Virus record (IMG/VR): IMGVR_UViG_3300044957_000763
Span: 248,001-312,000 of that record
Direction: 5' to 3' (one strand)
Length of the DNA: 64,000 nt
The notes under the pieces are model-generated. The model worked only from the letters and a program-made list of their open reading frames with translations. It was not told the origin of the DNA and did not search any database. Positions 1 through 64,000 of the stretch are shown piece after piece; within the stretch, counting starts at the first letter, position 1, and each line of letters starts with the position of its first letter. The position numbers were made by a program, and so were the translations under genes.

Positions 1-22
1 GGTAAGCTCAATCAGGACTGAA

Positions 23-274
23 TCAGCTTTCCCCGGACACAGTTTTTGATTCATGTAGCACGCTCAATATGTCTTCAATATAGTCTTCTTTGGTTTGATT
101 GGGCTCGAGAATAATCACGTCATCTGCATTGTCACTTCCTATGTATTCGGTGATTCTTGCTCTAATCCAATGACTGCTTTCGCCCATCTCTTTGTACGCA
201 ATTGCTAAAGCTCGCCATTTCTTCATTAAACGTTTGCGCCGAATTTCTTGAAAGAATTTTATGATATTGCTCAT
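23..274 (-). CDS. hypothetical protein
   Basis: 83-aa ORF, overlaps the stop of the upstream Nudix gene. Confidence 0.5.
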   Translation of the reverse strand: MSNIIKFFQEIRRKRLMKKWRALAIAYKEMGESSHWIRARITEYIGSDNADDVIILEPNQTKEDYIEDILSVLHESKTVSGES

Positions 275-750
275 TCATCGCCCCACTGAGGTGTTATCAA
301 CAATTCTTGTTTGTCGAGCACACTCGCAAGTCTTTGCGCCGCCGGCCATGTGCACGGGAACGCCAGTTCGTTGATTGGCATTGTGTCAACTGTGAACCAA
401 TTCCATTCATAGAACTTATCAGGTTCTGCGTTGTACAAATCAAACCCAGGTATACGACTGGCTAGTGTATATACAGTCAGGTGATATGAGTCAAACTCTT
501 CTTTGTAATATGAGTGCGAACATAATTGACCAAGATATTTCACCACTAAACCACATTCCTCTTCGGTTTCGCGTTCTGTTGCGACACAAAAGTTCTCGCC
601 CCACTCGAGTCCGCCGCCAGGAAGACACCACAATCCGTCATCGTGCTTGCCAGTTTTGCGCCGACCCATTGGAAACCTTTTTTGTTCGTCTGGTACGAAC
701 ACGGCTACGCCTGGTCTGAATTTAAGTTTTCTTTCTATTTCTTTTGACAT
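271..750 (-). CDS. Nudix (MutT-like) hydrolase
   Basis: Nudix box GGGLEWGENFCVATERETEEECGL. Confidence 0.9.
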   Translation of the reverse strand: MSKEIERKLKFRPGVAVFVPDEQKRFPMGRRKTGKHDDGLWCLPGGGLEWGENFCVATERETEEECGLVVKYLGQLCSHSYYKEEFDSYHLTVYTLASRIPGFDLYNAEPDKFYEWNWFTVDTMPINELAFPCTWPAAQRLASVLDKQELLITPQWGDE

Positions 751-1098
751 TTATCTCACCCAATGGATTGTTGCAGTATTTCCGTTCACCTGTAATCCAA
801 GCCCATAAACATTTGGCTTGCTAACGGCAATATCTCTTGCTTCGTTGAATTTCTTGTTGACGCGCTCACCCGTGAGTCCCCATTTCTGTTCCCAGATTTC
901 TGCCTCTTGGTCATTGGCAAATACCGCGATAACATTGACCTCCATTGGGTCTGGACCCGCTGTTGTGGTGTTAACCGCAGCATATTTGCCAGCCCCAAGT
1001 GAAATCATGATGACCGCATCAGGAAAATCACCTGGGGTGTCAGTCATATCGCTGTCTTGCGAGTCAATCAGCTTATCAATGTCGATTACTGAACTCAT
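751..1098 (-). CDS. hypothetical protein
   Basis: 115-aa ORF tightly packed between neighbours. Confidence 0.6.
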   Translation of the reverse strand: MSSVIDIDKLIDSQDSDMTDTPGDFPDAVIMISLGAGKYAAVNTTTAGPDPMEVNVIAVFANDQEAEIWEQKWGLTGERVNKKFNEARDIAVSKPNVYGLGLQVNGNTATIHWVR

Positions 1099-1100
1099 GA

Positions 1101-1742
1101 CTATATTTTACCCCAAATAGCAATATGGTCTTGTTCTGGCGCGATGGCTCTTGAAACAATCCACGGATGGTATGCCTTATTATGCGGCAAATCCCACACG
1201 GGCTTCTCCCAGTGAGTTGTATCATTGCCAATATGAACGTAATTGTCGACCATGGCAATGATTTCTCTCTCATCAGGGCCGAACATGTTGCCAGTCGACA
1301 TACCCGGCTCCCACTTATGCGTGAGCCAGGATGCCACAACCACCTGCGGCTTGTATTTTGCCACAGCATCCACTGCATCAATGATGTCTACCACCGCAGG
1401 CGGACACGTACACGCCTGGCCCATCGCCTGATATTGTGCAATGATTTCCGGCCGCATCTGCATACCAGAATCCGTCATTGGAATACCAAGTGCATTGCCA
1501 AGATGACCATTACCAGCACCAACCTCGATTACGTTGCGACCAGCGATGAAATCGGTTAGGTATTCTACCAGCTCCTGCGTAGGGTACAAGTAGACGGCGT
1601 TCTGGCCACACCATAGCCTAAAGCTATCGCGATTGATGGCGTTGACTTCATCCGCTGGCAACACGCGACAGAAACCATTGCTGTCTAGCAATATGGAGTC
1701 AAGGTGTGTAACATCGTGTCTTTCAATGAAACTTACGTTCAT
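1101..1742 (-). CDS. class I SAM-dependent methyltransferase-like protein
   Basis: VIEVGAGNGHLG motif I; TGG-TATACT 6 nt before ATG. Confidence 0.6.
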   Translation of the reverse strand: MNVSFIERHDVTHLDSILLDSNGFCRVLPADEVNAINRDSFRLWCGQNAVYLYPTQELVEYLTDFIAGRNVIEVGAGNGHLGNALGIPMTDSGMQMRPEIIAQYQAMGQACTCPPAVVDIIDAVDAVAKYKPQVVVASWLTHKWEPGMSTGNMFGPDEREIIAMVDNYVHIGNDTTHWEKPVWDLPHNKAYHPWIVSRAIAPEQDHIAIWGKI

Positions 1743-1772
1743 TCAATCAGTATACCACGATATCACATTGGA

Positions 1773-1955
1773 TTACAACTCCGGTTCGTCAACCGGAGGT
1801 TTGGTGATAATTTTGGCGAACTCAAATAGCTCGTAGATTCGCCTTCTCCTATCAGCGCCCATGGTGTTGAGTGTAATAAAAACCGTAATGGTCATTTTAC
1901 CGGTTTGTTCATACTCGAGCAACTCGGACACTATTTCATTGTCGTCCATGGGCAT
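1773..1955 (-). CDS. small hypothetical protein
   Basis: start re-placed at ATG 1955, 5 nt after TATACT. Confidence 0.45.
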   Translation of the reverse strand: MPMDDNEIVSELLEYEQTGKMTITVFITLNTMGADRRRRIYELFEFAKIITKPPVDEPEL

Positions 1956-2009
1956 GATATAGTATACGGATTTTGCGCGTGTGTTACATGCATGTGCTAT
2001 AATCATATT

Positions 2010-2402
2010 ATGGAGTCTTTTTTGGAATCTTTGTTTCCGACCAACCCAGTGTTGCTGCAATGGGTTAGGAATAATTACCCAGACGCAGAGTGCATTATGT
2101 CTGGCTTGAACATGATGTCTGAATTGGGTTCCGTGGGGATGATGAGGCATCAAGTAAGAGATGTATCGCGCGCCACCGGCATTCCTACAAAAGACTTAGC
2201 TGAGTATTGCCGGTTGGTGTACGAAATAATGTCAAAAGACCGCCTAAGAATCACATTGGTTGAAATCAACATGTATGGCATTCAAGACGGTTGCACATTG
2301 TTGTGCCAAGTAGAGGAAGACGACGGTCCGTATGAAGTGGTCGAACGCATTTATGTTAAAGACCTACTTGACAAACACGGCATCATTTATCAAGAAATAT
2401 AG
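2010..2402 (+). CDS. hypothetical protein
   Basis: start re-placed at ATG 2010, 6 nt after TGC-TATAAT. Confidence 0.6.
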   Translation: MESFLESLFPTNPVLLQWVRNNYPDAECIMSGLNMMSELGSVGMMRHQVRDVSRATGIPTKDLAEYCRLVYEIMSKDRLRITLVEINMYGIQDGCTLLCQVEEDDGPYEVVERIYVKDLLDKHGIIYQEI

Positions 2403-3240
2403 CCTTGTCGTGTAGAGTGACTTTGTAACCGCTATTCTCTGCAACTTGTCTCACTGAAACCCACGCCCTGTTGTTCTCATCAATATCTGCCACGTCCAAC
2501 AGTACTGTTTTGGTACCTTGATTCCATTCAAGTTTGGAATTCTGAAGTAGCTTTACGGTGGAACCAGGAACGAGATATGTAGCGAAGTCTTTGGCGCGTG
2601 CAATCACAGAACCATTGGTAACACGATTATTTGTCCAGTCTTCTTTACCCGGAACAATAACAGTCCATTCTGAATAGTCTTCTGCATTTTCGTTCGCATC
2701 ATGACCATTAATGATTTCCTGAACAGCATTCACGACATAAGCCTTTTTCACCTTTGTGCCTGGACATGTTTTGCTGGTCTTTGGGTCATCACGGTGGAAT
2801 TTGATTGTATCTGCATTGACATCGAGCCTCTCGCACATAAGGGCTAATGCATGCATGGCATTATCGCGAACCAGCTTGCCTCTACCAGTGTCGAATGATT
2901 CAGTGTCATAGTACCCAAGCATTTCAACGCCCCATGACTTGTTGTTGAACGACGCTGCATGTACCCCTCGCTTGTCCATACGCTGAAATACAATAATTCC
3001 TTCGCCTTGGTCGTCTACGAACACATGCGGCGCACCGTTCCACCCAAGAGTGTTCTGATAGTAATGCAAAAGATTCTGCAAATGTTGCGCCGTAAATCCA
3101 TTGGGTCTTTGTGCCAACGAAGGAGACGCAGTGTGATGCAGTGTTACAAACGTGGGATTGAACGAAGAAAACTTCAGTGAATCCAGATAATCAGCAAATT
3201 CTTTGCGCGTCATGCGCTTACCAACAAACGGTACAGCCAT
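2383..3240 (-). CDS. N-acetylmuramoyl-L-alanine amidase (Amidase_2, endolysin-like) with C-terminal cell-surface domain
   Basis: TLHHTAS, GVHAASFN..SWGVEMLG, KFHRD...TCPG zinc-amidase motifs. Confidence 0.85.
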   Translation of the reverse strand: MAVPFVGKRMTRKEFADYLDSLKFSSFNPTFVTLHHTASPSLAQRPNGFTAQHLQNLLHYYQNTLGWNGAPHVFVDDQGEGIIVFQRMDKRGVHAASFNNKSWGVEMLGYYDTESFDTGRGKLVRDNAMHALALMCERLDVNADTIKFHRDDPKTSKTCPGTKVKKAYVVNAVQEIINGHDANENAEDYSEWTVIVPGKEDWTNNRVTNGSVIARAKDFATYLVPGSTVKLLQNSKLEWNQGTKTVLLDVADIDENNRAWVSVRQVAENSGYKVTLHDKAIFLDK

Positions 3241-3283
3241 GACTGTACTTATACATCTTAGTATCTATGCCGCATCATAATGC

Positions 3284-3739
3284 TCATTTGTGCTCTTCTT
3301 GATATTTGAGCGTTAGAGGCACGATGTACTGGGCAAAATTCTCATAGTTGGATTCTGCGAGTATCTTGGCCTGATTATCGTTAACACCAAGCGTGTGCTT
3401 GAAATAGAAAATCAGTGAATTCATGCCCAGTTGCTTTTTCTCTTCTGCTGCTTGTTCAAGACCAAGAATGTCATCCAGATAATCAAAGCACTCTTCGCCA
3501 TACTCATTCTCGTACCAACCAAACTCATCGCTGTCGCTAACAAAATTGTCCACAGACGAAGAAGACCCTACATAGCCATCAGAATGCTCTATGGCATATG
3601 CAATTGCATCTCGATAATCCTTGGGAGGGTTGTCTGTTTTGAATGTCTTGTTGAGACTCGGATTAGAGCTGTGCGTGACTTCAAATCCGTTGTAAACAAC
3701 CTTATCGTACTCGTAGTCGTAGTTGCAATTGATGAACAT
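3284..3739 (-). CDS. hypothetical protein
   Basis: ATG 3739 is 6 nt after TGC-TATACT. Confidence 0.6.
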   Translation of the reverse strand: MFINCNYDYEYDKVVYNGFEVTHSSNPSLNKTFKTDNPPKDYRDAIAYAIEHSDGYVGSSSSVDNFVSDSDEFGWYENEYGEECFDYLDDILGLEQAAEEKKQLGMNSLIFYFKHTLGVNDNQAKILAESNYENFAQYIVPLTLKYQEEHK

Positions 3740-3884
3740 GCATTGAGTATAGCACAATCATGCACAGTTATGATACGAAACCTGCCTCGTCGCTGCCTTG
3801 TCTTAATATCGTTACAATGTGGTATAATAATTGTGTTCGCCGGAGAACCAAATTTGTCAGTGGAGACGCACAAAGGAGGTACAA

Positions 3885-3950
3885 ATGGTAAAACAACTAG
3901 AGGATTTGATGAACCACATCATTGACTTGGTCATTAAAAACGACCACTAA
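3885..3950 (+). CDS. putative 21-aa small peptide MVKQLEDLMNHIIDLVIKNDH
   Basis: AAGGAGGT at 3873-3880; TGG-TATAAT at 3820-3828; not in the ORF track. Confidence 0.45.
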   Translation: MVKQLEDLMNHIIDLVIKNDH

Positions 3951-3952
3951 AC

Positions 3953-3975
3953 GAAAAGCCTACAAAGTAGTAGGC
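3953..3975 (-). terminator. intrinsic terminator
   Basis: GCCTAC/GTAGGC stem plus T-run on the minus strand, right after the stop at 3976. Confidence 0.55.
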
Positions 3976-4203
3976 CTACCAAAACTTTCGCACTGTGCGA
4001 AACACATCTTCTTCTGGGATATAGTACATCACCTTGCCAAACAAACCAATGAATCCGTTGTAAATACCAAGTTTGCTTGTGTAATACATTTGCTTGTCTT
4101 CGTCAAATTTCCATTGGAAGATTGAGTTGTCAGCAGTCTTTCTCTTTTTAGTCCAAAACAGTGGACGACTCCAATTTTCGTATTTTGCTTGATTGCTTGT
4201 CAT
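3976..4203 (-). CDS. hypothetical protein
   Basis: ORF starting MTSNQAK, 1 nt downstream of the previous stop. Confidence 0.55.
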   Translation of the reverse strand: MTSNQAKYENWSRPLFWTKKRKTADNSIFQWKFDEDKQMYYTSKLGIYNGFIGLFGKVMYYIPEEDVFRTVRKFW

Positions 4204-4204
4204 G

Positions 4205-4648
4205 TTATTTGCTCGGTGCTGTAAAGTACTCTCCAGCAATTGTGTGTGCGTCGAATACTTGTGTGCCATCAAAGTTTGTTATTTCGACTCCGCAATCTGG
4301 ATAGTCGCGCAAATCAATTGGAGCCATTTCAAGTGGACGTGCCTCTGAAAAACGACACAAGTCTTCAGCAACTTCCTTCGCCCTGGCCAGTGTTGGGTAT
4401 TCTGCAACACCATCGAGTTGCGGACCGTCTACTTTATATACGGTCCCGTGTTCTCCATTAATTGGGAACACATGGATGAATGTTCCGATTGGTTCAATGA
4501 TGTACCAATAATCCACTGACCCCAAGCCGTTGCGCTCCTGCTCCCACTTGATTGGTTTTGCATTACCCTTGATGACATCTACTGCTCGGTCAAGTTTTTC
4601 CCAGTATCTGCGGCTCTCTTCATTGTCGTAGTTGCGCTCGAATCTCAT
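4205..4648 (-). CDS. hypothetical protein
   Basis: 147-aa ORF; TGT-CATAAT 6 nt before ATG. Confidence 0.65.
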   Translation of the reverse strand: MRFERNYDNEESRRYWEKLDRAVDVIKGNAKPIKWEQERNGLGSVDYWYIIEPIGTFIHVFPINGEHGTVYKVDGPQLDGVAEYPTLARAKEVAEDLCRFSEARPLEMAPIDLRDYPDCGVEITNFDGTQVFDAHTIAGEYFTAPSK

Positions 4649-4655
4649 GATGTTA

Positions 4656-4895
4656 TTATGACACGTTTGTCAATTCCATCTCAATTGAAGCCAATTCGTG
4701 CTTCCGCATGCAAAACCTGCAATCCCTGAACTCTAACTCCACAGGGTCACCAAACGGTGCGATTTGCAACACCTAGACATTCGTGCCAATACACAATCCC
4801 AGTTCTTGAACCCTAAGCAGACAAACCTCATGACAAAGGAAGTTTGTCACTGTGCCCTTCCCGACTACGCGGAGCTCAGAAAGGAGCATGGTCAT
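4656..4895 (-). pseudogene. feoA: FeoA-family protein interrupted by an in-frame TAG (4773-4775)
   Basis: manual translation MTMLLSELRVVGKG...RVQELGLCIGTNV*VLQIAPFGDPVELEFRDCRFCMRKHELASIEM matches the FeoA pattern LGLxxGTxV..APxGDP...R. Confidence 0.8.
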
Positions 4896-4903
4896 CAACT
4901 GAC

Positions 4904-6241
4904 TTATACCAGAGCCAGCGGAGCACTGCCCAAAAACTCCTCGAGCAACTCAGGAATCCGGTGCTTATCCCAGTAGGGAATTACCAGAAGTGGAATGTTG
5001 TTGTCTTCACACCATTTGGCTTTGATGACGTCATGAAGTTGGACTTTGGCTAGATTGGCTGCCATTTGTTCTTGGGTGTCTTTACCAGAACTCCTGAATG
5101 AATATAGTTCATAGTGTTGTGTGCCATGAAATTCAATTAGCATTTGATTAGGCACACGAACACCAAAATCAAATGGTAGTGTCCTGGTGTCTCTGCAAAA
5201 AGTAAACCTAACTTGTTCTTGAAATTGATACCCTCGCTCAGCGAGCCATTTTCTAATTGTGTTTTCTCCTTTAGAAGAATGGCACCTTGGACAACCATTG
5301 CCTTGTAGGTGGCTTATGGGTTTTTGCTCAAAATCGCCATGCTTCTTGCATGTAATTACAACCATTGTTTTGTTGTGGACATACACCACCTTGTCGTAGT
5401 TGTACTGGTCTGTGCCATGAACCACCTTTGATTTCGCAACAAACTTTTCTGTGTTTGATTTGTTTCTATCTTTGTAACATTTTGGACAACCAGCACCTTG
5501 TAGGTGTTCGGTGGGTGTTTGCTTAAAATCGCCATGCTTTAAGCATATAATGGTAACCTTGGTGTGTGCACTGACATACACCACCTTGTCGTAATTGTAT
5601 GTGCCTGAATCATGAACCACCTTAGACCTGGCAACAAACTCTTCTGTGCTCGATTTTTTTCTATCATTACCACACTTAGTACAACCACGGCCTTGTATGT
5701 GTGTGCGGGGTCTTTGCTTAAAATCTCCATGCTTTAAGCATGTAATGACAACATTGGTTTGTGAATTGACATACACCACCTTGTCGTAATTGTATGTGCC
5801 TGAACCATGAGTCATATTAGACCTGGCAACAAATTCCTCAGTGTTTGACTTTTCATTGCCGGCACATTTTGGACAACCGGCACCTTGTAGGTGGCTTGCG
5901 GGACTTTGCTCAAAATCACCATGCTTCTTGCATATAATGACAACATTAGTGTAGCAACCAACATACACCACTTTGTCATAGCTGTACTGGTCTTCGCCAT
6001 GAACCACCTTGGACCTGGCAACAAATTCCTCAGTGTTTAATTTTTGCTTACCGCTACATTTTGAACAACCCCTACCTCGTAGGTGGCTGTTTGGCTTTTG
6101 TTCAAAATCACCATGCTTCTTGCATGTAATGATAACATTGGTTTTGCTTCTGGTATACACCACTTTGTCGTAGCTGTATCGCTTGTCATGAACAATATTA
6201 GCTCTATCAACAAACTCTTCTTTGTTTGATTTCGCAGGCAT
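4904..6241 (-). CDS. homing-endonuclease-like protein: five ~65-aa Cys/His zinc repeats plus C-terminal PD-(D/E)xK nuclease domain
   Basis: 5x YDKVVY...CxKHGDFxQxPxxHLxGxGCxKC; C-terminal LPFDF...LIEFHGTQHY. Confidence 0.8.
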   Translation of the reverse strand: MPAKSNKEEFVDRANIVHDKRYSYDKVVYTRSKTNVIITCKKHGDFEQKPNSHLRGRGCSKCSGKQKLNTEEFVARSKVVHGEDQYSYDKVVYVGCYTNVVIICKKHGDFEQSPASHLQGAGCPKCAGNEKSNTEEFVARSNMTHGSGTYNYDKVVYVNSQTNVVITCLKHGDFKQRPRTHIQGRGCTKCGNDRKKSSTEEFVARSKVVHDSGTYNYDKVVYVSAHTKVTIICLKHGDFKQTPTEHLQGAGCPKCYKDRNKSNTEKFVAKSKVVHGTDQYNYDKVVYVHNKTMVVITCKKHGDFEQKPISHLQGNGCPRCHSSKGENTIRKWLAERGYQFQEQVRFTFCRDTRTLPFDFGVRVPNQMLIEFHGTQHYELYSFRSSGKDTQEQMAANLAKVQLHDVIKAKWCEDNNIPLLVIPYWDKHRIPELLEEFLGSAPLALV

Positions 6242-6290
6242 AACACAAGTATTATGACTGTTTCTTCACCGGCACACCAATCTGAAAATA

Positions 6291-7646
6291 CCGTTCCTGT
6301 AAATCTACAAAAATCTACAAGTTTAAGTTTCAATCAGCTAAACCTATTGCTCGTCGCCGTTAGGCGACGTAGGCTTGTCTTAATGGATTGACAACTACTG
6401 GCGTTGCGGCAACGCTCCTATCCCATTCACAGCTGAAGGCTGTGTTTGGGAATACTTTTCGTCCTATGTTTGCACTGCCGTTGGCATCTGCATTAAGCAG
6501 CGCGCCTTCGGCACTGCGATACAAGCCTCGTTCTATACGAGTTCCAGAGAATGATTGTTCATTTTTCTGTCCTTTCTCCCAGACAGGGATTTCATCCCTA
6601 TCCAAGAACGATGCTTGACTTGTGTATGATTCTTCAGTAAAGATAACATCAATTCCCAAGGCGTTAGCCTTGTACTGAATTTTCTGCAACAAGTTACAGA
6701 AAGGAACAGATTGGAAGTTTTGATTAGTTTTCTTTCCTAGTTTTATCCCTGTTTTCCATCCATCGTTTTTTCCAATAACGATTGTTCCGATATTGTGCTT
6801 CGCACAATTCTCGATAATCATTTTGCTGACGTGATGGAAGTAATTTTCCAGTCTGAAGTATCTCTTTCGAGATGTTTTCTTACTGATATTTTTGTTGTAC
6901 CAGCGATTGAAACTCTTTACTATACGACCGTTGATAAGTATTGGACTATGCTTATCTGAAGTTATCGTTGCTAGATTATTCAATCCTATGTCAATGCAAC
7001 AAAAATTGTTCTTGTTGGCTCTCGCTTTCGGCAGAGCCTTCTGTTCGTATTGGACTTCGACCATAAAACCGAAGGTTTTTGGTGTAGCCACTACTTGTTT
7101 GAACGGTTTATCTGATTTGATGCTAAAGCATCCATTTGTTGGAGTTAGGAAATCCAACGGTTTTCCGCTTTGTCCTCCTTTAATAGTTTCATTATAGAAA
7201 ATGACTTGAGCTAGTTTCTTTTTATAATGCGGGGGCTTAGGACATCCAAGGAATTTGGATTTATCTTTTTTGTAAGCAGAGAGCGCCTTTCGATAATTAC
7301 TCCAATCCGTCAATACCTGACGGATTGTCTGCTTCGCCGTCTTTGTATTGTGTAGATTTTTGAAACAGTCTAGATGTTGAGTTTCTTTAATTAGAATACT
7401 AATATCTGGAAGTCTTTCTTTCTCAAACCAAGCCTTTCTCATGAGAAAATTGCATCTGTTGTAGAGTTCTTTGCTCATGCTTGCCAGTCTGAGCAATTCT
7501 TTCGTTGCTTTGATATGATGTCTTTCTACCACAATCACATAGTATATTTAAGGACATACCCTATCTTCACCTTATTGATTTATGAAGAAAGTAGAAATTG
7601 TTAGATATTCCTAGATTTTTGTAGATTTTTCAGAACAGTTTCGCAA
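6291..7646 (-). mobile_element. non-autonomous tnpB-only element with IS607-like ends
   Basis: GG at both junctions; perfect 17-bp inverted repeat at 6301-6317 and 7612-7628; removing the element restores the HNH C-terminus. Confidence 0.7.
6360..7538 (-). CDS. tnpB: TnpB RNA-guided endonuclease (rearranged RuvC-II type, no Zn finger)
   Basis: CIDIGLNNLAT, IGKNDGWK, EESYTSQASFLD, NADANGSANI. Confidence 0.9.
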   Translation of the reverse strand: MIVVERHHIKATKELLRLASMSKELYNRCNFLMRKAWFEKERLPDISILIKETQHLDCFKNLHNTKTAKQTIRQVLTDWSNYRKALSAYKKDKSKFLGCPKPPHYKKKLAQVIFYNETIKGGQSGKPLDFLTPTNGCFSIKSDKPFKQVVATPKTFGFMVEVQYEQKALPKARANKNNFCCIDIGLNNLATITSDKHSPILINGRIVKSFNRWYNKNISKKTSRKRYFRLENYFHHVSKMIIENCAKHNIGTIVIGKNDGWKTGIKLGKKTNQNFQSVPFCNLLQKIQYKANALGIDVIFTEESYTSQASFLDRDEIPVWEKGQKNEQSFSGTRIERGLYRSAEGALLNADANGSANIGRKVFPNTAFSCEWDRSVAATPVVVNPLRQAYVA

Positions 7647-8408
7647 CCCTTTAGGTGGCTTCTCTACACCCAGCCGCCGACACCATTTGTGAATGGCTGA
7701 ATCTGATACCCCAAGGTCGACGGCCAGTTGAGTCAATGGCTTAGACCATACGAGGGCCTTGAGCTCTTCCGCTGTTGGATGAGGAACTTTGTGACGAGAG
7801 GGACGGGGATTGGTGCGCCAGGTGGCACATTTGGCGCAATGTTTGAGCCTGCTATTAAATTGTGCATTACAATTTGGACATACTTTTTTGGGTTTGGCAT
7901 GAGCACAATTTCTTCCAGCAAATGTATCCGTTTGTGTATGGCAATGTGGGCACAAGATGCGCAAATTTTCAATACGGTTGTCGTTATTGTTGCCGTTAAT
8001 ATGGTCAAGCTGAAGAACCAGTGGCTTGTTGTTCCACACAGGTTTTTGCCCGCACTCTTCGCAAATGTCCAATTTTAGGCCAGCACTAATGAGTTTTCGC
8101 TTGAGGTCGCGACCATTGATGCCTGGGCCATTCAAAACTAAATATTCATTTAGGTTCCGACCAGTTTTCCATCCAGCTTTCTCGCCACTAGAGTATTGCT
8201 TAATGTGCGAATCATCAATGTTGTCTTGTTGAATTCTTGCTTTGAGAGTTCGTGAATAATACCCTCGATGGTCAAATCCCCAATAGTCCAATACTTCTGT
8301 ATATGTTTTTGATTTTAACACCAAAGCCTCAAAATCTATGACCGGCATTGTCCAAATTGGATTTCTTTTTCTTCTTGGCTTGATATTAGCAGAACAATTT
8401 TTCATCAT
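7611..8408 (-). CDS. HNH homing endonuclease
   Basis: CEECG...LQLDHINGNNNDNRIENLRILCPHCH; starts about 30 nt downstream of the tRNA cluster. Confidence 0.9.
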   Translation of the reverse strand: MMKNCSANIKPRRKRNPIWTMPVIDFEALVLKSKTYTEVLDYWGFDHRGYYSRTLKARIQQDNIDDSHIKQYSSGEKAGWKTGRNLNEYLVLNGPGINGRDLKRKLISAGLKLDICEECGQKPVWNNKPLVLQLDHINGNNNDNRIENLRILCPHCHTQTDTFAGRNCAHAKPKKVCPNCNAQFNSRLKHCAKCATWRTNPRPSRHKVPHPTAEELKALVWSKPLTQLAVDLGVSDSAIHKWCRRLGVEKPPKGLRNCSEKSTKI

Positions 8409-8438
8409 TGTGTTGTTCTTATACAACAAATGATAATT

Positions 8439-8513
8439 TGGCTCCCCGAGGAGGATTCGAACCGCCTTCTGGACGTTCAAAGCGTCCTATCCTAGCCAAT
8501 AGACGACCGGGGA
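8439..8513 (-). tRNA. tRNA-Gln(TTG)
   Basis: acceptor TCCCCGG/TCGGGGA, anticodon arm GGACG-CTTTGAA-CGTCC, TTCGAAT loop, encoded CCA. Confidence 0.92.
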
Positions 8514-8516
8514 GTA

Positions 8517-8591
8517 TGGCACCCAACCAAGGATTCGAACCTCGCTCTCGTGGTCCAGGGCCACGCGTCACTACCGCTAGACTAGTTGGGT
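8517..8591 (-). tRNA. tRNA-Gln(CTG) with C33
   Basis: acceptor ACCCAAC/GTTGGGT, anticodon arm CGTGG-CCCTGGA-CCACG, encoded CCA. Confidence 0.9.
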
Positions 8592-8594
8592 GTT

Positions 8595-8687
8595 TGGCTG
8601 CCGCTCCAGGGCTCGAACCTGGAAATCCATTCTGCATGGTCTTCTCGTTCAAAGCGAGAGATGTTCCCTAAATTACACTAAGCGGCA
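8595..8687 (-). tRNA. tRNA with TTG (Gln) anticodon and a 20-nt variable region
   Basis: acceptor TGCCGCT/AGCGGCA, arm TCTCG-CTTTGAA-CGAGA, variable AGACCATGCAGAATGGATTT, T-arm CCAGG-TTCGAGC-CCTGG, G73-CCA. Confidence 0.88.
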
Positions 8688-8779
8688 ATGCTGGTTTGTT
8701 GTGTGGGAAGCGCTGCTGTCTAACGTTTGCTGTTATTTTGCGAACGTTGTCGTGAGCTTGGCAGTATATTGCGTCAGCA

Positions 8780-8884
8780 TCACGCGACAGAGCGCGTGCG
8801 TTGCTGTTGTTGCTGGCGCACAGCAAGGATGCCGAGGGTGGAGGCCTTCGGTGAGCTGGTTCTGACTGTGTATGTCTTGCTCAT
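8780..8884 (-). CDS. 34-aa putative leader peptide with a Gln5 run
   Basis: AAGGA 8 nt before ATG; MSKTYTVRTSSPKASTLGILAVRQQQQQRTRSVA; upstream TGG-TATAAT at 8984-8976. Confidence 0.55.
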   Translation of the reverse strand: MSKTYTVRTSSPKASTLGILAVRQQQQQRTRSVA

Positions 8885-9036
8885 GTTAGTTTTCCTTGCG
8901 TTAATCAAGGCGAATCGGATATAAACTTGTCTCTCTCAGACTTGTTACTTATAGTCGATTCGCTTTGACATTGTTATTATACCACGTTTTGACGAGTAAA
9001 ACCTGTTTTTGTTCCAAAAAGGTAAAAAAGTCTGAT

Positions 9037-9735
9037 TTATGCTCCATGAACAGAGAAGCTGGACAGTGTGTATGCCACTGCGATTCCAACAATCATTGAC
9101 AGAATATTAATTTCTCGTCGGTTGCTTTTGTGTGTTTCTGGAATCATGTCAGCGGCCAGAATATAAATCAGTGTTCCGCACACGAATGCTGTTAGTGTGT
9201 CTGTTGCGATTGGAAGACCGATTGTGCCTGCTCCGAATCCCATCAGTGTTGCCACGATAATCAATCCAAACCATTCATAGATTACTTTGGTTGGCATTTT
9301 GTGTGTGAGCGCCAGTGCGACTAGTGCAATGCCGTCAATGGCTCGGTGCACACTGAGACCAATCAGTGCGTCTCTGACGTTACTGCTAGACAGAGAATAG
9401 ATGGCAAGACCGTCTAGTATTGCGTGCACAATAAAGCCAGTTACAAGTAACTTGGAGATTCCTTTGTGTTGTTCGTTGCTGCAATTGTGTTCGTCATGAG
9501 GACACATTGCCAAGCACGACGACAGCAAAAAATACAGACCAAATCCGACAACAACGGCAAATCCATTTGCGTGTGCCGATTCGTTTTGCATGATTTCTGG
9601 AATCAAATGCGTAAAAATGGTTGTGAGCAGTAGTCCGGCTCCGAACGGAATCAACCATTTCTTGATTTCCTTATTGTGTGCGAGGATGATTCCAAGTACT
9701 GGCGTGGTGATTGCGAATAGTATTAATCCGAGCAT
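9037..9735 (-). CDS. ZIP-family (ZupT-like) metal transporter
   Basis: multiple TM segments; HAILDG and HRAIDG metal-site helices; His-rich loop. Confidence 0.85.
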   Translation of the reverse strand: MLGLILFAITTPVLGIILAHNKEIKKWLIPFGAGLLLTTIFTHLIPEIMQNESAHANGFAVVVGFGLYFLLSSCLAMCPHDEHNCSNEQHKGISKLLVTGFIVHAILDGLAIYSLSSSNVRDALIGLSVHRAIDGIALVALALTHKMPTKVIYEWFGLIIVATLMGFGAGTIGLPIATDTLTAFVCGTLIYILAADMIPETHKSNRREINILSMIVGIAVAYTLSSFSVHGA

Positions 9736-10436
9736 TTGTTTTTTACCAATTGTGTTTTGTTCCAGTTATCGTCGCTTTTGAACCATGGTGCTACCATTTT
9801 ATATCTTCCTGTGCACCATTGTCCATCGCCGCTTTTCAAGTATACCCCTTCTCTGGCTTGATTTTGTGCATACAAACTTGGGCCATCGCGCATTTCCAAT
9901 AATGTTTTTGGCGTACACGTTCCACTGTGGATAACGCCAATCGTTGAGAACCCTGCTTCTCTAAGTAATTTCAAAGCCAGTGTTGGGTCAAGGAATTTTC
10001 GCTCATCAGAGTGATAGATGTCGTATGCCACAAACCAATCAGGCAATTCATTATATGCGATTGTGTGTTTTGCGAAAAGCCATTCGCCGTAAATACTGAT
10101 TTGGCCACCAGTGGCTTTGGACACACTTCTGATTTTATCAGCGTTCTCATATAGCCAAGTCCAAACCCTGGAGAACTGCTGTTGTGCTGGTGTTTTGCGT
10201 GCTGAATACCCTTTGCGCAGAATATGGCTGCGATTGCGGACTATTGGTTCGCCTTTGTGTATGGAAATACCCATGTTCGCACCGTCGATTTTCTCTTGAA
10301 TGCTGATTTCTCCGGCCAGAAACATTTCCATATCGCAGATAGTAGCTACACGGTCGTCGCTATCGGCATTGGGTTCCAACGGCAAGTGCATTGTCCGTGG
10401 GAATTCTGGCAATATTCTTTTCTCGATTTCGTACAT
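9723..10436 (-). CDS. ATP-dependent RNA ligase (Rnl2-like)
   Basis: nucleotidyltransferase motifs EKIDGAN, IYGEW, FVAYDI, REGVYLK, KMV. Confidence 0.85.
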   Translation of the reverse strand: MYEIEKRILPEFPRTMHLPLEPNADSDDRVATICDMEMFLAGEISIQEKIDGANMGISIHKGEPIVRNRSHILRKGYSARKTPAQQQFSRVWTWLYENADKIRSVSKATGGQISIYGEWLFAKHTIAYNELPDWFVAYDIYHSDERKFLDPTLALKLLREAGFSTIGVIHSGTCTPKTLLEMRDGPSLYAQNQAREGVYLKSGDGQWCTGRYKMVAPWFKSDDNWNKTQLVKNKCSD

Positions 10437-10645
10437 TATGTTTGTTCTTTGAATCCTTCACAATTGTCGCCTTGTGCTGTCATGGTGTTGTTGGCGACCC
10501 TTTCGTCTATCAAATCCTTCAAATCTGAATGCTTGAGGCAACAAAATTCACCCGGCAAGCCTCCAAGGTATCGACACGTGGCACTACGTTGCCCAATACG
10601 ACAAATTTCATTTACATGTGATATAGGAAGTAATACGTTTGACAT
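10436..10645 (-). CDS. small Cys-containing hypothetical protein
   Basis: 69-aa ORF; TGC-TATAAT 5 nt before ATG. Confidence 0.6.
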   Translation of the reverse strand: MSNVLLPISHVNEICRIGQRSATCRYLGGLPGEFCCLKHSDLKDLIDERVANNTMTAQGDNCEGFKEQT

Positions 10646-10646
10646 G

Positions 10647-10690
10647 CCTGATTATAGCACATAACATTCCTGATTATAGCACATAACATT
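10647..10690. repeat. perfect 22-bp tandem duplication containing a -10 box
   Basis: CCTGATTATAGCACATAACATT x2. Confidence 0.95.
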
Positions 10691-10705
10691 GAGTATAATC
10701 TGAAT

Positions 10706-11185
10706 ATGAATTTGATATATGCGCCGGAAAAAATTGATGTGACTGATTGGCACTCTGTGTTTCTCGCGGGACCAACTCCTAGAGACCCCAGTGTTGCGTC
10801 GTGGCGGCCAAAGGCGATTCAGTTATTTTCGGACATGAAGTTTAATGGTTCACTTTATATTCCAGAGCCAAGGAATGGTGGATTCGACCAAGATGATGAG
10901 GCCCGGTCAGAATGGGAGCATCTTGGTATAGCGAATGCCGGCGCAGTTTTATTCTGGGTTCCTCGCGACATTGCCGGCGGCATGCCTGGGTTTACAACCA
11001 ATGTGGAGTTTGGGTGGGTGGTTCGCATGGTATATGAAGAGGGCCATCCAGACAGGGTGTTTTATGGTCGCCCAGACCATGCTGAAGAGTGCAAGTATTT
11101 AGATTGGTTATATCATCGGTACGCGGAAAAAGAACCTCACAGTGACCTTGAGTCTATGGTTAGGTGTGTTGTTGATTGGTTGTAA
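10706..11185 (+). CDS. nucleoside 2-deoxyribosyltransferase-like protein
   Basis: VFLAGPTPR..SWR, EWE, VLFWVPR, TTNVEFG. Confidence 0.8.
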   Translation: MNLIYAPEKIDVTDWHSVFLAGPTPRDPSVASWRPKAIQLFSDMKFNGSLYIPEPRNGGFDQDDEARSEWEHLGIANAGAVLFWVPRDIAGGMPGFTTNVEFGWVVRMVYEEGHPDRVFYGRPDHAEECKYLDWLYHRYAEKEPHSDLESMVRCVVDWL

Positions 11186-11198
11186 CAACACCCAACGA

Positions 11199-12011
11199 CT
11201 ATCCCATTGCTTCCATTTCTTTCTTGAATGCTCGGTTTGCGGCACTCGAGAATATGCCAATGTAGATTGACATAAATGCGATTTCAGCAAAGATAAACAC
11301 CATTGCCAGGATTTTGCCAGGTATTGTGATGGGGAACAGGTCTCCGTACCCGGTGGTTGATGCGGTGACAACTGAATACCAAAAGCCATCGAACACCCTG
11401 ACATATTTGTCTGGTTGTGCAAACTTTTCTATTTCGTAAATCAGCGCCCCAAACAAGGCAATAATACCAAGGTTGAATGCAAAGATTTGACCAATCATTT
11501 GTTTGCCTTTCCAGATTTCTGTGATAAGTTGTTGCGCTTTGGGGCTGTATCGGTAGAATTTCAAAACGCTAACAATCCTCATAGCGCGAACTGCCCCCAG
11601 CCACGAAGCTGGTACAAAAAACCCTAACCAAAATGGCAATATAGACATCAGGTCAATGATTGCGGTGAGTTTTCGCGGCCACATGCGCGGATTACTACTG
11701 TTTTTCCATCGCACGAAGTATTCAATGGTGAAGACACACGCGATAAACCTTTCCACCCACAAGAAGAATATAGGTGACTCTAGTGAGTGTGCAGTGCGAT
11801 ATACGTCAGTTTCAACAACATAGCATCCTAATCTGACAAACACTAGCACCAGGATGAATCGTTCAATCCACCAGCTTAATGGTTGTCCGCGCATGCTTCT
11901 GGCAAGTGCGCCTATGGGCGCAAGTGTAAGGTCGCTTACGACATTTCCAACTGTTTGAATGCCGCCTACGATTCCTAATGGTTCCGTCGAATCATCTATG
12001 ATTTTAGGCAT
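11199..12011 (-). CDS. potassium channel (6TM, voltage-gated type)
   Basis: selectivity filter TTGYGD; S4-like RAMRIVSVLKFYRY. Confidence 0.9.
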   Translation of the reverse strand: MPKIIDDSTEPLGIVGGIQTVGNVVSDLTLAPIGALARSMRGQPLSWWIERFILVLVFVRLGCYVVETDVYRTAHSLESPIFFLWVERFIACVFTIEYFVRWKNSSNPRMWPRKLTAIIDLMSILPFWLGFFVPASWLGAVRAMRIVSVLKFYRYSPKAQQLITEIWKGKQMIGQIFAFNLGIIALFGALIYEIEKFAQPDKYVRVFDGFWYSVVTASTTGYGDLFPITIPGKILAMVFIFAEIAFMSIYIGIFSSAANRAFKKEMEAMG

Positions 12012-12678
12012 TGTTTTTATCCTCGAGTTGGGTCAACCTGGTCATGAACCGGTCGATTCCAATTGCAAATCCTATTCCTTCGGCATAGGCCCCACCGCCA
12101 ACGATTTGACCTTGTGCGCCCATGTCTGGGATTGAGATTTCAAAACCGTTTCCTGTATAGTATGACAGACCACGAGATGCCGCTGAATCAATCACCAGAA
12201 TGTTTTCTGGCACAAATGCGACCAGCATGCTTTTGGCCATTGCAATCATCTCATCAATGTAGTCTTTTCTAGGATTAAGTACCTCTACTCCGAATTGAGA
12301 AAACTCTCGGTATCGTCCGTCTTGAGGTTGTTCATAGCGCCAGCATCGGACGTCGTAGAACATTTTAACGTCCTTGTCAAAGCGATATTGTTGAGCAATC
12401 AACTGACACGTTGCCGTGCCCTCTGGTCTTAGACACAATGCGCGACCTTTCTTGTCTGGGAATCGGTACATTTGTCTTTCGACCAATTCCGGTCCCACTT
12501 TATCCAGGTACACTTCTTCTTTCTCGATTGAAGGAAGGATGATTTCTTTGTATCCGTATCCCAGTGCAATATCTGCCCAAGTATTGACAATCTTTCGCCT
12601 AAGCTCTGCTGTTGAACCGTACAGTATACGAGTGCCCTTGACTTGTTTTTCGCCTAGTTTGATTTCTCCATCTATCAT
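12004..12678 (-). CDS. histidyl-tRNA synthetase catalytic core only (about 224 aa)
   Basis: KGTR, LRPEGTA, RYEQPQDGRYREFSQFGVE, RGLSYYTG, GGG, GFAIGIDR; no anticodon-binding domain. Confidence 0.8.
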   Translation of the reverse strand: MIDGEIKLGEKQVKGTRILYGSTAELRRKIVNTWADIALGYGYKEIILPSIEKEEVYLDKVGPELVERQMYRFPDKKGRALCLRPEGTATCQLIAQQYRFDKDVKMFYDVRCWRYEQPQDGRYREFSQFGVEVLNPRKDYIDEMIAMAKSMLVAFVPENILVIDSAASRGLSYYTGNGFEISIPDMGAQGQIVGGGAYAEGIGFAIGIDRFMTRLTQLEDKNNA

Positions 12679-12760
12679 TGCGGTACCACTTGCGTTTTCA
12701 TGCGCTTTGTGCGATAATACCATACGTAAGGCAAAAAATGCCACGGAGAAAAAATCAAGA

Positions 12761-13331
12761 ATGTCGTATTTCAGTAAAATTTGGAACAGGTGGTTCGGTC
12801 GCAAATCGTCTGGTTCTGTTTCGTCTCAATCAACAACAGTTTCTACATCATCTAATGTGGATACGCTAAATGTAAGCACATCGCCCTCGAGTCCACAAAC
12901 CAATAGCAAAATACGCACTGCGTCACGAGGTCAAAGTGGTGCAGGTTATAGCGGCGAATCATCCGCTTCATACGTTGACCCTGCAACTGTAATCATGGTT
13001 GCTAATAATTACAGTGACCCTAGTCCAGCGCACACAGAAGAACAGCGAGTGTCTTCCGGCGAACCTTCACCCTATCTTGCGCCATATGAGGCCCATGAAC
13101 AATACTATCATGACTCGTCCGGTTCGTCACATCGAAATAGTGACAACAGTAGTCATGATTCCAGCTATGGCCATCACGAGTCAAAGCTATAGCCATCACG
13201 ATTCTGGTAGCAGCTATCACGAGTCAAGCTATAGCCATCACGATTCTGGTAGCAGCCATCACGATTCTGGCAGTAGTTATAGCTCAGACTCTGGCGGTGG
13301 TTGTGACGGTGGCGGTGGCGGTGGCGACTAA
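12761..13331 (+). pseudogene. Ser/His/Gly-rich low-complexity protein with an apparent 1-nt frameshift at 13183-13185
   Basis: track ORFs 12416 and 12999 join if one A is removed; the repeat copy at 13218-13256 has AA where this copy has AAA. Confidence 0.65.
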
Positions 13332-13354
13332 GCCACATAAGCATTTGAATTCTT

Positions 13355-13392
13355 AAGTGATTGCTATGGCTTACTCATAGCAATCACTTTTT
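13355..13392 (+). terminator. intrinsic terminator between convergent genes
   Basis: 14-bp perfect stem AAGTGATTGCTATG/CATAGCAATCACTT plus T-run. Confidence 0.8.
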
Positions 13393-13470
13393 CATTAGGT
13401 CTTCGTCTGTTGGTTTCACCTTGCGGTACAAACTTCAAGCACTCTTCAAAGCTGGCATTCATGTTGTCTT

Positions 13471-14568
13471 TTAGACAGTACACGCCATTGCTGAGTTGGT
13501 GTACGCAGGGTCGTTAGTAACATCTAACGCCTCTTTTGCCCATGTTGGCAACATGAATTTATTTGATGCTTCTTCGCTTTCAAACTCGCATTCTAGTGTG
13601 ATAAGACCATCAAGATGTCCATGATAGATGTCTAACTCAAGTGTGTGTCCGTCATATGGTATGTAATAACGAGTTTTACAAACACTTGGCCAGTTTGCGC
13701 CCATAGTGTCAAAGAGCTCCATAGGTATTTTGGTTTCCCATTCCATTCTCTTAAGTGCGCCGCTACCTTTAATGCAAAGTTCAAATACAGACTTATCGTA
13801 AGACCTAGTCCTGATGACAAATCTGTCATCTTTCATAACATAGTGTTGGTTGATTTCTTTGCTGGTGGCAGTTTCTAAAACTTCTCTTGGCACACTATTT
13901 AGCTTAAACTTGCGTTCGATTTCAACATCAAGAATAGGGTGCAACAAAGACAGAATTGCTTGCAACTTAGCGTCTAAACTTTGTCCCGCTGGAATGAACA
14001 CCCAATTGGGGTGGTTTTTCCATGCTTCAACCAGTACAGTGTCTCGTTCAATGGCCATTTTTGCTGTGTCATACCGAGCTGGATTTGTAGAGCACAACCT
14101 GTCGTAGTCTTCGGCACTATGGCAAGCTAATGATTGCATGTGAATAACCATGCTGTATCTGGACATTACTGCGTCAATGTCCATTCCATATCGTGTGGAC
14201 ATTGTAATGTTCCCACCTGGTAGATATGCAGCCGGGTCTAACAATCCACGGTCAAAGAACACTGCGCGTTTTTTGGATTCTGCAGCCGCGTGTAGGTGCC
14301 CGTTTTCCATTGCCACCTGCGTCGGAATAATGGTTTCGTTGATGTAGTTCAGCCAATCTTCAGAAAACATTACATCACTGCCTGGTTTTGGGTATCCATT
14401 TGTCAGCAACATCGACGCAACCTCTGTCATAAATCTGGCTTTGTCTGCATAAGCGCCTTCTAAATAGTTAATGACAGTGCTTTTTCCAGCCAGCGGACCT
14501 CCAGTGAAAACAATGCGGTGTTGAACCTGGTTGACAATTGGGTCGGTGATTTGCTTGTGGTTTAGCAT
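13471..14568 (-). CDS. P-loop kinase-like (AAA_28) plus CYTH domain fusion
   Basis: GGPLAGKST, FFDRG; EIERKF, EWET, KTRY, LELDIY, LECEF. Confidence 0.85.
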   Translation of the reverse strand: MLNHKQITDPIVNQVQHRIVFTGGPLAGKSTVINYLEGAYADKARFMTEVASMLLTNGYPKPGSDVMFSEDWLNYINETIIPTQVAMENGHLHAAAESKKRAVFFDRGLLDPAAYLPGGNITMSTRYGMDIDAVMSRYSMVIHMQSLACHSAEDYDRLCSTNPARYDTAKMAIERDTVLVEAWKNHPNWVFIPAGQSLDAKLQAILSLLHPILDVEIERKFKLNSVPREVLETATSKEINQHYVMKDDRFVIRTRSYDKSVFELCIKGSGALKRMEWETKIPMELFDTMGANWPSVCKTRYYIPYDGHTLELDIYHGHLDGLITLECEFESEEASNKFMLPTWAKEALDVTNDPAYTNSAMACTV

Positions 14569-14709
14569 ATTGTATTATGGCACAATAATCAAAAGGGGTA
14601 TCTTGAAGTCCGCCGCCCCGCCAGCAATGCAGACCCTATCGGATTGCCAGCGCAATATGCACATCAATGCAAGAGGTCGCAGATGTTTTTTATTACACCA
14701 AGATGTATG

Positions 14710-15789
14710 CTAATCAACTGAGCTAACTGGAATCGCTTTAACAGTATTCCAGTCCAGCAGGGCGAATGCATCTTCGGTCATTGGCCCTGCTGTGGTAAAT
14801 CCAACAGCCATTCTGCACCTTGGGTGATTGTTCAACCTTCTGCATCCGTACATTAGCCAATCAGGTCGCAAGTTTCTGGGCACATTCTTAATTCCACATT
14901 CCGTAACCACTATTTGGCATTCTGTGTCCTCGGGGCTGATTGCGTCGTGTATTGCAACAAAGTCGACAAATCTTTGATACAGCCTATCGCCCCATTGTTG
15001 TCTTGTCATTCCCGCTTGATAATCCGGTGCATATACATGCACGTTTATAAACGAACTGGCTTTTAAGAAAGGTGCCTTGAGTGTGGTTATCTCTTGTCTT
15101 AAACCATCGGCATACTGGTATTCATAGCTTGGTCTTATCAGCAACGCACCTTGAGTGTTTACAGAATTTGGCCCGAGCCATCTGTTGTTCATCATTTCTT
15201 TGAAGCTCTGACTAAAAGTGCCATACGGGGCATATCCGGGGTTTTCGTTAACCTCGGAGTCTATTACCCAAGCCGATTCATTCTCGTCTTCAACCATTCC
15301 ATATTGTTGCCAAGACAATCCCTTTTCGCGATATGCAACCGCAAAAGTATCAATAACTTGGTTTCTCAACCATATCATTGGTTCCCAAAATGCTACATCG
15401 ACGTTTTTCCTTGGGTTGGTATATTCGTTCCAGTTTTTCCAAAGGTGCACATCAAGTTCATTAGTGAAATCCATTTTGTGGTATTCGGCATAATGCATTC
15501 GCCATGCTTTAGTGTTGGCAATATACGTGTTTGTTTGAACAATAATTCCAAGTCCTGCGGTCGCAGCTTCAAGTGCGATAAACCGATGAATTTCTTGCTG
15601 GGTGTAAGTGTTCGGCCCTTTTGCGCCTATTTCAGATAGCGCAGTATCAATCCGCACAACGTTGGCCTTATTGGCCTTTGCGGATTGAATACAGCGACGA
15701 TGAATTGCTCTATTGGGAGCATTTGCGCTGGTGCCCTCATAACCCCACGGGAGATGAAGCCCAACCAGCTTAGGAGTAATTGTGACCAT
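14710..15789 (-). CDS. putative clan GH-A glycoside hydrolase
   Basis: DENES (acid/base-like), INVHVY, VVTECG (nucleophile-like). Confidence 0.5.
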   Translation of the reverse strand: MVTITPKLVGLHLPWGYEGTSANAPNRAIHRRCIQSAKANKANVVRIDTALSEIGAKGPNTYTQQEIHRFIALEAATAGLGIIVQTNTYIANTKAWRMHYAEYHKMDFTNELDVHLWKNWNEYTNPRKNVDVAFWEPMIWLRNQVIDTFAVAYREKGLSWQQYGMVEDENESAWVIDSEVNENPGYAPYGTFSQSFKEMMNNRWLGPNSVNTQGALLIRPSYEYQYADGLRQEITTLKAPFLKASSFINVHVYAPDYQAGMTRQQWGDRLYQRFVDFVAIHDAISPEDTECQIVVTECGIKNVPRNLRPDWLMYGCRRLNNHPRCRMAVGFTTAGPMTEDAFALLDWNTVKAIPVSSVD

Positions 15790-15821
15790 AGAATCATATT
15801 ATGATTCTTAGTTTAACAGCC

Positions 15822-17501
15822 CTACATACTGTCTGGCATAGAAACCCCAAGGATGCCACCAACCAGAGACAGTGTTTGCTTTGTTAATTGCACAATTTGC
15901 AATCGGGCATAAGTTTGTTCCGGTTCGTTTTCTTGGATAACTTTACAGTTTTCATAGAATTCGTGAAACATCTTTGATAGCTCTACGGCAAAGTGCGCCA
16001 ATTGATGAACACTGCATGTCTCGGCGCATTTGTGAACCTCATCATTTAGCGATAGACACTTGACAATCAGCTTGTTTTCTTGAATGGTCAACTTGTGATT
16101 CCAGTCAAATTCAACATGCTGCGACGGTGCTTTGGCCAAGATTGACGCACATCGCGCATGGGCATACTTGACATAGAAACAAGGGTTGTCTTGCGCTTGC
16201 TTAACTGCAAGTCCTATATCAAAGTCCATGTGCTTGCTGGCAGAAACATACAGGTAGAAGAATCGCACCACGTCTTTTGCAGTGTCGAAATCTGACCCAA
16301 GTTCTTGCGCAACCTCGTTAATCAAATCAACCAGGGTATACAAGTTGCCATCTCGCTTTCGCATTAACACAGGCTGACCTTCTTTGATAAATCGCACAGC
16401 CTGGAAAATCACAACATTGAGCGATTCTGGGTTATGACCAAGTGCAGCCACACCTGCCTTTAATCGCGGAATGTAACCATGATGGTCTGGTCCAAACAAG
16501 TCAACCACATGCTGGTTACCTCGAGCGTATTTGTCGTGATGATAACTGATGTCACTTGCGGCATATGTCATTCGTCCGTCTGACCGCACTAGAACTCGGT
16601 CGTCGGAATCTCCGTACTGTTTGGTCAATAACCACGTTGCGCCATCAATTTTTGCAGATTGGCCACTGTCTTGAAGGTGTTGTAATGTGACACCCACCTT
16701 ACCAGACTCAATCATCGCCTGCTCACTGACCCACATGTCGAACTCAACTCCGAACTGAGCGAGTTCTTGTTTCTGATTGTCAATCATCATTTGTTGTGAG
16801 GTTGATTGATACCAATTCGTGTCGGCGTTTATTAAGTGCGCCGCATCGTACATTGATACCAGCACACTTGCAATGCCCTCAACGTATTCTCCTTTGTATC
16901 CATTTTCAGGCATGTCGTAAGACATACCAAGTAAATTGAACACATGGTGCTTCACGCTTTCGGAAAACAGTCGCATTTGCTCGCTGTTGACACCATCATT
17001 GATGTAATACTCTCGTGTCACATTGTGACCAATCATAGTCAAGACTCGAGACAGCACATCACCAATAGCAGCGCCTCGGGCAGCGGCTACCGTAATCGGT
17101 CCGTTTGGGTTGACCGAAACATACTCAACACTATAGCTCTCAGGTTGTTTGGTGCTTGATATTGTTTCCCCACCAAGTGCGCTTTGTGTTGCGTGTTGCA
17201 ATAGTGTCGTGTCTACTTTGACGTTGAGAAACCCTGGCTTAGACCATATAAACGTCAAACCCTGCTCTTCAAGACCGGCGAAGCCTTTGGTCTGGTTAAT
17301 TGCATGGAACACACCATAACTGTCGGTGCCAGAGATTTTAGCTGCCCGCATACAAAATGTTGTGGTGTAATCATATTCTATATTAGATGCTGATGGCTGA
17401 AGGTCTATTGGAATAGACAACAACGAATCATGCAACAATCCTGCAATCACAGTCTGTTCGACGGCGTGTTCAATATGTTTTTCAATATCCAGTTGCAACA
17501 T
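15822..17501 (-). CDS. argS: arginyl-tRNA synthetase with a degenerate HIGH motif
   Basis: VEYVSVNPNGP, REYYIND, RSDGRMTYAASD, FGPDHHGY, NPCFYVKYAHAR; 559 aa. Confidence 0.92.
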   Translation of the reverse strand: MLQLDIEKHIEHAVEQTVIAGLLHDSLLSIPIDLQPSASNIEYDYTTTFCMRAAKISGTDSYGVFHAINQTKGFAGLEEQGLTFIWSKPGFLNVKVDTTLLQHATQSALGGETISSTKQPESYSVEYVSVNPNGPITVAAARGAAIGDVLSRVLTMIGHNVTREYYINDGVNSEQMRLFSESVKHHVFNLLGMSYDMPENGYKGEYVEGIASVLVSMYDAAHLINADTNWYQSTSQQMMIDNQKQELAQFGVEFDMWVSEQAMIESGKVGVTLQHLQDSGQSAKIDGATWLLTKQYGDSDDRVLVRSDGRMTYAASDISYHHDKYARGNQHVVDLFGPDHHGYIPRLKAGVAALGHNPESLNVVIFQAVRFIKEGQPVLMRKRDGNLYTLVDLINEVAQELGSDFDTAKDVVRFFYLYVSASKHMDFDIGLAVKQAQDNPCFYVKYAHARCASILAKAPSQHVEFDWNHKLTIQENKLIVKCLSLNDEVHKCAETCSVHQLAHFAVELSKMFHEFYENCKVIQENEPEQTYARLQIVQLTKQTLSLVGGILGVSMPDSM

Positions 17502-17538
17502 GCGGATATTCTACCACAAACGTGCTATAATCACAATG

Positions 17539-18036
17539 ATGTTTAGAAAGCAAAGACAGAAGTTGCTCGAGGCACGTATCTATGAACTGGAAAAAGAACT
17601 GGAATCAAAACGCGAGATAATTCGAGTGCTTGAGGCCAACTGTGACATATTTATTGCTGAACGCCACAGTGCGTGTGAACACGAGTATCAAATGGTATGT
17701 GCTTGTGTTTTGCCAGACATAGAACCATATGAAACTGGCGGAATGTTTTCTTCAGTACCAGGTGTGACTAAAACCTTTTTTCATCCAGCAGAACACGATG
17801 ACAGTGATACAGTTGCAATATACGCACACAGATGCAAAAAGTGCCACCATCTGAAGCCAGCTACGTGTTTTGATGTCGCTGCAGAAGCATCAAGTAAATG
17901 GGTTGAATATGAAGGAGCGGCAATCCGAGAAGGTCATAAATATATGGTGTGTGAGTCATCCCATAAACCAAAGCCAGTCAACAAACTAGATGCAATCGTT
18001 GCTGAATGTGAAAATTATAAGACATCCAAATTGTAG
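17539..18036 (+). CDS. hypothetical protein, C-terminal NKLDAIV motif
   Basis: start re-placed 7 nt after TGC-TATAAT; divergent from argS. Confidence 0.6.
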   Translation: MFRKQRQKLLEARIYELEKELESKREIIRVLEANCDIFIAERHSACEHEYQMVCACVLPDIEPYETGGMFSSVPGVTKTFFHPAEHDDSDTVAIYAHRCKKCHHLKPATCFDVAAEASSKWVEYEGAAIREGHKYMVCESSHKPKPVNKLDAIVAECENYKTSKL

Positions 18037-18646
18037 TCCAGACGCCAATCCTAATTGGCAACATATCGCTATTGTAGGTGGCACATTTGACCCACCTCAT
18101 TGGGGACATTCTACGCTTATCAAAGCTGCACAAGACAGCCTAAAGTGTGACTTAACCGTCATTCGACCATGCAACGGAAACCCACTTAAAACAAAATCAC
18201 ATGGTGACTTCAATCATCGCGTAGAAATGTGCGACATATTGTTTGGCGACATTCCTGGTGTTGAAATTTTTACATTCGAACAAGAACTTTCATATCCAAC
18301 ATACAGCTATGTTACGGTTCAAAGTATGTTCAATAAAAAAAAGTACGGCAATGCGTATTATCATTTCATGGTTGGAGAAGACTGTTTTGAGAGCATTGAA
18401 CAATGGAAAAATCTTAGTGAACTCTTTGCATACGCAAACATTTATGCTGTTGGGCCCAATGTGATTCAGGCATATGAGCGACTTCCTGAGTGGATTCGGC
18501 GCAACATGGGATACGTACAGATGCATTCAGTGGTCGATATCCATTCAACTCAAATTCGCAATCAGGTTTCAAATGGTAAGTATGACGAGCAGTACACATC
18601 TATAAATGTGCTACAATATATCAGAGAGCACAATCTATACAGGTGA
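17990..18646 (+). CDS. nadD: nicotinate/nicotinamide-nucleotide adenylyltransferase
   Basis: GGTFDPPHWGH, GEDC..SIEQWK, IHSTQIR. Confidence 0.9.
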   Translation: MQSLLNVKIIRHPNCSPDANPNWQHIAIVGGTFDPPHWGHSTLIKAAQDSLKCDLTVIRPCNGNPLKTKSHGDFNHRVEMCDILFGDIPGVEIFTFEQELSYPTYSYVTVQSMFNKKKYGNAYYHFMVGEDCFESIEQWKNLSELFAYANIYAVGPNVIQAYERLPEWIRRNMGYVQMHSVVDIHSTQIRNQVSNGKYDEQYTSINVLQYIREHNLYR

Positions 18647-18650
18647 CAAA

Positions 18651-19232
18651 ATGAAAGAATACACAATGAATGACGTCCGCCTTGCGGTCAACATGGCTTT
18701 TGATATGTTTGGAGACAAGATTCGCAAAGGCGATAAAACGCCATACATCGGCCACCTGTTGCGCGTGCTTGGCATTGTTCAAGAGGGTTCAGGTGGATTT
18801 CGCGCCCAGGTCGGTGCGGTGTTGCACGATGTGATTGAAGATATTGACGGTGGCGAAGATGCCATCCGTCAAGCGTTTGGGGAAGACATGGTTAGCCTAG
18901 TGCGCGAGTGCTCTGATACAGATGTTAGACCCAAGCCGGCATGGAAAGAGCGCAAAATTATGCACATTGCTCACATGGAGCATGCCTCTGCCGACGCATT
19001 GCGTATTTTGCTGGCCGACAAGATTGACAATGGCCGCAGTCTTTGCGTATTGGCAAACTATGCCGACCTCAATAGTTTTAATGCCACACCTCACGACCAA
19101 GCATGGTATTTTCACTCGGTTTCGGCCGCAATGTCGGCTTGGTCAGACATTCTTCCTGGGTATCAAGTTGATGAACTATCGGATATTGCAGAAGAATTAG
19201 CCGACCTTGTAGACTACGTTCCAGTAGAGTGA
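18651..19232 (+). CDS. HD-domain (p)ppGpp-hydrolase-like protein (SpoT/Mesh1 type)
   Basis: RKGDKTPYIGHL, AVLHDVIED, LADKIDN. Confidence 0.8.
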   Translation: MKEYTMNDVRLAVNMAFDMFGDKIRKGDKTPYIGHLLRVLGIVQEGSGGFRAQVGAVLHDVIEDIDGGEDAIRQAFGEDMVSLVRECSDTDVRPKPAWKERKIMHIAHMEHASADALRILLADKIDNGRSLCVLANYADLNSFNATPHDQAWYFHSVSAAMSAWSDILPGYQVDELSDIAEELADLVDYVPVE

Positions 19233-19272
19233 TTACCAGTAATTTTACCAGCCAGCAATGCAATGAATGTCA

Positions 19273-19330
19273 TTAAAAATTCCTAATGTTACAAGTGGTT
19301 CACTACCAGTGGCACTAGGAGTTTTTAATG
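19273..19330 (+). promoter_or_regulatory. hairpin sequestering the SD and start of the downstream gene
   Basis: 19273-19292 pairs with 19309-19328 (one mismatch, three G-U pairs), covering AGGAG and the A of ATG. Confidence 0.55.
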
Positions 19331-20929
19331 GCAATTTCAACATATCGCAAGCGGTTTCCGCTTCCTGAAGTCAAGTATCTCAATGGTCTTGGCTTCAATC
19401 TTCATTGGGACAACGGTGGTTTGCCAGGAGAACTGGCCGCAATTCGCGCAACAGGCGCAAGATGGGTTAGAACCGACCTGCTTTGGAACGCTGTTGAATT
19501 CAATGGCTCTTACAACTTTTCTCGATGGGATAAGCACTTTGCAGGTCTAAAAGAAAACGGATTGCGCTCGGTTAATATTCTTTGTTACAATCACCCAGAC
19601 TACATGAGTCCAGAACAAAAATCGCAAATGGTAAACGCATGGGATACCAGTTTTGGTCTCTATGGTGACCAACAGATAGCCGGGTTCTTGGCCTACGTCG
19701 AAGCCACGGTCAAGCGATATGCCGGCCAAGGTCATATTTGGGAGTTTTGGAACGAACCCAATGTCGGTCATTTTTGGAAACCAGCAATTGACCCTGCACA
19801 ATTTATGCATGTCTTCTCACAAGTTGCTAAACTTATCAGAGATATTGCGCCAGATGAATATATTGCTATTGATGCTAGTCATATTAATGGTGATTCTCCA
19901 TCAGGTATGTTTCTGGAAAACTGCATAAAGCTCGGATTGCTAGACTTGATTGATGTGTGGTTCATACACCCGTACACTACCATTTGGAATACAGGTTCTG
20001 TATTGAACGCCGAGGCCGCAGGTGCCCAATATACATGGGCCAAGAAATTGATTGCAAAATACATACCAAAGGGCAGGTATATTCGCGTGTTTCAGGGTGA
20101 ATGTGGGATAACTGAAACGGACTGTGATTTTTACGAGCCGTCTCCATTTACTACCACAAACACAACATCCACCGGCGGCACAAAGACTGATTCTGCAACT
20201 GACTCTGCAGACGCCGCGGCTCTTCCGACACGAAGTGAAAACCTATTAGGAGAACTGTCGACCAACTTTAATAATCCGCTATGGAGAGGGTATTGGCTCA
20301 AGCCTAATATGGTTACCGGAGTTCTAGACCCGCTTGGCAAGAATAATGCTGTTCGTTTGCTTAGTGCTGATAGAGATGCCGACCCAGGCAGGAATGTGTC
20401 AGGATTGATTGCTGGCTCAAATACTATCGTAGGAAGCACGACCAACCCTCAATATTATGTTGTTAGTTATTACGCCAGAGCTACTAAGGACAATTTGTTT
20501 GTATTCTTTGGATTATCAGACAAATACATTGCATACCATCTTTTGGATGATAAATGGAGACGATATTACATCACTTTCAAGGTTACATCAAATGAAACTC
20601 GGGCATTTCAGGTGTATGAACGATTCCCCAACAATGTTGATTGGGAAATTGCTTATCCTATGGTTGAGAGAATTGACAATCCAGAACCCAACACACAAGA
20701 GAGAAGACAAGCACTTCAAGCAGAGTATGCGAAGAAACAATGGCAAGTTGCTCTTAAAAACGGAGTGGCAATGAACATATGGTACAATTGGATGGACGAC
20801 GGGTCAAACGCCCTGGGCTATTACGACAATTTTGGAGTTGTAGAAGAGGATAGGTTAACCAAAAAACCAGCGTATCATGCGTTACAACAAGCATACTTTG
20901 ATTGGCGAACCAACGGTATTCCTAAATAG
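19328..20929 (+). CDS. GH39/GH5-like glycoside hydrolase with an inserted beta-rich domain
   Basis: WVRTDLLW, WEFWNEPN, HPY, QGECG, C-terminal WYNWMDD...KKPAY. Confidence 0.75.
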   Translation: MAISTYRKRFPLPEVKYLNGLGFNLHWDNGGLPGELAAIRATGARWVRTDLLWNAVEFNGSYNFSRWDKHFAGLKENGLRSVNILCYNHPDYMSPEQKSQMVNAWDTSFGLYGDQQIAGFLAYVEATVKRYAGQGHIWEFWNEPNVGHFWKPAIDPAQFMHVFSQVAKLIRDIAPDEYIAIDASHINGDSPSGMFLENCIKLGLLDLIDVWFIHPYTTIWNTGSVLNAEAAGAQYTWAKKLIAKYIPKGRYIRVFQGECGITETDCDFYEPSPFTTTNTTSTGGTKTDSATDSADAAALPTRSENLLGELSTNFNNPLWRGYWLKPNMVTGVLDPLGKNNAVRLLSADRDADPGRNVSGLIAGSNTIVGSTTNPQYYVVSYYARATKDNLFVFFGLSDKYIAYHLLDDKWRRYYITFKVTSNETRAFQVYERFPNNVDWEIAYPMVERIDNPEPNTQERRQALQAEYAKKQWQVALKNGVAMNIWYNWMDDGSNALGYYDNFGVVEEDRLTKKPAYHALQQAYFDWRTNGIPK

Positions 20930-21177
20930 AACCTATCGCACGCCGGCGCATCTATGCGGGCTGATGAGATATATTCAAGTTGGAGATGTCGCATCAGCCC
21001 GCTCTGCTGTTGAGGCAACTGGCGCATTAGTAATTTCTGATGGCCGACTCGATTCTACGTTTGCCGTCTATGTAATTGACCCTCGATATGAAGCGATTAT
21101 GAATGCGCTGAAGAAATAATAGACTTGTCTATTGTTCTATGGTGTAATTCTGGTTTTACTTTGTGATATACTAGAAT

Positions 21178-21621
21178 ATGGCTACTTTACAAAGAGCAAT
21201 TGAACTGACCGTATTGTTGCACTCAAAACAAGTGGACAAATCCGGTCAGCCATATATACTTCACCCAATGCGCATTATGCTCAGGTGTTCAACAGCAGAA
21301 GAACGCCAGGCGGCTATAATGCACGACCTTATAGAAGACACTAATCTTACGATTGAAGAACTCGCCAAAGAGGGTTTTTGTCAATCCGTGATTGATTGCG
21401 TAAACTGTCTTACGCGCCGTGATGGTGAAACCTACGCAGATTTCATTGAACGATGCTGCGAGAACTCAATGGCAATCAAAATCAAGTTGTTGGACATTGC
21501 GGACAATATGGATGTCACACGGCTTGATACACTGGGAGAGAGCGACCTTGGTCGACTCAAGCGGTATCATCGAGCGAGAAAGCGATTACTTGAAGCACAA
21601 GGTGCGATAAGTATAGTATGA
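21178..21621 (+). CDS. small HD-domain protein (SpoT-like)
   Basis: GQPYILHP, MHDLIED, DIADNMDVTRL. Confidence 0.8.
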   Translation: MATLQRAIELTVLLHSKQVDKSGQPYILHPMRIMLRCSTAEERQAAIMHDLIEDTNLTIEELAKEGFCQSVIDCVNCLTRRDGETYADFIERCCENSMAIKIKLLDIADNMDVTRLDTLGESDLGRLKRYHRARKRLLEAQGAISIV

Positions 21622-21920
21622 GCGAAAACACAAACCCTCGACAACTTGTTTATGACGCTATCGACCGTGAGCGAGATTACCAAGATATGGTATGGGGTCG
21701 CGGCCATGATGAAGCACACGACCTTCCAGCATGGTTGTTAATCATGCGACATCTACTCGCTGAGGCCGAGACAGCATGGTTGAATGGCGGACCTGGAGAA
21801 AGCCAAAGAAAAATTCTTCAGACCGTCGCTACAGGTGTTGCTGCCATTGAAGTCTGCGGACTTTACGAACGTAATTACACGTCAAGCAGAAAGAGAAACG
21901 ACAACGTTCGCTACGGGTAA
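21618..21920 (+). CDS. MazG-like all-alpha NTP pyrophosphohydrolase
   Basis: ERDYQDMVWG...QTVATGVAAIE pattern. Confidence 0.5.
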   Translation: MSENTNPRQLVYDAIDRERDYQDMVWGRGHDEAHDLPAWLLIMRHLLAEAETAWLNGGPGESQRKILQTVATGVAAIEVCGLYERNYTSSRKRNDNVRYG

Positions 21921-22331
21921 TAGACATACCAGATGGAAAAATTGGTCTAGGGTTACATAGACCACAAATCCCGCAGGCGTATTGAATCGTTCTTTGAATT
22001 TTTCAATAGTTTGCGCGTGTGGGTCTTTGGTTAATTTTCTATACCAAAAAAGTGGCTTGTAGCTGTCAATAATGAAATGGCTGAAATAAATCCATGTTAT
22101 CAACAGTCCAAAAGTAACCCAATGTTCGCTCCATGCTTGTGGTGTTCCCCTCCAAAATAACATAAGCAAACCCACGCACAGTGTGTAAATAGCGCAATGT
22201 TTTGAGCGAACAACAGGGTCTTTCGTTTTGTTTTCTGCCATTGTTTGTGTTTGGAACAACCAGTCTCCTGTCATATGGCCTATTCCAAATAGAACAATGA
22301 GCGCACCGCCAATTGATTCGAGATTTGTCAT
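21882..22331 (-). CDS. DUF3307-like membrane protein
   Basis: HMTGDWLFQT, HCAIY, SHFIID, DQFFH. Confidence 0.8.
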   Translation of the reverse strand: MTNLESIGGALIVLFGIGHMTGDWLFQTQTMAENKTKDPVVRSKHCAIYTLCVGLLMLFWRGTPQAWSEHWVTFGLLITWIYFSHFIIDSYKPLFWYRKLTKDPHAQTIEKFKERFNTPAGFVVYVTLDQFFHLVCLLPVANVVVSLSA

Positions 22332-22459
22332 AATCCACCTCTTACTCCCATTATAACAAATTTCACCAAGGGGTTGACAAATCGCTCAAAAACATGCAAT
22401 CATACAAATCGTATTTCGTTTGTGGTATCATATCCACGTCGAAAGACATAGGAGAAACA

Positions 22460-24277
22460 ATGAATTCGAAGTTAACGCCTTTGGGCAAAATTACAATCTT
22501 GGTCGTTGTCACCACGGTTGCCTTCCTTGGATGGCGCATGTTTGGAGACAAGGTTAAATCAATGCTTGGTGGTGAAACAACCGCTTCGGTTGTGCCTAAG
22601 CAGGTCAATCTTCCTGCATTGACTGTATCGGCAGGTGAAGGCACCAACCTTCAACTCAACACGATTACAGAAACCCCATCTGCGAATGGTGGTACGTCTA
22701 TGCGTATGCTTTTGTGGGCATGGAATGCTCAGTCTGGTCTGATGCTTGCCAATGGTGGCGCAAAAACCACTCAGGGTTCGCTTATGGAACAGTTGGGAGT
22801 TAACTTACAGTTGACTCGCCAAGATGACCCGAGCAAGATGCAAGAAGCACTTATTGCATTCGCACAAGAACTCAAGAATGGCAATCCTCAGCCAAAATCT
22901 GGTGCGCACTATGTTGCCATCATGGGCGATGGTGCGGCCGCTTTCTTGAAGCCTGTCAATGACCAGTTGCGCAAACTCGGACCTGAATATACCGCCAAGG
23001 TTATCGGTTCAGCCGGTTATTCCCGTGGTGAAGATAAGTTCATGGGACCCGCAGAGTGGAAGAACAATCCAAATCTTGCAAAGGGCGGTGTTGTTGCTGG
23101 ATATCTGCGTGACGGAGACTGGAATATTGCTTTGAAGTGGCTTGGTGACAACAACATCAAGAACAACCCTGATGAGCGAACCTGGGACCCGGATGCACTG
23201 AACTGGGTTGCAGCCAATGACTACATTGACGCATCTGAAAAGTATATCGCCGGATACAACGAAGACCGCCCTGTGGTTCGCAACGGCAAGCGCACTGGTG
23301 AAACCAAGCGCATTACTGTTCAGGGTGTTGTAACGTGGACTCCCGGTGACGTTATTGTTGCCGAAAAGAAAGGTGGACTTGTTTCCATCGTGTCCACTCG
23401 AGAGTATTCCGCTCAGATGCCTAACACAATCATCGGCATCGACAAGTGGATGAAAGACAACCGAAAGGATGTCGAGAACATGTTGTCCGGTGTCTTTGCT
23501 GGCGGTGACGCTATTAAGTCGTCAGATGAGGCCTTGAAGAAGGCTTCGCAGATTAGCGCAAGCGTGTACAACGAGTCCGGTGCGGACGCCAATTACTGGT
23601 ATATGTACTTCAAGGGCACTACTAAGCGAGATGCAAAGGGTCTAATGGTTGAACTTGGTGGTTCGTCTGTCAACAACCTTGCAGACAATATGTTGCTGTA
23701 TGGCATGGTGCCTGGTTCTCAGAACCTGTTCGCCGCAACATACACAACTTTTGGAGATGTTGTTGTTCAGCAGTATCCCAACCTCGTGCCTTCGTATGAC
23801 CCAGTAAGTAGCATTCTTGATACTTCTTATATCAAGAATCTATCTGGTCGGTCTAACCAAACGTTGCGTAACGCTCAGATTGCCCAGGCTTCACCCAAGT
23901 ATGACCCGTCTGGCACAATTCAGCCAATTGGTTCAAAAAATAGCTGGCGGGCTTTCTTTGCTCCTGGTCAGACAGACATTCCTGCAAATGGTTCTAAGAC
24001 ACTGCGAACAATGTTGAATGACTTGTTGGTTGCTGGCAATGCCTATGTTGAAATTCATGGTCATGCTGACGGTGCCTCTGAGCGAGGTAAGTCTGATTCA
24101 TTGTCTGAGTCTCGTGCCTTCGCTATCAAGCGCTGGTTGGAAACACAGGCACCTGTGAACTTCCCGGCCGGTCGAATCCGTGTTGTATCGCACGGCAATT
24201 CGAATCCGTTGGAACCAAACACCGCTCGTGGTAGCGTTTGGAACCGACGTATCGAGGTTGTGATTGGCGTTCGATAA
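22460..24277 (+). CDS. ABC substrate-binding (NMT1/SsuA-like) protein with C-terminal OmpA domain
   Basis: SD AGGAGA; N-terminal TM helix; C-terminal IHGHAD..LSESRA...NRRIEV. Confidence 0.85.
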   Translation: MNSKLTPLGKITILVVVTTVAFLGWRMFGDKVKSMLGGETTASVVPKQVNLPALTVSAGEGTNLQLNTITETPSANGGTSMRMLLWAWNAQSGLMLANGGAKTTQGSLMEQLGVNLQLTRQDDPSKMQEALIAFAQELKNGNPQPKSGAHYVAIMGDGAAAFLKPVNDQLRKLGPEYTAKVIGSAGYSRGEDKFMGPAEWKNNPNLAKGGVVAGYLRDGDWNIALKWLGDNNIKNNPDERTWDPDALNWVAANDYIDASEKYIAGYNEDRPVVRNGKRTGETKRITVQGVVTWTPGDVIVAEKKGGLVSIVSTREYSAQMPNTIIGIDKWMKDNRKDVENMLSGVFAGGDAIKSSDEALKKASQISASVYNESGADANYWYMYFKGTTKRDAKGLMVELGGSSVNNLADNMLLYGMVPGSQNLFAATYTTFGDVVVQQYPNLVPSYDPVSSILDTSYIKNLSGRSNQTLRNAQIAQASPKYDPSGTIQPIGSKNSWRAFFAPGQTDIPANGSKTLRTMLNDLLVAGNAYVEIHGHADGASERGKSDSLSESRAFAIKRWLETQAPVNFPAGRIRVVSHGNSNPLEPNTARGSVWNRRIEVVIGVR

Positions 24278-24289
24278 GGTAACACGCAT

Positions 24290-25123
24290 ATGTCCACAGT
24301 AGTTGCTTCTCAATCCCCCAAGCCCCGCAAGGACTTGGGGGACATTCTCTCGGCGTTTGCACCAAACCACGTGCTATCTGCCTCTACAATGAAAATCATT
24401 GTATTGTTGCAAGTTATTGCGTGTTTGGTAGTGTGGATTAACTCACCATTCACAGTTCTACCAAAGCCAATGGAAGTGTGGCATGCACTGATTGAGTTGT
24501 TTACAAACCAGGGCATGGGTGGAGAAATCATTACAAGCATGGAGTTGAACATCAAAGCTATGCTGTTTACATGTGTGTTAGCACTTGGGCTCGCATACCT
24601 TACGGTGATGCCATTCTTTCGTCCTATAGTAACCGCAATGTCCAAAGGGCGATTTCTTAGCTTGGTTGGATTCACCTTTGTTTTTACATTGATGGTTGGT
24701 GGTGGTCACCCGCTTAAAATGTCATTATTGGTGTTTGGTATGACTGTGTTCTTCCTTACATCAATGGCTTCTGTAGTTGCTGAAATACCCAGAGAGGCTT
24801 TTGACCACGCAAGGACTCTTAGAATGAGTGAGTGGCGCACCGTATGGGAAGTCGTGATTCTAGGAACTGCCGATAAGGCACTTGAAGTATTACGACAAAA
24901 CGCCGCTATTGGATGGATGATGCTTACAATGGTAGAAGGCATCTCTCGTTCAGAAGGCGGAATAGGTGCCATGTTGTTGAATCAACAAAAGCATTTTCGC
25001 ATTGCAGAAGTGTTTGCGATTCAGCTTACAATTTTGATGGTTGGATTGTGCCAAGACTATGTGCTTGGTCTCATTAGACGTATTGTATGTCCGTATGCAT
25101 ATTTGACATTGGAGAGAAAATGA
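24290..25123 (+). CDS. ABC transporter permease
   Basis: multi-TM; EAFDHARTL EAA-like loop. Confidence 0.85.
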   Translation: MSTVVASQSPKPRKDLGDILSAFAPNHVLSASTMKIIVLLQVIACLVVWINSPFTVLPKPMEVWHALIELFTNQGMGGEIITSMELNIKAMLFTCVLALGLAYLTVMPFFRPIVTAMSKGRFLSLVGFTFVFTLMVGGGHPLKMSLLVFGMTVFFLTSMASVVAEIPREAFDHARTLRMSEWRTVWEVVILGTADKALEVLRQNAAIGWMMLTMVEGISRSEGGIGAMLLNQQKHFRIAEVFAIQLTILMVGLCQDYVLGLIRRIVCPYAYLTLERK

Positions 25124-25923
25124 ACTACTCTTATGAATTTACAGATACATTATTGTCTGTCCAAGGTGTCAACTTAAGCCTTGGTGGCAAAGAAATCCTG
25201 CGAGATGTCAACCTTGAAATCAAAGACATCCGTCGCCCTGACACCAAGCAAGGGCAAGTTGTTGGTCTGCTCGGCCCTTCTGGTATTGGAAAAACCCAGT
25301 TGTTCCGAATTATCTCTGGACTCAACAAACCAGATAGTGGTCGTGTACTGGTTGGCTTAGAACAAAAACCCGTGAACAAGGGTGATGTCGGAGTTGTAGC
25401 CCAAAACTATCCGCTGTTTCAGCACCGCACTGTGTATAGCAACGTGTTGGTTGCATCTGGTGGCAATGTTGAAAAGACAAGTGCACTACTGGAGCAATTT
25501 GGGATATCTGAACACGCAACAAAATATCCAGCACAACTTTCAGGCGGCCAAAGGCAACGCGCAGCTATTGCACAGCAATTTGCCTGTAGTGAACACTTGC
25601 TTTTGATGGATGAGCCATTTTCTGGTCTAGACTGCATTGCACTTAGACGGGTGAGCGAATTCATCAATAAGATTGCTTCTAGTAATGAGTTGGCAACAAT
25701 TATCATCGTTACACACGACGTTTCGGCAGCACTTACGGTTTGCGACACGATTGTGTTGTTGGGCAGAGACCGAAACGAAGATGGCGAAATCATTCCTGGT
25801 GCCAAGGTTCAGTCAGTCTATAACCTCATTGATGCCGGTCTCGCATGGAGAGAAGGGATTGAAAACAGTCCTCAATTTTTCACCATGCTCAACGAAGTTC
25901 GCGACAAATTTGCTACACTATAA
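25120..25923 (+). CDS. ABC transporter ATP-binding protein
   Basis: GPSGIGKT, LSGGQRQR, LLMDEPFS, VTHD; ATGA overlap with the permease. Confidence 0.95.
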   Translation: MNYSYEFTDTLLSVQGVNLSLGGKEILRDVNLEIKDIRRPDTKQGQVVGLLGPSGIGKTQLFRIISGLNKPDSGRVLVGLEQKPVNKGDVGVVAQNYPLFQHRTVYSNVLVASGGNVEKTSALLEQFGISEHATKYPAQLSGGQRQRAAIAQQFACSEHLLLMDEPFSGLDCIALRRVSEFINKIASSNELATIIIVTHDVSAALTVCDTIVLLGRDRNEDGEIIPGAKVQSVYNLIDAGLAWREGIENSPQFFTMLNEVRDKFATL

Positions 25924-25925
25924 TC

Positions 25926-26390
25926 ATGGACATCAGAAGTGGTTGTGGATACCCAGGTGCGTCTCTGAGCAATTTTGCGCCTCACAAGTTCATCATTGAT
26001 GATGTTGAGTGCAACAGCATGGAGGGCTTTTTGCAAAGTTTGAAATTCAAAAACCCAGACATGCAATTGGTTATATGTCTGTTGGTTGGCAAAAGTGCAA
26101 AGTTTGCCGGCAAGAAAAAGAAGTGGTGGAGTGACCAAAAGCTATATTGGCGCGGCAAAGAAATCATGCGTGATTCATCAGAGTATCAAGAACTCCTCGA
26201 CCGGGCGTATAACGCTCTGTGTGAACAAAGCGAGAAATTTAGGCTTGCTTTATTGGCCACAGGAAATGCTACAATAGAACACAGCATGGGCAAAACTGAC
26301 AAAGCACAAACCGTGCTGACACGACAAGAGTTCTGTTCTAGGCTGACAAAACTACGCACAGAACTACAAAAAGAGAATCATGAGGCTTAA
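25926..26390 (+). CDS. NADAR-family (T4 gp30.3-like) protein
   Basis: LSNFAPH..SMEGFLQSLKF...ALLATG..HS.G pattern. Confidence 0.7.
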   Translation: MDIRSGCGYPGASLSNFAPHKFIIDDVECNSMEGFLQSLKFKNPDMQLVICLLVGKSAKFAGKKKKWWSDQKLYWRGKEIMRDSSEYQELLDRAYNALCEQSEKFRLALLATGNATIEHSMGKTDKAQTVLTRQEFCSRLTKLRTELQKENHEA

Positions 26391-27267
26391 TCAATATATT
26401 GAAGCATTTAAGGAACCTGGAAATCTTCTGGCACTAGCAAGTTTTGCCATGTTATCTACTGCCACATGGGACCCAAGGGTATTATGTGTTGGTGCGGTGG
26501 TTGAGGCGTTGTATTTGCTAGTATTTGCAGACAGCAAAATTTACCACAAGAAACTAAGGGACAAAGAAAACAAGCTCAAAGAAGAAGTGTTCCGCAGAGA
26601 GTTTGAAGAACTGCGTCAAAAAGCCATTGGTGAAGTGTCAAAACCTATAGCAGAGCGATTTCAAACTCTTGAGCATATTAGAAATCAAGTTGAACAGGCT
26701 TCGGTTGACAAGGAAACTTGGTATCTTGATGTTGTGCGCAAGCTAGACCAAATGTTGATGGCGTTCTTAAATTTTGGCCTCAAGGAGTCGCAGTTTAGAA
26801 ACCACTTACATAATGCAATGCGCACGCTTGCAACACAGAAAAAGCGCAACGTCGGCAAGGTAGGAGCGTGTCCTGATGATGCGACACTTGAAGAGGTCGA
26901 ACAATGGACTAGAGACGTCGCTGAACACATCACACAATCGTACAGTGATGAGATTGCCGATGTTGAAAACAAAATAAATCAAACACAGGCCGCAGACCCA
27001 AACTTGCCGATTCTTCAAAAACGCGCTGAGTTGATTAAGCGACGCAGTGAGTATGCAGGCAAAGTAGGTAGAATGCTAGTGAGTATGCATCACCAAATGC
27101 GCTTGCTTGAAGACACATTTGGTCTTATCTCTGACGAGGCTCAGAGCAGACCGCCACAACAAGTGCTGACAGACATTGAAGAAGCAGTGTTCCAAAGCAC
27201 ATTGTTGACCAACGCAATTGATGAATTCGCCTCTTCTAACGAACAGGTGTTAACCGTAGGAGCATAA
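26380..27267 (+). CDS. membrane-anchored coiled-coil protein
   Basis: two N-terminal hydrophobic segments, then a long helical region. Confidence 0.7.
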   Translation: MRLNQYIEAFKEPGNLLALASFAMLSTATWDPRVLCVGAVVEALYLLVFADSKIYHKKLRDKENKLKEEVFRREFEELRQKAIGEVSKPIAERFQTLEHIRNQVEQASVDKETWYLDVVRKLDQMLMAFLNFGLKESQFRNHLHNAMRTLATQKKRNVGKVGACPDDATLEEVEQWTRDVAEHITQSYSDEIADVENKINQTQAADPNLPILQKRAELIKRRSEYAGKVGRMLVSMHHQMRLLEDTFGLISDEAQSRPPQQVLTDIEEAVFQSTLLTNAIDEFASSNEQVLTVGA

Positions 27268-27271
27268 CATA

Positions 27272-28027
27272 ATGAGTGATATTCTAAAGAAAGTCAAAGG
27301 GTTGTTTGTCGAAGGTGGCGATAGCCAAAGCACAGATATGCCCAGTGAATCTGCCGGCAACATTGGTGGCGATGACGCATGGAAGCAATGGGAAAACATT
27401 GCAAAAGGGGAGGCGAGTCGCACCCCAATGCCTCTAGCAGAAGCCATTGCGCGACAACCAGGACCAGATATAGACTCTGTGTCTGTCACACTACCACCAC
27501 CTGCGGCCAAGCCGGCTGATGAGTTTGTCATGCCAAAGAAGCGCGAAGACGGTAGCTGGGACTTCTCGCCAATTTATGCACACTCCAATTTACAACCGCC
27601 GGCATTCACTGCAGAGCAGGCCAGAGACATTATCTCGTCTTTGCCCACATCTCTTCCCCTTGAGGTACGCAGGGAAACGGTGAGCAAGACAATTGGTGCC
27701 ATTGGCAAAACACTTGGTATTACACCAGATGTTATTGCGTCTGATGCCGCATTGAAGATTGTGGCTGTTGAAGACTTTCGCGGCAAAATGAATCAGCGAT
27801 TTGGCGAGTATGAAGTTAAGGCACAACAGGCCATTTCTGAATACGAGAAAAAGATTGCTGAAACAAAGCTAAGTATTGAGTCGGCAAAAGCTAGGTCAGC
27901 AGAAGTCATGAGCGCATGCGATACAGAGATTGATAGACTCGATGATGTCACTGAGTTCTTTACACTTGACACCGGTTCTAGCAAACATGTCGCATCTGCC
28001 TCAAAACCAGAGAAAGTGGGTGTATAA
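27272..28027 (+). CDS. coiled-coil hypothetical protein
   Basis: N-terminal MSDILKKVKGLFVE amphipathic helix, Pro-rich linker, C-terminal coiled coil. Confidence 0.7.
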   Translation: MSDILKKVKGLFVEGGDSQSTDMPSESAGNIGGDDAWKQWENIAKGEASRTPMPLAEAIARQPGPDIDSVSVTLPPPAAKPADEFVMPKKREDGSWDFSPIYAHSNLQPPAFTAEQARDIISSLPTSLPLEVRRETVSKTIGAIGKTLGITPDVIASDAALKIVAVEDFRGKMNQRFGEYEVKAQQAISEYEKKIAETKLSIESAKARSAEVMSACDTEIDRLDDVTEFFTLDTGSSKHVASASKPEKVGV

Positions 28028-28228
28028 CCAAATCAGGAGGCAATCTACACATGATGCACTTGATGAAAAATAGCACTTTACAGACTCGTTTACCACATGG
28101 CCCCAGACACTCAAGACACTCCATTCAACAATTGTTGAACTGATTGTTGCATCTCGAAATAGTTGCCAATGCCCTCAATTTGGCACCCGACGAGTCTGCA
28201 GCAAGCCGCGAGGGTGTAGTTGCCCGTC

Positions 28229-28267
28229 CACGAATAACCTGCTTTTTGCAGGTTATTCGTGTTTTTT
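28229..28267 (+). terminator. intrinsic terminator ending the ABC/OmpA cluster
   Basis: 14-bp stem CACGAATAACCTGC/GCAGGTTATTCGTG followed by T6. Confidence 0.85.
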
Positions 28268-28316
28268 GTTTAACATTAAATCGGGAGTAACCCAAAAACA
28301 AAACAAAGAGGTAACT

Positions 28317-28859
28317 ATGCTACGATTTATTTTCACAATTAATGTCGCTATTGCGGCTGCAAAACGCGCAACATTTTCTCGACAACGACTCGCAGATACT
28401 TGGTATGAGCGATACATTCGACACTATGTCAGGCTTTCACTCATGCGACCAAATAGCTTTTTTATGTTGACAGGTCCAAACCGAACCAGCAGATTGCTTC
28501 CATCAGGTCCTAATTTGCTGGTTACAACAGGTGTCATCAAATGGAATCAATCATGCGAAGTGTTTGGTCCTATTGAAAAATCTCAAACCAGGCTCAACTT
28601 CAAACACAAAAATCAAAGTGACACGCTTGCCAATTACCACCCTGATTTAGAAGATAACAAAAAATTCAAGTCTAATGTGGCGGCTTGTGTATATTTTGAA
28701 GAATTGCAAAGGCCAAATACTGTTGAAGAGATTGAAATTACCTACGAAGACGCAATGACCAAAGTAAATACTGACATTATTGGCGCACTTGATGAATACA
28801 TTAAGGCAGACAAGGAGTCAGAAAATACCGATAACAAAAATCAAGTCGGATTAAACTAA
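28317..28859 (+). CDS. hypothetical protein
   Basis: GAGG SD before ATG 28317. Confidence 0.6.
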   Translation: MLRFIFTINVAIAAAKRATFSRQRLADTWYERYIRHYVRLSLMRPNSFFMLTGPNRTSRLLPSGPNLLVTTGVIKWNQSCEVFGPIEKSQTRLNFKHKNQSDTLANYHPDLEDNKKFKSNVAACVYFEELQRPNTVEEIEITYEDAMTKVNTDIIGALDEYIKADKESENTDNKNQVGLN

Positions 28860-29398
28860 TTTGATTTAGTTTCGCGCAAGAGTGTTTTGATATCTTCTCT
28901 TAAGGCTTCGATTTCAGACAATGCATTTTGTGTTTCACGAGTAAGTGCCTTGATATCTTCGTTCATAGTCCCAACTTCTTCTTGCATATTTTGCAATTGG
29001 CGATTTGTTTCTAGATTCATCAAGTATTCGTGCTGAGCTCGAAGCCTGTCTCGGTCTGCTTGTCGTCTTTGACTCATCAAAATGATTGGTGCCTGAAGTG
29101 CCGCAATGGTAGACAAAATCAAATTTAGCAATACAAAAGGCGGTGCGTCAAAAGAGTGTGGCTGGAAAAACCTTAGTGTGTTGAACGCAATCCAACACAG
29201 CATAGTGCAACAGAAGCAACCAACGAACCACCAACTTCCAGCGACCTCGGTTACCTTGTCTGCAAGGTTGTCGCCAAAGGTTTTTGCCCGTTCGAATTCC
29301 TCCATTGCCTCGAGCAATTTAGAATCACTTTGGGCGAATAGTTCGTCCCAGCGACCGGTGTTTCGAGCGTTGTTATTTGTGTTGCGAATGTGTCCCAT
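28856..29398 (-). CDS. DUF1003 membrane protein
   Basis: GSWWF...PPFVLLNLILSTIAALQAPIILMSQRRQADRDR. Confidence 0.9.
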   Translation of the reverse strand: MGHIRNTNNNARNTGRWDELFAQSDSKLLEAMEEFERAKTFGDNLADKVTEVAGSWWFVGCFCCTMLCWIAFNTLRFFQPHSFDAPPFVLLNLILSTIAALQAPIILMSQRRQADRDRLRAQHEYLMNLETNRQLQNMQEEVGTMNEDIKALTRETQNALSEIEALREDIKTLLRETKSN

Positions 29399-29486
29399 CT
29401 ACGGCCGCCTCCTTTCATTTGATATTCACCTGAAGTCTTATTATATCACACTTGACATACGACCTTTAGTTGTGCTAGAATCAGGT

Positions 29487-29672
29487 ATGGAATTCAAACG
29501 TGGTGAAAAAGTTACAGACGGTCTATTAACTGGTATTGTTTGCAAGCCTAAGACATATATTGACGACGAATTGCGAACGGTTATTGTGCTGTCAAAATCA
29601 AAACAGCATATTGACTTAGACCCATCAACGCTGACCAAGATTAAAAAAGACGACGAAGAGCAATGGTGGTAG
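29487..29672 (+). CDS. small hypothetical protein
   Basis: TTGACA-18-TAGAAT-5-ATG. Confidence 0.6.
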   Translation: MEFKRGEKVTDGLLTGIVCKPKTYIDDELRTVIVLSKSKQHIDLDPSTLTKIKKDDEEQWW

Positions 29673-29673
29673 T

Positions 29674-30081
29674 GTGAACAACGCAGATTGGACTAGTAAG
29701 CCATCTTATAAGGAAGAAATCCTGCCTTGGCTTTGTGGACTTTTTCATGGTAGAGAACAGAAATCCAATCTTCGTGTGTCAGATGTTTGCCAAGAGTTGA
29801 TTCTTGCTCTTGATAACAGACTTATTTGCGTTTATCGTTCTTCAATGCTGAAGCGCAATGAGGTTATTGTCAAATGCACCCAACGAGGTCAAAAAATTCT
29901 TGATAGAGACACATCAAAACGGATTTCTTTCCCTCCAGAAATTGGTTGTGACGATGACTCACTCGACAAGTATTACGCTAGTGCCACTCAGGTTTTTGCT
30001 GCTGATTTGGTTCAAATGTGTACCAAATCTAGTTTTTTAGACGATATTTTGGAACAATTTTCAATACTTGAGCGAAATTAA
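29674..30081 (+). CDS. hypothetical protein with SSFLDDIL tail
   Basis: 135-aa ORF. Confidence 0.6.
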   Translation: MNNADWTSKPSYKEEILPWLCGLFHGREQKSNLRVSDVCQELILALDNRLICVYRSSMLKRNEVIVKCTQRGQKILDRDTSKRISFPPEIGCDDDSLDKYYASATQVFAADLVQMCTKSSFLDDILEQFSILERN

Positions 30082-30117
30082 GCAGTCCCTTTTGCCGCCA
30101 AATTGTAATAATAGAGT

Positions 30118-30591
30118 GTGGTAAATGGAATAGGAGCAGTTCGTCATCTGTTGATACAGCACAGAATGGCGCAATTTCAGAATATGCAAACCGTCGACCC
30201 GAGTCGCGGCGGAGTTCATATTGGCCAACAGCCTGTCGCTATTCAGGCGCAAGACCCAAACCAGCTCAATGACATTCGCAATAACTTCATGTCAAACGGA
30301 TATGCGACTCCAGTTCGACTTCAAAACGGGAAGACTGTCATTATTGCCCATGGTGCGCCTCCACAAAATGGTCAAAGATATTGGTTTATTGGCCCGTCAG
30401 CAACACAGTTTGGAAGCAATGACGGGTGGTTAAACGCAGAACAGTCCAAAGCCTGGGCCGCATCCCAGGGATATCCAGGCGCAGAGTTCATTTCATGCTA
30501 TAACCAGGGCGCATTTGACAACACAGGAAAACTTGAGATTGGAGTGCCCACAGACACTAACAGTACTGAGTTTACTGTAAAGGCGGACTAA
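30118..30591 (+). CDS. hypothetical protein (possible His/Cys dyad)
   Basis: IIAHG and FISCY motifs. Confidence 0.55.
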   Translation: MVNGIGAVRHLLIQHRMAQFQNMQTVDPSRGGVHIGQQPVAIQAQDPNQLNDIRNNFMSNGYATPVRLQNGKTVIIAHGAPPQNGQRYWFIGPSATQFGSNDGWLNAEQSKAWAASQGYPGAEFISCYNQGAFDNTGKLEIGVPTDTNSTEFTVKAD

Positions 30592-31151
30592 TGTCAAAAA
30601 ATTATGATTGGCAATTATGCCACAATCAAGGCGTTAATGACGCCAGGGTTGTCATGGGTAAGTTGAAGTCCGCTGGTCATATTCATCATTTTGAAGAAAA
30701 AAATGATGGTGTGAGCCAAAAGAAACAACGCGACTTCTTGGTGTGGTTCCAAAACGGTCTCGAGAAACCGTCACACGTTGAAGTTAAGAGTGAAAAATGG
30801 CAATTTATCAACATCGCTCTTGAGTTGATTCATGATATAGATAACAACACTCCCGGTAAACATATTAGTTTTGATAACGACTACTATCTGCACTATATGG
30901 TACCAGACAATTTAGCAGTGCGTTTTGATTGTAAACCAGTCCGGGACAATCTTCTTTTGCCACTTTTAGAAGAGAAAGACCATTTTGTGTCTGGGCAAAA
31001 AACGGCATATGAGTTTAATGGAACCAAACTCAAACTAACATATCCAAAAACATTTCGCTCGGGCACATACTCACATACGAGTTGCACGTTGATTGCACCA
31101 AAGGAATTAGTTGAAGAATACGCAGATTCGTGGCAACTCTATCAACTTTAA
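30591..31151 (+). CDS. PD-(D/E)xK nuclease-like protein
   Basis: RDFLV...HVEVKSEK...NIALE. Confidence 0.6.
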   Translation: MSKNYDWQLCHNQGVNDARVVMGKLKSAGHIHHFEEKNDGVSQKKQRDFLVWFQNGLEKPSHVEVKSEKWQFINIALELIHDIDNNTPGKHISFDNDYYLHYMVPDNLAVRFDCKPVRDNLLLPLLEEKDHFVSGQKTAYEFNGTKLKLTYPKTFRSGTYSHTSCTLIAPKELVEEYADSWQLYQL

Positions 31152-31171
31152 GCAAAATGCCATAATACGCT

Positions 31172-31582
31172 ATGGATAGTTGTACATTCACTGACGCCAA
31201 AGGTACTGTAAATTTTTTTGACAAAGATAGGGTGTCATTGCTTGCCAAAAGCATCGCTCCGGTAATAGATTATATGTGGCCTAAGGCTAAGGTCGATGAC
31301 ATTATTGAACTTAGTGACAAGGCACTATGGATGTTCTTGGAGCTATCAAATGAATATGATGTTTTGAGTCCCGCTGGAAGGTCTGATGTGTGTGAGCGCG
31401 TAGGCAAAGAACTCAATGAAGCGTATACCCACCGTTGTAAACCAAGAGTGCTTAAGAACAACAAGAAACCATCCAAGAAACAACTTGGTACGCACGAGGC
31501 GTTTTTTATTCAATATGCATCAGTTATAGCCTTTATTGTCTATGGAGACTTGAAATCAAAATACAAATTGGTGGAAGCATGA
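31172..31582 (+). CDS. hypothetical protein
   Basis: TGC-CATAAT 5 nt before ATG. Confidence 0.6.
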   Translation: MDSCTFTDAKGTVNFFDKDRVSLLAKSIAPVIDYMWPKAKVDDIIELSDKALWMFLELSNEYDVLSPAGRSDVCERVGKELNEAYTHRCKPRVLKNNKKPSKKQLGTHEAFFIQYASVIAFIVYGDLKSKYKLVEA

Positions 31583-32064
31583 CAAATACAGAATTCATAT
31601 CTCAAATCGAACAAATGGTTGCGCAACTTCCAACTGATTTGATGCGCATGAAAGAACTCCCAGAAAAACGCGGAGCTCTGTTGTATTCAGGTCCTGTACC
31701 AGATGTTTCACAATTCCACGAATGGGTTGAGAAAGCCCTGTGGATGCTTGAAAACTCAGCCGTGGCTGCAAGAAATTTGCCGGCTGGAAAGTTTGTGGCA
31801 CTTGCGTACAAGGGCGGATACGTAATTATATCTGACGACCTCAAAGATTCTTTATCAGAAGAAATGTTTAAGGCCTGTCGTGTCGTCACATATTCTGATT
31901 TTGGTCTAGAGAGAGGGTCAACGTGCTTGGTTTTCACACGTGTTCCATTTGAGCTTTCTATAGTGTTTAATGGAGATGTGTGCATGGTTTTCCTTGCGGG
32001 CAACTCTGAAGCCGACGTTGTGGTGTATTCTCCAGAACGACTGAGGCAAATTATGGTACACTAA
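31579..32064 (+). CDS. hypothetical protein
   Basis: 161-aa ORF, ATGA overlap. Confidence 0.6.
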   Translation: MTNTEFISQIEQMVAQLPTDLMRMKELPEKRGALLYSGPVPDVSQFHEWVEKALWMLENSAVAARNLPAGKFVALAYKGGYVIISDDLKDSLSEEMFKACRVVTYSDFGLERGSTCLVFTRVPFELSIVFNGDVCMVFLAGNSEADVVVYSPERLRQIMVH

Positions 32065-32068
32065 ATTT

Positions 32069-32764
32069 ATGGCTGAATATGCTAACTTTCATGAATTCCG
32101 CAGATATATGAACCAAGCAGACGTTGTTGGACTTTGTGATGCGATTACATGTCACAAGAACAAAGAACAATTGTCTAAATGGTTACAGTCTCAAATGAAC
32201 AGGAGAGTTGCGTCTGATGCGGCGTCTATGCATGGTATGGCATTTTGTAGTTTTGAGCACACTTTACAGTGTCCAATGAGCTATTTATCGGATGAGGTTC
32301 TAAAGTGTGCCGGTGTTGCAATTGAAAGAATAATAACCCGCTTAATCGCACAGAAAGATGTAGACGCAACATCATATGGAGATGCATTTACATATCAATA
32401 CGAGAATGCATATGGTCTGCACAGTTATGATTCTGATTCTATTCGGGTTGGCAACGATGAAGTTTTGGTTTCAGTAAACAGTCCGGCACCAGATGATTTT
32501 ATTGAAGGATTCAAGAATTGTTTTGCTGTGAGACACAAGCAGCACCACTCATCGCTTTTATCAGTGGTGCCCAAAGATTGTTTTGCTATTGGATTGGCTA
32601 TTTTGGCAAAAAGCAGTAAGATGATTCAAATTCATGTTGGTGTTGCGTTGAAAAATCCGATGAATGTGCGTATAATTACAAACGAGGCTAAAAGTAGTCC
32701 ATTTGACAAAATGATGGCTGTTAACACCATTATTGACAAGGCAGGTTTTCATGAGCAAATATAG
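32069..32764 (+). CDS. hypothetical protein
   Basis: 231-aa ORF; TGG-TACACT 6 nt before ATG. Confidence 0.6.
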   Translation: MAEYANFHEFRRYMNQADVVGLCDAITCHKNKEQLSKWLQSQMNRRVASDAASMHGMAFCSFEHTLQCPMSYLSDEVLKCAGVAIERIITRLIAQKDVDATSYGDAFTYQYENAYGLHSYDSDSIRVGNDEVLVSVNSPAPDDFIEGFKNCFAVRHKQHHSSLLSVVPKDCFAIGLAILAKSSKMIQIHVGVALKNPMNVRIITNEAKSSPFDKMMAVNTIIDKAGFHEQI

Positions 32765-34772
32765 AGACCCAGAAGATACACGAGATAATCATATACCAGG
32801 ACTGCCAGATAGCATGGAACAACAGCGTGTTTCAGAAGACGTTATCAAGTCTAGAGTACGTGAAATCAACGAAGTTGGTGCAAAACTTAAAACTGAATTT
32901 GCTGGCATTGACAAGCAGATTGACACCATCATTCGCTATGTAACCCCTTTTTACGCGACGCCAGAATTGCTCACAAGACCCATAGTAGTGTGCCTGTGGG
33001 GCATGACTGGCGTAGGTAAGACACACGTTCTTCGTCGTTTGGCCAATTTAACCAACATGCAATCTCGATACGCCACATTCGATATGGGGGAATATTCTGG
33101 TGGATTCTCGGAATATACACTCAGGTATCAGCTTGACGATGTGGCAGACACTGTTGAAGACGGTAGGGCAATGATTGTGTTTGATGAAATGCAAACCATT
33201 AGGTTCATTGACGAAACAGGAAGCGAAGTCGACCGCCCGGCTGCAAGATTGATTTGGGACGTGCTGGATGGTGCACCGATGACTCGAAATACGTCTTTTA
33301 ACAATGATGTACTCGAGATGGTTAAAGACTTCAAGCGACTGCGACGACTCGGTGTAACTATTGAGAAGAACACGGTTGTATCTGGCACAAATCATTTCAA
33401 GAAAATCCGCCGACGATGGTCTAGAGAAGATTCAGAAGACACATTTACTGCTATAAATTCTGATGATTTTGAAACGATGTACAGGGCTAATCCTGTGCAC
33501 TTCAATTACAACGAAGACTATGAAGCATGGTTAAAGGTTTTTGAAGAATTCAAAGACATCAACGATTTCATTTCTTATATCCAGTTGGTTAGTGATGGGT
33601 ACAAACTTGGTGAACCAAACAACCTGTCTCGTAGTTTGATTTTCTGCGTTGGCAATCTTGATGAGGTATATCATGAAAGCCACGATATCAGCCCTGATAT
33701 TGACATTGAAAGCCTGCGAGAATACACTGAGAAAGTCACGCTTTCTCAGGTGAAAACCGCACTATTAGACAGATTCAGACCAGAACAGATTGCAAGACTT
33801 GGCAACAACCATGTTATCTATCCAAGCCTTGACAGAAATAGTTACTGGAAAATCATTAGAAAACACATAAGCAACTCGCTTGCCAGGGTCAAATCGGCAT
33901 ACAATGTTGACTTGAACGTGGACGAAAGCGTGGCTGAACTTATTTTCAAAGAGAGCGTATTTCCAACTCAGGGCGCAAGACCGGTAAATAACTCATTCAG
34001 CATGTTGTTTGACTCATATCTTGCCGATGCATTGTGCCAATTACCAGCCACTGGACCAATTGATTGGAAATATGATGCTACCAATCGAAAATACCAGTTC
34101 TCTCGTGGTGAAAGCACGTATTCGGTTGATGTTCAACTTATGGTTGAGTCGCAACGCGATAATGAAGAAAATGACAAGCAGGCAATTATAGCTGTTCACG
34201 AGGCAGGCCATGGACTCGCTGCCGCGCTCTATACTGGCAGATGGCCAAAGGAACTTCGCTCTCGCACTGCTGGAACAGAGGGCGGATATACGACGTTTGA
34301 ACCGCTTCAGTTCAAAACTCGCAATGACATTCTTGGAATAATTAAACAAGGCATGGCTGGCATTGTAGCTGAGGAAGTAATTTATGGAGTCGATAACATC
34401 AGCAATGGTTCCGGAGAAGACTTTTCGATGATTACTAAAGAAATCCAACAAGCAGTTGCCGCACTTGGGCTCTTCAGAGAGTCTTGGATTGGCACAAGCA
34501 ATTCACATGTTGGCCTTCTTTCAGATTCGCAAAGCATGAAGAAAGTGTCTCAAATCGTTATTGACTTGATTAAAGAATCACACAGCACGATGGTTGAGGA
34601 CTTTATTCAGCACAAAGAACTAATTTTGCGAATTGCAGAATACTTGATATCCCATACTGTCATGCCGGGGGTCATGTTTGCCGAGATGTGCGAAAAGCAC
34701 GGGGTGAAATTGCCAACTAGATTTAGTCACAGAGAATCACTACTGCAGTCATTAAAAGAAATCAATAGTTAA
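32751..34772 (+). CDS. soluble AAA+ ATPase fused to an M41 (FtsH-type) zinc protease domain
   Basis: GMTGVGKT, IVFDE, FRPEQIARLG, GARP; HEAGH, AEEV, GSGED; no TM segment. Confidence 0.85.
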   Translation: MSKYRDPEDTRDNHIPGLPDSMEQQRVSEDVIKSRVREINEVGAKLKTEFAGIDKQIDTIIRYVTPFYATPELLTRPIVVCLWGMTGVGKTHVLRRLANLTNMQSRYATFDMGEYSGGFSEYTLRYQLDDVADTVEDGRAMIVFDEMQTIRFIDETGSEVDRPAARLIWDVLDGAPMTRNTSFNNDVLEMVKDFKRLRRLGVTIEKNTVVSGTNHFKKIRRRWSREDSEDTFTAINSDDFETMYRANPVHFNYNEDYEAWLKVFEEFKDINDFISYIQLVSDGYKLGEPNNLSRSLIFCVGNLDEVYHESHDISPDIDIESLREYTEKVTLSQVKTALLDRFRPEQIARLGNNHVIYPSLDRNSYWKIIRKHISNSLARVKSAYNVDLNVDESVAELIFKESVFPTQGARPVNNSFSMLFDSYLADALCQLPATGPIDWKYDATNRKYQFSRGESTYSVDVQLMVESQRDNEENDKQAIIAVHEAGHGLAAALYTGRWPKELRSRTAGTEGGYTTFEPLQFKTRNDILGIIKQGMAGIVAEEVIYGVDNISNGSGEDFSMITKEIQQAVAALGLFRESWIGTSNSHVGLLSDSQSMKKVSQIVIDLIKESHSTMVEDFIQHKELILRIAEYLISHTVMPGVMFAEMCEKHGVKLPTRFSHRESLLQSLKEINS

Positions 34773-34776
34773 TACA

Positions 34777-35385
34777 ATGATTATCAACGTACTTCCACCA
34801 GAAAAAATACGCGATGAGTTTGGTTGGGCTAGCATCGAGTGGTGGCAGTATATGTTTTGCACTGTTCAGCGTGTGGATTACATTTACGAACCATTCATGA
34901 CTATAAATGTTGATAGCTTTGATTCTCTTCGGAATGCTTTGCACGCCATAGAAGAAGAAGCACTGATGTACATGGTCAACGAAACAGCCAGAGGCAAGTC
35001 CGCTGAAATCAAAGACTTGATTCCCGATAACGACCTTGTGATTATCAGCAAACACACCGACATATCATTGGTCAACCAGTTATATGCCCCTAGTGTACTT
35101 CAGTGTTGGCACAGGATGTTCGAGCACGAAGGTGATTTGTACGATGACACCGACCTGGTTTTACGCCACGGCATGGTCTTAGATGATAAGATACCAATAG
35201 CCGTCAAAATTGATAATTTGCCTGGTGAGTGCGAACTCGGAAACATGGGTTCTGCTGTTATCTCTGCGGTCATTGTTGAATCAGACGCGAGCAAACTCAA
35301 TTTTGAAACGCACACAATACACAGACTAAAGCCAGACAATGACAAAAAAGCCTCCACACTTGACATACTTTTGGGGATGCAATGA
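34777..35385 (+). CDS. hypothetical protein with KKASTLDILLG tail
   Basis: 202-aa ORF. Confidence 0.65.
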   Translation: MIINVLPPEKIRDEFGWASIEWWQYMFCTVQRVDYIYEPFMTINVDSFDSLRNALHAIEEEALMYMVNETARGKSAEIKDLIPDNDLVIISKHTDISLVNQLYAPSVLQCWHRMFEHEGDLYDDTDLVLRHGMVLDDKIPIAVKIDNLPGECELGNMGSAVISAVIVESDASKLNFETHTIHRLKPDNDKKASTLDILLGMQ

Positions 35386-35529
35386 GTACCAAACAAAAAA
35401 ATGACATAATGATGCTGTTGGCGGTTTTTATTGTATCGTATTTCTTGTATCAAACAAGAAACTCTTTGCATTGGCCGCTCGTCGTTATTATCGAAATCTT
35501 TGTAATTGCGAGGCTAAGCCAATTGTCGC

Positions 35530-35955
35530 GTGATTAAAATGTCAATTGATAAAGACATAGAAGCATACGTTTTAACCGAACTCAAAACTCGGAATACTAT
35601 TTACGAACCTACAGTTGGTGACGTAATGTGTTTTTACACGCCACACGGTGTTTATGGCCCGGTTCCATACGAGTCTAATGCGTATTATTCTACATTCTCT
35701 ACCCAAGAAAAGATAGTAAATTCAAATGCAAAGGCGTCCGCCGAAGCGTGCATAGTCAAAATTCAAGAAAAAATCAACATCGCCAAACAAGAAGTTGCCT
35801 CGGCAGCAAACAACGAATTGAGCTTTGTACACGTAAGGTTTTATGGACTCAGGACTCGGATTTGCCGGTCATTTGTATTAGTTTCCGCCGATGTTTGTGT
35901 GGCATGTTCGTACAAGCATATTGGTTTTTTAGATGCACTGTTTGACTTTGGTTAA
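35530..35955 (+). CDS. hypothetical protein with GFLDALFDFG tail
   Basis: 141-aa ORF. Confidence 0.6.
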   Translation: MIKMSIDKDIEAYVLTELKTRNTIYEPTVGDVMCFYTPHGVYGPVPYESNAYYSTFSTQEKIVNSNAKASAEACIVKIQEKINIAKQEVASAANNELSFVHVRFYGLRTRICRSFVLVSADVCVACSYKHIGFLDALFDFG

Positions 35956-35977
35956 TCACATGTGATATAATCAATAT

Positions 35978-36355
35978 ATGCCTATAACCGATGGTGTGCA
36001 TATGATGCATGAATTGAAACAATTGTCTGAGCAATACAATCAGCTCGAACTTGCAGACAGGCTTGGAATTAGTCAATCGTATGTAAGTATGCTTTTAACC
36101 GGAAAGCGACAAGCAAGTACCACTCTCGCTGGTAGAATCAAGCGTCTTTATAGCGGGACTGAGACCCAAACCGCAAAATGGGACAAAAAGCACGGTTCTG
36201 GTTCTGTAGTTGTTTCTTTGACTTGTCCACATATGACGTCAGAAGAAAAGACCAAACTGGCCCAAGTTTTGGCGTATTACGCCTCGGCATACATGAAAGC
36301 AGAAGTTGACGCAGCAGCAGGCGTGCCTAGCGAACGACCTAAGCCACTGCCTTAA
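35978..36355 (+). CDS. XRE-family HTH protein
   Basis: NQLELADRLGISQSYVSMLLTGKR; TTGACT-18-TATAAT-6-ATG. Confidence 0.85.
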   Translation: MPITDGVHMMHELKQLSEQYNQLELADRLGISQSYVSMLLTGKRQASTTLAGRIKRLYSGTETQTAKWDKKHGSGSVVVSLTCPHMTSEEKTKLAQVLAYYASAYMKAEVDAAAGVPSERPKPLP

Positions 36356-36600
36356 AGCGAAAAGTTTCCAGTGCGTCGTTGCATTATCAGCAAAAGGCGC
36401 ATAGATGTTCCTATCATATACCTGAGTTCAGCGGCTATTTCCTCATCGCTTCCGTGCTTAGACACACCTTGGGAAAGACAGTGCCTCATTGCAGTCTCCG
36501 AACTTGGAAATTCTTTGGCAGAGCCGGCGGCCGCGTCTGCTGACTGCTGTGCAATTCTAGAAAGGTGATACTGAATGGCGTGTGTGCTTTCTTCTGGCAT
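36352..36600 (-). CDS. hypothetical protein
   Basis: CATAAT 6 nt before ATG. Confidence 0.55.
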   Translation of the reverse strand: MPEESTHAIQYHLSRIAQQSADAAAGSAKEFPSSETAMRHCLSQGVSKHGSDEEIAAELRYMIGTSMRLLLIMQRRTGNFSL

Positions 36601-36673
36601 ACTGTAATTATGCGAGAAATTCAGAGTTTTATAAACGGAAAAGAGGTGAAAGTTGACAATCTCAGCAATTTCT

Positions 36674-37931
36674 ACAAAAAAGGCAGGAATATGTAAATAG
36701 AATATATAAGTAATTCTATGTGCTGAAGGCTTTTAAGTACAGAATATATCCGAACCAGAAACAGGTTGAAATGTTCAACGAACATTTCGGAGCAACACGA
36801 TTCGTCTATAACTGGGGATTGGAAAAGAAAACGAAAGCCTATCAACAAGAGTCGAAGACTTTATCGTGTTTTGAGTTAACTAATCGACTGAAGCAACTCA
36901 AAGAAGAGCAGCCTTGGTTGAAGGCTGTGAATAGCCAATCACTCCAGATGGCATTGCGTCATTTAGACAGTGCTTACACTAGGTTCTTTCGAGAGAAGAA
37001 AGGATTTCCCAAGTTCAAATCAAAACACAATCCAAAACAATCATTTCAGTGTCCTCAGAATTCATCTGTTGACTGGAATAGTGAAACGCTCTCTATTCCG
37101 AAAATCAAGGGGATTAAAGCCAGGCTCCATCGAAAATTCGATGGAGAAATCAAAACTGTCACAATAAGCAAGAATTGTGTTGGACATTATTATGCATCAA
37201 TTCTTGTTGAGACAACAGAATTGATGCCGCAAAAGACGGTTCTGGACATTGACAATGCCGTAGGCATAGATGTTGGCATTAGTAGATTCCTAACCACTTC
37301 AGATGGAATGATTGTTGAGAATCGAAAGTTCTTCAAAAAGTCAGAGAAGAGACTGGCTTATGAACAGTATCGACTTAGTAAGATGAAGAAAGGCTCTGCT
37401 AACAGAACTAAACAAAAGAAAAGAATTGCCCGTATTCACGAGCATGTATCCAATCAAAGACGAGATTTTCTGCACAAAGTGACGAGAAAACTAGTTGACG
37501 AGAATCAAGCGACTACGTTTTGCATCGAAGACCTTTCAATTAAGAACATGCAGAAGAATCACTGTCTTGCCAAATCCATCGCAGACGCATCTTGGGGTAT
37601 GTTCTTTGAACTCCTGAAGTACAAATGTGATTGGTCAGGAAAGAATCTTCTTGATATCGGAAGATTTGAACCAAGTAGCAAGATGTGCAGTGCATGTGGT
37701 GCTGTAAACAGAGAACTAAAGCTATCTGATAGAACATGGACATGCGCCTGTGGCGCATGTCATGACAGAGATAAAAATGCCGCCGAGAACATTCGTAGAA
37801 TGGCTTTTCAGCGTCAGAACTTAATTAGATGTATAGGGCTGGAACAGCCCGAATCAACGCCTTTGGACACTGTAGCAATAGCTACGTGAATGAAAAAGGA
37901 AGTCGCACACTTTATGCGTGCGGCAGTTCAC
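36674..37931 (+). mobile_element. tnpB-only IS200/IS605-type element
   Basis: right end hairpin CGCAC..GTGCG then GGCAGTTCAC; left junction inferred from promoter restoration. Confidence 0.65.
36720..37889 (+). CDS. tnpB: TnpB RNA-guided endonuclease
   Basis: KAFKYRIYP, GIDVG, IEDL, SSKMCSACG, CACG..HDRDKNAA. Confidence 0.95.
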   Translation: MLKAFKYRIYPNQKQVEMFNEHFGATRFVYNWGLEKKTKAYQQESKTLSCFELTNRLKQLKEEQPWLKAVNSQSLQMALRHLDSAYTRFFREKKGFPKFKSKHNPKQSFQCPQNSSVDWNSETLSIPKIKGIKARLHRKFDGEIKTVTISKNCVGHYYASILVETTELMPQKTVLDIDNAVGIDVGISRFLTTSDGMIVENRKFFKKSEKRLAYEQYRLSKMKKGSANRTKQKKRIARIHEHVSNQRRDFLHKVTRKLVDENQATTFCIEDLSIKNMQKNHCLAKSIADASWGMFFELLKYKCDWSGKNLLDIGRFEPSSKMCSACGAVNRELKLSDRTWTCACGACHDRDKNAAENIRRMAFQRQNLIRCIGLEQPESTPLDTVAIAT

Positions 37932-37950
37932 GCCATAATTACAGTATACT

Positions 37951-39027
37951 ATGTCTGAGAAAAGTGAACAACCAGGCTGGATGGTCAACAAAAAATACGG
38001 ACATGTTTCCGATATTACATGGCATCAGTTGCCAGATGACGATGACCACATTTACGTTAACCATTTCAAAAAAATTCGTGGTTTAACAGCCGCCCCTAAA
38101 AAAATTGCCAAAAACCCATCCGAGCCTCACGAAAATGAAGAGGCATGGGTGTTCACAGATGAAACTACAATGAACGATTGGTTGCGCGATGACGCCGCAC
38201 TATTGTCAAGAAAGTTGCAAAATTATCTGGAGAAACTTTCTAGCATAGACTCGCGTGCAAACTTTATGATAAGCTCAATATGGCCAGATAATTTCATTTT
38301 AGGATATGTGCCAAAAGACTATAGGGATTATTCAAGGGTGTATTTATCAGCCCGAAAAATTTGTGAATACAGCGTGGATTCAGTGGTGAAATACACTGAA
38401 AAACAACTTGGGATGCCACTTTGTGAATTCAATCGTGTGTGGAATAAAATGGAATACGCTCAATACAACAACGAGTTGAGCATTGTGCTTGCGATAAGTT
38501 CCCAAGAACAAATAGATTACTTCAATAAACACTCACCAAATGAATCTGTTGTTGTAGACAAAATTGCATTTGTTATGAAGGCTATGTGCCCAGAATTGAA
38601 GTACAACCTTACGGTTCGTCGTACTCCAAGATATTTGTTTGGCGACGACAAGCATCTTGTAAGCCTGGCTACAGACTTTGATACCGAGTTTTACAAAGTA
38701 CTGGGCAACAACATTAAAACCAAGCTCAGCAACGCAGTGCGGCGACCACTATTACACAGTGCAAATATTTCTGCCTATCTTGTGGGTCGAGATATGCTTG
38801 GAAAAGTTCCATCCCATGTACTTCAACGCTCAATAATATTGCCATATACCTATGCTTCTGCTAAATGCTACACAGTATATGCGCCCATCAACATTAATGT
38901 TTGGGCAAGACCAGATAATACGATAATTGTTGATACCAACCTGGCCACCGGTTCCGCAGAGTTGACCAGATTCAATAATACACTTTCATCAAGCAATATT
39001 CTAGACCAGTTATTGGAGATGTCCTAA
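37951..39027 (+). CDS. hypothetical protein with SNILDQLL tail
   Basis: 358-aa ORF. Confidence 0.7.
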   Translation: MSEKSEQPGWMVNKKYGHVSDITWHQLPDDDDHIYVNHFKKIRGLTAAPKKIAKNPSEPHENEEAWVFTDETTMNDWLRDDAALLSRKLQNYLEKLSSIDSRANFMISSIWPDNFILGYVPKDYRDYSRVYLSARKICEYSVDSVVKYTEKQLGMPLCEFNRVWNKMEYAQYNNELSIVLAISSQEQIDYFNKHSPNESVVVDKIAFVMKAMCPELKYNLTVRRTPRYLFGDDKHLVSLATDFDTEFYKVLGNNIKTKLSNAVRRPLLHSANISAYLVGRDMLGKVPSHVLQRSIILPYTYASAKCYTVYAPININVWARPDNTIIVDTNLATGSAELTRFNNTLSSSNILDQLLEMS

Positions 39028-39524
39028 TGACACACAAAGAACTGGTGATGAGGGCGGCCAAGTGGCTCACCAACACGCGCAAGTGCTCCGTGGTTGTTAC
39101 TGAATTTGTGACATCTGGAATTACGGAAAGTCCAGATGCACTTGGATGGAAAAATGCCAGGAATACGATTTTGATTGAGTGCAAAACCAGTAAAACAGAT
39201 TTCAACAGAGACCATGACAAGCCTTTCCGTAGATTTTGGGAGTTTGGTCTTGGCCAAGTCAGATATTATCTTACTCCACCAGACTTGATTACAGTTGAGG
39301 ACTTGCCAGACGGGTGGGGGTTGTTGTATTGTCATGCCAACAGGATTCAAATAGTTCACGAACCCAATAAAAAAGCCACCAGCAAAGATGTGGCGTGGAA
39401 CGAAAATGCCATACTGTATTCACTAGTCAGAAGGGCGGTAATCAGGGGGTTTGACATTCATTCTCCATATAGTGAGGCTCCAAAAGCAGGTAGAAAACGT
39501 CGTAAAAGGAGAAAGTCTAAATAG
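39027..39524 (+). CDS. PD-(D/E)xK nuclease-like protein
   Basis: ESPDALGW..ILIECKTSKTDF..D..KP. Confidence 0.7.
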   Translation: MTHKELVMRAAKWLTNTRKCSVVVTEFVTSGITESPDALGWKNARNTILIECKTSKTDFNRDHDKPFRRFWEFGLGQVRYYLTPPDLITVEDLPDGWGLLYCHANRIQIVHEPNKKATSKDVAWNENAILYSLVRRAVIRGFDIHSPYSEAPKAGRKRRKRRKSK

Positions 39525-39567
39525 GTCGACACTTATAGTGTCAAATATGATATAATCTGGTTGTTCT

Positions 39568-39840
39568 ATGGAAGTGCACCTTAAAAAGCCACATCTCATC
39601 GTTCTCTGCCAAGCATTTGATGGCGATAGCATTCTATCGCCAGATATCACTCATTTTTACTGGAGGCGCCGGCAAACGAAATTGAAACCTGGAGACTTCG
39701 CAATTTTGTTTGAAACGGGTCTAATGGAGTGGATTGACGGATTGGACTTTGGCCAATCTTCAAGCGAGGGAGTCATTACACCAGCCGGGAAAGAACTGGT
39801 TGAAGAACTTGGATTGTGCACGTATGCATACTCCAAATGA
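39568..39840 (+). CDS. hypothetical protein
   Basis: 90-aa ORF. Confidence 0.5.
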   Translation: MEVHLKKPHLIVLCQAFDGDSILSPDITHFYWRRRQTKLKPGDFAILFETGLMEWIDGLDFGQSSSEGVITPAGKELVEELGLCTYAYSK

Positions 39841-39875
39841 GTATGCAATGCGCAAAGATATGGTATCATACCATC

Positions 39876-40190
39876 ATGAAACACACAGCGCATGTTTTGA
39901 ACGACGAGGGTGATATTGTTTTAACATGGGACCCAAAGATTCGTGAAGACCGAGAAAACATGAAGCAAATATTTGCGACATTCATCGAACAGGGTTATGA
40001 AGCGTATGCAGTCAGTGAAAAGCCATCCAAACTAGATGCAATGCTTGGTGTCGAGTACGTAAAAACCAAGCAAGTGTTTGACCTTGATGCAACTATTGGC
40101 AAGCTGATTATGCGCAAGAAGGTGGTAATCGCTCCTGCCACTGTTCATGGCGGATACCCCAAGTCAGGAATGAATCAAGGACGCCTATAA
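39876..40190 (+). CDS. small conserved phage protein with near-terminal GG
   Basis: GDIVLTWD...GYEAY...PATVHGG; TGG-TATCAT 6 nt before ATG. Confidence 0.65.
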   Translation: MKHTAHVLNDEGDIVLTWDPKIREDRENMKQIFATFIEQGYEAYAVSEKPSKLDAMLGVEYVKTKQVFDLDATIGKLIMRKKVVIAPATVHGGYPKSGMNQGRL

Positions 40191-41125
40191 TGCGCAAACC
40201 AGCACTTAGTAAAACCAACCGAGTCAAGCAGAGGCCGAACAAACCGATTGAACTAGATGTTGAACTCCACCCCCCAATCAGCACCGTGACTGAGAACGAG
40301 TTGGAGTTTCCACACGACAGGTGTGAAATGGTTCGCACACCGCAAGAATGGCACCAAGAACATTTTCAATTCATGGAGCATACTCATGGGTTGTGCTCAA
40401 ATATAGAAGAAGCTGAAGAACTTGAAGCCGTAGTGTATTTTGACCACGCACACGTTCGTGTGGTTTTCTGTTGCACACATTGTCTTGAAATGGTGCCTTG
40501 GGTCGGTGAAATGTTTGGCAGAACACACGTTTGTACTAATTGCAATGCAAATATGACCGGAGAACAAGCGTGTCGTGCAGCATATCTTGCGCTTTTAGGC
40601 ATCAGGCACCCGAACTGCACATTAAACGAACAAGACTTCAAATCTAAGACAGACAACCTAGACCCATATGCTTTTGTTGAACAATACGTTTCGTTTGTTG
40701 AATTGTGTATTAACGACAGAAACACAGCCGAACGACGCGCTTTGAATCTAATGAAACACTTATTCGGTGAGCGTGTATATAATCAGATTGTCAACAACGG
40801 TGAAACATGGGTTAAGGGCGCAGACGGTATGTATTATCGTTTGTTTTGGAGCCGGCACGGCAATGTCGCGGTATATGAATACCGATACAAAACCCAAGCA
40901 GCAAAAGCAGGAAAAGCCTGGAAGCCAGTGGCGGCATACTGCGGCCACTTCGGTGAAAACTACCCAATCAGTGACCAGATTATTGCACAAATTTGTATGC
41001 TGAAAACAGACCCGAATAGGTACATCAATCAAGCCAACAAGGTGCAAGACGAACACTTGTCAAATTGCGGGCCCGAAGTTTTGCACAAAGCAATGATGGA
41101 TAAAATCATGGCAATACAGATTTGA
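40190..41125 (+). CDS. hypothetical protein, Cys-rich N-terminus and conserved C-terminal domain
   Basis: CTHC/CTNC pairs; AERRAL...GNV...YCGH..YPISDQIIAQ. Confidence 0.65.
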   Translation: MRKPALSKTNRVKQRPNKPIELDVELHPPISTVTENELEFPHDRCEMVRTPQEWHQEHFQFMEHTHGLCSNIEEAEELEAVVYFDHAHVRVVFCCTHCLEMVPWVGEMFGRTHVCTNCNANMTGEQACRAAYLALLGIRHPNCTLNEQDFKSKTDNLDPYAFVEQYVSFVELCINDRNTAERRALNLMKHLFGERVYNQIVNNGETWVKGADGMYYRLFWSRHGNVAVYEYRYKTQAAKAGKAWKPVAAYCGHFGENYPISDQIIAQICMLKTDPNRYINQANKVQDEHLSNCGPEVLHKAMMDKIMAIQI

Positions 41126-41144
41126 TTCATGGTATACTTTGGGT

Positions 41145-41756
41145 ATGAAGGTGTTTTTTACATCAGACACTCATCTTGGGGACACCAGATTCAGCGTGAT
41201 GAATCGCCCAGGATTCAAAGATGCCCAATCAATGGTTGACCACTTGGTAGAACTTCACAACTCAATTGTTTCGCCAGAAGACCTTGTTTATCATATTGGA
41301 GACGTGTGCTATGACCAAGCACCAGAGTTCTTGCCGCAGATTGACCGATTTAATGGCGCGAAGATTTTGTTGCGCGGCAATCATGACCGAGTATTTACAG
41401 ACGAACAGCTTAAACCTTATTTTACGCGAATCTACGCAGAGGGTGAGGGTGTTGAAGTTGAAGCAAATGGCATACCGTGCTATGCTGTCCATTACCCGCA
41501 CATGGGGGTCAATGACCGGTTCAATCTAACTGGGCACATTCATAGTGCTTGGCGATTCCAGCTCAATACGATGAATGTTGGAGTGGATGTCAACCATTAT
41601 CGACCAACTTCCGCCGATGACATTCCGAGAGTACTCAAGGCAATCACTGAATTCTACGATGATGATGTATGGGTGGCTTACGCCGAGTGCAACAAACGAT
41701 ACCAAAACGTGCGCGGCAAGAAAGGCAATCGTGTCGCAGAGTATCATAACCGATAA
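41145..41756 (+). CDS. calcineurin-like metallophosphoesterase
   Basis: SDTHLG, HIGD, RGNHD, HYP, GHIH. Confidence 0.9.
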   Translation: MKVFFTSDTHLGDTRFSVMNRPGFKDAQSMVDHLVELHNSIVSPEDLVYHIGDVCYDQAPEFLPQIDRFNGAKILLRGNHDRVFTDEQLKPYFTRIYAEGEGVEVEANGIPCYAVHYPHMGVNDRFNLTGHIHSAWRFQLNTMNVGVDVNHYRPTSADDIPRVLKAITEFYDDDVWVAYAECNKRYQNVRGKKGNRVAEYHNR

Positions 41757-41777
41757 CAAACGTGGTATACTAAAGAC

Positions 41778-42245
41778 ATGAAAGGCAAAAGTTTTTCAGA
41801 CCATATCATTCCAATGGAGCTAACCACCTATTGGACAATCATGCCAAAGGACACCAACTATATGTTTCCACTGGTATTTGGCGGAGCGATGATGTCACAG
41901 GTCGACCTTGCCGCAGCCACACACACGCGCATGCTTCTGCATTGGACAGGTTGCGACAAAGCCGTTACTCATAAGGCCAACATATTGTTCTCGGCACCTT
42001 CGTATGCCGGCGACACCATCAGGTTCGATTCAAAATTAGTCGAAGTAAGAGACAACTCGCTTCGGTTTATTGTGGAGGTGTATCGCATCCCACTGACAGA
42101 CAACACTGTGCCAAAGCAAATCACCTATGAGCACATTGGCACTCACGAATTGGTGTTTGTAACCATGTCAGGTGAGAGTTTTACGCCTCATCGACTGCGT
42201 GATGTAATTCCTGCCGAAGTTTTGAAGACGATGGACAATGCTTGA
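41778..42245 (+). CDS. hotdog-fold acyl-CoA thioesterase
   Basis: DTN...VFGGAMMSQVDLAA. Confidence 0.75.
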   Translation: MKGKSFSDHIIPMELTTYWTIMPKDTNYMFPLVFGGAMMSQVDLAAATHTRMLLHWTGCDKAVTHKANILFSAPSYAGDTIRFDSKLVEVRDNSLRFIVEVYRIPLTDNTVPKQITYEHIGTHELVFVTMSGESFTPHRLRDVIPAEVLKTMDNA

Positions 42246-42750
42246 TGCACAGCAAGTATTAAACGAATACCTGCATAGTCCGCGCAGGGCGCTTGAGTTG
42301 ACTATCAACGTGCCATCGTTTAGCGTGTTTTTTGACCCGCGAAATGAGTTTGTTCAATGGATGAAAGAGTTTTGTGGCGACAAGACGGTTATTGACTGTG
42401 GCTGTGGCCGTGGTCAAACGATAGCTGTGTTGCGTCATGCTGGATTAGAGGCTGTTGGAATTGATTTGTATGGTGCTGAAATACCTCTCATCCGTGATAT
42501 TCATTTGATTAATGCTGTGTACTTTCCATTTAGTCCAGAAAACGTTGCACTGATTTGCAGACCATGTCGCGGCGAGTGGATTCATGCTACAATCTGCAAA
42601 GCTGTGGAGAGCGGTGCAAAGTGCGTGTATGTTGGCAAAGAAAGTCACTACGAAGAAGACCTTGAGCCTCTGCCATACAGGGTTGAAAAAGTGCTGTCTA
42701 GTGCCGGTATGCAAAACGAAACCGCTTGGGTCATAAGCAAGGAAGAATAA
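42238..42750 (+). CDS. class I SAM methyltransferase-like protein
   Basis: VIDCGCGRG, VGID. Confidence 0.7.
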   Translation: MLDAQQVLNEYLHSPRRALELTINVPSFSVFFDPRNEFVQWMKEFCGDKTVIDCGCGRGQTIAVLRHAGLEAVGIDLYGAEIPLIRDIHLINAVYFPFSPENVALICRPCRGEWIHATICKAVESGAKCVYVGKESHYEEDLEPLPYRVEKVLSSAGMQNETAWVISKEE

Positions 42751-43481
42751 TGCCTAATTTTTCAAGACTCTTGTGGATACGAGGTGTCAACTGGTCAGAG
42801 GACACTAAGCCGCTGTTGGTTGGTATTAGAGCTGGCATTGATAAAGATTACATGCATTGGTCTGCCGCTGACTCTTACACCACTTGGAACCCAGACGAAT
42901 ATGTAGTTGTCAGGGAGTTTGAATACTCTGGATATGACTCGATTGACGATGCCGAAGCCGAACTTAACAAAACTTATGCGCCAAAACCACAACCACCATC
43001 GGCCCGTCTGGGTTGGGTTTCTCCCAGTGGTGAATGGTATCCTTGTGGATATTGTTGCCATTCAGACTTAGAGTCATTGCTTGGAGAAATTTATTATAGT
43101 CAAACTTATCCCAATCTTGAAAATCGCGGATGGGTTTCTATAAAAGGCGGCGCACTTATTGGAGTGCGAGAAGACAACTGCCCAATCAGTGAAGACACCA
43201 AAAATACGGTGCGAAAAGTTGTTGAAGAGTTTGAACTAGCGGAATCACTTAACCCAGATATCAATTGGGATAATGTTCTACTAGCAAATCCAGAAGGCTA
43301 TCGCGAAGAGTCTTGGTTCACGCGGCCGAGCGAAATCTATGGAATCAAACAAGACAACACGTATGCGCAAAAATTGCGCGACTCATACGAAGTGTATTTT
43401 GGAGACTATCACAAAGAAGTCGCACCATTGATTACACCACCAACTCGAGTTAAGCGAGTTGGCGAACACCCAGGAGATTAA
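42750..43481 (+). CDS. hypothetical protein
   Basis: GWVSPSGEW...H motif. Confidence 0.6.
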   Translation: MPNFSRLLWIRGVNWSEDTKPLLVGIRAGIDKDYMHWSAADSYTTWNPDEYVVVREFEYSGYDSIDDAEAELNKTYAPKPQPPSARLGWVSPSGEWYPCGYCCHSDLESLLGEIYYSQTYPNLENRGWVSIKGGALIGVREDNCPISEDTKNTVRKVVEEFELAESLNPDINWDNVLLANPEGYREESWFTRPSEIYGIKQDNTYAQKLRDSYEVYFGDYHKEVAPLITPPTRVKRVGEHPGD

Positions 43482-43482
43482 C

Positions 43483-43710
43483 ATGAAAAAAGCAGTAGTT
43501 GTATCGTTTAACTGGAATACCCGAGATATCAAGTTCACCGATTTTGAGGGCCCGGATGCCGGCTGGCAAGCCGAAGAGTGGGTCGACCCAAATTCTTTTG
43601 TGTGGAAAGATTTTCCTGCAAGCGAGGGTTGGACTCATATTCTTCACAAGAACGAAGAGTGCATGGAATCTGATAGCAAAGATTTAGTAGACTGGATTAT
43701 GAGATTATAA
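43483..43710 (+). CDS. hypothetical protein
   Basis: AGGAG SD before ATG. Confidence 0.55.
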   Translation: MKKAVVVSFNWNTRDIKFTDFEGPDAGWQAEEWVDPNSFVWKDFPASEGWTHILHKNEECMESDSKDLVDWIMRL

Positions 43711-43824
43711 ACAGCAGGCGCAAAGCCCAAAAAGTTCCACAATAGGTTGACACCTGTGATTGTGTGTCATAATACCAATCATGGCACGAAAAAAGACTGG
43801 ATTCAAGTGTGGTAGAATAAACAC

Positions 43825-44373
43825 ATGAACAAAGACCCTCGAAACGTCATGGACGTTTATAAGTATTGGTCTACAGATGCTATCTTGGCAGACTTAGACA
43901 CAAAGCGACACAACTTCTCTGTGTTGTGCGCCAACGTACACGGAGACTTCAATATTGGCACTGTGATTCGCAATGCCAATGCATTTTTAGCTTCTGAGGT
44001 CATGTTGTATGGCCGCCGCAAGTGGGACAGGAGGTCGGCTGTTGGCACCCAGAACTACACTCACTTCAAGCATGTCAGAGACATTGATGGTCTGGCAGAA
44101 ATTAAGAATGAAGCCTATGTTATTGGTGTAGATAATATTGATAGGGCAGAGCCTATTGACTTTGCAGAAATTCCAACTGACCGACATGTGGTCTTTGCTT
44201 TCGGTGAAGAGCAGGTTGGACTTCCACAGGAAATGCTTGATATTTGTGACAAAGTGGTCTATATTCGACAGTTTGGCAGCGTGCGCAGCTTGAATGTTGG
44301 AGTAGCATCTGGAATTGTAATGTACGAGTATTGCCGGCGACTGGATTTGTTGTCTGGACTTCAGCAGGAATAA
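43825..44373 (+). CDS. SpoU/TrmH-family RNA methyltransferase
   Basis: NIGTVIRNANAF, FGEEQVGL, RSLNVGVASGI. Confidence 0.9.
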   Translation: MNKDPRNVMDVYKYWSTDAILADLDTKRHNFSVLCANVHGDFNIGTVIRNANAFLASEVMLYGRRKWDRRSAVGTQNYTHFKHVRDIDGLAEIKNEAYVIGVDNIDRAEPIDFAEIPTDRHVVFAFGEEQVGLPQEMLDICDKVVYIRQFGSVRSLNVGVASGIVMYEYCRRLDLLSGLQQE

Positions 44374-44399
44374 CACAATTCCGGGTGTAAAAATACCAT

Positions 44400-45872
44400 G
44401 TGCGTTCAAAGACACAAGCCATCATACGTCTAGCGCAAATCTTTGAAGATTACGGGCTACATGCTACCGCTGATATTGTCGACGGTAGCATGTGGCGAAT
44501 TGCACTCGACTTGAGCGATGTTGCACCAGAACACGACGCAAGCAGGTTGTCGGAAGAAGAAGCATTGGAAGACATTAAAACCCAAGTGCGCGACGGTTTT
44601 GAATCATTGTATGGTACCAAAGCCATTGATGAATCAGTGAATAGTGTGTCTGACTGGGGCACTTCTTTTTGGATTATGCCTGATGGTTCTAGAATCGACC
44701 TTGGTTACACACATCACGATAGTTCAATATCGAATATTATCAGAGAACAAGACTTGCACGACCATCCTGCTTATAGCAAATTCATGGAATATGGCTCGTA
44801 TAAACTTATGGGCATGTATTTTGGAGCATTGCGTGTTTATTATGAAGGCGACAAGCTGTCTGTAACATCGAATGCGCAACCAACACCGGCGCAAATGTCA
44901 TCAATCGAATTTCTAATAGAACAAATCGAACCCATGATAGTAAAAATTGAACAAGAAAAGCTATCAGAAAGAACTGGTGGGCACTTAGGATATGACGAAT
45001 ATTCATCAGTTGCCGATTGGCGAGATGCTATTTTTAGAAAATCCAAACAAACCAATTTTGTTAAAACCGTTCAAGACATAGAAGATATTTCTGGTACAGG
45101 CTCTCAACTTTGGAAAAACATCGAGATGCGTAATCTTATACAACGATACCCAGGTGATGAAAATGCTAAGTTTAGACGCATGTATATGCGTTCTGCCAGT
45201 ACTCGACTTGCGAACAGAAATGAATACTACAAACAAGCACTTGAGGCTGGCCATAAAGAAATGTTCAGTGTGATTGAACCCGATGAAAATACAATAGAAT
45301 TCCACAATATGCACTCATTCTGGTTGTACCCTGATGGTCGATTAATGGACTTGGGCAAACAATGGCACGAAATGGCTTTTGATAAAGTAATGCATGAAAA
45401 AGGCCTCGACACCGAAGAAGAATTTGGCAATATGTATTCATCTAAAGATGGACCACATGAAATCATGAGCGATTATTTTGGTATGATTAGGTTGTTTATT
45501 CAAAACAAAAACATCTTGATAGTTACTTCATACCGCAGACCTACACAGATGCAAATTGACCAAATTCAAAACATATCACAAAAAAGCAACCGAGGAGTTA
45601 TAAAGATTGAACAATATGGTTATGTCAATGGTGGTCGACTGGTTACAAACTCTATGTCTAAATGGATTGAAGAACTTGACAAATATCGACCTGATTCAAA
45701 AGGTGAATCTTCGTATAATAAAATGCGCAATAACATTGGTGAGGTCGAGGAAGACGCCACTAATCAACCATACTGGAAGGCTAGGGAGCGACAAAACTTA
45801 GAAACAACATATCCTGGCCCGGAGAATGAGCAGTTGCGCAAAATGTATGAGAGGTCTGCTAGTTATGGGTAA
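44400..45872 (+). CDS. hypothetical protein with two internal domain repeats
   Basis: SFWIMPDG..DLG..H and SFWLYPDG..DLG..H, each followed by YFGxxR. Confidence 0.7.
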   Translation: MRSKTQAIIRLAQIFEDYGLHATADIVDGSMWRIALDLSDVAPEHDASRLSEEEALEDIKTQVRDGFESLYGTKAIDESVNSVSDWGTSFWIMPDGSRIDLGYTHHDSSISNIIREQDLHDHPAYSKFMEYGSYKLMGMYFGALRVYYEGDKLSVTSNAQPTPAQMSSIEFLIEQIEPMIVKIEQEKLSERTGGHLGYDEYSSVADWRDAIFRKSKQTNFVKTVQDIEDISGTGSQLWKNIEMRNLIQRYPGDENAKFRRMYMRSASTRLANRNEYYKQALEAGHKEMFSVIEPDENTIEFHNMHSFWLYPDGRLMDLGKQWHEMAFDKVMHEKGLDTEEEFGNMYSSKDGPHEIMSDYFGMIRLFIQNKNILIVTSYRRPTQMQIDQIQNISQKSNRGVIKIEQYGYVNGGRLVTNSMSKWIEELDKYRPDSKGESSYNKMRNNIGEVEEDATNQPYWKARERQNLETTYPGPENEQLRKMYERSASYG

Positions 45873-46206
45873 TAAATGTTCACTTGCGACAGATGGAATT
45901 TTGATGTTTGTGTGTCCTGGCTGTGACGAAGTTCATGGTATTCGTGTTGAAGGCGAACACTCATGGGGTTGGAACAAATCTATGGAGACTCCGACGTTCA
46001 CACCAAGCATTATTGTTACGCAAACACTATACGGACCCGACAAACTTCCATTTGGAAAATACAAAGGAGAATATCCTTGCGAGTCCACCAAAGCAGTGTG
46101 TCACTCATTTGTGACAGATGGTCAAATCAGATTTCTCGAAGACAGTTATCATAGTCTGGCAGGACAAACTGTGCCACTTCAAGATTGGGAATCAGCATTT
46201 GGTTAA
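45865..46206 (+). CDS. DUF6527-like Cys/His protein
   Basis: CPGCDEVH, PTFTPSI, CHSFVTDG..LAGQTV. Confidence 0.6.
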   Translation: MGNKCSLATDGILMFVCPGCDEVHGIRVEGEHSWGWNKSMETPTFTPSIIVTQTLYGPDKLPFGKYKGEYPCESTKAVCHSFVTDGQIRFLEDSYHSLAGQTVPLQDWESAFG

Positions 46207-46995
46207 TTGTGGTACAAGTGGCTTATTTGTACTAAGTGCGATAATCAAGTTATGCACGATGCACAAATACATGCAGGAAAAGTAGTCGCCGGCGCATTAC
46301 AATTGATGAAAACACTCACTGAACAAGGTGAGCGTAACACGCTTGAACTCAACAACGCTGCAGAAAAATACATGTTTGAGTACGACGTGTACCCATCGTG
46401 TAAAGGTTATGAGCCAAAGTGGAACTCATCCATGATTTATCAATATGGCACATGTATATCTGTGAATCATGAAATCGGCCACGGTCCACCAGCCGCAGAC
46501 AAAATGCTTGTTGACGGCGATGTGGTCAAATTCGATATAGTCGGAGCACATCAAGGATGGCACGTCGATGCCGCCATTACAGTCCCAGTAGGCAATATCT
46601 CTGACGAACGAGCAAGGCTCATAAAAATCACTAAGACCGCCTGCGCTATTGGTATTGAACAGGCTGTCCCAGGAAATACAGTTGGTCATATCACTCGCGC
46701 CATTGCCAAAGTCGCACTTGACAATAATCTTGGTATCGTTGTTGGGCTCAATGGCCACGGTATCGGACAAGCCATTCATGAATTACCAAACATACCAAAC
46801 ATTGGGACTGGCGGAAATGAGGTACTGAAAGAAGGTCAAACCATTTGTATCGAGCCAATGTTCACGCTTGGCTCTGGCGATAACAAGGTGCTAGAAGATG
46901 GGTGGACAATCGTTACCATTGATGGCAGTTGCGCGGCTCACTGCGAACATACCGTGTGTGTTCAAGAAAAACCATTGATTTTAACCGTGAAGTAA
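46207..46995 (+). CDS. map: type I methionine aminopeptidase
   Basis: CISVN...HG, D..D, GHGIG..HE, IEPM, HCEHT; exact start uncertain. Confidence 0.92.
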   Translation: MWYKWLICTKCDNQVMHDAQIHAGKVVAGALQLMKTLTEQGERNTLELNNAAEKYMFEYDVYPSCKGYEPKWNSSMIYQYGTCISVNHEIGHGPPAADKMLVDGDVVKFDIVGAHQGWHVDAAITVPVGNISDERARLIKITKTACAIGIEQAVPGNTVGHITRAIAKVALDNNLGIVVGLNGHGIGQAIHELPNIPNIGTGGNEVLKEGQTICIEPMFTLGSGDNKVLEDGWTIVTIDGSCAAHCEHTVCVQEKPLILTVK

Positions 46996-47021
46996 TTTTA
47001 TCAATGTGCTATAATAACCAT

Positions 47022-47546
47022 ATGAAGGTTCTTAGATACGAAAATACCATCGAAGAGATTCTTGCAGAATCCGAATACCCCAAAATCTTTTTAGCCGGGC
47101 CTACGGTTCGTGGCAATCAACAACATCTTACATCGTGGAGATTTGAAGCCGCAAGTATCTTTGAGCGCATGGGGTTTGATGGCACTTTGATTGTTCCAGA
47201 GTTTACAGACCGTGCCGAGTCCGATTTAGGGAAAGACTGGATTGTCACCTGGGAATTCACTGGGTTAAAAAAGGCCGACTGCATTATGTTTTGGATTCCT
47301 CGAACTCGTGAACTTATTGGACTCACCACCAATTTTGAAATGGGATATTGGATGGGCAGGGAAAGGGACAAGATGGTTTATGGTCGACCCAATGACGCCT
47401 ATCGCATCAATTACCCGGATTTGATGTGGGTGCTCGATAGTGAAGATGTAGGCACCGGACAACCTACTGATATTTTCACAACTCTTGAGGACACCATTAG
47501 TGATTCCATTCGATTAGCCAATTATCGACATAACAAGAGTGGGTAA
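47022..47546 (+). CDS. nucleoside 2-deoxyribosyltransferase-like protein (second copy)
   Basis: IFLAGPTVR..SWR, MFWIPR, TTNFEMG. Confidence 0.8.
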   Translation: MKVLRYENTIEEILAESEYPKIFLAGPTVRGNQQHLTSWRFEAASIFERMGFDGTLIVPEFTDRAESDLGKDWIVTWEFTGLKKADCIMFWIPRTRELIGLTTNFEMGYWMGRERDKMVYGRPNDAYRINYPDLMWVLDSEDVGTGQPTDIFTTLEDTISDSIRLANYRHNKSG

Positions 47547-49026
47547 TATGATTGTGAAAAGAATTTTCAATGTTTTGGCCTTGATGACCATGGCTGTTTT
47601 GAGTTTGGCACAAGAAGTCTTCGTGACGCCAAGCAACCACAATGGTTGGACTTTTGCTGTTGTAGGCCCAAACAAGACACCCTCTGCTCGCTGGTACATT
47701 GGTCACAATCAAGGAGTCAGTCATATTGGAAATGGCTCAATGTGGCTTTACACAGGCGACAATGATAGTGTGGTGTATGCCAGAAACACCAACCTAAAGG
47801 GTATTAAGGTGTCTGATATCGGCAAGTTGCGATATCGTACCTATACAAGCGGCGTGCTTAAAAACATTGCTCCACAACTGGTGTTACGCATTGATATTAC
47901 AGGCGATGGCAAGGGCGACGTGTCTCTATTCCACGAACCGTCTTTTCAAGGCAACATTCCTCGCAACCAGTGGTTTGAGTGGAATACGCTGTCTGGCAGG
48001 TGGTGGTGTGATAAGAATGGCATCAATGACCTCAAGACCTTGGACTCTTGGTTGCGCGAATACAATACCAACGCGGTAGTTGATTATTTGCAAATTCAAG
48101 CAGGTACGTGGGCAGACCCGAACAGCGCATGGGGGCGGTCTTGGCTTGGGGTTGATATTATTCATAGTGTTGTTGGACTTGGGCAAGATTTGATTTACAA
48201 TTTTGAACCAGACCCAGTGTCGCCGCCTCAAACCCAAAAACCAATCGCTAAGCCTATTGGCGATACCATTATCGTCAATCCGTTTATTGTGGTCAACCCC
48301 ATCGTTATTAACAACCCCGTTTACTACATTGATATGGGCAAAAAAGTCAATCAAAAGTTGGACATAGAAGGTGTTGATGATTCTAAACCCAAGAAAGACA
48401 CGCCTGAGCAAGACCCATACAAGACAGACGACAACATGTTTGTTCCATTGCTCTTTAGTGGAAACACCAATATAACAAACATTCTATCTCAGATTGGAGC
48501 AATTGGCAATCCTGACCAGCAACTTACAGCCGGCGGTGCATTTAAGTTCGGCGGGGTGCCATTCTATATCCCCAAAGGTCGTAACAACGTGTGGGACGCA
48601 CTCGCCTACAAAGACGAAGCAGAACACAAACTAACTGTTAAGGCCGGATTACAAGGCGCAATCGAAGTTCATACCATTATGAATTTGACTGTGTGGGGCA
48701 AAGAGAAAGCAGGCTTGTTTATTGAGTTTCGTGGTTCTGCTGGTGCGTATCACAAAGTTGATTTGGTTCCAGACCGTGATGTTCGAGACTGGCACAAGCG
48801 AGACAATGACAATATCGTCTCACCATCTCATGTGGTGTGGAGCCGGCCTATAAACACACACAATGGGCATCAACCGTGTGAGGTTCGGTTAGACTCTCAA
48901 TTCTTCAAGTTACCAGATGATTTTGCCAAACAAGAACTTACTTCTGTCACAATCGTTGACCAAGGCAACAAAAAGTCACACCGAGTGTTTGTTGTTGGTG
49001 TGACAGTAAAAATCAAGGTTAAGTAA
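47539..49026 (+). CDS. secreted multi-domain hypothetical protein
   Basis: signal-peptide-like KRIFNVLALMTMAVLSLAQ; Pro/Lys linkers. Confidence 0.65.
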   Translation: MGNMIVKRIFNVLALMTMAVLSLAQEVFVTPSNHNGWTFAVVGPNKTPSARWYIGHNQGVSHIGNGSMWLYTGDNDSVVYARNTNLKGIKVSDIGKLRYRTYTSGVLKNIAPQLVLRIDITGDGKGDVSLFHEPSFQGNIPRNQWFEWNTLSGRWWCDKNGINDLKTLDSWLREYNTNAVVDYLQIQAGTWADPNSAWGRSWLGVDIIHSVVGLGQDLIYNFEPDPVSPPQTQKPIAKPIGDTIIVNPFIVVNPIVINNPVYYIDMGKKVNQKLDIEGVDDSKPKKDTPEQDPYKTDDNMFVPLLFSGNTNITNILSQIGAIGNPDQQLTAGGAFKFGGVPFYIPKGRNNVWDALAYKDEAEHKLTVKAGLQGAIEVHTIMNLTVWGKEKAGLFIEFRGSAGAYHKVDLVPDRDVRDWHKRDNDNIVSPSHVVWSRPINTHNGHQPCEVRLDSQFFKLPDDFAKQELTSVTIVDQGNKKSHRVFVVGVTVKIKVK

Positions 49027-49027
49027 T

Positions 49028-49291
49028 ATGGTTCAAGAATACTGGAATTTAGGAGAAGAACAGTCCGCAACCAAGCAATGGCCACGCAACAGCGTACAAT
49101 GCCTTGGTAAAATCACCCGTGCGCTTGTTGAACTCAATGGACAAATGCTTTCGTCTCATATATTGCAGAGTGGATATTCTGAAGGTAGAGAACCTATTAT
49201 TATGAGAATTTCCTTACCTGTTGGTCAAAAGGAAAAATTTGAACAATTAGTTGGCTTTCCTCTCACTAAACCCGATGAGGTTGAAATCTAA
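49028..49291 (+). CDS. hypothetical protein
   Basis: 87-aa ORF. Confidence 0.55.
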   Translation: MVQEYWNLGEEQSATKQWPRNSVQCLGKITRALVELNGQMLSSHILQSGYSEGREPIIMRISLPVGQKEKFEQLVGFPLTKPDEVEI

Positions 49292-49292
49292 C

Positions 49293-49595
49293 ATGGGTAT
49301 GTTCGATACTTTTGTCTTTGATTGCCCTAATTGCGGCGCACAGATACAACAACAAACTAAGGAATTTGGTTGCACGCTGTCTATCTTAAAAGAGGGAACT
49401 GAACTAGAAAGCAGTTCTTGGGACAAGATTGACTTTACTGGATATTTACGTATCCAACACTATACTGAACCATATACATGTCAAGATTGCAAAAAGAACG
49501 CCTATGCAGCAATTTTGCGTGGTACAATTATCAAATTCTGCCCACAAGAAGAGGGTGAGGCGTTTACGGAAATGTTCGAAGGAGAAAAAGAATGA
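49293..49595 (+). CDS. zinc-ribbon hypothetical protein
   Basis: MGMFD...CPNCG, CQDC. Confidence 0.6.
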   Translation: MGMFDTFVFDCPNCGAQIQQQTKEFGCTLSILKEGTELESSSWDKIDFTGYLRIQHYTEPYTCQDCKKNAYAAILRGTIIKFCPQEEGEAFTEMFEGEKE

Positions 49596-49748
49596 CTACG
49601 ATTACTGGACAACGAAAGAAGCGAGAACCCAAGTGGTATGAAACACCAATTGGAAAAATCAGATTAAAATTCATTGTGATTGCCAGCAAAATGCCATTGA
49701 TTGGCAAGACCGTCAAGGCTAAATACTATAATTTGCCAGGTGTTGGCA

Positions 49749-50072
49749 ATGCCAAAAATCCCCGATAAATACGATACACCTGATAATGTGTACTGGCTGT
49801 TAGACCGCATTGAGAATATGCGCACGTTTAACGCCGTGGTTGATGCTATTACAGACCTCAAGCTGGAGGATATCAACGACGCCAGCGAACAAGAAATCTC
49901 AGAAGCACTCGAGAGATACACAGACCCAGGAGTAAACACAATGGCGGCCACAATGGCTATACAGCGATTTTATTCGCGATTGCACGATTTAGGTGCGACA
50001 ATATCTATGGTGGCATTGACACATCGTAGCAACGCCCCGTATATACCAATAGAAAAGTTACAGGAGAAGTAA
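49749..50072 (+). CDS. hypothetical protein
   Basis: coding-like ORF, start uncertain. Confidence 0.5.
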   Translation: MPKIPDKYDTPDNVYWLLDRIENMRTFNAVVDAITDLKLEDINDASEQEISEALERYTDPGVNTMAATMAIQRFYSRLHDLGATISMVALTHRSNAPYIPIEKLQEK

Positions 50073-50073
50073 C

Positions 50074-50340
50074 ATGGAACTTTTACACGTATATGCCTCG
50101 GATTTTCCACACGGAGAGGTTTATATCGCCGGCACAAAGGATGGTTTAAGATTGCTTAAAAAAGCCATTGAAGACGCAATCGAGAATGAAAAGAGCACGA
50201 GTGATGAATTCTACACAAATGATGGAGAGGGATACAACGTTTTGATTGCAGCCGTAGACGAAGGCACAATGACATCATATGTTGAACCATACGCCGAATT
50301 GCAACGTAACGGACCGGGTCCGTGGTTGATTTGGCGGTGA
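50074..50340 (+). CDS. hypothetical protein
   Basis: 88 aa; GGAG SD. Confidence 0.6.
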   Translation: MELLHVYASDFPHGEVYIAGTKDGLRLLKKAIEDAIENEKSTSDEFYTNDGEGYNVLIAAVDEGTMTSYVEPYAELQRNGPGPWLIWR

Positions 50341-50361
50341 TAAATGTGGTAGGATAGAACA

Positions 50362-50907
50362 ATGAGCCTTTACAACATGATGAACGGGTACAACGAGCAC
50401 GCTGGTTTGTTATGCCATATTCTGGGACTTAAGGTCAGAGAAGACATGGAAGGAACTCCAGTGGGTAGATTTCGTGACATCAGTCTCAACGCAGACGGAA
50501 CCGAAATCTACCTTCTAACCAGGAATGGTGGTGGTAATCGTGAGTGCTGGAACAATACAGAAGATTCAACATCAGGAAATTGTCTTTGTCCTGGTTGTAT
50601 TCAGACCCAATTGTTGCCACAACATGAAAACTACATCAACGACCGTGACGACGACTTTGATTGCACTTTCGCAATCACTATTTTCAGTGTTCCAAAAGAG
50701 TATTTGGAACTCACTAAGTCGCTGGCCACTGGCGAAGAACCGATGACGCTTGAGCAGAAGACCATGGCTTCAATTGAGCGCATTAAGAACATGTCGTCTA
50801 AAGAACTACGCGCAGACCCTGGCATTGGCGGATTGATGAATCAACTTGAGGAAGCACTGCAACAATCAGGTGCGATTGCCATGCTGGACGCTGACATTCA
50901 GCAATGA
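50362..50907 (+). CDS. conserved phage hypothetical protein
   Basis: GRFRD, TRNGGGNRE, DDDFDCT; leaderless promoter. Confidence 0.65.
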   Translation: MSLYNMMNGYNEHAGLLCHILGLKVREDMEGTPVGRFRDISLNADGTEIYLLTRNGGGNRECWNNTEDSTSGNCLCPGCIQTQLLPQHENYINDRDDDFDCTFAITIFSVPKEYLELTKSLATGEEPMTLEQKTMASIERIKNMSSKELRADPGIGGLMNQLEEALQQSGAIAMLDADIQQ

Positions 50908-52052
50908 GCAAACTTCCAAAGAACAAGACTACTGTGTGGTTGACTAACTACTCAGCAGGAACCATTGAAGAGAAAATATTAGTCAAGAGAAAGTCTGGAG
51001 TATATAGCATTCAGCATACAGATATTATCTTAGACCACACACTCACACCAAGCATCGAGCAATCTATTGCAGAACAAAACACTGACGAACATGTATACTC
51101 ATGGGGTGTAAAATTAAACACCACGCTGTCTATTGCGTCTAGTCTTGACTGGGCATTGTGGTGTTTAGAATCTGAAAAGTCAAATAATGAAAAGCGGCTT
51201 GAAACGATAAATCAAATCCTGCAAACCTATAACATTGGGGACTCGTCATTATTGCACAATATGCAACCATTTGTGCATGCACAACTTGTGCGACTGAATA
51301 GCGATGACACTAGTGGTTTTGTAGAGGTGTATTACAAGTCAAATTGGAGCAGCGCTATGCATCAATCAATGGGGCGCAATGCTAACTTGTTGTTGCACCA
51401 GGGTCTTGGTGTGAAAGAAGGCCGACTAAGCCAAGAAAACATGTATGTGCGAATCGGTCGGTATGGTGTTGGGTTCTACATTACTGATGATTTGTTTAAC
51501 GAACTTGTTCACGAATCGCAAAGTTTAATTGACCAAGCAGAAACAGTAAAACAATTACAGGCAATGTGGGGCAATCACCAATATGGATTCAGTATTGAAT
51601 TCCAACAGAGTCCGCCGCACCCATATATGGCATACAAGAATCACTGGTGTCATTTTGAAGAGGGCGATTATGAACGAGCGCAAAAAATAATTTCAAAACA
51701 ATTGCCTACGGCTTTGTCGGTTGCAGCACGGTCTAACTTAAAAACAAAATCCAAAGCCCCGGTTGTGCAATTCGCACTGTCTCGTTCCGCAGCCGAACGC
51801 GAAGGTGTGAATAGTGAAACTGATGGACATTGTTTGATTGAATACTCCGCAAAGGCCGATTTGCGCAAAAACACATACTATGGAATGAGTAAACCACTAA
51901 CAGGATTGTGCTTTGGGCGCACAGATGGCACTGTTAGCTTGTATATTCAAGGAGACCCAAATCACGTGCACAAGTTGACCGCAGAGGCTTATAGACAATT
52001 GATGCGCAAATCTACTAGCGTTCTTGACGCACTTATTGAGGCAGACCAATGA
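50904..52052 (+). CDS. hypothetical protein with TSVLDALI tail
   Basis: 382-aa ORF. Confidence 0.7.
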   Translation: MSKLPKNKTTVWLTNYSAGTIEEKILVKRKSGVYSIQHTDIILDHTLTPSIEQSIAEQNTDEHVYSWGVKLNTTLSIASSLDWALWCLESEKSNNEKRLETINQILQTYNIGDSSLLHNMQPFVHAQLVRLNSDDTSGFVEVYYKSNWSSAMHQSMGRNANLLLHQGLGVKEGRLSQENMYVRIGRYGVGFYITDDLFNELVHESQSLIDQAETVKQLQAMWGNHQYGFSIEFQQSPPHPYMAYKNHWCHFEEGDYERAQKIISKQLPTALSVAARSNLKTKSKAPVVQFALSRSAAEREGVNSETDGHCLIEYSAKADLRKNTYYGMSKPLTGLCFGRTDGTVSLYIQGDPNHVHKLTAEAYRQLMRKSTSVLDALIEADQ

Positions 52053-52223
52053 TTACATTACACCACGACCATGAAGCCGTCACTATTGACGAACCTCATC
52101 TTAACCTCATGCGCTCGTTTCAACTGTCGACTGAAACCGCATATGTCGAACGCATTAGAGTAACATAATTGTGCCTGAAATTCAATCATGCACGACTCGT
52201 ATTAGATGTGATATAATCAAGAC

Positions 52224-52571
52224 ATGGGAATGAATCTCTCTGTCTACGCAGGCCCAATGGTTGAAATTAAGTCTGATGGTCCACTTGGTACGTCACGTGA
52301 CATGCGCGAGTTTGCTTATGAAATACTGGAAGAGGCACTTTGGGTACCAGAAATCCATGGAGACCCTCTGTATTTCTTGCCCAATTGGCATGACTTTGCC
52401 GTATTCAGTGGCACATGGTCAAAATACGATAGTGATTCTCCAAATATAATCAATCCAGACATAGAATCGGACAAAAGTTGGTTTGCCAACCAAATCCAAG
52501 ACCTAACAAGTCAATTCCCTGAAGGCACTCAATATGAAATCATTTGGGGAGTGGTATCATATTGGATATAA
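52224..52571 (+). CDS. hypothetical protein (paralog A)
   Basis: VYAGP motif; leaderless promoter. Confidence 0.65.
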   Translation: MGMNLSVYAGPMVEIKSDGPLGTSRDMREFAYEILEEALWVPEIHGDPLYFLPNWHDFAVFSGTWSKYDSDSPNIINPDIESDKSWFANQIQDLTSQFPEGTQYEIIWGVVSYWI

Positions 52572-52912
52572 ACCCAGAATGGTATAGAGTATACGCCGGC
52601 CCTGTGGTAGTTATTGGAATTGAACACGAACAATATGTTCAATTGTTTTGTGAATCATGTGATGGTGATTTCAGAACAGTAAAAAACCCCAATGCAATCA
52701 TTTTGATTCCAAATTCAATGGAGTTAAGACAATTCGGAGATATTTTCTCTTGCTACGGCTCAGACACGAGTTTTTTAGACTCTCCTGATTGTTTTCAGGC
52801 TATCGTCAATCTAATTAAAGCTGCTGCCATACACCTTGCAAAACTCGCAACCGATGCGATAGAATATGATGTGATGTGGGCGTGTGTTGAGTTCAATGAG
52901 GAATCGCAATGA
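52544..52912 (+). CDS. hypothetical protein (paralog B)
   Basis: VYAGP motif; start uncertain. Confidence 0.6.
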   Translation: MGSGIILDINPEWYRVYAGPVVVIGIEHEQYVQLFCESCDGDFRTVKNPNAIILIPNSMELRQFGDIFSCYGSDTSFLDSPDCFQAIVNLIKAAAIHLAKLATDAIEYDVMWACVEFNEESQ

Positions 52913-53964
52913 ACGAAGATGAAATCCTTAATCTGATAAAGTCAAACGTTATTTCAAACAAGGAAATGGAATTGCTGTATTCAAAATACACCAATGACCC
53001 AATTTCTTTCAACGACATGTGGACTATAAAACATAGTTTAACTGCATCCACCGACTACGATTACGGAACCTTAGTATTCAATCGGCTAAAAGATGTATTC
53101 AATCGGCTAAAAGATAATGACAAGGAGTTGCGTAAAAAAATCGCAAAGATTGTTAAACTATGGACTGGAGTTTATAAAACAGGATTCAAAGCACTTACAC
53201 CTGATTTGCTGACCTCTCTCAATGAACAATGCAATCAGATTGCAACATGTGTGGCCAACCGAGACAGCCTGTTGCCAAGATGTTTTGAGTATGGATATAG
53301 TCAAGAAGAAGTAAGTGATTTTGCACAAACATATAGCCACATTGAAAAAGCGGTCGTATATTGTATTACACAGTCATGGTGCGCAAGCACAGGCAAAAAC
53401 ACTGACGCAGACCAACAAGATGTTCTTGCAAACTTGATTGGGCTCAATATATCCGAAGAAATCAACACAAACATGCTTCAGATTATTACTGTGTCTCCTT
53501 GGGACATGCCGCCGCTTCCGCCGCTTGTGATACCGGAACGACCAGCAGTTATTCTTGAAGTAATGAAAGTTGGCGAAGGATGGGTGAATGCAGGCTGGGA
53601 AGACTTGTTCAACCCAATTGTTATGGTTGAATGCTTAGAAGTAGATGAGCCACTCTCTATTGGTGACCGAATCATTGTCAAAGGTTCTAAATGGAACCCA
53701 AAAACCTCGTTGATTCAAGAGCCAGAATATGACGGTATAGCAGAACCTGAATGCCCATTGTCAACCGAAGAAGAACTATTGGAGCTTAGATACGAATTCA
53801 ACCCAGAACAGGAACAAGAGAGGCTATATGACAACCACAAAAAGGCGTGGATGAAGTCCAATTGGATAGCGCATACAGAAGAACAACTGTGCAAAATCGC
53901 GGATGGAAAAACACTTGAAGAAATATTTGATGAAGCAATTTCAGATTTGATTGCTCAAATTTGA
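52909..53964 (+). CDS. hypothetical protein
   Basis: 351-aa ORF. Confidence 0.7.
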   Translation: MNEDEILNLIKSNVISNKEMELLYSKYTNDPISFNDMWTIKHSLTASTDYDYGTLVFNRLKDVFNRLKDNDKELRKKIAKIVKLWTGVYKTGFKALTPDLLTSLNEQCNQIATCVANRDSLLPRCFEYGYSQEEVSDFAQTYSHIEKAVVYCITQSWCASTGKNTDADQQDVLANLIGLNISEEINTNMLQIITVSPWDMPPLPPLVIPERPAVILEVMKVGEGWVNAGWEDLFNPIVMVECLEVDEPLSIGDRIIVKGSKWNPKTSLIQEPEYDGIAEPECPLSTEEELLELRYEFNPEQEQERLYDNHKKAWMKSNWIAHTEEQLCKIADGKTLEEIFDEAISDLIAQI

Positions 53965-54089
53965 AATTTTCCAACACAGAATATAACAGAAAATGTGTCT
54001 TGGATATACAGCACATACAGCACATGCAACAAAGAATTGTACAGTTCGACAACACTCAAATCCATCAATACAGTTTAAGGAATTATAAC

Positions 54090-54638
54090 ATGGCCAATCA
54101 CGCATACGTCACAACCAAAAAACACATGACGCCAGAGAAGGTTCGTTCTGTTCTAGACAGATTAAACACAGAGCTGTTCTTCGATTGTTTGGTGATTACA
54201 GACACTGTGTACGATGATGGTACATCTGGGTGGCATATCTGCATCAAGGGCGAAAGCGAATACGTACTAAGGCAGTGCTGGCTAAACAGCCGCCGCAGTT
54301 TTGAAATCAGACACGGCGGCGGCACAGACTTTATATGGTGGGTAGACCAACGAATTCAAGACGAAATCAGCAAGGTCTTCGACGGCCGCGTCAAGGACGA
54401 CGGCGGTGATGGGTGGGATGAAGTTCTAACGTCTTGGAATATGGCAGATTCATACCCAGAACATATCAAAAGGCGCATAGAGTCGTATAAGAAGTGGGCA
54501 ATTGCAGAAGGCAGGGTGTGGGACCATATTTGGGTGATGTGCCTTAGTAAAATGCGATGGATGCTTTGGGATTATCCAAAGTCATACCGCGAACCATACA
54601 AGGCCGCACAAAGGAAGAAGAAACATGCACATGCATGA
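54090..54638 (+). CDS. hypothetical protein
   Basis: AAGGA SD before MANHAYV. Confidence 0.65.
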   Translation: MANHAYVTTKKHMTPEKVRSVLDRLNTELFFDCLVITDTVYDDGTSGWHICIKGESEYVLRQCWLNSRRSFEIRHGGGTDFIWWVDQRIQDEISKVFDGRVKDDGGDGWDEVLTSWNMADSYPEHIKRRIESYKKWAIAEGRVWDHIWVMCLSKMRWMLWDYPKSYREPYKAAQRKKKHAHA

Positions 54639-54688
54639 GACCTTCTGAGTTGACAAATCACCGTGTGATAAGGTAGTATTACAAAGTA

Positions 54689-55492
54689 ATGAGACGCTCA
54701 AGAGAAACATCTATCATTCGCGATGACAACGGGGTTGTTATCGGTGTCACTATGAAGGCTGATTTTACAGCAGAGCACGAATGGGGCATCAAAGACCTCA
54801 AAAACACTCTCGGGGTAAATGACACCAAGTTGGGCATCAAAGGCCGAATCATCAATAACTGCGGACGATTGTTCTACTTCAAAACCAACAAGGGCGCATA
54901 CTTGTGCGTCCCTGGGTACTTTGACCCCAAACCTGAAAACCTGGACAAAGAAGGCGAGTTGCACGGCTGGAGAGAAACGCTTTCTAGCGCATGGAGCGGA
55001 CAGGACATGTACATCTATGCCAAGGGCGAAAAAGATGTACTTGCTCTTGAAGAGATTTACAAGCAAGCGCAAAAGAAAAATGTCGCTATTGGACTTGGCG
55101 GGGCAGACCCTCGAAATCCGTTCGACCGCGCGGGACTCAATATCATGATTGTGTCTAATATGCCAAAAGACGTTTTGCAGAAAATCTATGATGATGACCT
55201 GGATTATCAGAACCTACAAAAAGCCGACAAGAAAACTAAGCTGAAAGAGGCTATCAATGCCAAGTACAAGGACACATGGAAAAAACCAAGTATTAGAGCT
55301 GGGTGGGCAAATGGTCACAGCGCAACTCGTGAGGGCAAGCCTATCGCAGAGGCAACGAAGTACGCTGTTGTTTACTGGCTCAATGCAGGAGATTATTACG
55401 GGTGGTACACTGTAGAAGAAATTCGCGAGTGGCTAAAAACTGACAAAGGAATCATTGCAAGCGAAAAGAATAAAAAACACGCAAGTGTGTAA
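54689..55492 (+). CDS. hypothetical protein
   Basis: 267-aa ORF. Confidence 0.7.
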   Translation: MRRSRETSIIRDDNGVVIGVTMKADFTAEHEWGIKDLKNTLGVNDTKLGIKGRIINNCGRLFYFKTNKGAYLCVPGYFDPKPENLDKEGELHGWRETLSSAWSGQDMYIYAKGEKDVLALEEIYKQAQKKNVAIGLGGADPRNPFDRAGLNIMIVSNMPKDVLQKIYDDDLDYQNLQKADKKTKLKEAINAKYKDTWKKPSIRAGWANGHSATREGKPIAEATKYAVVYWLNAGDYYGWYTVEEIREWLKTDKGIIASEKNKKHASV

Positions 55493-55508
55493 ATTTGGGT
55501 CTATAAAA

Positions 55509-55838
55509 ATGAAAATCAACAATGAAGAGGCCAGAAAACTGTCATTTAGCTTTCACGAATGCCTAAGTCAACAATTCAATGATAGTGTTTCTGGAATTAT
55601 TTATGATATAGATAATTCCATCAAAGCTGACGCCGAAAAGGGGTTTTTTGATACGCAGTTCACACTTGCTAAAAACTCGTTTATGAGTCACGTCGTGCGC
55701 AAAAACCGCCTCGGCCTGTATGTTCTCACTAATGAAGGCCAAAAAGTATGGTCTATCCTTCAAAGTTGTGGATTCTGTGTAAAAAAATCTTGGTTTACTG
55801 GCACTATATACGTTAACTGGAAAAAATCAAGTTCTTGA
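55509..55838 (+). CDS. hypothetical protein
   Basis: ORF starting MKINNEEAR. Confidence 0.55.
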   Translation: MKINNEEARKLSFSFHECLSQQFNDSVSGIIYDIDNSIKADAEKGFFDTQFTLAKNSFMSHVVRKNRLGLYVLTNEGQKVWSILQSCGFCVKKSWFTGTIYVNWKKSSS

Positions 55839-56091
55839 TATTAGGAATAATGCAAATTAAACTCTTCTGGAAACCAGACCTTGCTAACGCCTATTTTGTT
55901 GCTGAGAAACAGTCAAGATGCGACCAACCAGTTTTGCTCGAGCCTACATCAAAAAAGCCAGAAAGAGCGCAGAAGACATCGTAATTCGTTGGTTCAAAGG
56001 CATGGGCATTGATGTCACTGTTGAAAAGCCGAAATTTGAAAAGGAAAAGCCGTGGGCGATTAAGGCGATAAACAAAACTGTATAAGCATTC

Positions 56092-57156
56092 TTGTCGAGC
56101 ATGAAACCTAGAGTTTTGCTGCGACAGGAGCTTAATATGCCTATTACACCTAACGAAGTTGCTATTATGCGCAACGAATGCACAGTCAACAAACTGTGCG
56201 CACTTATCGACAAGAAACTTGAACAGTACACAGAAACAGAACTACTAGAGTTCTCATTCCACGCCGGAACCGGCGCCCAAATTGAACAAACTATCCTCGA
56301 GACCTACAGACAGGCCGGATGGAATGTCTCACTTGACTACAGCGCACACAAATTAGTGTTCTGCCCAGCCGGTGAAACCAATCAAAATGTAGCACTGCGC
56401 GAATCTCATTTAGCCGAGGTCTTAGAAACAGTCAGCAGACTAATTACGCACATATCAATCGCCAGAAAGATATTAATGGTGGATGCTCTGGAAAATGATA
56501 TTGTTGGTTCATACATTGACGAATCGAATGATGCACAATCATTGTGCATCAATAACCTTGGTCAAGTGGTGGATTACACAGGTCCGGACTCAAACAATCT
56601 CATACATCTGCGCGAGTATGTAAAAACAGACTGCAAAAGCACTATAATTGCCAACACACTCGTTGAGCAGGAAGAGGCTCTTGTGGCCAAGCTGTTGAAT
56701 TCGGCCGCAACACACGAACAAACCATTTACACCTATTCAGACACATTCAACAGAGCGGTGCTTGATTCAATGTCGTCACTGGAGAATCTCGGTCTAATGC
56801 CCGCCAAGTTGATAATGAATGCTTTTACGTACAGAAGACTGATGTACTTGGATTGTATTCATGGTAAGTTTGAAGAATGTACGCAACGAGACATACTCAT
56901 GCGCGGACTATATGCCCATCTTTTCACAATGGATGTACATATCTGTCAATCAATTCCTGTTGATTTTGCTTACATTGTGCCCCCGGCACAACTCCTTGGA
57001 GTGTTCACAATCCCAAAAACCAAAGGGTTCCACGTGTATGCAGATGAAGTTGCAACTCATGGTCTGCATACCGAATCAAGGTTGGTGAGTGAAACCAACT
57101 CGTACCAGACCCTGATTTATCCACAGCATGTGAGAAAAATCGCAATACGTTGGTAA
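56092..57156 (+). CDS. hypothetical protein; C-terminal half resembles large-phage major capsid protein
   Basis: TQRDILMRGLYAHLFTMDVHICQSIP recalled as similar to jumbo-phage capsid segments; not verified. Confidence 0.5.
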   Translation: MSSMKPRVLLRQELNMPITPNEVAIMRNECTVNKLCALIDKKLEQYTETELLEFSFHAGTGAQIEQTILETYRQAGWNVSLDYSAHKLVFCPAGETNQNVALRESHLAEVLETVSRLITHISIARKILMVDALENDIVGSYIDESNDAQSLCINNLGQVVDYTGPDSNNLIHLREYVKTDCKSTIIANTLVEQEEALVAKLLNSAATHEQTIYTYSDTFNRAVLDSMSSLENLGLMPAKLIMNAFTYRRLMYLDCIHGKFEECTQRDILMRGLYAHLFTMDVHICQSIPVDFAYIVPPAQLLGVFTIPKTKGFHVYADEVATHGLHTESRLVSETNSYQTLIYPQHVRKIAIRW

Positions 57157-57205
57157 AACAGTATACCAGTTGCGTCACAACAGACACAACTGGTATACTC
57201 CTAAC

Positions 57206-57382
57206 ATGACCGAAATCGAATACACCGAACTTGAAGTCGAAAAGATGCGTGCGTGGCTGATTCAAGCCGGCGCAGGTGGTGCTTTTGCATCACCTAACAC
57301 ACCAACCTACTGGGAGGCCGAACAAATCATTGAAGAGTTTGAGAAGCGTGTCCCAGAACCAGAACGCAAGTGGATTATCTAA
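57206..57382 (+). CDS. small hypothetical protein
   Basis: TGG-TATACT 6 nt before ATG. Confidence 0.55.
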   Translation: MTEIEYTELEVEKMRAWLIQAGAGGAFASPNTPTYWEAEQIIEEFEKRVPEPERKWII

Positions 57383-57424
57383 CCACCCTTGACAGACCGC
57401 ACCATTCGGTGCTACAATATCAAT

Positions 57425-57760
57425 ATGCCACGAATCAAAGTAAACAACAAAGAAATCGTCGTGTGCTTCCAGCACGGTCAACAGCCTAGTCGTTATGTTG
57501 GCGCAATTCGCAATCACATTCCAGCGCAAATTGCAAATCCAGTGCCCAATACTGACTACACTAAGTGTGTCGTTCTTGTCGGAGAAAATAACTGTCGTGA
57601 CGAAGATAAGTCGACCGTTGGCAAAGCCACCGTTGTGCGTTACTACAAGGACGCGCCGAATCGCGTTGTCGCTCGGCGCATCGCACTGCAAAAGGCATTG
57701 GAAAACTCTTCGCTTAACCACTATGAACGAGAAGCTGTCTGGTCACTGATTCGCAAATGA
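57425..57760 (+). CDS. hypothetical protein
   Basis: TTGACA-18-TACAAT-6-ATG. Confidence 0.65.
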   Translation: MPRIKVNNKEIVVCFQHGQQPSRYVGAIRNHIPAQIANPVPNTDYTKCVVLVGENNCRDEDKSTVGKATVVRYYKDAPNRVVARRIALQKALENSSLNHYEREAVWSLIRK

Positions 57761-58362
57761 AAACGATTCTGCACCTGTGCGCAGACACAGGAAGCGACTC
57801 TAAGCCTTATGCCGACCATGGATACAATGTTATCCTGGTCGGCAGTGCTATTGGTGTAGAACACTTTCACCCACCACCCGACGTACATGGAATCATAGCC
57901 AACCCCGTGTGCACCGAGTTCAGCATCGCACCAGGATTCCACAAAGAACGCGACTACGACAAAGGTTTGTTTCTGGTGCGAGAATGCCAGCGCATTGTCT
58001 CAGAATGCAATCCTGAATGGTGGGTAATGGAAAACCCCGCCACAGGGCGTCTGAAGGAGTTTCTAGGCGCACCCGTCATGACTTATGAACCGTGGGAGTT
58101 CGGTTCGCCATGGACTAAAAAAACGGCATTGTGGGGCAAATTCAACAAACCACAGAAGATTTACAGCCGTTGGGAAGACGTGCCCAAGATTGACGGTCTG
58201 TATACCAGACCTGGAAGGTCAAAGCCGTCACTTGCATTCATGCACAAAAGCCATGCCAAACTCATTCCAGAATTCGCTTGCTTCAACCCGGAAAGCGATA
58301 TGGAATTCCGCTCATTGTGCTCACAAAAGTTCGCACAAGCGTTCTTTGAGGCAAATCCTTAA
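57757..58362 (+). CDS. short C5-cytosine DNA methyltransferase-like protein
   Basis: ILHLC, ANPVCTEFS (catalytic Cys), MENP, PWEFG..KKTALW. Confidence 0.75.
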   Translation: MKTILHLCADTGSDSKPYADHGYNVILVGSAIGVEHFHPPPDVHGIIANPVCTEFSIAPGFHKERDYDKGLFLVRECQRIVSECNPEWWVMENPATGRLKEFLGAPVMTYEPWEFGSPWTKKTALWGKFNKPQKIYSRWEDVPKIDGLYTRPGRSKPSLAFMHKSHAKLIPEFACFNPESDMEFRSLCSQKFAQAFFEANP

Positions 58363-58394
58363 AAGAACAAGACCAAGAAGAATACGCAAGATGT

Positions 58395-58625
58395 TTGTGT
58401 GGTAGCTTAAGGTTTCAATGTAGCAGCATGGCGCCAGATTCGTGCGTTATCTGCGCACAGTGCCATATGGTTTGGGAGATTAACGACAATGGTGAACTTG
58501 AAACCTGCCAATACCAATTTGACAACCAGCGCAAACAAGAAATTATTGACTCACTAGATGGTGTCAATTGTGCTTATGCGCCTAAGAAAAAATTACTGTC
58601 GATACTTGACATGATGCTAGAATAA
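58395..58625 (+). CDS. small Cys-rich protein with LSILDMML tail
   Basis: 76-aa ORF. Confidence 0.55.
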   Translation: MCGSLRFQCSSMAPDSCVICAQCHMVWEINDNGELETCQYQFDNQRKQEIIDSLDGVNCAYAPKKKLLSILDMMLE

Positions 58626-58694
58626 GCATGTAATTTACGCCATTTCAGCCATTCACCGAAAGGAACAGCCGCAATGATTTCATAAATCAAAAGT

Positions 58695-59402
58695 ATGAAT
58701 CTGCTCGGTTTATATCGGTCTCTTAAATCTGGGGGCAAGATTTCTAAGCGCGACGAACATTGGTTGATAGAAACCAATGGCGAAACTGTAAATGTCGACA
58801 GTTCTGTTGTCCAAAAAGCCATCGAACTAAACATGGTGCGCGAAAAACAAGACGGGCAAATCGTATTAAATGATAACATTGTGATAACATCGAATCAAGT
58901 TGATGTTAGCTATCTATATGACAAAGTACGACTGGCCGCAGTTATCAAAAGCCAGTTGATGAACAATGAATTTGATGAAGTGATTGAAGATTGTGTCCAT
59001 AGAGTCACAACCATACTCGATTGTCCTATCTCAATTATGACAATCATAGATGGCGAAGTTCAGTTCTTAAAAAGTAGTTACGGATTGACAGACTCCATCG
59101 AAGTCGCAAAAATTACACCACTGTCTGAAACCTTCTGCCAATTCACAGTCGCAAACAAAGGCGAATTTGTCGTTGAGAATTCACTAGAACATCCATTACT
59201 CAAGGACATTAATACACCAGGAATCCTGGCTTACATGGGGCACCCAATCAAATCTGACGGAGAAGTAGTCGGAACACTTTGCGCAATGGATAGACAGCCC
59301 CGCAAATGGACAGCACACGAACTAGCCACATTGAAAATTATTGCAAACATGGTCAATCTACACATCCAAGGAGTTCAAATTGACTGGCTTTCTGTTTTGT
59401 AA
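58695..59402 (+). CDS. stand-alone GAF-domain protein
   Basis: TFCQFTV, AYMGHPI, VGTLCAMDRQPRKW. Confidence 0.85.
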   Translation: MNLLGLYRSLKSGGKISKRDEHWLIETNGETVNVDSSVVQKAIELNMVREKQDGQIVLNDNIVITSNQVDVSYLYDKVRLAAVIKSQLMNNEFDEVIEDCVHRVTTILDCPISIMTIIDGEVQFLKSSYGLTDSIEVAKITPLSETFCQFTVANKGEFVVENSLEHPLLKDINTPGILAYMGHPIKSDGEVVGTLCAMDRQPRKWTAHELATLKIIANMVNLHIQGVQIDWLSVL

Positions 59403-59420
59403 ATCTGCTATACTTGAATC

Positions 59421-59837
59421 GTGTTTACATTCAAGTTCAAAGTAAACGAAGACAGGTCTGTGAAAATTTACGGACTTGAAACAGGAGCAGTGAAAGAACT
59501 CGCCGGCGCAGGACAAACATGGCGCATGTGGTCAGTGTCAGGACATGGCTATCAATCCGGCCGAGAATGGAAATATGGCCAGAGTAGCATCTGGATTGTT
59601 CAAGTGGATGGCGACAATATGCTTGCTGACATTGGGTTTGAACTCGGTCACAAATGGAAGGCTGGTCGCAAAATCATCGCACAAATCGTTGAACAACTCA
59701 ACCAAAACCCCGGAGCCAACCACCTGCCATATTTGATAGAACTGTCGAAAAAAGTCCGTGACTGGCATTGCGAACAACAAGAACTAACACCAATCCAAAG
59801 ACTGGAAAAAGCCATAAAAACAATCAAAAATGAATAA
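59421..59837 (+). CDS. hypothetical protein
   Basis: TGC-TATACT 6 nt before GTG. Confidence 0.65.
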   Translation: MFTFKFKVNEDRSVKIYGLETGAVKELAGAGQTWRMWSVSGHGYQSGREWKYGQSSIWIVQVDGDNMLADIGFELGHKWKAGRKIIAQIVEQLNQNPGANHLPYLIELSKKVRDWHCEQQELTPIQRLEKAIKTIKNE

Positions 59838-60093
59838 ATTGATATGCCACTGCAAATGCTATCTATTCTTTAGTGTCGAAGATGGAACAATTGTGGTGTG
59901 TAACAAATGTTTTTCACAATGGAAATGGCATGTCGGACAAAGACTTGTAGAAGTGCATTCAAGCGAAACAGATAGACTTTTTCTATCTGAAAAAAGACCA
60001 CCAACAACAACGCTCAAAGAGTATTACGCCAAAGACATCCAACCACTATCGGCGCAAAAAACATCGCTGCTTGACACGCTCTTCATGCTATAA
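59830..60093 (+). CDS. small Cys protein with TSLLDTLF tail
   Basis: 87-aa ORF. Confidence 0.6.
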   Translation: MNKLICHCKCYLFFSVEDGTIVVCNKCFSQWKWHVGQRLVEVHSSETDRLFLSEKRPPTTTLKEYYAKDIQPLSAQKTSLLDTLFML

Positions 60094-60100
60094 TAACAGC

Positions 60101-60322
60101 GTGAAAGCAAAATGCAAATGCACTAAGTTCTTCGACGGACCTTACCGAGATGAACAATGGCTAGTTGTGTGTATTAAATGCTTCACATTGTATCAGCTTA
60201 ATCCACAAACAGCGAAGCTGACACTAATTCAACCGCAACTCACTGAAAAAGAGCGCGTTGAATATGCTATTTGGGCGCAACAAGGCAAGAAAGCCAAGTC
60301 ATATCAAACTACAAGTGAATAG
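60101..60322 (+). CDS. small Cys protein
   Basis: TGC-TATAAT 6 nt before GTG. Confidence 0.55.
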   Translation: MKAKCKCTKFFDGPYRDEQWLVVCIKCFTLYQLNPQTAKLTLIQPQLTEKERVEYAIWAQQGKKAKSYQTTSE

Positions 60323-60324
60323 CG

Positions 60325-60621
60325 ATGAACAATAGATTCAATCAAACAGTGACGAACACACAACTTGAAACCTCAAAATCACTCATTAACATAATCGCAG
60401 AATTAGACTTATTAGTGCCAGTCGACGGAACGTGCATCGAGTGCGCAACAGGCAAGTATAGATTCCAATTCCATATGTCTGTAGTGGAAAAGTACGCAGG
60501 ACAAATTAGAGAACTTATGAGCGAATCACCGTGCTACTGCGGCGGCTACCTGTGGCTGGTGAGTATACCACCAAAACCCAACAAACTCGACAATATGATT
60601 GAGGAAAAAACACCATGTTAG
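60325..60621 (+). CDS. small Cys protein with PNKLDNMI tail
   Basis: 98-aa ORF. Confidence 0.55.
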   Translation: MNNRFNQTVTNTQLETSKSLINIIAELDLLVPVDGTCIECATGKYRFQFHMSVVEKYAGQIRELMSESPCYCGGYLWLVSIPPKPNKLDNMIEEKTPC

Positions 60622-60848
60622 ACAATCAGTGGAAACCAATAACAACAGCACCTAAAGACGGCAGCAGAATACTAGGAACCTCAAATAGCACACAAGTACA
60701 CTGCTACTATTTCCATCAAACAGATAAACAATGGTGGATTGATTACGCAGATGGACCAAGCTGGCAACCAACACACTGGATGAATGTGCCCGAATACTGC
60801 GAAACACCAAAAATCAGCTTGCTCGATGCAATATTCATGGTGGAATAA
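60615..60848 (+). CDS. DUF551-like small protein with SLLDAIF tail
   Basis: WKPITTAPKDG...PTHWM. Confidence 0.7.
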   Translation: MLDNQWKPITTAPKDGSRILGTSNSTQVHCYYFHQTDKQWWIDYADGPSWQPTHWMNVPEYCETPKISLLDAIFMVE

Positions 60849-60850
60849 CG

Positions 60851-61299
60851 TTGAGAACTACAGAAAAAACAATTATGTATGACGCATATCACGCATACCA
60901 ATATGCACTGGATGTAATCAAAGACCGATGGCTGGAGGCCGAACCTATCATAATGAAGGATGCTGAATACGCATACTTATACGCAAAAGAAGTAATCAAA
61001 GGACGATGGCCGGTAGCAGAACCAACTATCCAGCAGGATGCTGAATTTGCATACTACTACGCACAGAGAATCATCAAAGGACGCTTTCTGGCAGCCGAAC
61101 AAACCATCCTGCAGAATGCTGAATACATGCAACAATACACTGACCATTTCTTCCCATACACAAAAGTTGTCACAAAGAGAAAAATTAATGATGATTGGCT
61201 ATGGGAAAAAAGCGGCGCAATAGGATGCTTTGCACCAGAAGAATGTTCAAAATTAAAATCAGCATTCTAGATGCTATACTAGAAACAGAAGTATGTTGA
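60851..61299 (+). pseudogene. 26-aa-repeat protein, unit 1 (3 repeats), frameshifted near 61243
   Basis: one A missing relative to unit 2; correction restores ...ISILDAILETEVC*. Confidence 0.75.
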
Positions 61300-62048
61300 C
61301 AATTACAAAAGACACTACACCAAAAGAAGCATACTTATACGCAAAAGACGTCATCAAAGGACGTTGGCCGGAGGCCGAATCAATCATCCAGCAGGATGTA
61401 AAATACACATACTTATATGCACGATACCTAATCCCAGGACGTTGGCTGGAAGCCGAACCTATTATCCTGCAGGATGCTGAATATGCATGCTTGTACGCAG
61501 AATACGTCATCAAAGGTCGTTGGCCGGAGGCCGAACCAACCATCCTGCAGGATGCTGAAGAAGCATTCTACTACGCACGTAACGTCATCAAAGGACGTTG
61601 GCCAGAGGCCGAACAAACTATTCAGCAGAATGCATATTACGCATACTGCTACGCACGAGACGTAATCAAAGGTCGCTGGCCGGAGGCCGAACCAATCATC
61701 CAGCAGGATGCACAATACGCATACGAATACGCACGAGACGTAATCAAAGGTCGCTGGCCGGAGGTCGAACCTATTATCCTGCAGGATGCTGAATATGCAT
61801 GCTTGTACGCAGAATACGTAATCCAAGACCGTTGGCCGGAGGCCGAACCAACCATCCTGCAGAATGCTGAATACATGCGTCAATACATCGCCCATTTCTT
61901 CCCATACACAAAAGTTGTTACAAAAGAACAAATTAATGATGATTGGCTATGGAAAAAAAGCGGCGCAATAGGATGCTTCGCACCAGAAGAAATGTTCAAA
62001 ACAAAAACCAGCCTGCTAGATGCTATACTAGAAACAGAAGTATGTTGA
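61293..62048 (+). CDS. 26-aa-repeat protein, unit 2 (7 repeats)
   Basis: YAxxYAxxVIKGRWPEAEPxIxQDA repeats. Confidence 0.85.
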   Translation: MLTITKDTTPKEAYLYAKDVIKGRWPEAESIIQQDVKYTYLYARYLIPGRWLEAEPIILQDAEYACLYAEYVIKGRWPEAEPTILQDAEEAFYYARNVIKGRWPEAEQTIQQNAYYAYCYARDVIKGRWPEAEPIIQQDAQYAYEYARDVIKGRWPEVEPIILQDAEYACLYAEYVIQDRWPEAEPTILQNAEYMRQYIAHFFPYTKVVTKEQINDDWLWKKSGAIGCFAPEEMFKTKTSLLDAILETEVC

Positions 62049-62485
62049 CAATTACAAAAGACACTACACCAGAAGAAGCATACGCACACGCACTTAACGT
62101 AATCCAAGACCGCTGGCCGGAGGCCGAACCAATCATCCAACAAAACAGGGAGTATGCATACTACTACGCAAACGGCGTCATCAAAGGACGTTGGCCGGAA
62201 GCCGAACCAACTATCATGCAGAATTCAAAATACGCATTGTGTTACGCAACAGACGTAATCCAAGACCGTTGGCCGGAGGCCGAAGCAACCATCCAACAGG
62301 ATGCATATTATGCGCGGCACTACACTGAACATTTCTTCCCAGGAATAAAAGTTGTTACAAAACAACAAATTAACAATAATTGGTTATGGGAGAAAAATGG
62401 CGCAATAGGATTTTTTGCACCAAAAGAACTCTTCAAACCAACAACCAGCATTCTAGATACTATACTAGAAACAGAAGTATGTTGA
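62042..62485 (+). CDS. 26-aa-repeat protein, unit 3 (3 repeats)
   Basis: real start ATG 62042, overlapping the previous stop (ATGTTGA). Confidence 0.85.
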   Translation: MLTITKDTTPEEAYAHALNVIQDRWPEAEPIIQQNREYAYYYANGVIKGRWPEAEPTIMQNSKYALCYATDVIQDRWPEAEATIQQDAYYARHYTEHFFPGIKVVTKQQINNNWLWEKNGAIGFFAPKELFKPTTSILDTILETEVC

Positions 62486-63714
62486 CAATTACAGAAAACA
62501 CCACACCAAAAGAAGCATACTGCTACGCACGAGACGTCATCAAAGGACGCTGGCCAGAGGCCGAATACATCATCCAGCAGGATGTACAACACGCATACTT
62601 CTACGCACTTAACGTCATCAAAGGACGCTTTCTGGAAGCCGAACCAACTATCCAGCAGAATGCACAATACGCATACGAATACGCACGAGACGTAATCAAA
62701 GGCCGCTGGGAAGAAGCTGAACCAGCCATCCAGCAGTGTAACGAGTGTGCATGCGCCTACGCACACGATGTAATCCAAGCCCGCTTCTTAGCGGCCGAAC
62801 CAACTATTCAACAGTCTGCATATTACGCATACGAATACGCAAAAGACGTAATCAAAGACCGCTGGCCAGAAGCAGAACCAGCCATTCTGAAAAGTGCAAA
62901 ATATGCATACTTATACGCATATGAAATCCTTGAAAACCGCTGGCCGGAGGCCGAATCAATCATCCAGCAGGATGCTGAATATGCATGTTGTTACGCACGC
63001 AACCTAATCGAAGACCGATGGTTAGAAGCCGAACCAACCATCCAGCAGGATGCAAAAGAAGCATACTTATACGCATTTAACATCATCAAAAACCGTTGGC
63101 CGGAGGCCGAATCAACCATCCAGCAGGATGCAAAATACGCATGCTTATACGCAGAATACCTAATCCAAGACCGTTGGCCGGAGGCCGAACCTATCATCCA
63201 GCAGAATGCAAAATGCGCATACAAATATGCACTGAACGTAATCCAAGACCGATGGCCGGAGGCCGAACCAATCATCCAACAAAACAGGGAGTATGCATAC
63301 TACTACGCAAACGACGTCATCAAAGGACGTTGGCCGGAGGCCGAACACATCATTCAGCAGAATTCAAAATACGCATACTACTATGCACGAGACGTAATAC
63401 AAGACCGATGGCTGGAGGCCGAACCGACCATCCGAAAGAATGCATTTTACGCATACTGCTACGCACGAGACGTAATCAAAGACCGCTTCCTAGCAGCCGA
63501 ACTAACTATCCAGCAGAGCGCCGAATACACGCAACAATACACTGACTGCTTCTTCTCAGGAACAAAAGTTGTTACAAAACAACAAATTAACGATGATTGG
63601 CTATGGGAGAAAAAGGGCGCAATAGGATTTTTTGCACCAGAAGAAATGTTCAAAACAAAAACCAGCATTCTAGATGCTATACTCCAAGAAAGTCCGCAAT
63701 GGGCCAACATATAA
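62479..63714 (+). CDS. 26-aa-repeat protein, unit 4 (13 repeats)
   Basis: real start ATG 62479 with the same overlap. Confidence 0.85.
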   Translation: MLTITENTTPKEAYCYARDVIKGRWPEAEYIIQQDVQHAYFYALNVIKGRFLEAEPTIQQNAQYAYEYARDVIKGRWEEAEPAIQQCNECACAYAHDVIQARFLAAEPTIQQSAYYAYEYAKDVIKDRWPEAEPAILKSAKYAYLYAYEILENRWPEAESIIQQDAEYACCYARNLIEDRWLEAEPTIQQDAKEAYLYAFNIIKNRWPEAESTIQQDAKYACLYAEYLIQDRWPEAEPIIQQNAKCAYKYALNVIQDRWPEAEPIIQQNREYAYYYANDVIKGRWPEAEHIIQQNSKYAYYYARDVIQDRWLEAEPTIRKNAFYAYCYARDVIKDRFLAAELTIQQSAEYTQQYTDCFFSGTKVVTKQQINDDWLWEKKGAIGFFAPEEMFKTKTSILDAILQESPQWANI

Positions 63715-64000
63715 CCCTACCAAATACCAAACAACATACTCGATACAATAAACAGGTGAAGAAATGAGCGGAAATGCACTGCCAGAAGACTACGAAGAAC
63801 TATGGAGACAAGAAGAACTCAAATCAAAGAACAAGAAGGAAATCAAATGCGTGTGCGTCTGTGGAAGAGAAAGAATACTGGAAGTGGATAAAGACAACGA
63901 AGACCTGACACAAATCACAAATTACCCGTGCAAGTGCGGACTGTTTATGTGCGTGGTGGGAACAAAACCAGGACTCCATACACCAATAGACTTAATGTGG

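Follow-up and report, generated by a model that had tools for sequence, protein, structure and literature searches.

The window analyzed here comprises 64,000 nucleotides of a 478,840-bp contig from a lake-water phage (IMGVR_UViG_3300044957_000763, positions 248,001 to 312,000), and carries, in a stretch of 34 kb, at least thirteen genes for otherwise unrelated small proteins that end in, or close to, the same short L-D-containing peptide. The carrier genes, together with a soluble AAA+/peptidase M41 protease encoded among them, are collected in the table below. The initial annotation had put forward such a tail on about a dozen mostly unrelated proteins, and this observation is confirmed: every tail it listed is present in its gene, as are the six different codon pairs by which it found L-D to be encoded. 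A few corrections apply. The motif lies near the C-terminus and not always at it, with 1-11 residues following it, the gene listed at 17500 most likely starts at 17536, and the four repeat genes have the boundaries given in the table, successive units overlapping in ATGTTGA, which serves as the stop of one unit and the start of the next. The tail of repeat unit 1 (U1), which the initial annotation could read only after frameshift repair, is out of frame because of a 1-nt deletion (GAAG-AATG against GAAGAAATG in the paralogs), as follows from an alignment of the four unit ends. Contigs from three independent lake-water runs span this site with no difference, and it is therefore not a one-off assembly error.

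Features of the window (positions in the 64,000-nt stretch; all on the + strand)
Position	Feature	Gene	Motif or sequence
17977..18003	Weak variant with Lys before L-D, 166-aa protein, 11 residues after the motif	17536-18036	PVNKLDAIVAE
29471..29481	Extended -10 promoter-like site, 5 nt before the ATG at 29487, heading the operon that carries the protease and the first three carriers		
30028..30054	Tail of the 135-aa protein, 9 residues after the motif	29674-30081	TKSSFLDDILE
32733..34772	Soluble AAA+/peptidase M41 protease (679 aa), same operon as carriers 29674, 34777 and 35530; candidate hub under the degron reading	32733-34772	GMTGVGKT, IVFDE, HEAGH
35350..35376	Tail of the 202-aa protein	34777-35385	DKKASTLDILLGMQ
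35920..35946	Tail of the 141-aa protein	35530-35955	HIGFLDALFDFG
38992..39018	Tail of the 358-aa protein	37951-39027	SSSNILDQLLEMS
40023..40049	Internal variant in the 124-aa protein	39816-40190	KPSKLDAMLG
52014..52040	Tail of the 382-aa protein	50904-52052	KSTSVLDALIEADQ
58596..58622	Tail of the 76-aa Cys-rich protein	58395-58625	KKLLSILDMMLE
60061..60087	Tail of the 87-aa Cys-rich protein	59830-60093	QKTSLLDTLFML
60577..60603	Weak variant in the 98-aa protein	60325-60621	KPNKLDNMIEE
60813..60839	Tail of the 77-aa protein	60615-60848	PKISLLDAIFMVE
61241..61291	Out-of-frame copy of the tail after repeat gene U1, frame shifted by a 1-nt deletion upstream	60851-61270	
62007..62033	Tail of repeat protein U2	61293-62048	KTKTSLLDAILETEVC
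62444..62470	Tail of repeat protein U3	62042-62485	KPTTSILDTILETEVC
63661..63687	Tail of repeat protein U4 (411 aa)	62479-63714	KTKTSILDAILQES...

None of the carriers has a recognizable DNA-related domain or fold. The 87-aa Cys-rich protein shows a weak hit to Phage_zn_bind_2 (E=0.078), the body of the 77-aa protein hits phrog_924, a family of unknown function, and the body of U2 is made of 26-aa repeats with sub-threshold matches to T4 Frd.3 (Pfam PF05798). The window thus carries T4-type accessory genes, namely gp30.3 (E=4.5e-52), an RNA ligase and the Frd.3-like repeats, which speaks for the T4-type clamp reading considered below.

To assess whether the tail exceeds what chance would give, the expression LD.[ILMF][ILFVM] was matched to the 110 ORFs of the window. 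This returned 18 hits in 20,664 residues, 12 of them, in 12 ORFs, within 11 residues of the end (all in the last 16 residues), against 0.42 expected from the internal rate (binomial P=4e-14), while shuffled proteins gave a mean of 0.40 and a maximum of 4. Repeat unit 3, a thirteenth case, was left out of this count by the gene prediction. In 80 unrelated viral loci 13 of 2,031 ORFs carry the motif (odds ratio 19, P=5.5e-10). As the expression was written after seeing the data, the independent checks are the conservation in orthologs described below and an unbiased scan of all 400 dipeptides over the last 16 residues, in which LD is the most enriched (19 against 6.75 expected, P=8e-5). Alignment of 14 window tails gives the consensus K-x-K-x-[S/N]-h-L-D-a-[ILM]-[LFI]-[E/G], with S or N at -2 in 13 of 14, L-D invariant, I/L/M at +3, L/F/I/V at +4, E or G at +5 in 9 of 14 and K at -4 in 8 of 14, which reads as a basic, Ser/Thr-containing linker followed by an N-capped amphipathic helix.

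Five carrier families have orthologs in four related phage contigs, at 45-62% identity, and all keep the tail through many synonymous changes, the tail usually being the best-conserved stretch (identity 0.71-1.00 against 0.51-0.62 for the body in four of the five families). Orthologs of the 135-aa protein end ...SVLDVIFDQI (related contig L004) and ...SVLDDILDHF... (related contig L094), those of the 141-aa protein carry G[FM]LD[AT][LW][FL]D[FL]G, and the ortholog of the 382-aa protein, at 57% identity, ends KPTSVLDALFEA. Four orthologs of the 202-aa protein keep DKKAS[TM][LI]D[IM]LL[GA]MQ although the protein body is only 51% identical; in this family 8 of 13 tail codons differ with a single L-to-I replacement, with 7 synonymous codon changes against L004. 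In six homologs of the 358-aa protein, at 45-62% identity, S346, S347, N349, I350, L351, D352, Q353, L354, L355 and M357 are invariant, whereas the linker before them varies. AlphaFold2 (AF2) gives pLDDT below 50 for residues 343-358 of this protein, in line with predicted disorder, and places a short helix on residues 195-198 of the 202-aa protein, at low confidence. The internal variant in the 124-aa protein is kept in two orthologs, but the whole protein is conserved, and this copy is therefore not informative on its own. These data bear on the possibility that the pattern is no protein feature at all but chance, common descent of gene ends, or a translated DNA or RNA signal such as a ribosome-binding site, coupling signal or terminator. 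In some genes the Glu or Gly codon after the motif does overlap the Shine-Dalgarno or start of the next gene, as in GGAGATGTCCTAATG at 39013-39027, and the four repeat genes do share their ends by descent. However, outside the repeat family the tails use different codons and share no DNA similarity, the carrier bodies are unrelated, and orthologs keep the peptide through synonymous changes, so that with the enrichment given above this reading is highly improbable and, for the core L-D-x-h-h, is already refuted.

We next considered the protease, as the initial annotation had proposed that the tail might be a degron for it. The enzyme matches Pfam M41 (E=2.9e-13) and ClpB_D2-small, its Walker A, Walker B and HEAGH motifs are intact and invariant in four orthologs at 77-79% identity, a higher conservation than that of the carriers, and the family is widespread, with 792 cluster representatives at E<=1e-30. 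It does lie in the same operon as three or four carriers, just upstream of the gene for the 358-aa protein. In this reading the tag, or adaptor-binding tag, would give a set of early accessory proteins a programmed short life, and the disordered, terminal nature of a tail found on unrelated proteins, the clustering of carriers around the protease and the host-type promoter-like sites that precede the carrier genes, fitting early proteins that must later be removed, all agree with it. On the other hand, half of the carriers (50.9-63.7 kb) lie 16-29 kb from the protease in other operons, the variable distance of the motif to the terminus and its one internal copy imply that a free carboxylate is not part of it, and an invariant L-D with a helix cap looks like pocket docking rather than pore engagement. 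Co-expressing a protease with its substrates in one operon would also be odd, though not impossible. Tag and protease co-occur in three close relatives (L004, L094 and a third contig, L093), whereas in two distant phages, where protease homologs at about 33% identity sit beside gp32, PolB or ligase genes, 0 of 22 and 2 of 31 neighbors carry the motif, far fewer than here, as counted in 20-kb neighborhoods only. Established C-terminal degrons of AAA+ proteases, such as the ssrA tag for ClpXP/FtsH and the lambda CII tail for FtsH, are likewise disordered and portable, but depend on the free C-terminus or are only loosely hydrophobic, and no phage-encoded tag-plus-protease pair of this kind is known to us. 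We regard the degron reading as unlikely.

The tail closely matches clamp-binding ends that we read from the T4-like phages themselves. T4 gp43 ends ...EEKASLDFLFG, gp55 ...SPSLDFLYEAND (SPSLDFLYE) and gp33 ...TNTLDFLL (NC_000866), RB69 gp43 ends ...EKKASLFDMFDF (NC_004928), to be compared with the window tail DKKASTLDILLG, and the ends of seven other T4-like gp43 polymerases include TLESFFG, NLSAFFG, SIDAFFG, TLEFLFG and NLLSMMG. Both sets comprise a short hydrophobic-acidic, helix-forming peptide on a flexible linker, at or near the C-terminus of non-homologous proteins, with a core [S/T]..L-D-x-h-h followed by G, E or D and a K-K-A-S-type lead-in. The T4 ligase loop EGLDFLFD binds gp45 as an amphipathic helix (PMC6212786), and the three T4 tails are reported to be interchangeable (PMC2988020). 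When the same expression was matched to 102 kb of T4 it found gp43, gp55, gp33 and gp32, plus one small ORF and one unannotated ORF, and in a known system it therefore marks hub-binding tails. The register differs, however, in that Ser is at -2 with a hydrophobic residue at -1, where T4 has Ser at -1, and Leu and Ile replace the aromatic residues. Here, moreover, at least 13 carriers lie in 34 kb, none a recognizable replication or transcription protein, against one clear tail (a 127-aa gene) and one dubious I-D case (a 117-aa gene) in the other 87 kb read, a clustering that a clamp does not predict. No clamp, RFC-like clamp loader or DNA polymerase was found in the window by Pfam searches of about 80 proteins and by tblastn with nine T4 proteins, among them gp43, gp44, gp45, gp62 and gp55, nor in a further 57 kb or so of flanking sequence, these together making up the roughly 121 kb of the contig that was read, about 75% of it lying outside. 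A profile search with gp45 listed no protein from a 478-kb contig among the best 120 of 450 hits. The ligase-like gene, the Rv2179c-like exonuclease, the RNA ligase, the HNH genes and TnpB in the region read lack the motif, and no T4 late promoter TATAAATA occurs in the window.

Taken together, the interpretation offered by the initial annotation, that many accessory proteins dock on one phage hub or carry a degron, is partly supported: the core of many clients and one hub is its best-supported part, selection on the protein and the likeness to the T4/RB69 peptide hold, and neither the clamp nor the degron is shown. Our data demonstrate C-terminal enrichment, purifying selection at the protein level, conservation across four related phages, predicted disorder and clustering of the carrier genes in operons that follow host-type promoter-like sites. 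What follows from here is inference. The tail is most likely a modular short linear motif, a Lys- and Ser/Thr-rich flexible linker followed by an N-capped (S/N-h-L-D) amphipathic helix of about two turns with four hydrophobic side chains, at -1, 0, +3 and +4, on one face, which would have been grafted onto at least thirteen non-homologous accessory proteins of this phage lineage and would tether all of them to a hydrophobic groove on one common partner. The carriers thus probably all dock on one partner, which could not be identified here, and our best guess, held tentatively at a probability of about 0.4, is the phage's own gp45/PCNA-type sliding clamp, which the tail would bind as the C-termini of T4 gp43, gp33 and gp55 and the T4 ligase loop do, the clamp then serving as a tool-belt that brings these accessory proteins to phage DNA.

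Docking on some other single hub is more doubtful than the clamp, yet less so than a degron. Such a hub might be a host protein (RNA polymerase, a chaperone, a division or replication protein) or a phage structure (capsid interior or ejection apparatus, a cytoskeletal or compartment protein), and docking could co-localize or co-package the accessory proteins. All evidence for a common docking motif applies equally here, as does the absence of a clamp from the sequence searched; the carriers are small proteins of unknown function, Cys-rich or repeat-built, typical of host take-over genes, C-terminal cargo peptides on unrelated proteins are known from encapsulins, and the L-x-x-[LI]-[LF] helix face is a generic groove-binding design. 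Against it, no candidate hub is identified, and the peptide matches none of four motifs known to us, namely bacterial beta-clamp QL[SD]LF, SSB DDDIPF, FtsZ DIPxFL and encapsulin GSL. Encapsulin cargo-loading peptides and the T4 capsid-targeting sequence are also short terminal peptides shared by unrelated cargo that dock on an HK97-fold shell or scaffold, but the former are GSL-type and the latter is N-terminal and cleaved; no capsid or shell gene lies in the 121 kb read, and the promoter-like sites preceding the carriers, being host-type rather than late-type, argue against virion loading. A membrane-targeting helix, like the C-terminal helices of MinD or FtsA, would fit basic residues before a short amphipathic C-terminal helix, but is very unlikely, as an invariant Asp and a frequent Glu lie inside and after the hydrophobic face, the helix is only about 7 residues long, and sequence constraint is far tighter than membrane binding needs.

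PIP-box/PCNA and bacterial beta-clamp-binding motifs likewise have one ring-shaped hub with many clients, each carrying a short terminal peptide that fits a hydrophobic pocket. In the present tails, however, there is no Gln and no aromatic pair, the hydrophobic spacing i, i+1, i+4, i+5 does not fit QL[SD]LF or QLxLxL, and the beta-clamp motif binds in an extended form, not as a helix (PMC6212786). Finally, the core L-D-x-L-L amphipathic helix is formally identical to that of eukaryotic LD motifs (paxillin LDxLLxxL) and LxxLL boxes, which bind helical-bundle grooves in eukaryotic adaptor systems, a likeness of convergent design only that implies no membership.

The initial annotation held that about a dozen mostly unrelated proteins of this phage share a short C-terminal L-D peptide, and in our analysis that observation stands. 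We picked 110 non-overlapping ORFs, in which the pattern LD.[ILMF][ILFVM] occurs 18 times, with 12 of these occurrences lying within 11 residues of the C-terminus. The internal rate predicts 0.42 C-terminal hits, giving a binomial P of 4e-14, and shuffled proteins give a mean of 0.40 and never more than 4. A search with the TnpB gene found a single copy on the contig, and the 80 unrelated viral loci that it returned served as the background control: 13 of 2,031 ORFs in these loci carry the motif, corresponding to an odds ratio of 19 (P=5.5e-10). Because the pattern was written after the data had been seen, we also performed a blind scan of all 400 dipeptides, in which LD is the most enriched in the last 16 residues (19 against 6.75 expected, P=8e-5). 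Repeat unit 3 was lost to the overlap filter applied in ORF picking, and with this unit included there are 11 strong tails, plus two variants with Lys before L-D, one internal copy and one out-of-frame copy. Aligned on L-D, the consensus comprises K at −4 in 8 of 14, S or N at −2 in 13 of 14, a hydrophobic residue at −1 in 10 of 14, an invariant L-D, Ala at +2 in 7 of 14, I/L/M at +3, L/F/I/V at +4, and E or G at +5 in 9 of 14. S/N-x-x-D is the classical helix N-capping box and hydrophobic residues at i, i+1, i+4 and i+5 form one helical face, from which we infer, on established helix rules, that the tail is a capped amphipathic helix on a basic linker.

The tail is a protein feature under selection. 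Outside the repeat family the tails use different codons and share no DNA repeat. Homologues of the 358-aa carrier exist in five other metagenomic sequences at 45–62% identity, and in all of these S-S-x-N-I-L-D-Q-L-L-x-M is invariant while the dozen residues before it vary. Three syntenic contigs of related phages (L004, L094 and L093) carry orthologues of the carrier families, the 202-, 141- and 358-aa proteins in all three and the 135-aa protein in L004 and L094, and every orthologue has its tail. The 382-aa family has one orthologue, at 57% identity, which ends KPTSVLDALFEA. The 202-aa protein is only about 51% identical across orthologues, yet it keeps DKKAS[TM][LI]D[IM]LL[GA]MQ, and against L004 8 of its 13 tail codons differ, with 7 of those changes being synonymous. 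Tail identity exceeds body identity in four of the five families. AlphaFold2 models the 358-aa protein at pLDDT 73.5 but gives the last 16 residues less than 50. The FRD3-like repeat protein of another phage (locus L091) lacks the tail, which is thus an add-on of this lineage. We considered whether the tail could be a prohead-protease cleavage site ([L/I]-x-E) and rejected this, since several orthologues end in G, D or nothing, and removing 0–9 residues has no evident purpose. Literature searches found no description of such a shared tail in large phages.

The window (positions 248,001–312,000) belongs to the 478,840-bp viral contig IMGVR_UViG_3300044957_000763, of which a near-identical 478,786-bp counterpart exists in a sister JGI sample, and the same DNA stands in several lake-water metagenome runs. 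Its GC content is 43.7%. Megablast and tblastn of window segments and of two proteins against GenBank phages found no close relative, with only the gp30.3 homologue matching (best to Vibrio phages at 62–66% identity), and scans of IMG/VR with carrier proteins and with the protease returned only the source contig. Genes with recognizable functions in the window include ArgRS, a HisRS-like protein, an RNA ligase, two TnpB genes, a T4 gp30.3 homologue (E=4.5e-52), NMNAT, NUDIX, an ABC transporter, a ZIP transporter, an ion channel, a SpoU methylase, an M24 peptidase and a soluble AAA+/M41 protease, of which the membrane and transport genes are unusual for a phage. Features observed alongside the tails are collected in the table below.

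Features of the window and its flanks, with window positions unless a flanking locus (L number) is named
Feature	Position	Strand	Remarks
Extended −10 promoter-like boxes (examples)	1759, 3756, 4665, 10661, 14584, 17518	−	
Extended −10 promoter-like boxes (examples)	1993, 17521, 21162, 29471, 35961, 41761, 43808, 47005, 52207	+	
AAA+/M41 protease	32733–34772	+	679 aa
Block of five unknown genes	30118–32764		Conserved; precedes the protease
Four tandem repeat paralogues	60851–63714	+	Loose end in run X2 at 63675
TnpB (IS605 OrfB)	36720–37889	+	Between the HTH gene and the 358-aa carrier
Second, divergent TnpB	6360–7538	−	
NAD+ salvage set (NUDIX, NMN adenylyltransferase-like protein, NAPRTase)	271–750 (−), 17990–18646 (+); L097 18344–19516		
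ArgRS	15822–17501		
HisRS-like protein	12004–12804		
RNA ligase	9723–10436		
gp30.3 homologue	25926–26390		
ZIP metal transporter, voltage-gated-type ion channel, OmpA-domain protein of 627 aa, ABC transporter permease-like protein with its ATPase	9037–9735 (−), 11199–12011 (−), 22394–25923 (+)		
165-aa protein	39027–39524	+	Downstream of the 358-aa carrier; ends ...KAGRKRRKRRKSK
127-aa protein with tail	L112 924–1307		Left of the window; ends ...RKSSLLDMIVEPHS
117-aa protein	L087 11621–11974	−	Left of the window; ends ...CPNRAIDALFDIDPSVP
Two WGR-domain proteins, one fused to an ATP-dependent ligase-like nucleotidyltransferase domain, followed by a MoxR/CbbQ-type AAA+ ATPase with a CobT-like partner	L113 14168–15265 and 17110–18258; L193 14795–17979		Right of the window, contig about 325–340 kb

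Thirteen tails lie between window positions 29.7 and 63.7 kb, and one weak variant lies at 18 kb. Walking outward through overlapping and related loci, we reached about 57 kb more of the same genome, covering 218,959 to ~340,000 of the contig, which yielded one further clear tail to the left, that of the 127-aa protein, and none in roughly 29 kb and about 50 ORFs to the right. A related 117-kb contig returned by a metagenome scan is syntenic with the MoxR region and has no tails. The 117-aa protein ending ...NRAIDALFDIDPSVP was considered as an I-D variant on an exonuclease-like protein, but it shows no similarity to the neighboring exonuclease and its CPNRAIDALF stretch aligns weakly (E=0.1) with CPNRALDPLF of the NotI N-terminal region, so that it may be part of a domain and not a tail, and we dropped it. 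The carriers lie in operons headed by an extended −10 motif, TGTGnTAnAAT, which is strongly enriched: TGTGCTATAAT with up to 1 mismatch occurs at 16 sites against 1.5 expected. At 15 or more places the box ([T/C]GTGnTAnA[A/C]T) sits 4–6 nt before the ATG of a real ORF of 61–559 aa, ArgRS and an HTH regulator among them, leaving no room for a Shine–Dalgarno sequence, which suggests host-RNA-polymerase promoters and translation of the first genes of operons from leaderless mRNAs. The T4 late-promoter box TATAAATA is absent from the window.

To compare the tails with clamp-binding peptides, as the initial annotation had done, we read the reference tails from the sequence records themselves. T4 gp43 ends ...EEKASLDFLFG, gp55 ...SPSLDFLYEAND and gp33 ...TNTLDFLL, while RB69 gp43 ends ...EKKASLFDMFDF. 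Of seven other gp43 homologues, six end ...TLESFFG, ...NLSAFFG, ...SIDAFFG, ...TLEFLFG, ...NLLSMMGKKG and ...DLSSIFDI, and one has a Lys-rich end without the motif. The family consensus is a basic residue, then S, T or N, then [L/I]-[D/E/S]-x-h-h-G, and the window tails fit this, the best example being DKKASTLDILLG against RB69 EKKASLFDMFDF. Two differences remain: Ser is one position further from L-D, and Leu/Ile replace Phe. The T4 ligase loop EGLDFLFD binds gp45 as an amphipathic helix with a Kd near 10 μM (PMC6212786), and the three T4 tails are reported to be interchangeable (PMC2988020). As a positive control, the pattern (with Tyr allowed) was run over 102 kb of T4 comprising 190 ORFs, where it finds gp43, gp55, gp33 and the gp32 acidic tail, plus MobD.4 and one unannotated ORF. 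In a well-understood phage the pattern therefore marks hub-binding tails, and it is about four times rarer there than in this window.

Against the clamp, or leaving it open, there is no clamp, loader, polymerase or other replisome gene in the window or in the flanks that we read, together about a quarter of the contig. A gp45 profile (T4 plus a Vibrio schizoT4 phage) run against the protein collection gave no hit on a 478-kb contig among its best 120 of 450 hits, a partial result that is not informative. The WGR-ligase-like gene to the right has no motif, terminal or internal, and the exonuclease, RNA ligase, HNH genes and TnpB also lack it. Only some groups of jumbo phages encode a PCNA-type clamp (PMC7824862), so that its presence here cannot be assumed. 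No carrier has a recognizable fold or family: Pfam and PHROG scans of all carriers gave no function, the model of the 358-aa protein has no match in PDB or BFVD, and that of the 202-aa protein was too poor to use (pLDDT 36). Structure-atlas look-ups of the 382-aa and 231-aa proteins gave nothing above chance, and β-clamp rows at TM 0.24–0.25 for the 382-aa protein were rejected as noise.

The alternative that the tail is a degron rests on the 679-aa protease, which combines a Clp-like AAA+ module (ClpB_D2-small hit) with an M41 metallopeptidase and lacks the FtsH membrane anchor. Its motifs are intact, GMTGVGKT, IVFDE and HEAGH are invariant in four orthologues, and the gene shares an operon with three carriers and precedes a fourth. 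Its family is large, with 792 cluster representatives at E<=1e-30, nearly all unnamed metagenomic proteins. In two distant phages it sits beside gp32, an SbcCD-like protein and an NAD ligase, or near a family B polymerase, and there 0 of 22 and 2 of 31 neighbors carry the motif in the 20-kb neighborhoods that could be read, which is weak evidence that the tag and the protease are not an obligate pair.

The interpretation offered by the initial annotation, one hub being either a clamp or another receptor, or a degron for the protease, is thus supported only in part: a common docking peptide on many unrelated proteins is well supported (probability about 0.8), whereas its partner is not identified. 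We place the clamp first, tentatively (about 0.4), another hub second as a doubtful possibility, and the protease degron third as unlikely. The C-terminal enrichment, the conservation in related phages and the selection at the protein level come from the analysis itself, while the helix, the binding to any partner and the identity of that partner are inferred from sequence and by analogy. A further reading, which we consider unlikely but which the data leave room for, is that a huge phage runs a tag-and-hub system of its own, in which one portable C-terminal peptide, added to more than a dozen unrelated early accessory proteins, would hand them to a phage-encoded machine. That machine could be the AAA+/M41 protease, giving programmed turnover of take-over proteins, or a sliding clamp whose tool-belt has grown far beyond replication and transcription factors. 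Short linear motifs that wire many proteins to one hub are central to eukaryotic and bacterial replication but have hardly been charted in phages. Here a single peptide would mark thirteen or more proteins of unknown function as clients of one partner, the finding of which would give all of them a first functional handle. If the partner is the clamp, this phage uses it as a general recruitment platform on a scale not seen in T4, and if it is the neighboring protease, this would be a phage-encoded degron system. The peptide, for instance as KTKTSLLDAILE, is also a ready-made affinity handle, and a search key for further clients in the rest of this 479-kb genome and in its relatives.

The basic run that ends the 165-aa protein is conserved in relatives and is a second, different kind of C-terminal tail in the same operon as the 358-aa carrier. 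The four tandem paralogues are built of 26-aa repeats (about AEYAYxYAxxVIKGRWPEAEPxIxQD) with sub-threshold matches to T4 Frd.3, and each stop overlaps the next start in ATGTTGA. Unit 1 has a 1-nt deletion that cuts off its tail, a sequence reproduced by contigs of three independent runs (X1, X2 and X4), and the loose end in run X2 points to a strain variant with a further unit. The TnpB gene next to the 358-aa carrier is absent at this place in the three related contigs, so it is a recent insertion, and its closest relatives (74–78% identity) lie in other viral contigs of 378–441 kb.

What the first reader, a model, noticed from the sequence alone, without database searches (positions are those of the whole stretch)
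60851..63714. Tandem family of modular 26-aa-repeat proteins with hypervariable positions and translational coupling
Seen: four genes with 3, 7, 3 and 13 repeats of YAxxYA-XX-VIKGRWPEAEPxIxQDA. The scaffold is nearly fixed while the di-residue before V/L-I varies (KD, RY, EY, RN, RD, LN, NG, TD, HD, YE, FN, ND), as does the residue in AYxYA. Near-identical repeat blocks recur between genes (unit 3 repeats 1-2 versus unit 4 repeats 10-11). Each unit ends in a shared ~45-aa cap with the LD tail and, except unit 4, overlaps the next start as ATGTTGA. Inference: a recombination-shuffled alpha-solenoid binder repertoire, conceptually TALE/PPR-like, with cap and tail targeting it to a common partner.
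Basis: partly seen in the sequence, partly recalled or inferred. Interest (0 to 1): 0.72.

Follow-up and report, generated by a model that had tools for sequence, protein, structure and literature searches.

The report
Phage repeat proteins sharing the polymerase's tail
Four neighbouring genes of a 479-kb lake-water phage encode acidic helical-repeat proteins from a large, unnamed phage family, and their short C-terminal tail also ends the phage's own DNA polymerase and about a dozen unrelated small proteins, so it is probably a docking peptide for the phage's sliding clamp.

Summary
Four tandem + strand genes carry 3, 7, 3 and 13 copies of a 26-aa (78-nt) repeat. Repeat positions 3, 6 and 7 are the most variable. 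One detail is wrong: unit 1 has a 1-nt deletion, so its LD tail and ATGTTGA overlap are out of frame.

AlphaFold2 gives a confident alpha-solenoid (pLDDT 95) with a small cap and a floppy tail helix. The repeat belongs to a large, unnamed family (>2000 metagenomic proteins, nearly all viral). Related phages hold one such gene at the syntenic site, or at least 18 in tandem, so copy number is fluid.

The proteins are acidic (pI 4.7-5.4), and the variable positions evolve about neutrally (pN/pS 1.0 against 0.41 elsewhere). No reverse transcriptase is encoded. A TALE/PPR-like nucleic-acid code is therefore unlikely.

The tail S-[LIVM]-[LI]-D-x-hydrophobic is a strictly C-terminal peptide motif: 17 of 28 six-frame hits lie within 12 residues of a stop (P about 2e-8). 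It also ends the phage's DnaE-type polymerase and that polymerase's orthologues. The phage encodes its own beta clamp.

Best reading: diversified binder proteins tethered to the clamp or replisome by a clamp-binding-type tail. Binding itself is untested; the one complex prediction gave no answer.

The parts
60851..61270 (+). Unit 1: 3 repeats (60893-61126) plus the cap. Start is TTG 60851 or ATG 60875. A 1-nt deletion near 61243 truncates it, so it has no in-frame tail.
61255..61299 (+). Remnant of the unit 1 tail (KISILDAILETEVC, then stop) in the +1 frame. It still overlaps the unit 2 ATG as ATGTTGA (61293-61299).
61293..62048 (+). Unit 2 (251 aa): short N-terminal leader, 7 repeats (61329-61874), cap (about 61866-62003), tail KTSLLDAILETEVC (62004-62045).
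62042..62485 (+). Unit 3 (147 aa): 3 repeats (62078-62311), cap, tail TTSILDTILETEVC (62441-62482). Its start overlaps the unit 2 stop as ATGTTGA (62042-62048).
62479..63714 (+). Unit 4 (411 aa): 13 repeats (62515-63528), cap, long tail variant KTSILDAILQESPQWANI (63658-63711). Its start overlaps the unit 3 stop as ATGTTGA (62479-62485).
60615..60848 (+). Unrelated 77-aa protein with the same tail (KISLLDAIFMVE). Its homologue in the relative L012 also has the tail and also lies just upstream of the repeat gene.
59830..60093 (+). Unrelated 87-aa Cys-rich protein with the tail (KTSLLDTLFML).
58395..58625 (+). Unrelated 76-aa Cys-rich protein with the tail (LLSILDMMLE).
50904..52052 (+). Unrelated 382-aa protein with the tail (STSVLDALIEADQ). 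Its only orthologue (57% identity) keeps the tail.

Best explanation
The four genes are a local tandem expansion of a large, uncharacterised phage family of acidic alpha-solenoid proteins.

Each 26-aa repeat folds as a 12-residue helix, a turn and a 7-residue helix. The conserved A/Y/A/V/I/R/W/E residues pack the stack. Positions 25, 3, 6 and 7 form a freely varying exposed face on helix A, which is most simply a protein-binding surface that differs from paralogue to paralogue.

The solenoid ends in a small alpha/beta cap. After it comes a flexible C-terminal peptide, K-x-S-[LIV]-[LI]-D-x-hydrophobic-hydrophobic-(E). That peptide is a portable docking motif. In this genome it also ends the DnaE-type replicative polymerase and about a dozen unrelated small proteins.

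It resembles the hydrophobic-acidic C-terminal clamp-binding tails that T4 gp43, gp55 and gp33 share. It also fits the bacterial QL[SD]LF motif at L2, D3 and the hydrophobic position 5. The most likely partner is therefore the phage's own DnaN-type sliding clamp, or failing that another replisome hub. On this reading the solenoids are clamp-tethered adaptors that hold different bound partners at replicating phage DNA.

The genes appear to be co-expressed through 7-nt stop/start overlaps. Unit 1 has lost its tether through a frameshift.

Shown here: the gene and repeat anatomy, the predicted fold, the family's size, the copy-number changes between relatives, the tail's strict C-terminal placement, its conservation at the peptide level, and its presence on the polymerase.

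Inferred: that the variable face binds proteins, that the tail binds the clamp, and that the overlaps give translational coupling.
For: Anatomy and fold.
- Gene and repeat anatomy.
- AF2 model of u2: pLDDT 95.0, all five models at least 93.9. Repeats are helix-turn-helix; tail residues 241-249 form a helix whose pLDDT falls from 70 to 53.
- Variable positions fall within a 100-degree arc of helix A.
- Scaffold positions are under purifying selection (pN/pS 0.41).

Family and copy number.
- 2036 homologues at E<=0.001. ESM Atlas clusters are 94-100% viral.
- The same positions are the most variable in 711 repeats from 120 homologues.
- L012 is syntenic (flanking proteins 42-86% identical) and has one gene with 4 repeats.
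- L011 has at least 18 tandem paralogues with 2-11 repeats, the same cap and tail, and ATGA overlaps.

The tail as a peptide motif.
- The strict 7-residue motif occurs 12 times in six frames of 479 kb, and 10 of those lie 1-9 codons before a stop.
- S[LIVM][LI]Dx[FILMVW] lies within 12 residues of the stop in 17 of 28 hits, against an expected share of 0.143 (binomial 1.9e-8). In 96 kb of unrelated phage loci it is 0 of 2.
- Codons for S, L and D differ synonymously among unrelated carriers, so the conservation is at the peptide level.
- S and D are invariant in the alignment of 22 cap-plus-tail sequences.

Link to the replisome.
- The 1109-aa DnaE-type polymerase has PHP, NTPase, finger and HHH_6 domains, with no OB or tau-binding domain. 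It ends in KPSILDSFE after a basic linker, and it has no QxxLF-type motif anywhere else.
- Its orthologues at 41-93% identity keep S[IV]LD-x-[FA] at the very end while the linker drifts.
- The phage encodes a beta clamp (PF02767 46.5 bits, PF00712 28.6 bits).

Literature.
- T4 gp43, gp55 and gp33 share interchangeable hydrophobic-acidic C-terminal clamp-binding tails on divergent linkers (PMC2988020, read).
- Clamp-binding motifs have a loose QL(D/S)LF consensus and sit in flexible termini (PMC6511837, read).
Against: - No binding evidence. The single complex prediction (clamp dimer plus u3) scored 0.00, which the tool labels 'no answer' and not evidence either way.
- The motif lacks the Q of the bacterial consensus. 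Its alignment to QL[SD]LF and to the T4 tails is my own and was not scored.
- In E. coli the extreme C-terminus of DnaE also contacts the clamp-loader tau subunit (from memory). The polymerase tail could therefore point to a different replisome partner.
- The polymerase is the only carrier with a known function. All other carriers are ORFans.
- It is unclear why a phage would tether many acidic solenoids to a clamp.
- Nothing shows what the variable face binds. pN/pS of about 1 fits mere lack of constraint as well as diversification.
- The variable-face test is weak (609 of 10000 shuffles reach the observed value). I had no model coordinates to check exposure directly.
Confidence: 0.5

Rival explanations
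1. The tail is a docking peptide or degron for a hub other than the clamp. One candidate is a clamp-loader or other replisome subunit. Another is the soluble FtsH-like AAA+/M41 protease encoded in the same window (32733-34772). The protease would then either clear these proteins on a schedule or receive targets that the solenoids bring to it.
For: - The window encodes a 679-aa protein with Peptidase_M41 (50.6 bits), a Walker A motif at residue 90, HEAGH at 489 and no hydrophobic segment.
- FtsH-type proteases are known to take substrates by non-polar terminal tails (from memory).
- The tail is predicted to be flexible.
- In E. coli the DnaE C-terminus also touches tau (from memory).
- The clamp-complex prediction gave no support.
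Against: - A sequence-specific tail with invariant S and D, conserved on the replicative polymerase across 41-93% identity, fits a docking site better than a generic degron. Tagging the polymerase for degradation would be odd.
- No clamp-loader gene was looked for.
Confidence: 0.22
2. The solenoids are virion-packaged proteins, ejected into the host at infection, and the tail is the signal that loads them into the capsid.
For: Many family members carry the repeats on an N-terminal domain of about 240 aa. Its homologue in Pseudomonas phage PA5oct (EST35_0205) is annotated as a structural protein found by mass spectrometry, and it lies next to a gene I read as terminase-like from its sequence (not tested).
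Against: - That link concerns the N-domain, which these four genes lack.
- The tail is shared with the replicative polymerase, which does not fit a capsid-loading signal.
- There are no proteomic data for this phage.
Confidence: 0.07
3. One reading: TALE/PPR/PUF-like modular readers in which each repeat's variable residues specify one base of DNA or RNA.
For: - Regular repeats with two or three variable positions per unit on one helix face.
- A Pumilio structure appears among weak fold matches, at TM 0.37 and E 0.31.
Against: - All units are acidic: pI 4.7-5.4, net charge -3 to -20. So are 17 paralogues in L011.
- The repeat is 26 aa, not 33-36.
- The variable residues lie within helix A, not in a loop.
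- pN/pS is about 1.
- No fold match exceeds the noise level for helical repeats: best VIA Z is 6.9 and best Foldseek E is 0.029.
Confidence: 0.05
4. The array is decaying or functionless repetitive DNA whose open frames persist by chance.
For: - Unit 1 is frameshifted.
- Long antisense ORFs also run through the repeats, for example 61428-61931 and 62320-62778 on the - strand.
Against: - Scaffold positions are under purifying selection (pN/pS 0.41) although synonymous divergence between repeats is about 0.45.
- Architecture, cap and tail are conserved in relatives at 40-58% identity.
- The fold prediction is confident.
Confidence: 0.03

Closest known systems
C-terminal sliding-clamp-binding tails of T4 gp43, gp55 and gp33 (PMC2988020)
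   Same: A short hydrophobic-acidic peptide at the extreme C-terminus, on a divergent flexible linker, is shared by the replicative polymerase and by unrelated accessory proteins of one phage. As I recall it, the T4 tail has an S-L-D core (that recollection was not confirmed: 'SLDFL' is absent from the review read); the core here is S-[LIV]-L-D.
   Different: The clamp here is a DnaN-type beta clamp, not gp45. The polymerase is DnaE-type, not family B. There are at least 16 carriers, most of them ORFans, including an expandable repeat-protein family. Binding was not shown.
Bacterial beta-clamp-binding motif QL[SD]LF (PMC6511837)
   Same: A loose five- or six-residue motif in flexible termini. 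L2, D3 and the hydrophobic position 5 match, and the motif sits on the polymerase after its HhH domain.
   Different: Q1 is replaced by an aliphatic residue preceded by an invariant Ser. A second hydrophobic residue and an acidic residue usually follow. Membership is inconclusive.
Poxvirus ankyrin-repeat/PRANC (F-box-like) multigene families
   Same: A concept only: tandemly expanded viral paralogues that join a variable repeat-domain binder to a conserved C-terminal module docking on one common cellular machine.
   Different: Different fold, different host domain and a different partner (SCF ubiquitin ligase). There is no sequence relation. This comparison is from memory and was not tested.
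HEAT/TPR/alphaRep-type alpha-solenoids and designed helical repeat proteins
   Same: Stacked helix-turn-helix repeats. These are the best, though weak, structural matches.
   Different: The unit is 26 aa, against 34-42 aa. No significant sequence or fold match was found: TM below 0.4, VIA Z at most 6.9, inside the noise range the tool states for helical repeats.
Pfam Phage_FRD3 (T4 Frd.3), DUF982, HTH_35 and DUF4116
   Same: Weak hits fall on one repeat-length stretch. T4 Frd.3 resembles a single repeat over 25 residues. DUF4116 proteins appear among weak structural matches.
   Different: The hits are 17-27-aa partial matches summed over repeats, and no single stretch passes. DUF4116 gives no sequence hit at E<=1. 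No existing family describes this repeat.

Membership tests
TALE repeats | Repeats of 33-35 aa with the specificity di-residue in the inter-helix loop | tested here: not met
   The unit is 26 aa. By AF2 secondary structure, variable positions 3, 6 and 7 lie inside helix A.
TALE / PPR / PUF nucleic-acid readers | A basic, nucleic-acid-binding surface | tested here: not met
   pI 4.7-5.4 and net charge -3 to -20 for u1-u4. The L011 paralogues have pI 4.4-6.7.
Alpha-solenoid (HEAT/TPR-like) fold class | Stacked antiparallel helix pairs that repeat regularly | tested here: met
   AF2 model of u2: pLDDT 95.0, seven regular helix-turn-helix units. The best structural matches are helical-repeat proteins.
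Pfam HEAT/TPR families | A domain-level match to the family model | tested here: not met
   TPR_7 scores 28.3 bits for whole u2, but no single stretch passes. There is no HEAT hit.
Pfam Phage_FRD3 (PF05798) | A match across the 75-position model above its cut-off | tested here: not met
   At most 28.2 bits summed, covering only profile positions 10-46, with no qualifying stretch in three of the four units. BLASTP against T4 Frd.3 aligns about 25 residues.
DUF4116 repeat (PF13475) | A sequence match to the model | tested here: not met
   No hit at E<=1. Only weak structural neighbours, at E 0.08-2.7.
Beta-clamp-binding motif (CBM) | A short motif in a flexible terminal region | tested here: met
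   17 of 28 motif hits lie within 12 residues of a stop. Tail pLDDT falls from 70 to 53.
Beta-clamp-binding motif (CBM) | Fits the QL[SD]LF consensus | tested here: inconclusive
   L2, D3 and the hydrophobic position 5 fit, but Q1 is absent (consensus from PMC6511837).
Beta-clamp-binding motif (CBM) | Carried by the replicative polymerase of a genome that encodes the clamp | tested here: met
   The DnaE-type polymerase ends in PSILDSFE, conserved in orthologues. DnaN is present.
Beta-clamp-binding motif (CBM) | The peptide binds the hydrophobic cleft of the clamp | tested here: inconclusive
   Complex prediction with the clamp dimer plus u3 scored 0.00, 'no answer'. Biochemistry is needed.
Diversity-generating retroelement target | A reverse transcriptase and template repeat in the genome | tested here: not met
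   No PF00078 match in the 479-kb genome. The variable codons show no single-base bias.

The most novel reading that the evidence does not exclude
This clade of jumbo phages uses its own sliding clamp as a tool-belt for far more than replication. At least 16 proteins carry the polymerase's clamp-binding tail. Among them is an expandable, diversifying array of solenoid binders (1, 4 or at least 18 genes in different relatives). These would capture different host or defence proteins and hold them on replicating phage DNA: a repertoire of adaptors plugged into one DNA-bound hub.
Probability: 0.3. Interest if true: 0.8.

Novelty: new variant of a known kind. Interest (0 to 1): 0.62.

Why it matters
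First, it defines a very large phage repeat family with more than 2000 proteins. The unit is 26 aa, which is unusually short for a helical repeat. The family has no Pfam or NCBIfam model, and two motif searches of the literature found nothing. It repeatedly forms tandem multigene arrays in jumbo phages.

Second, it points to a lineage-specific C-terminal peptide shared by the replicative polymerase and many ORFans. If that peptide binds the clamp, it assigns a cellular address, the replisome or DNA-loaded clamps, to more than a dozen proteins of unknown function. It would also extend the T4 idea of a clamp used as an activator or tool-belt to DnaN-encoding jumbo phages.

The motif is simple enough to test with peptides and one purified protein.

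Tried and rejected
- **Pfam, NCBIfam, PHROGs, PADLOC and PDB sequence searches on the four proteins.** These gave only partial, repeat-length hits (Phage_FRD3, DUF982, TPR_7, IBN_N; HTH_35 in homologues), judged spurious.
- **T4 Frd.3 as a relative.** It resembles only one repeat.
- **The tail as a DNA-level signal (promoter or RBS).** I noticed TGCTATACT and GGTGAT inside the tail codons. I rejected them as the cause of conservation because unrelated carriers on both strands use different synonymous codons and have different downstream contexts. The promoter scan was at chance level.
- **DGR-type hypermutation.** No reverse transcriptase is encoded.
- **Read-level heterogeneity.** Only assembled contigs were available. 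They break inside the repeats, and every piece that maps is identical or nearly so, so heterogeneity could be neither shown nor excluded.
- **Complex prediction with the clamp.** No answer.
- **GenBank phages.** No match for u2, for the cap or for the 382-aa carrier, although the low-complexity filter may hide repeats.
- **IMG/VR.** Searches found only cap-less subfamilies. A co-occurrence test of tail against clamp across genomes was therefore not possible.
- **Fold searches (PDB, BFVD, AFDB clusters, VIA).** Nothing rose above the noise for helical repeats.
- **Pfam on 15 other tail carriers.** Nothing passes a curated cut-off, so there is no functional clue.
- **Literature.** The strings GRWPEAE and WPEAE gave no relevant paper, and the jumbo-phage comparative review does not mention the family.
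Full report
**Source and context.** The window is bases 248001-312000 of a 478,840-bp IMG/VR virus record with direct terminal repeats. Its GC content is 44.5%. Near-identical sequence occurs in several lake-water metagenome runs. It is an uncultured jumbo phage. No GenBank phage matches the locus.

**The observation.** Four + strand ORFs lie head to tail:
- u1: 60851 (TTG; first ATG 60875) to 61270
- u2: 61293-62048
- u3: 62042-62485
- u4: 62479-63714

Tandem Repeats Finder reports 78-nt arrays, with higher-order periods of 156, 234 and 437 nt. Anchoring on the R-[WF]-x-x-[AV]-E core gives 3, 7, 3 and 13 in-register 26-aa repeats. A5, R12, E17 and I20 are invariant. Entropy peaks at position 6 (2.85 bits), position 3 (2.62) and position 7 (2.06). 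Median nucleotide identity between repeats is 73%. A few pairs reach 88-92%, including u3 repeats 1-2 against u4 repeats 10-11 (141/156 nt). u2/u3 and u3/u4 overlap as ATGTTGA.

One correction is needed. u1 lacks one A near 61243 compared with the other units. It therefore terminates at TAG 61268-61270. Its tail and its ATGTTGA overlap with u2 survive only in the +1 frame, at 61255-61299. Contigs from three runs span the site with no differences there.

**Selection.** By a per-codon Nei-Gojobori count over all repeat pairs, positions 3, 6 and 7 have pN/pS 1.02 and the other 23 positions have 0.41. Synonymous divergence is about 0.45. The scaffold is therefore under purifying selection and the repeats are mostly old. 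The variable sites evolve about neutrally: they are unconstrained or mildly diversifying, not demonstrably hypermutated. The genome has no reverse transcriptase, so a diversity-generating retroelement is excluded.

**Fold.** I aligned 26 proteins of the same architecture and predicted u2 with AlphaFold2.
- The model has pLDDT 95.0 and pTM 0.85, and all five models score at least 93.9.
- Each repeat forms a 12-residue helix A (repeat positions 24-26 and 1-9), a four-residue turn (K-G-R-W) and a 7-residue helix B (positions 14-20).
- After the last repeat comes a cap of about 45 aa: one helix, then two short strands separated by short helices.
- Residues 241-249 form a detached helix whose confidence falls from 70 to 53.
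- u3 gave the same picture, but only one of its five models was confident, because that alignment was shallow.

On a helical wheel, positions 25, 3, 6 and 7 fall between 180 and 280 degrees. The conserved A/Y/A/V/I residues lie opposite them. The entropy moment is 0.40, reached by 609 of 10000 shuffles. This is suggestive rather than strong. I had no model coordinates to check exposure directly.

Foldseek against PDB, BFVD and AFDB clusters, and VIA-align, return only generic helical-repeat proteins. Best TM is below 0.4 against PDB and best VIA Z is 6.9, which is below the noise level the tool states for repeats. Beyond those, there are a few uncharacterised homologues.

**Family.** u2 finds 2036 proteins at E<=0.001 in the large protein collection. 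ESM Atlas clusters are 94-100% viral. No Pfam, NCBIfam or PADLOC model describes the repeat. Hits to Phage_FRD3, DUF982, HTH_35, TPR_7 and IBN_N are 17-27-aa partial matches summed over repeats. T4 Frd.3 resembles a single repeat only. The same positions (3, 25, 26, 6, 19, 7) are the most variable across 711 repeats from 120 homologues.

Most family members join the repeats to other modules. One common form has an N-terminal domain of about 240 aa. In a 250-kb IMG/VR contig this form makes its own tandem array of at least six genes with differing repeat numbers. The PA5oct homologue of that N-domain is annotated as a virion protein found by mass spectrometry.

**The cap-plus-tail subfamily is rare and its copy number is fluid.** An exhaustive phmmer search with the 60-aa cap and tail against 1.84 billion representatives finds four real clusters beyond this genome's own.
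- Contig L012 is syntenic with the window. Flanking proteins are 42-86% identical. It carries one repeat gene with 4 repeats where this phage has four genes with 26.
- Contig L011 (9,984 bp) consists almost wholly of this family. It has 18 complete genes and two more cut by the contig ends. Each has 2-11 repeats, and 16 of the 18 complete genes end in the tail; most neighbouring genes overlap as ATGA.
- One loose contig end in a lake-water run shows a variant in which the u4-type tail runs on into a further overlapped start.

That condition is not met.

**Charge.** u1-u4 have pI 4.7-5.4 and net charge -3 to -20. The L011 paralogues have pI 4.4-6.7. Together with the 26-aa unit and the in-helix variable sites, this argues against a TALE/PPR/PUF-like nucleic-acid code. 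It favours protein binding, or possibly DNA mimicry.

**The tail is the most informative part.**
- The 7-residue motif [STLC][LIV]LD[ATMS][ILMV][ILVFM] occurs 12 times in all six frames of the genome. Ten of these lie 1-9 codons before a stop.
- The shorter form S[LIVM][LI]Dx[FILMVW] occurs 28 times in ORFs of at least 60 aa. Seventeen lie within 12 residues of the stop, against an expected share of 0.143 (binomial 1.9e-8). In 96 kb of unrelated phage loci the count is 0 of 2.
- Carriers lie on both strands across the genome. They include Cys-rich mini-proteins, the 77-aa protein just upstream of the array and a 382-aa protein.
- A run of five consecutive ORFs at 371-374.4 kb also ends in related tails; three of them fit the S-type motif.
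- Unrelated carriers use different codons for the conserved S, L and D. The conserved object is therefore the peptide, not a promoter or ribosome-binding site buried in the codons.
- The orthologue of the 382-aa carrier (57% identity) keeps the tail.
- In relatives the motif is again almost exclusively C-terminal: 4 of 4 hits in L012 and 15 of 16 in L011.
- S and D are invariant in the cap-plus-tail alignment.

**Link to the replisome.**
- The only carrier with a recognisable function is the phage's DnaE-type DNA polymerase III alpha subunit (genome 415632-418961, 1109 aa). It has PHP, NTPase, finger and HHH_6 domains, and no OB or tau-binding domain.
- It ends in a basic low-complexity linker followed by K-P-S-I-L-D-S-F-E. 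It has no QxxLF-type motif anywhere else.
- Its orthologues at 41-93% identity keep S-[IV]-L-D-x-[FA] at the very end while the linker drifts. A more distant one ends in a T4/RB69-like acidic-aromatic tail.
- The genome encodes its own DnaN-type clamp (PF02767 46.5 bits, PF00712 28.6 bits). An ECF-like sigma factor gene lies immediately upstream of it. No gp45-type clamp is present.
[quoted passage not shown] These are interchangeable clamp-binding epitopes on divergent flexible linkers (PMC2988020).
- Bacterial clamp-binding motifs have a loose QL(D/S)LF consensus and sit in flexible termini (PMC6511837). The tail here fits L2, D3 and the hydrophobic position 5.

I therefore read the tail as a clamp-binding-type docking peptide. 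This is an inference.

**Alternatives for the partner.** The candidates are:
- another replisome subunit;
- the soluble FtsH-like AAA+/M41 protease at window 32733-34772;
- a capsid-loading route, hinted at only by the PA5oct link of the unrelated N-domain.

**Verdict.** The anatomy is real and well beyond chance. The nucleic-acid-code analogy is not. The family is undescribed but belongs to a known kind, viral multigene repeat-protein families. The shared polymerase-type tail is the part most worth an experiment.

Noticed in passing
window 32733-34772 (+): A soluble FtsH-like protease of 679 aa: Peptidase_M41 at 50.6 bits, Walker A GMTGVGKT at residue 90, HEAGH at 489, no transmembrane segment. 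This is unusual for a phage, and it is a candidate alternative partner for the tails.
   Followed up: partly
G000:C1:415632-418961 (locus L033), outside the window: A DnaE-type Pol III alpha subunit that lacks the OB and tau-binding domains and ends in the same S-I-L-D-x-F tail as the repeat proteins. The tail is conserved in orthologues P0128-P0133.
   Followed up: yes
L009:767-1435 and L009:1498-2649 (genome about 431976-433858): An ECF-like sigma factor gene (Sigma70_r2, 36 bits) lies directly upstream of the phage's DnaN clamp gene. The pairing recalls the T4 link between clamp and late sigma. The sigma protein itself has no tail.
   Followed up: partly
L029 (genome 370000-375500): Five consecutive + strand ORFs of 131-236 aa end in tail-like peptides: ASMLDELL, RVLDSLL, RSILDEIL, GMLDDVL and GSMLDGII. 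None has a Pfam match.
   Followed up: partly
L011 (ENA contig, 9,984 bp): 18 complete tandem paralogues of the cap-plus-tail solenoid family, plus two cut by the contig ends. They have 2-11 repeats each and most neighbours overlap as ATGA. The tail codons ATGGTGATAGAATGA contain a GGTGAT Shine-Dalgarno-like string for the next gene.
   Followed up: partly
L010:2643-10620 (IMGVR_UViG_3300033120_001080): A separate tandem array of at least six genes with the same 26-aa repeats, most fused to a conserved N-domain of about 240 aa that contains a G-T-K-W-C-T motif. The PA5oct homologue of that N-domain (EST35_0205) is a virion protein by mass spectrometry. Salicola phage SCTP-2 gp435 has the N-domain plus two repeats.
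   Followed up: partly
window 61428-61931 (-), 62320-62778 (-), 62991-63275 (-): Long antisense ORFs run through the repeat arrays. They are most likely by-products of the repeated codon pattern, not genes.
   Followed up: no
window 63675, run X2: One contig end diverges after the u4 tail. It continues as a short tail ending in GTGTGTTGA, like an internal unit junction. This suggests a co-occurring relative with a further unit after its u4-like gene.
   Followed up: no
window 15822-17501 (-); 46207-46995 (+); 58695-59402 (+): Auxiliary genes typical of very large phages: an arginyl-tRNA synthetase (tRNA-synt_1d plus DALR_1), an M24 metallopeptidase and a GAF-domain protein.
   Followed up: no
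window 6360-7538 (-) and 36720-37889 (+); 4904-6241 (-): Two transposase-like genes (phrog_506, the second at 422 bits) and an HNH/homing-endonuclease-like gene, so mobile elements sit inside the phage genome.
   Followed up: no
window 19328-20929 (+); 22394-24277 (+): A protein with a weak Glyco_hydro_39 match (27.3 bits) and a 627-aa protein with a C-terminal OmpA-family domain (49 bits).
   Followed up: no
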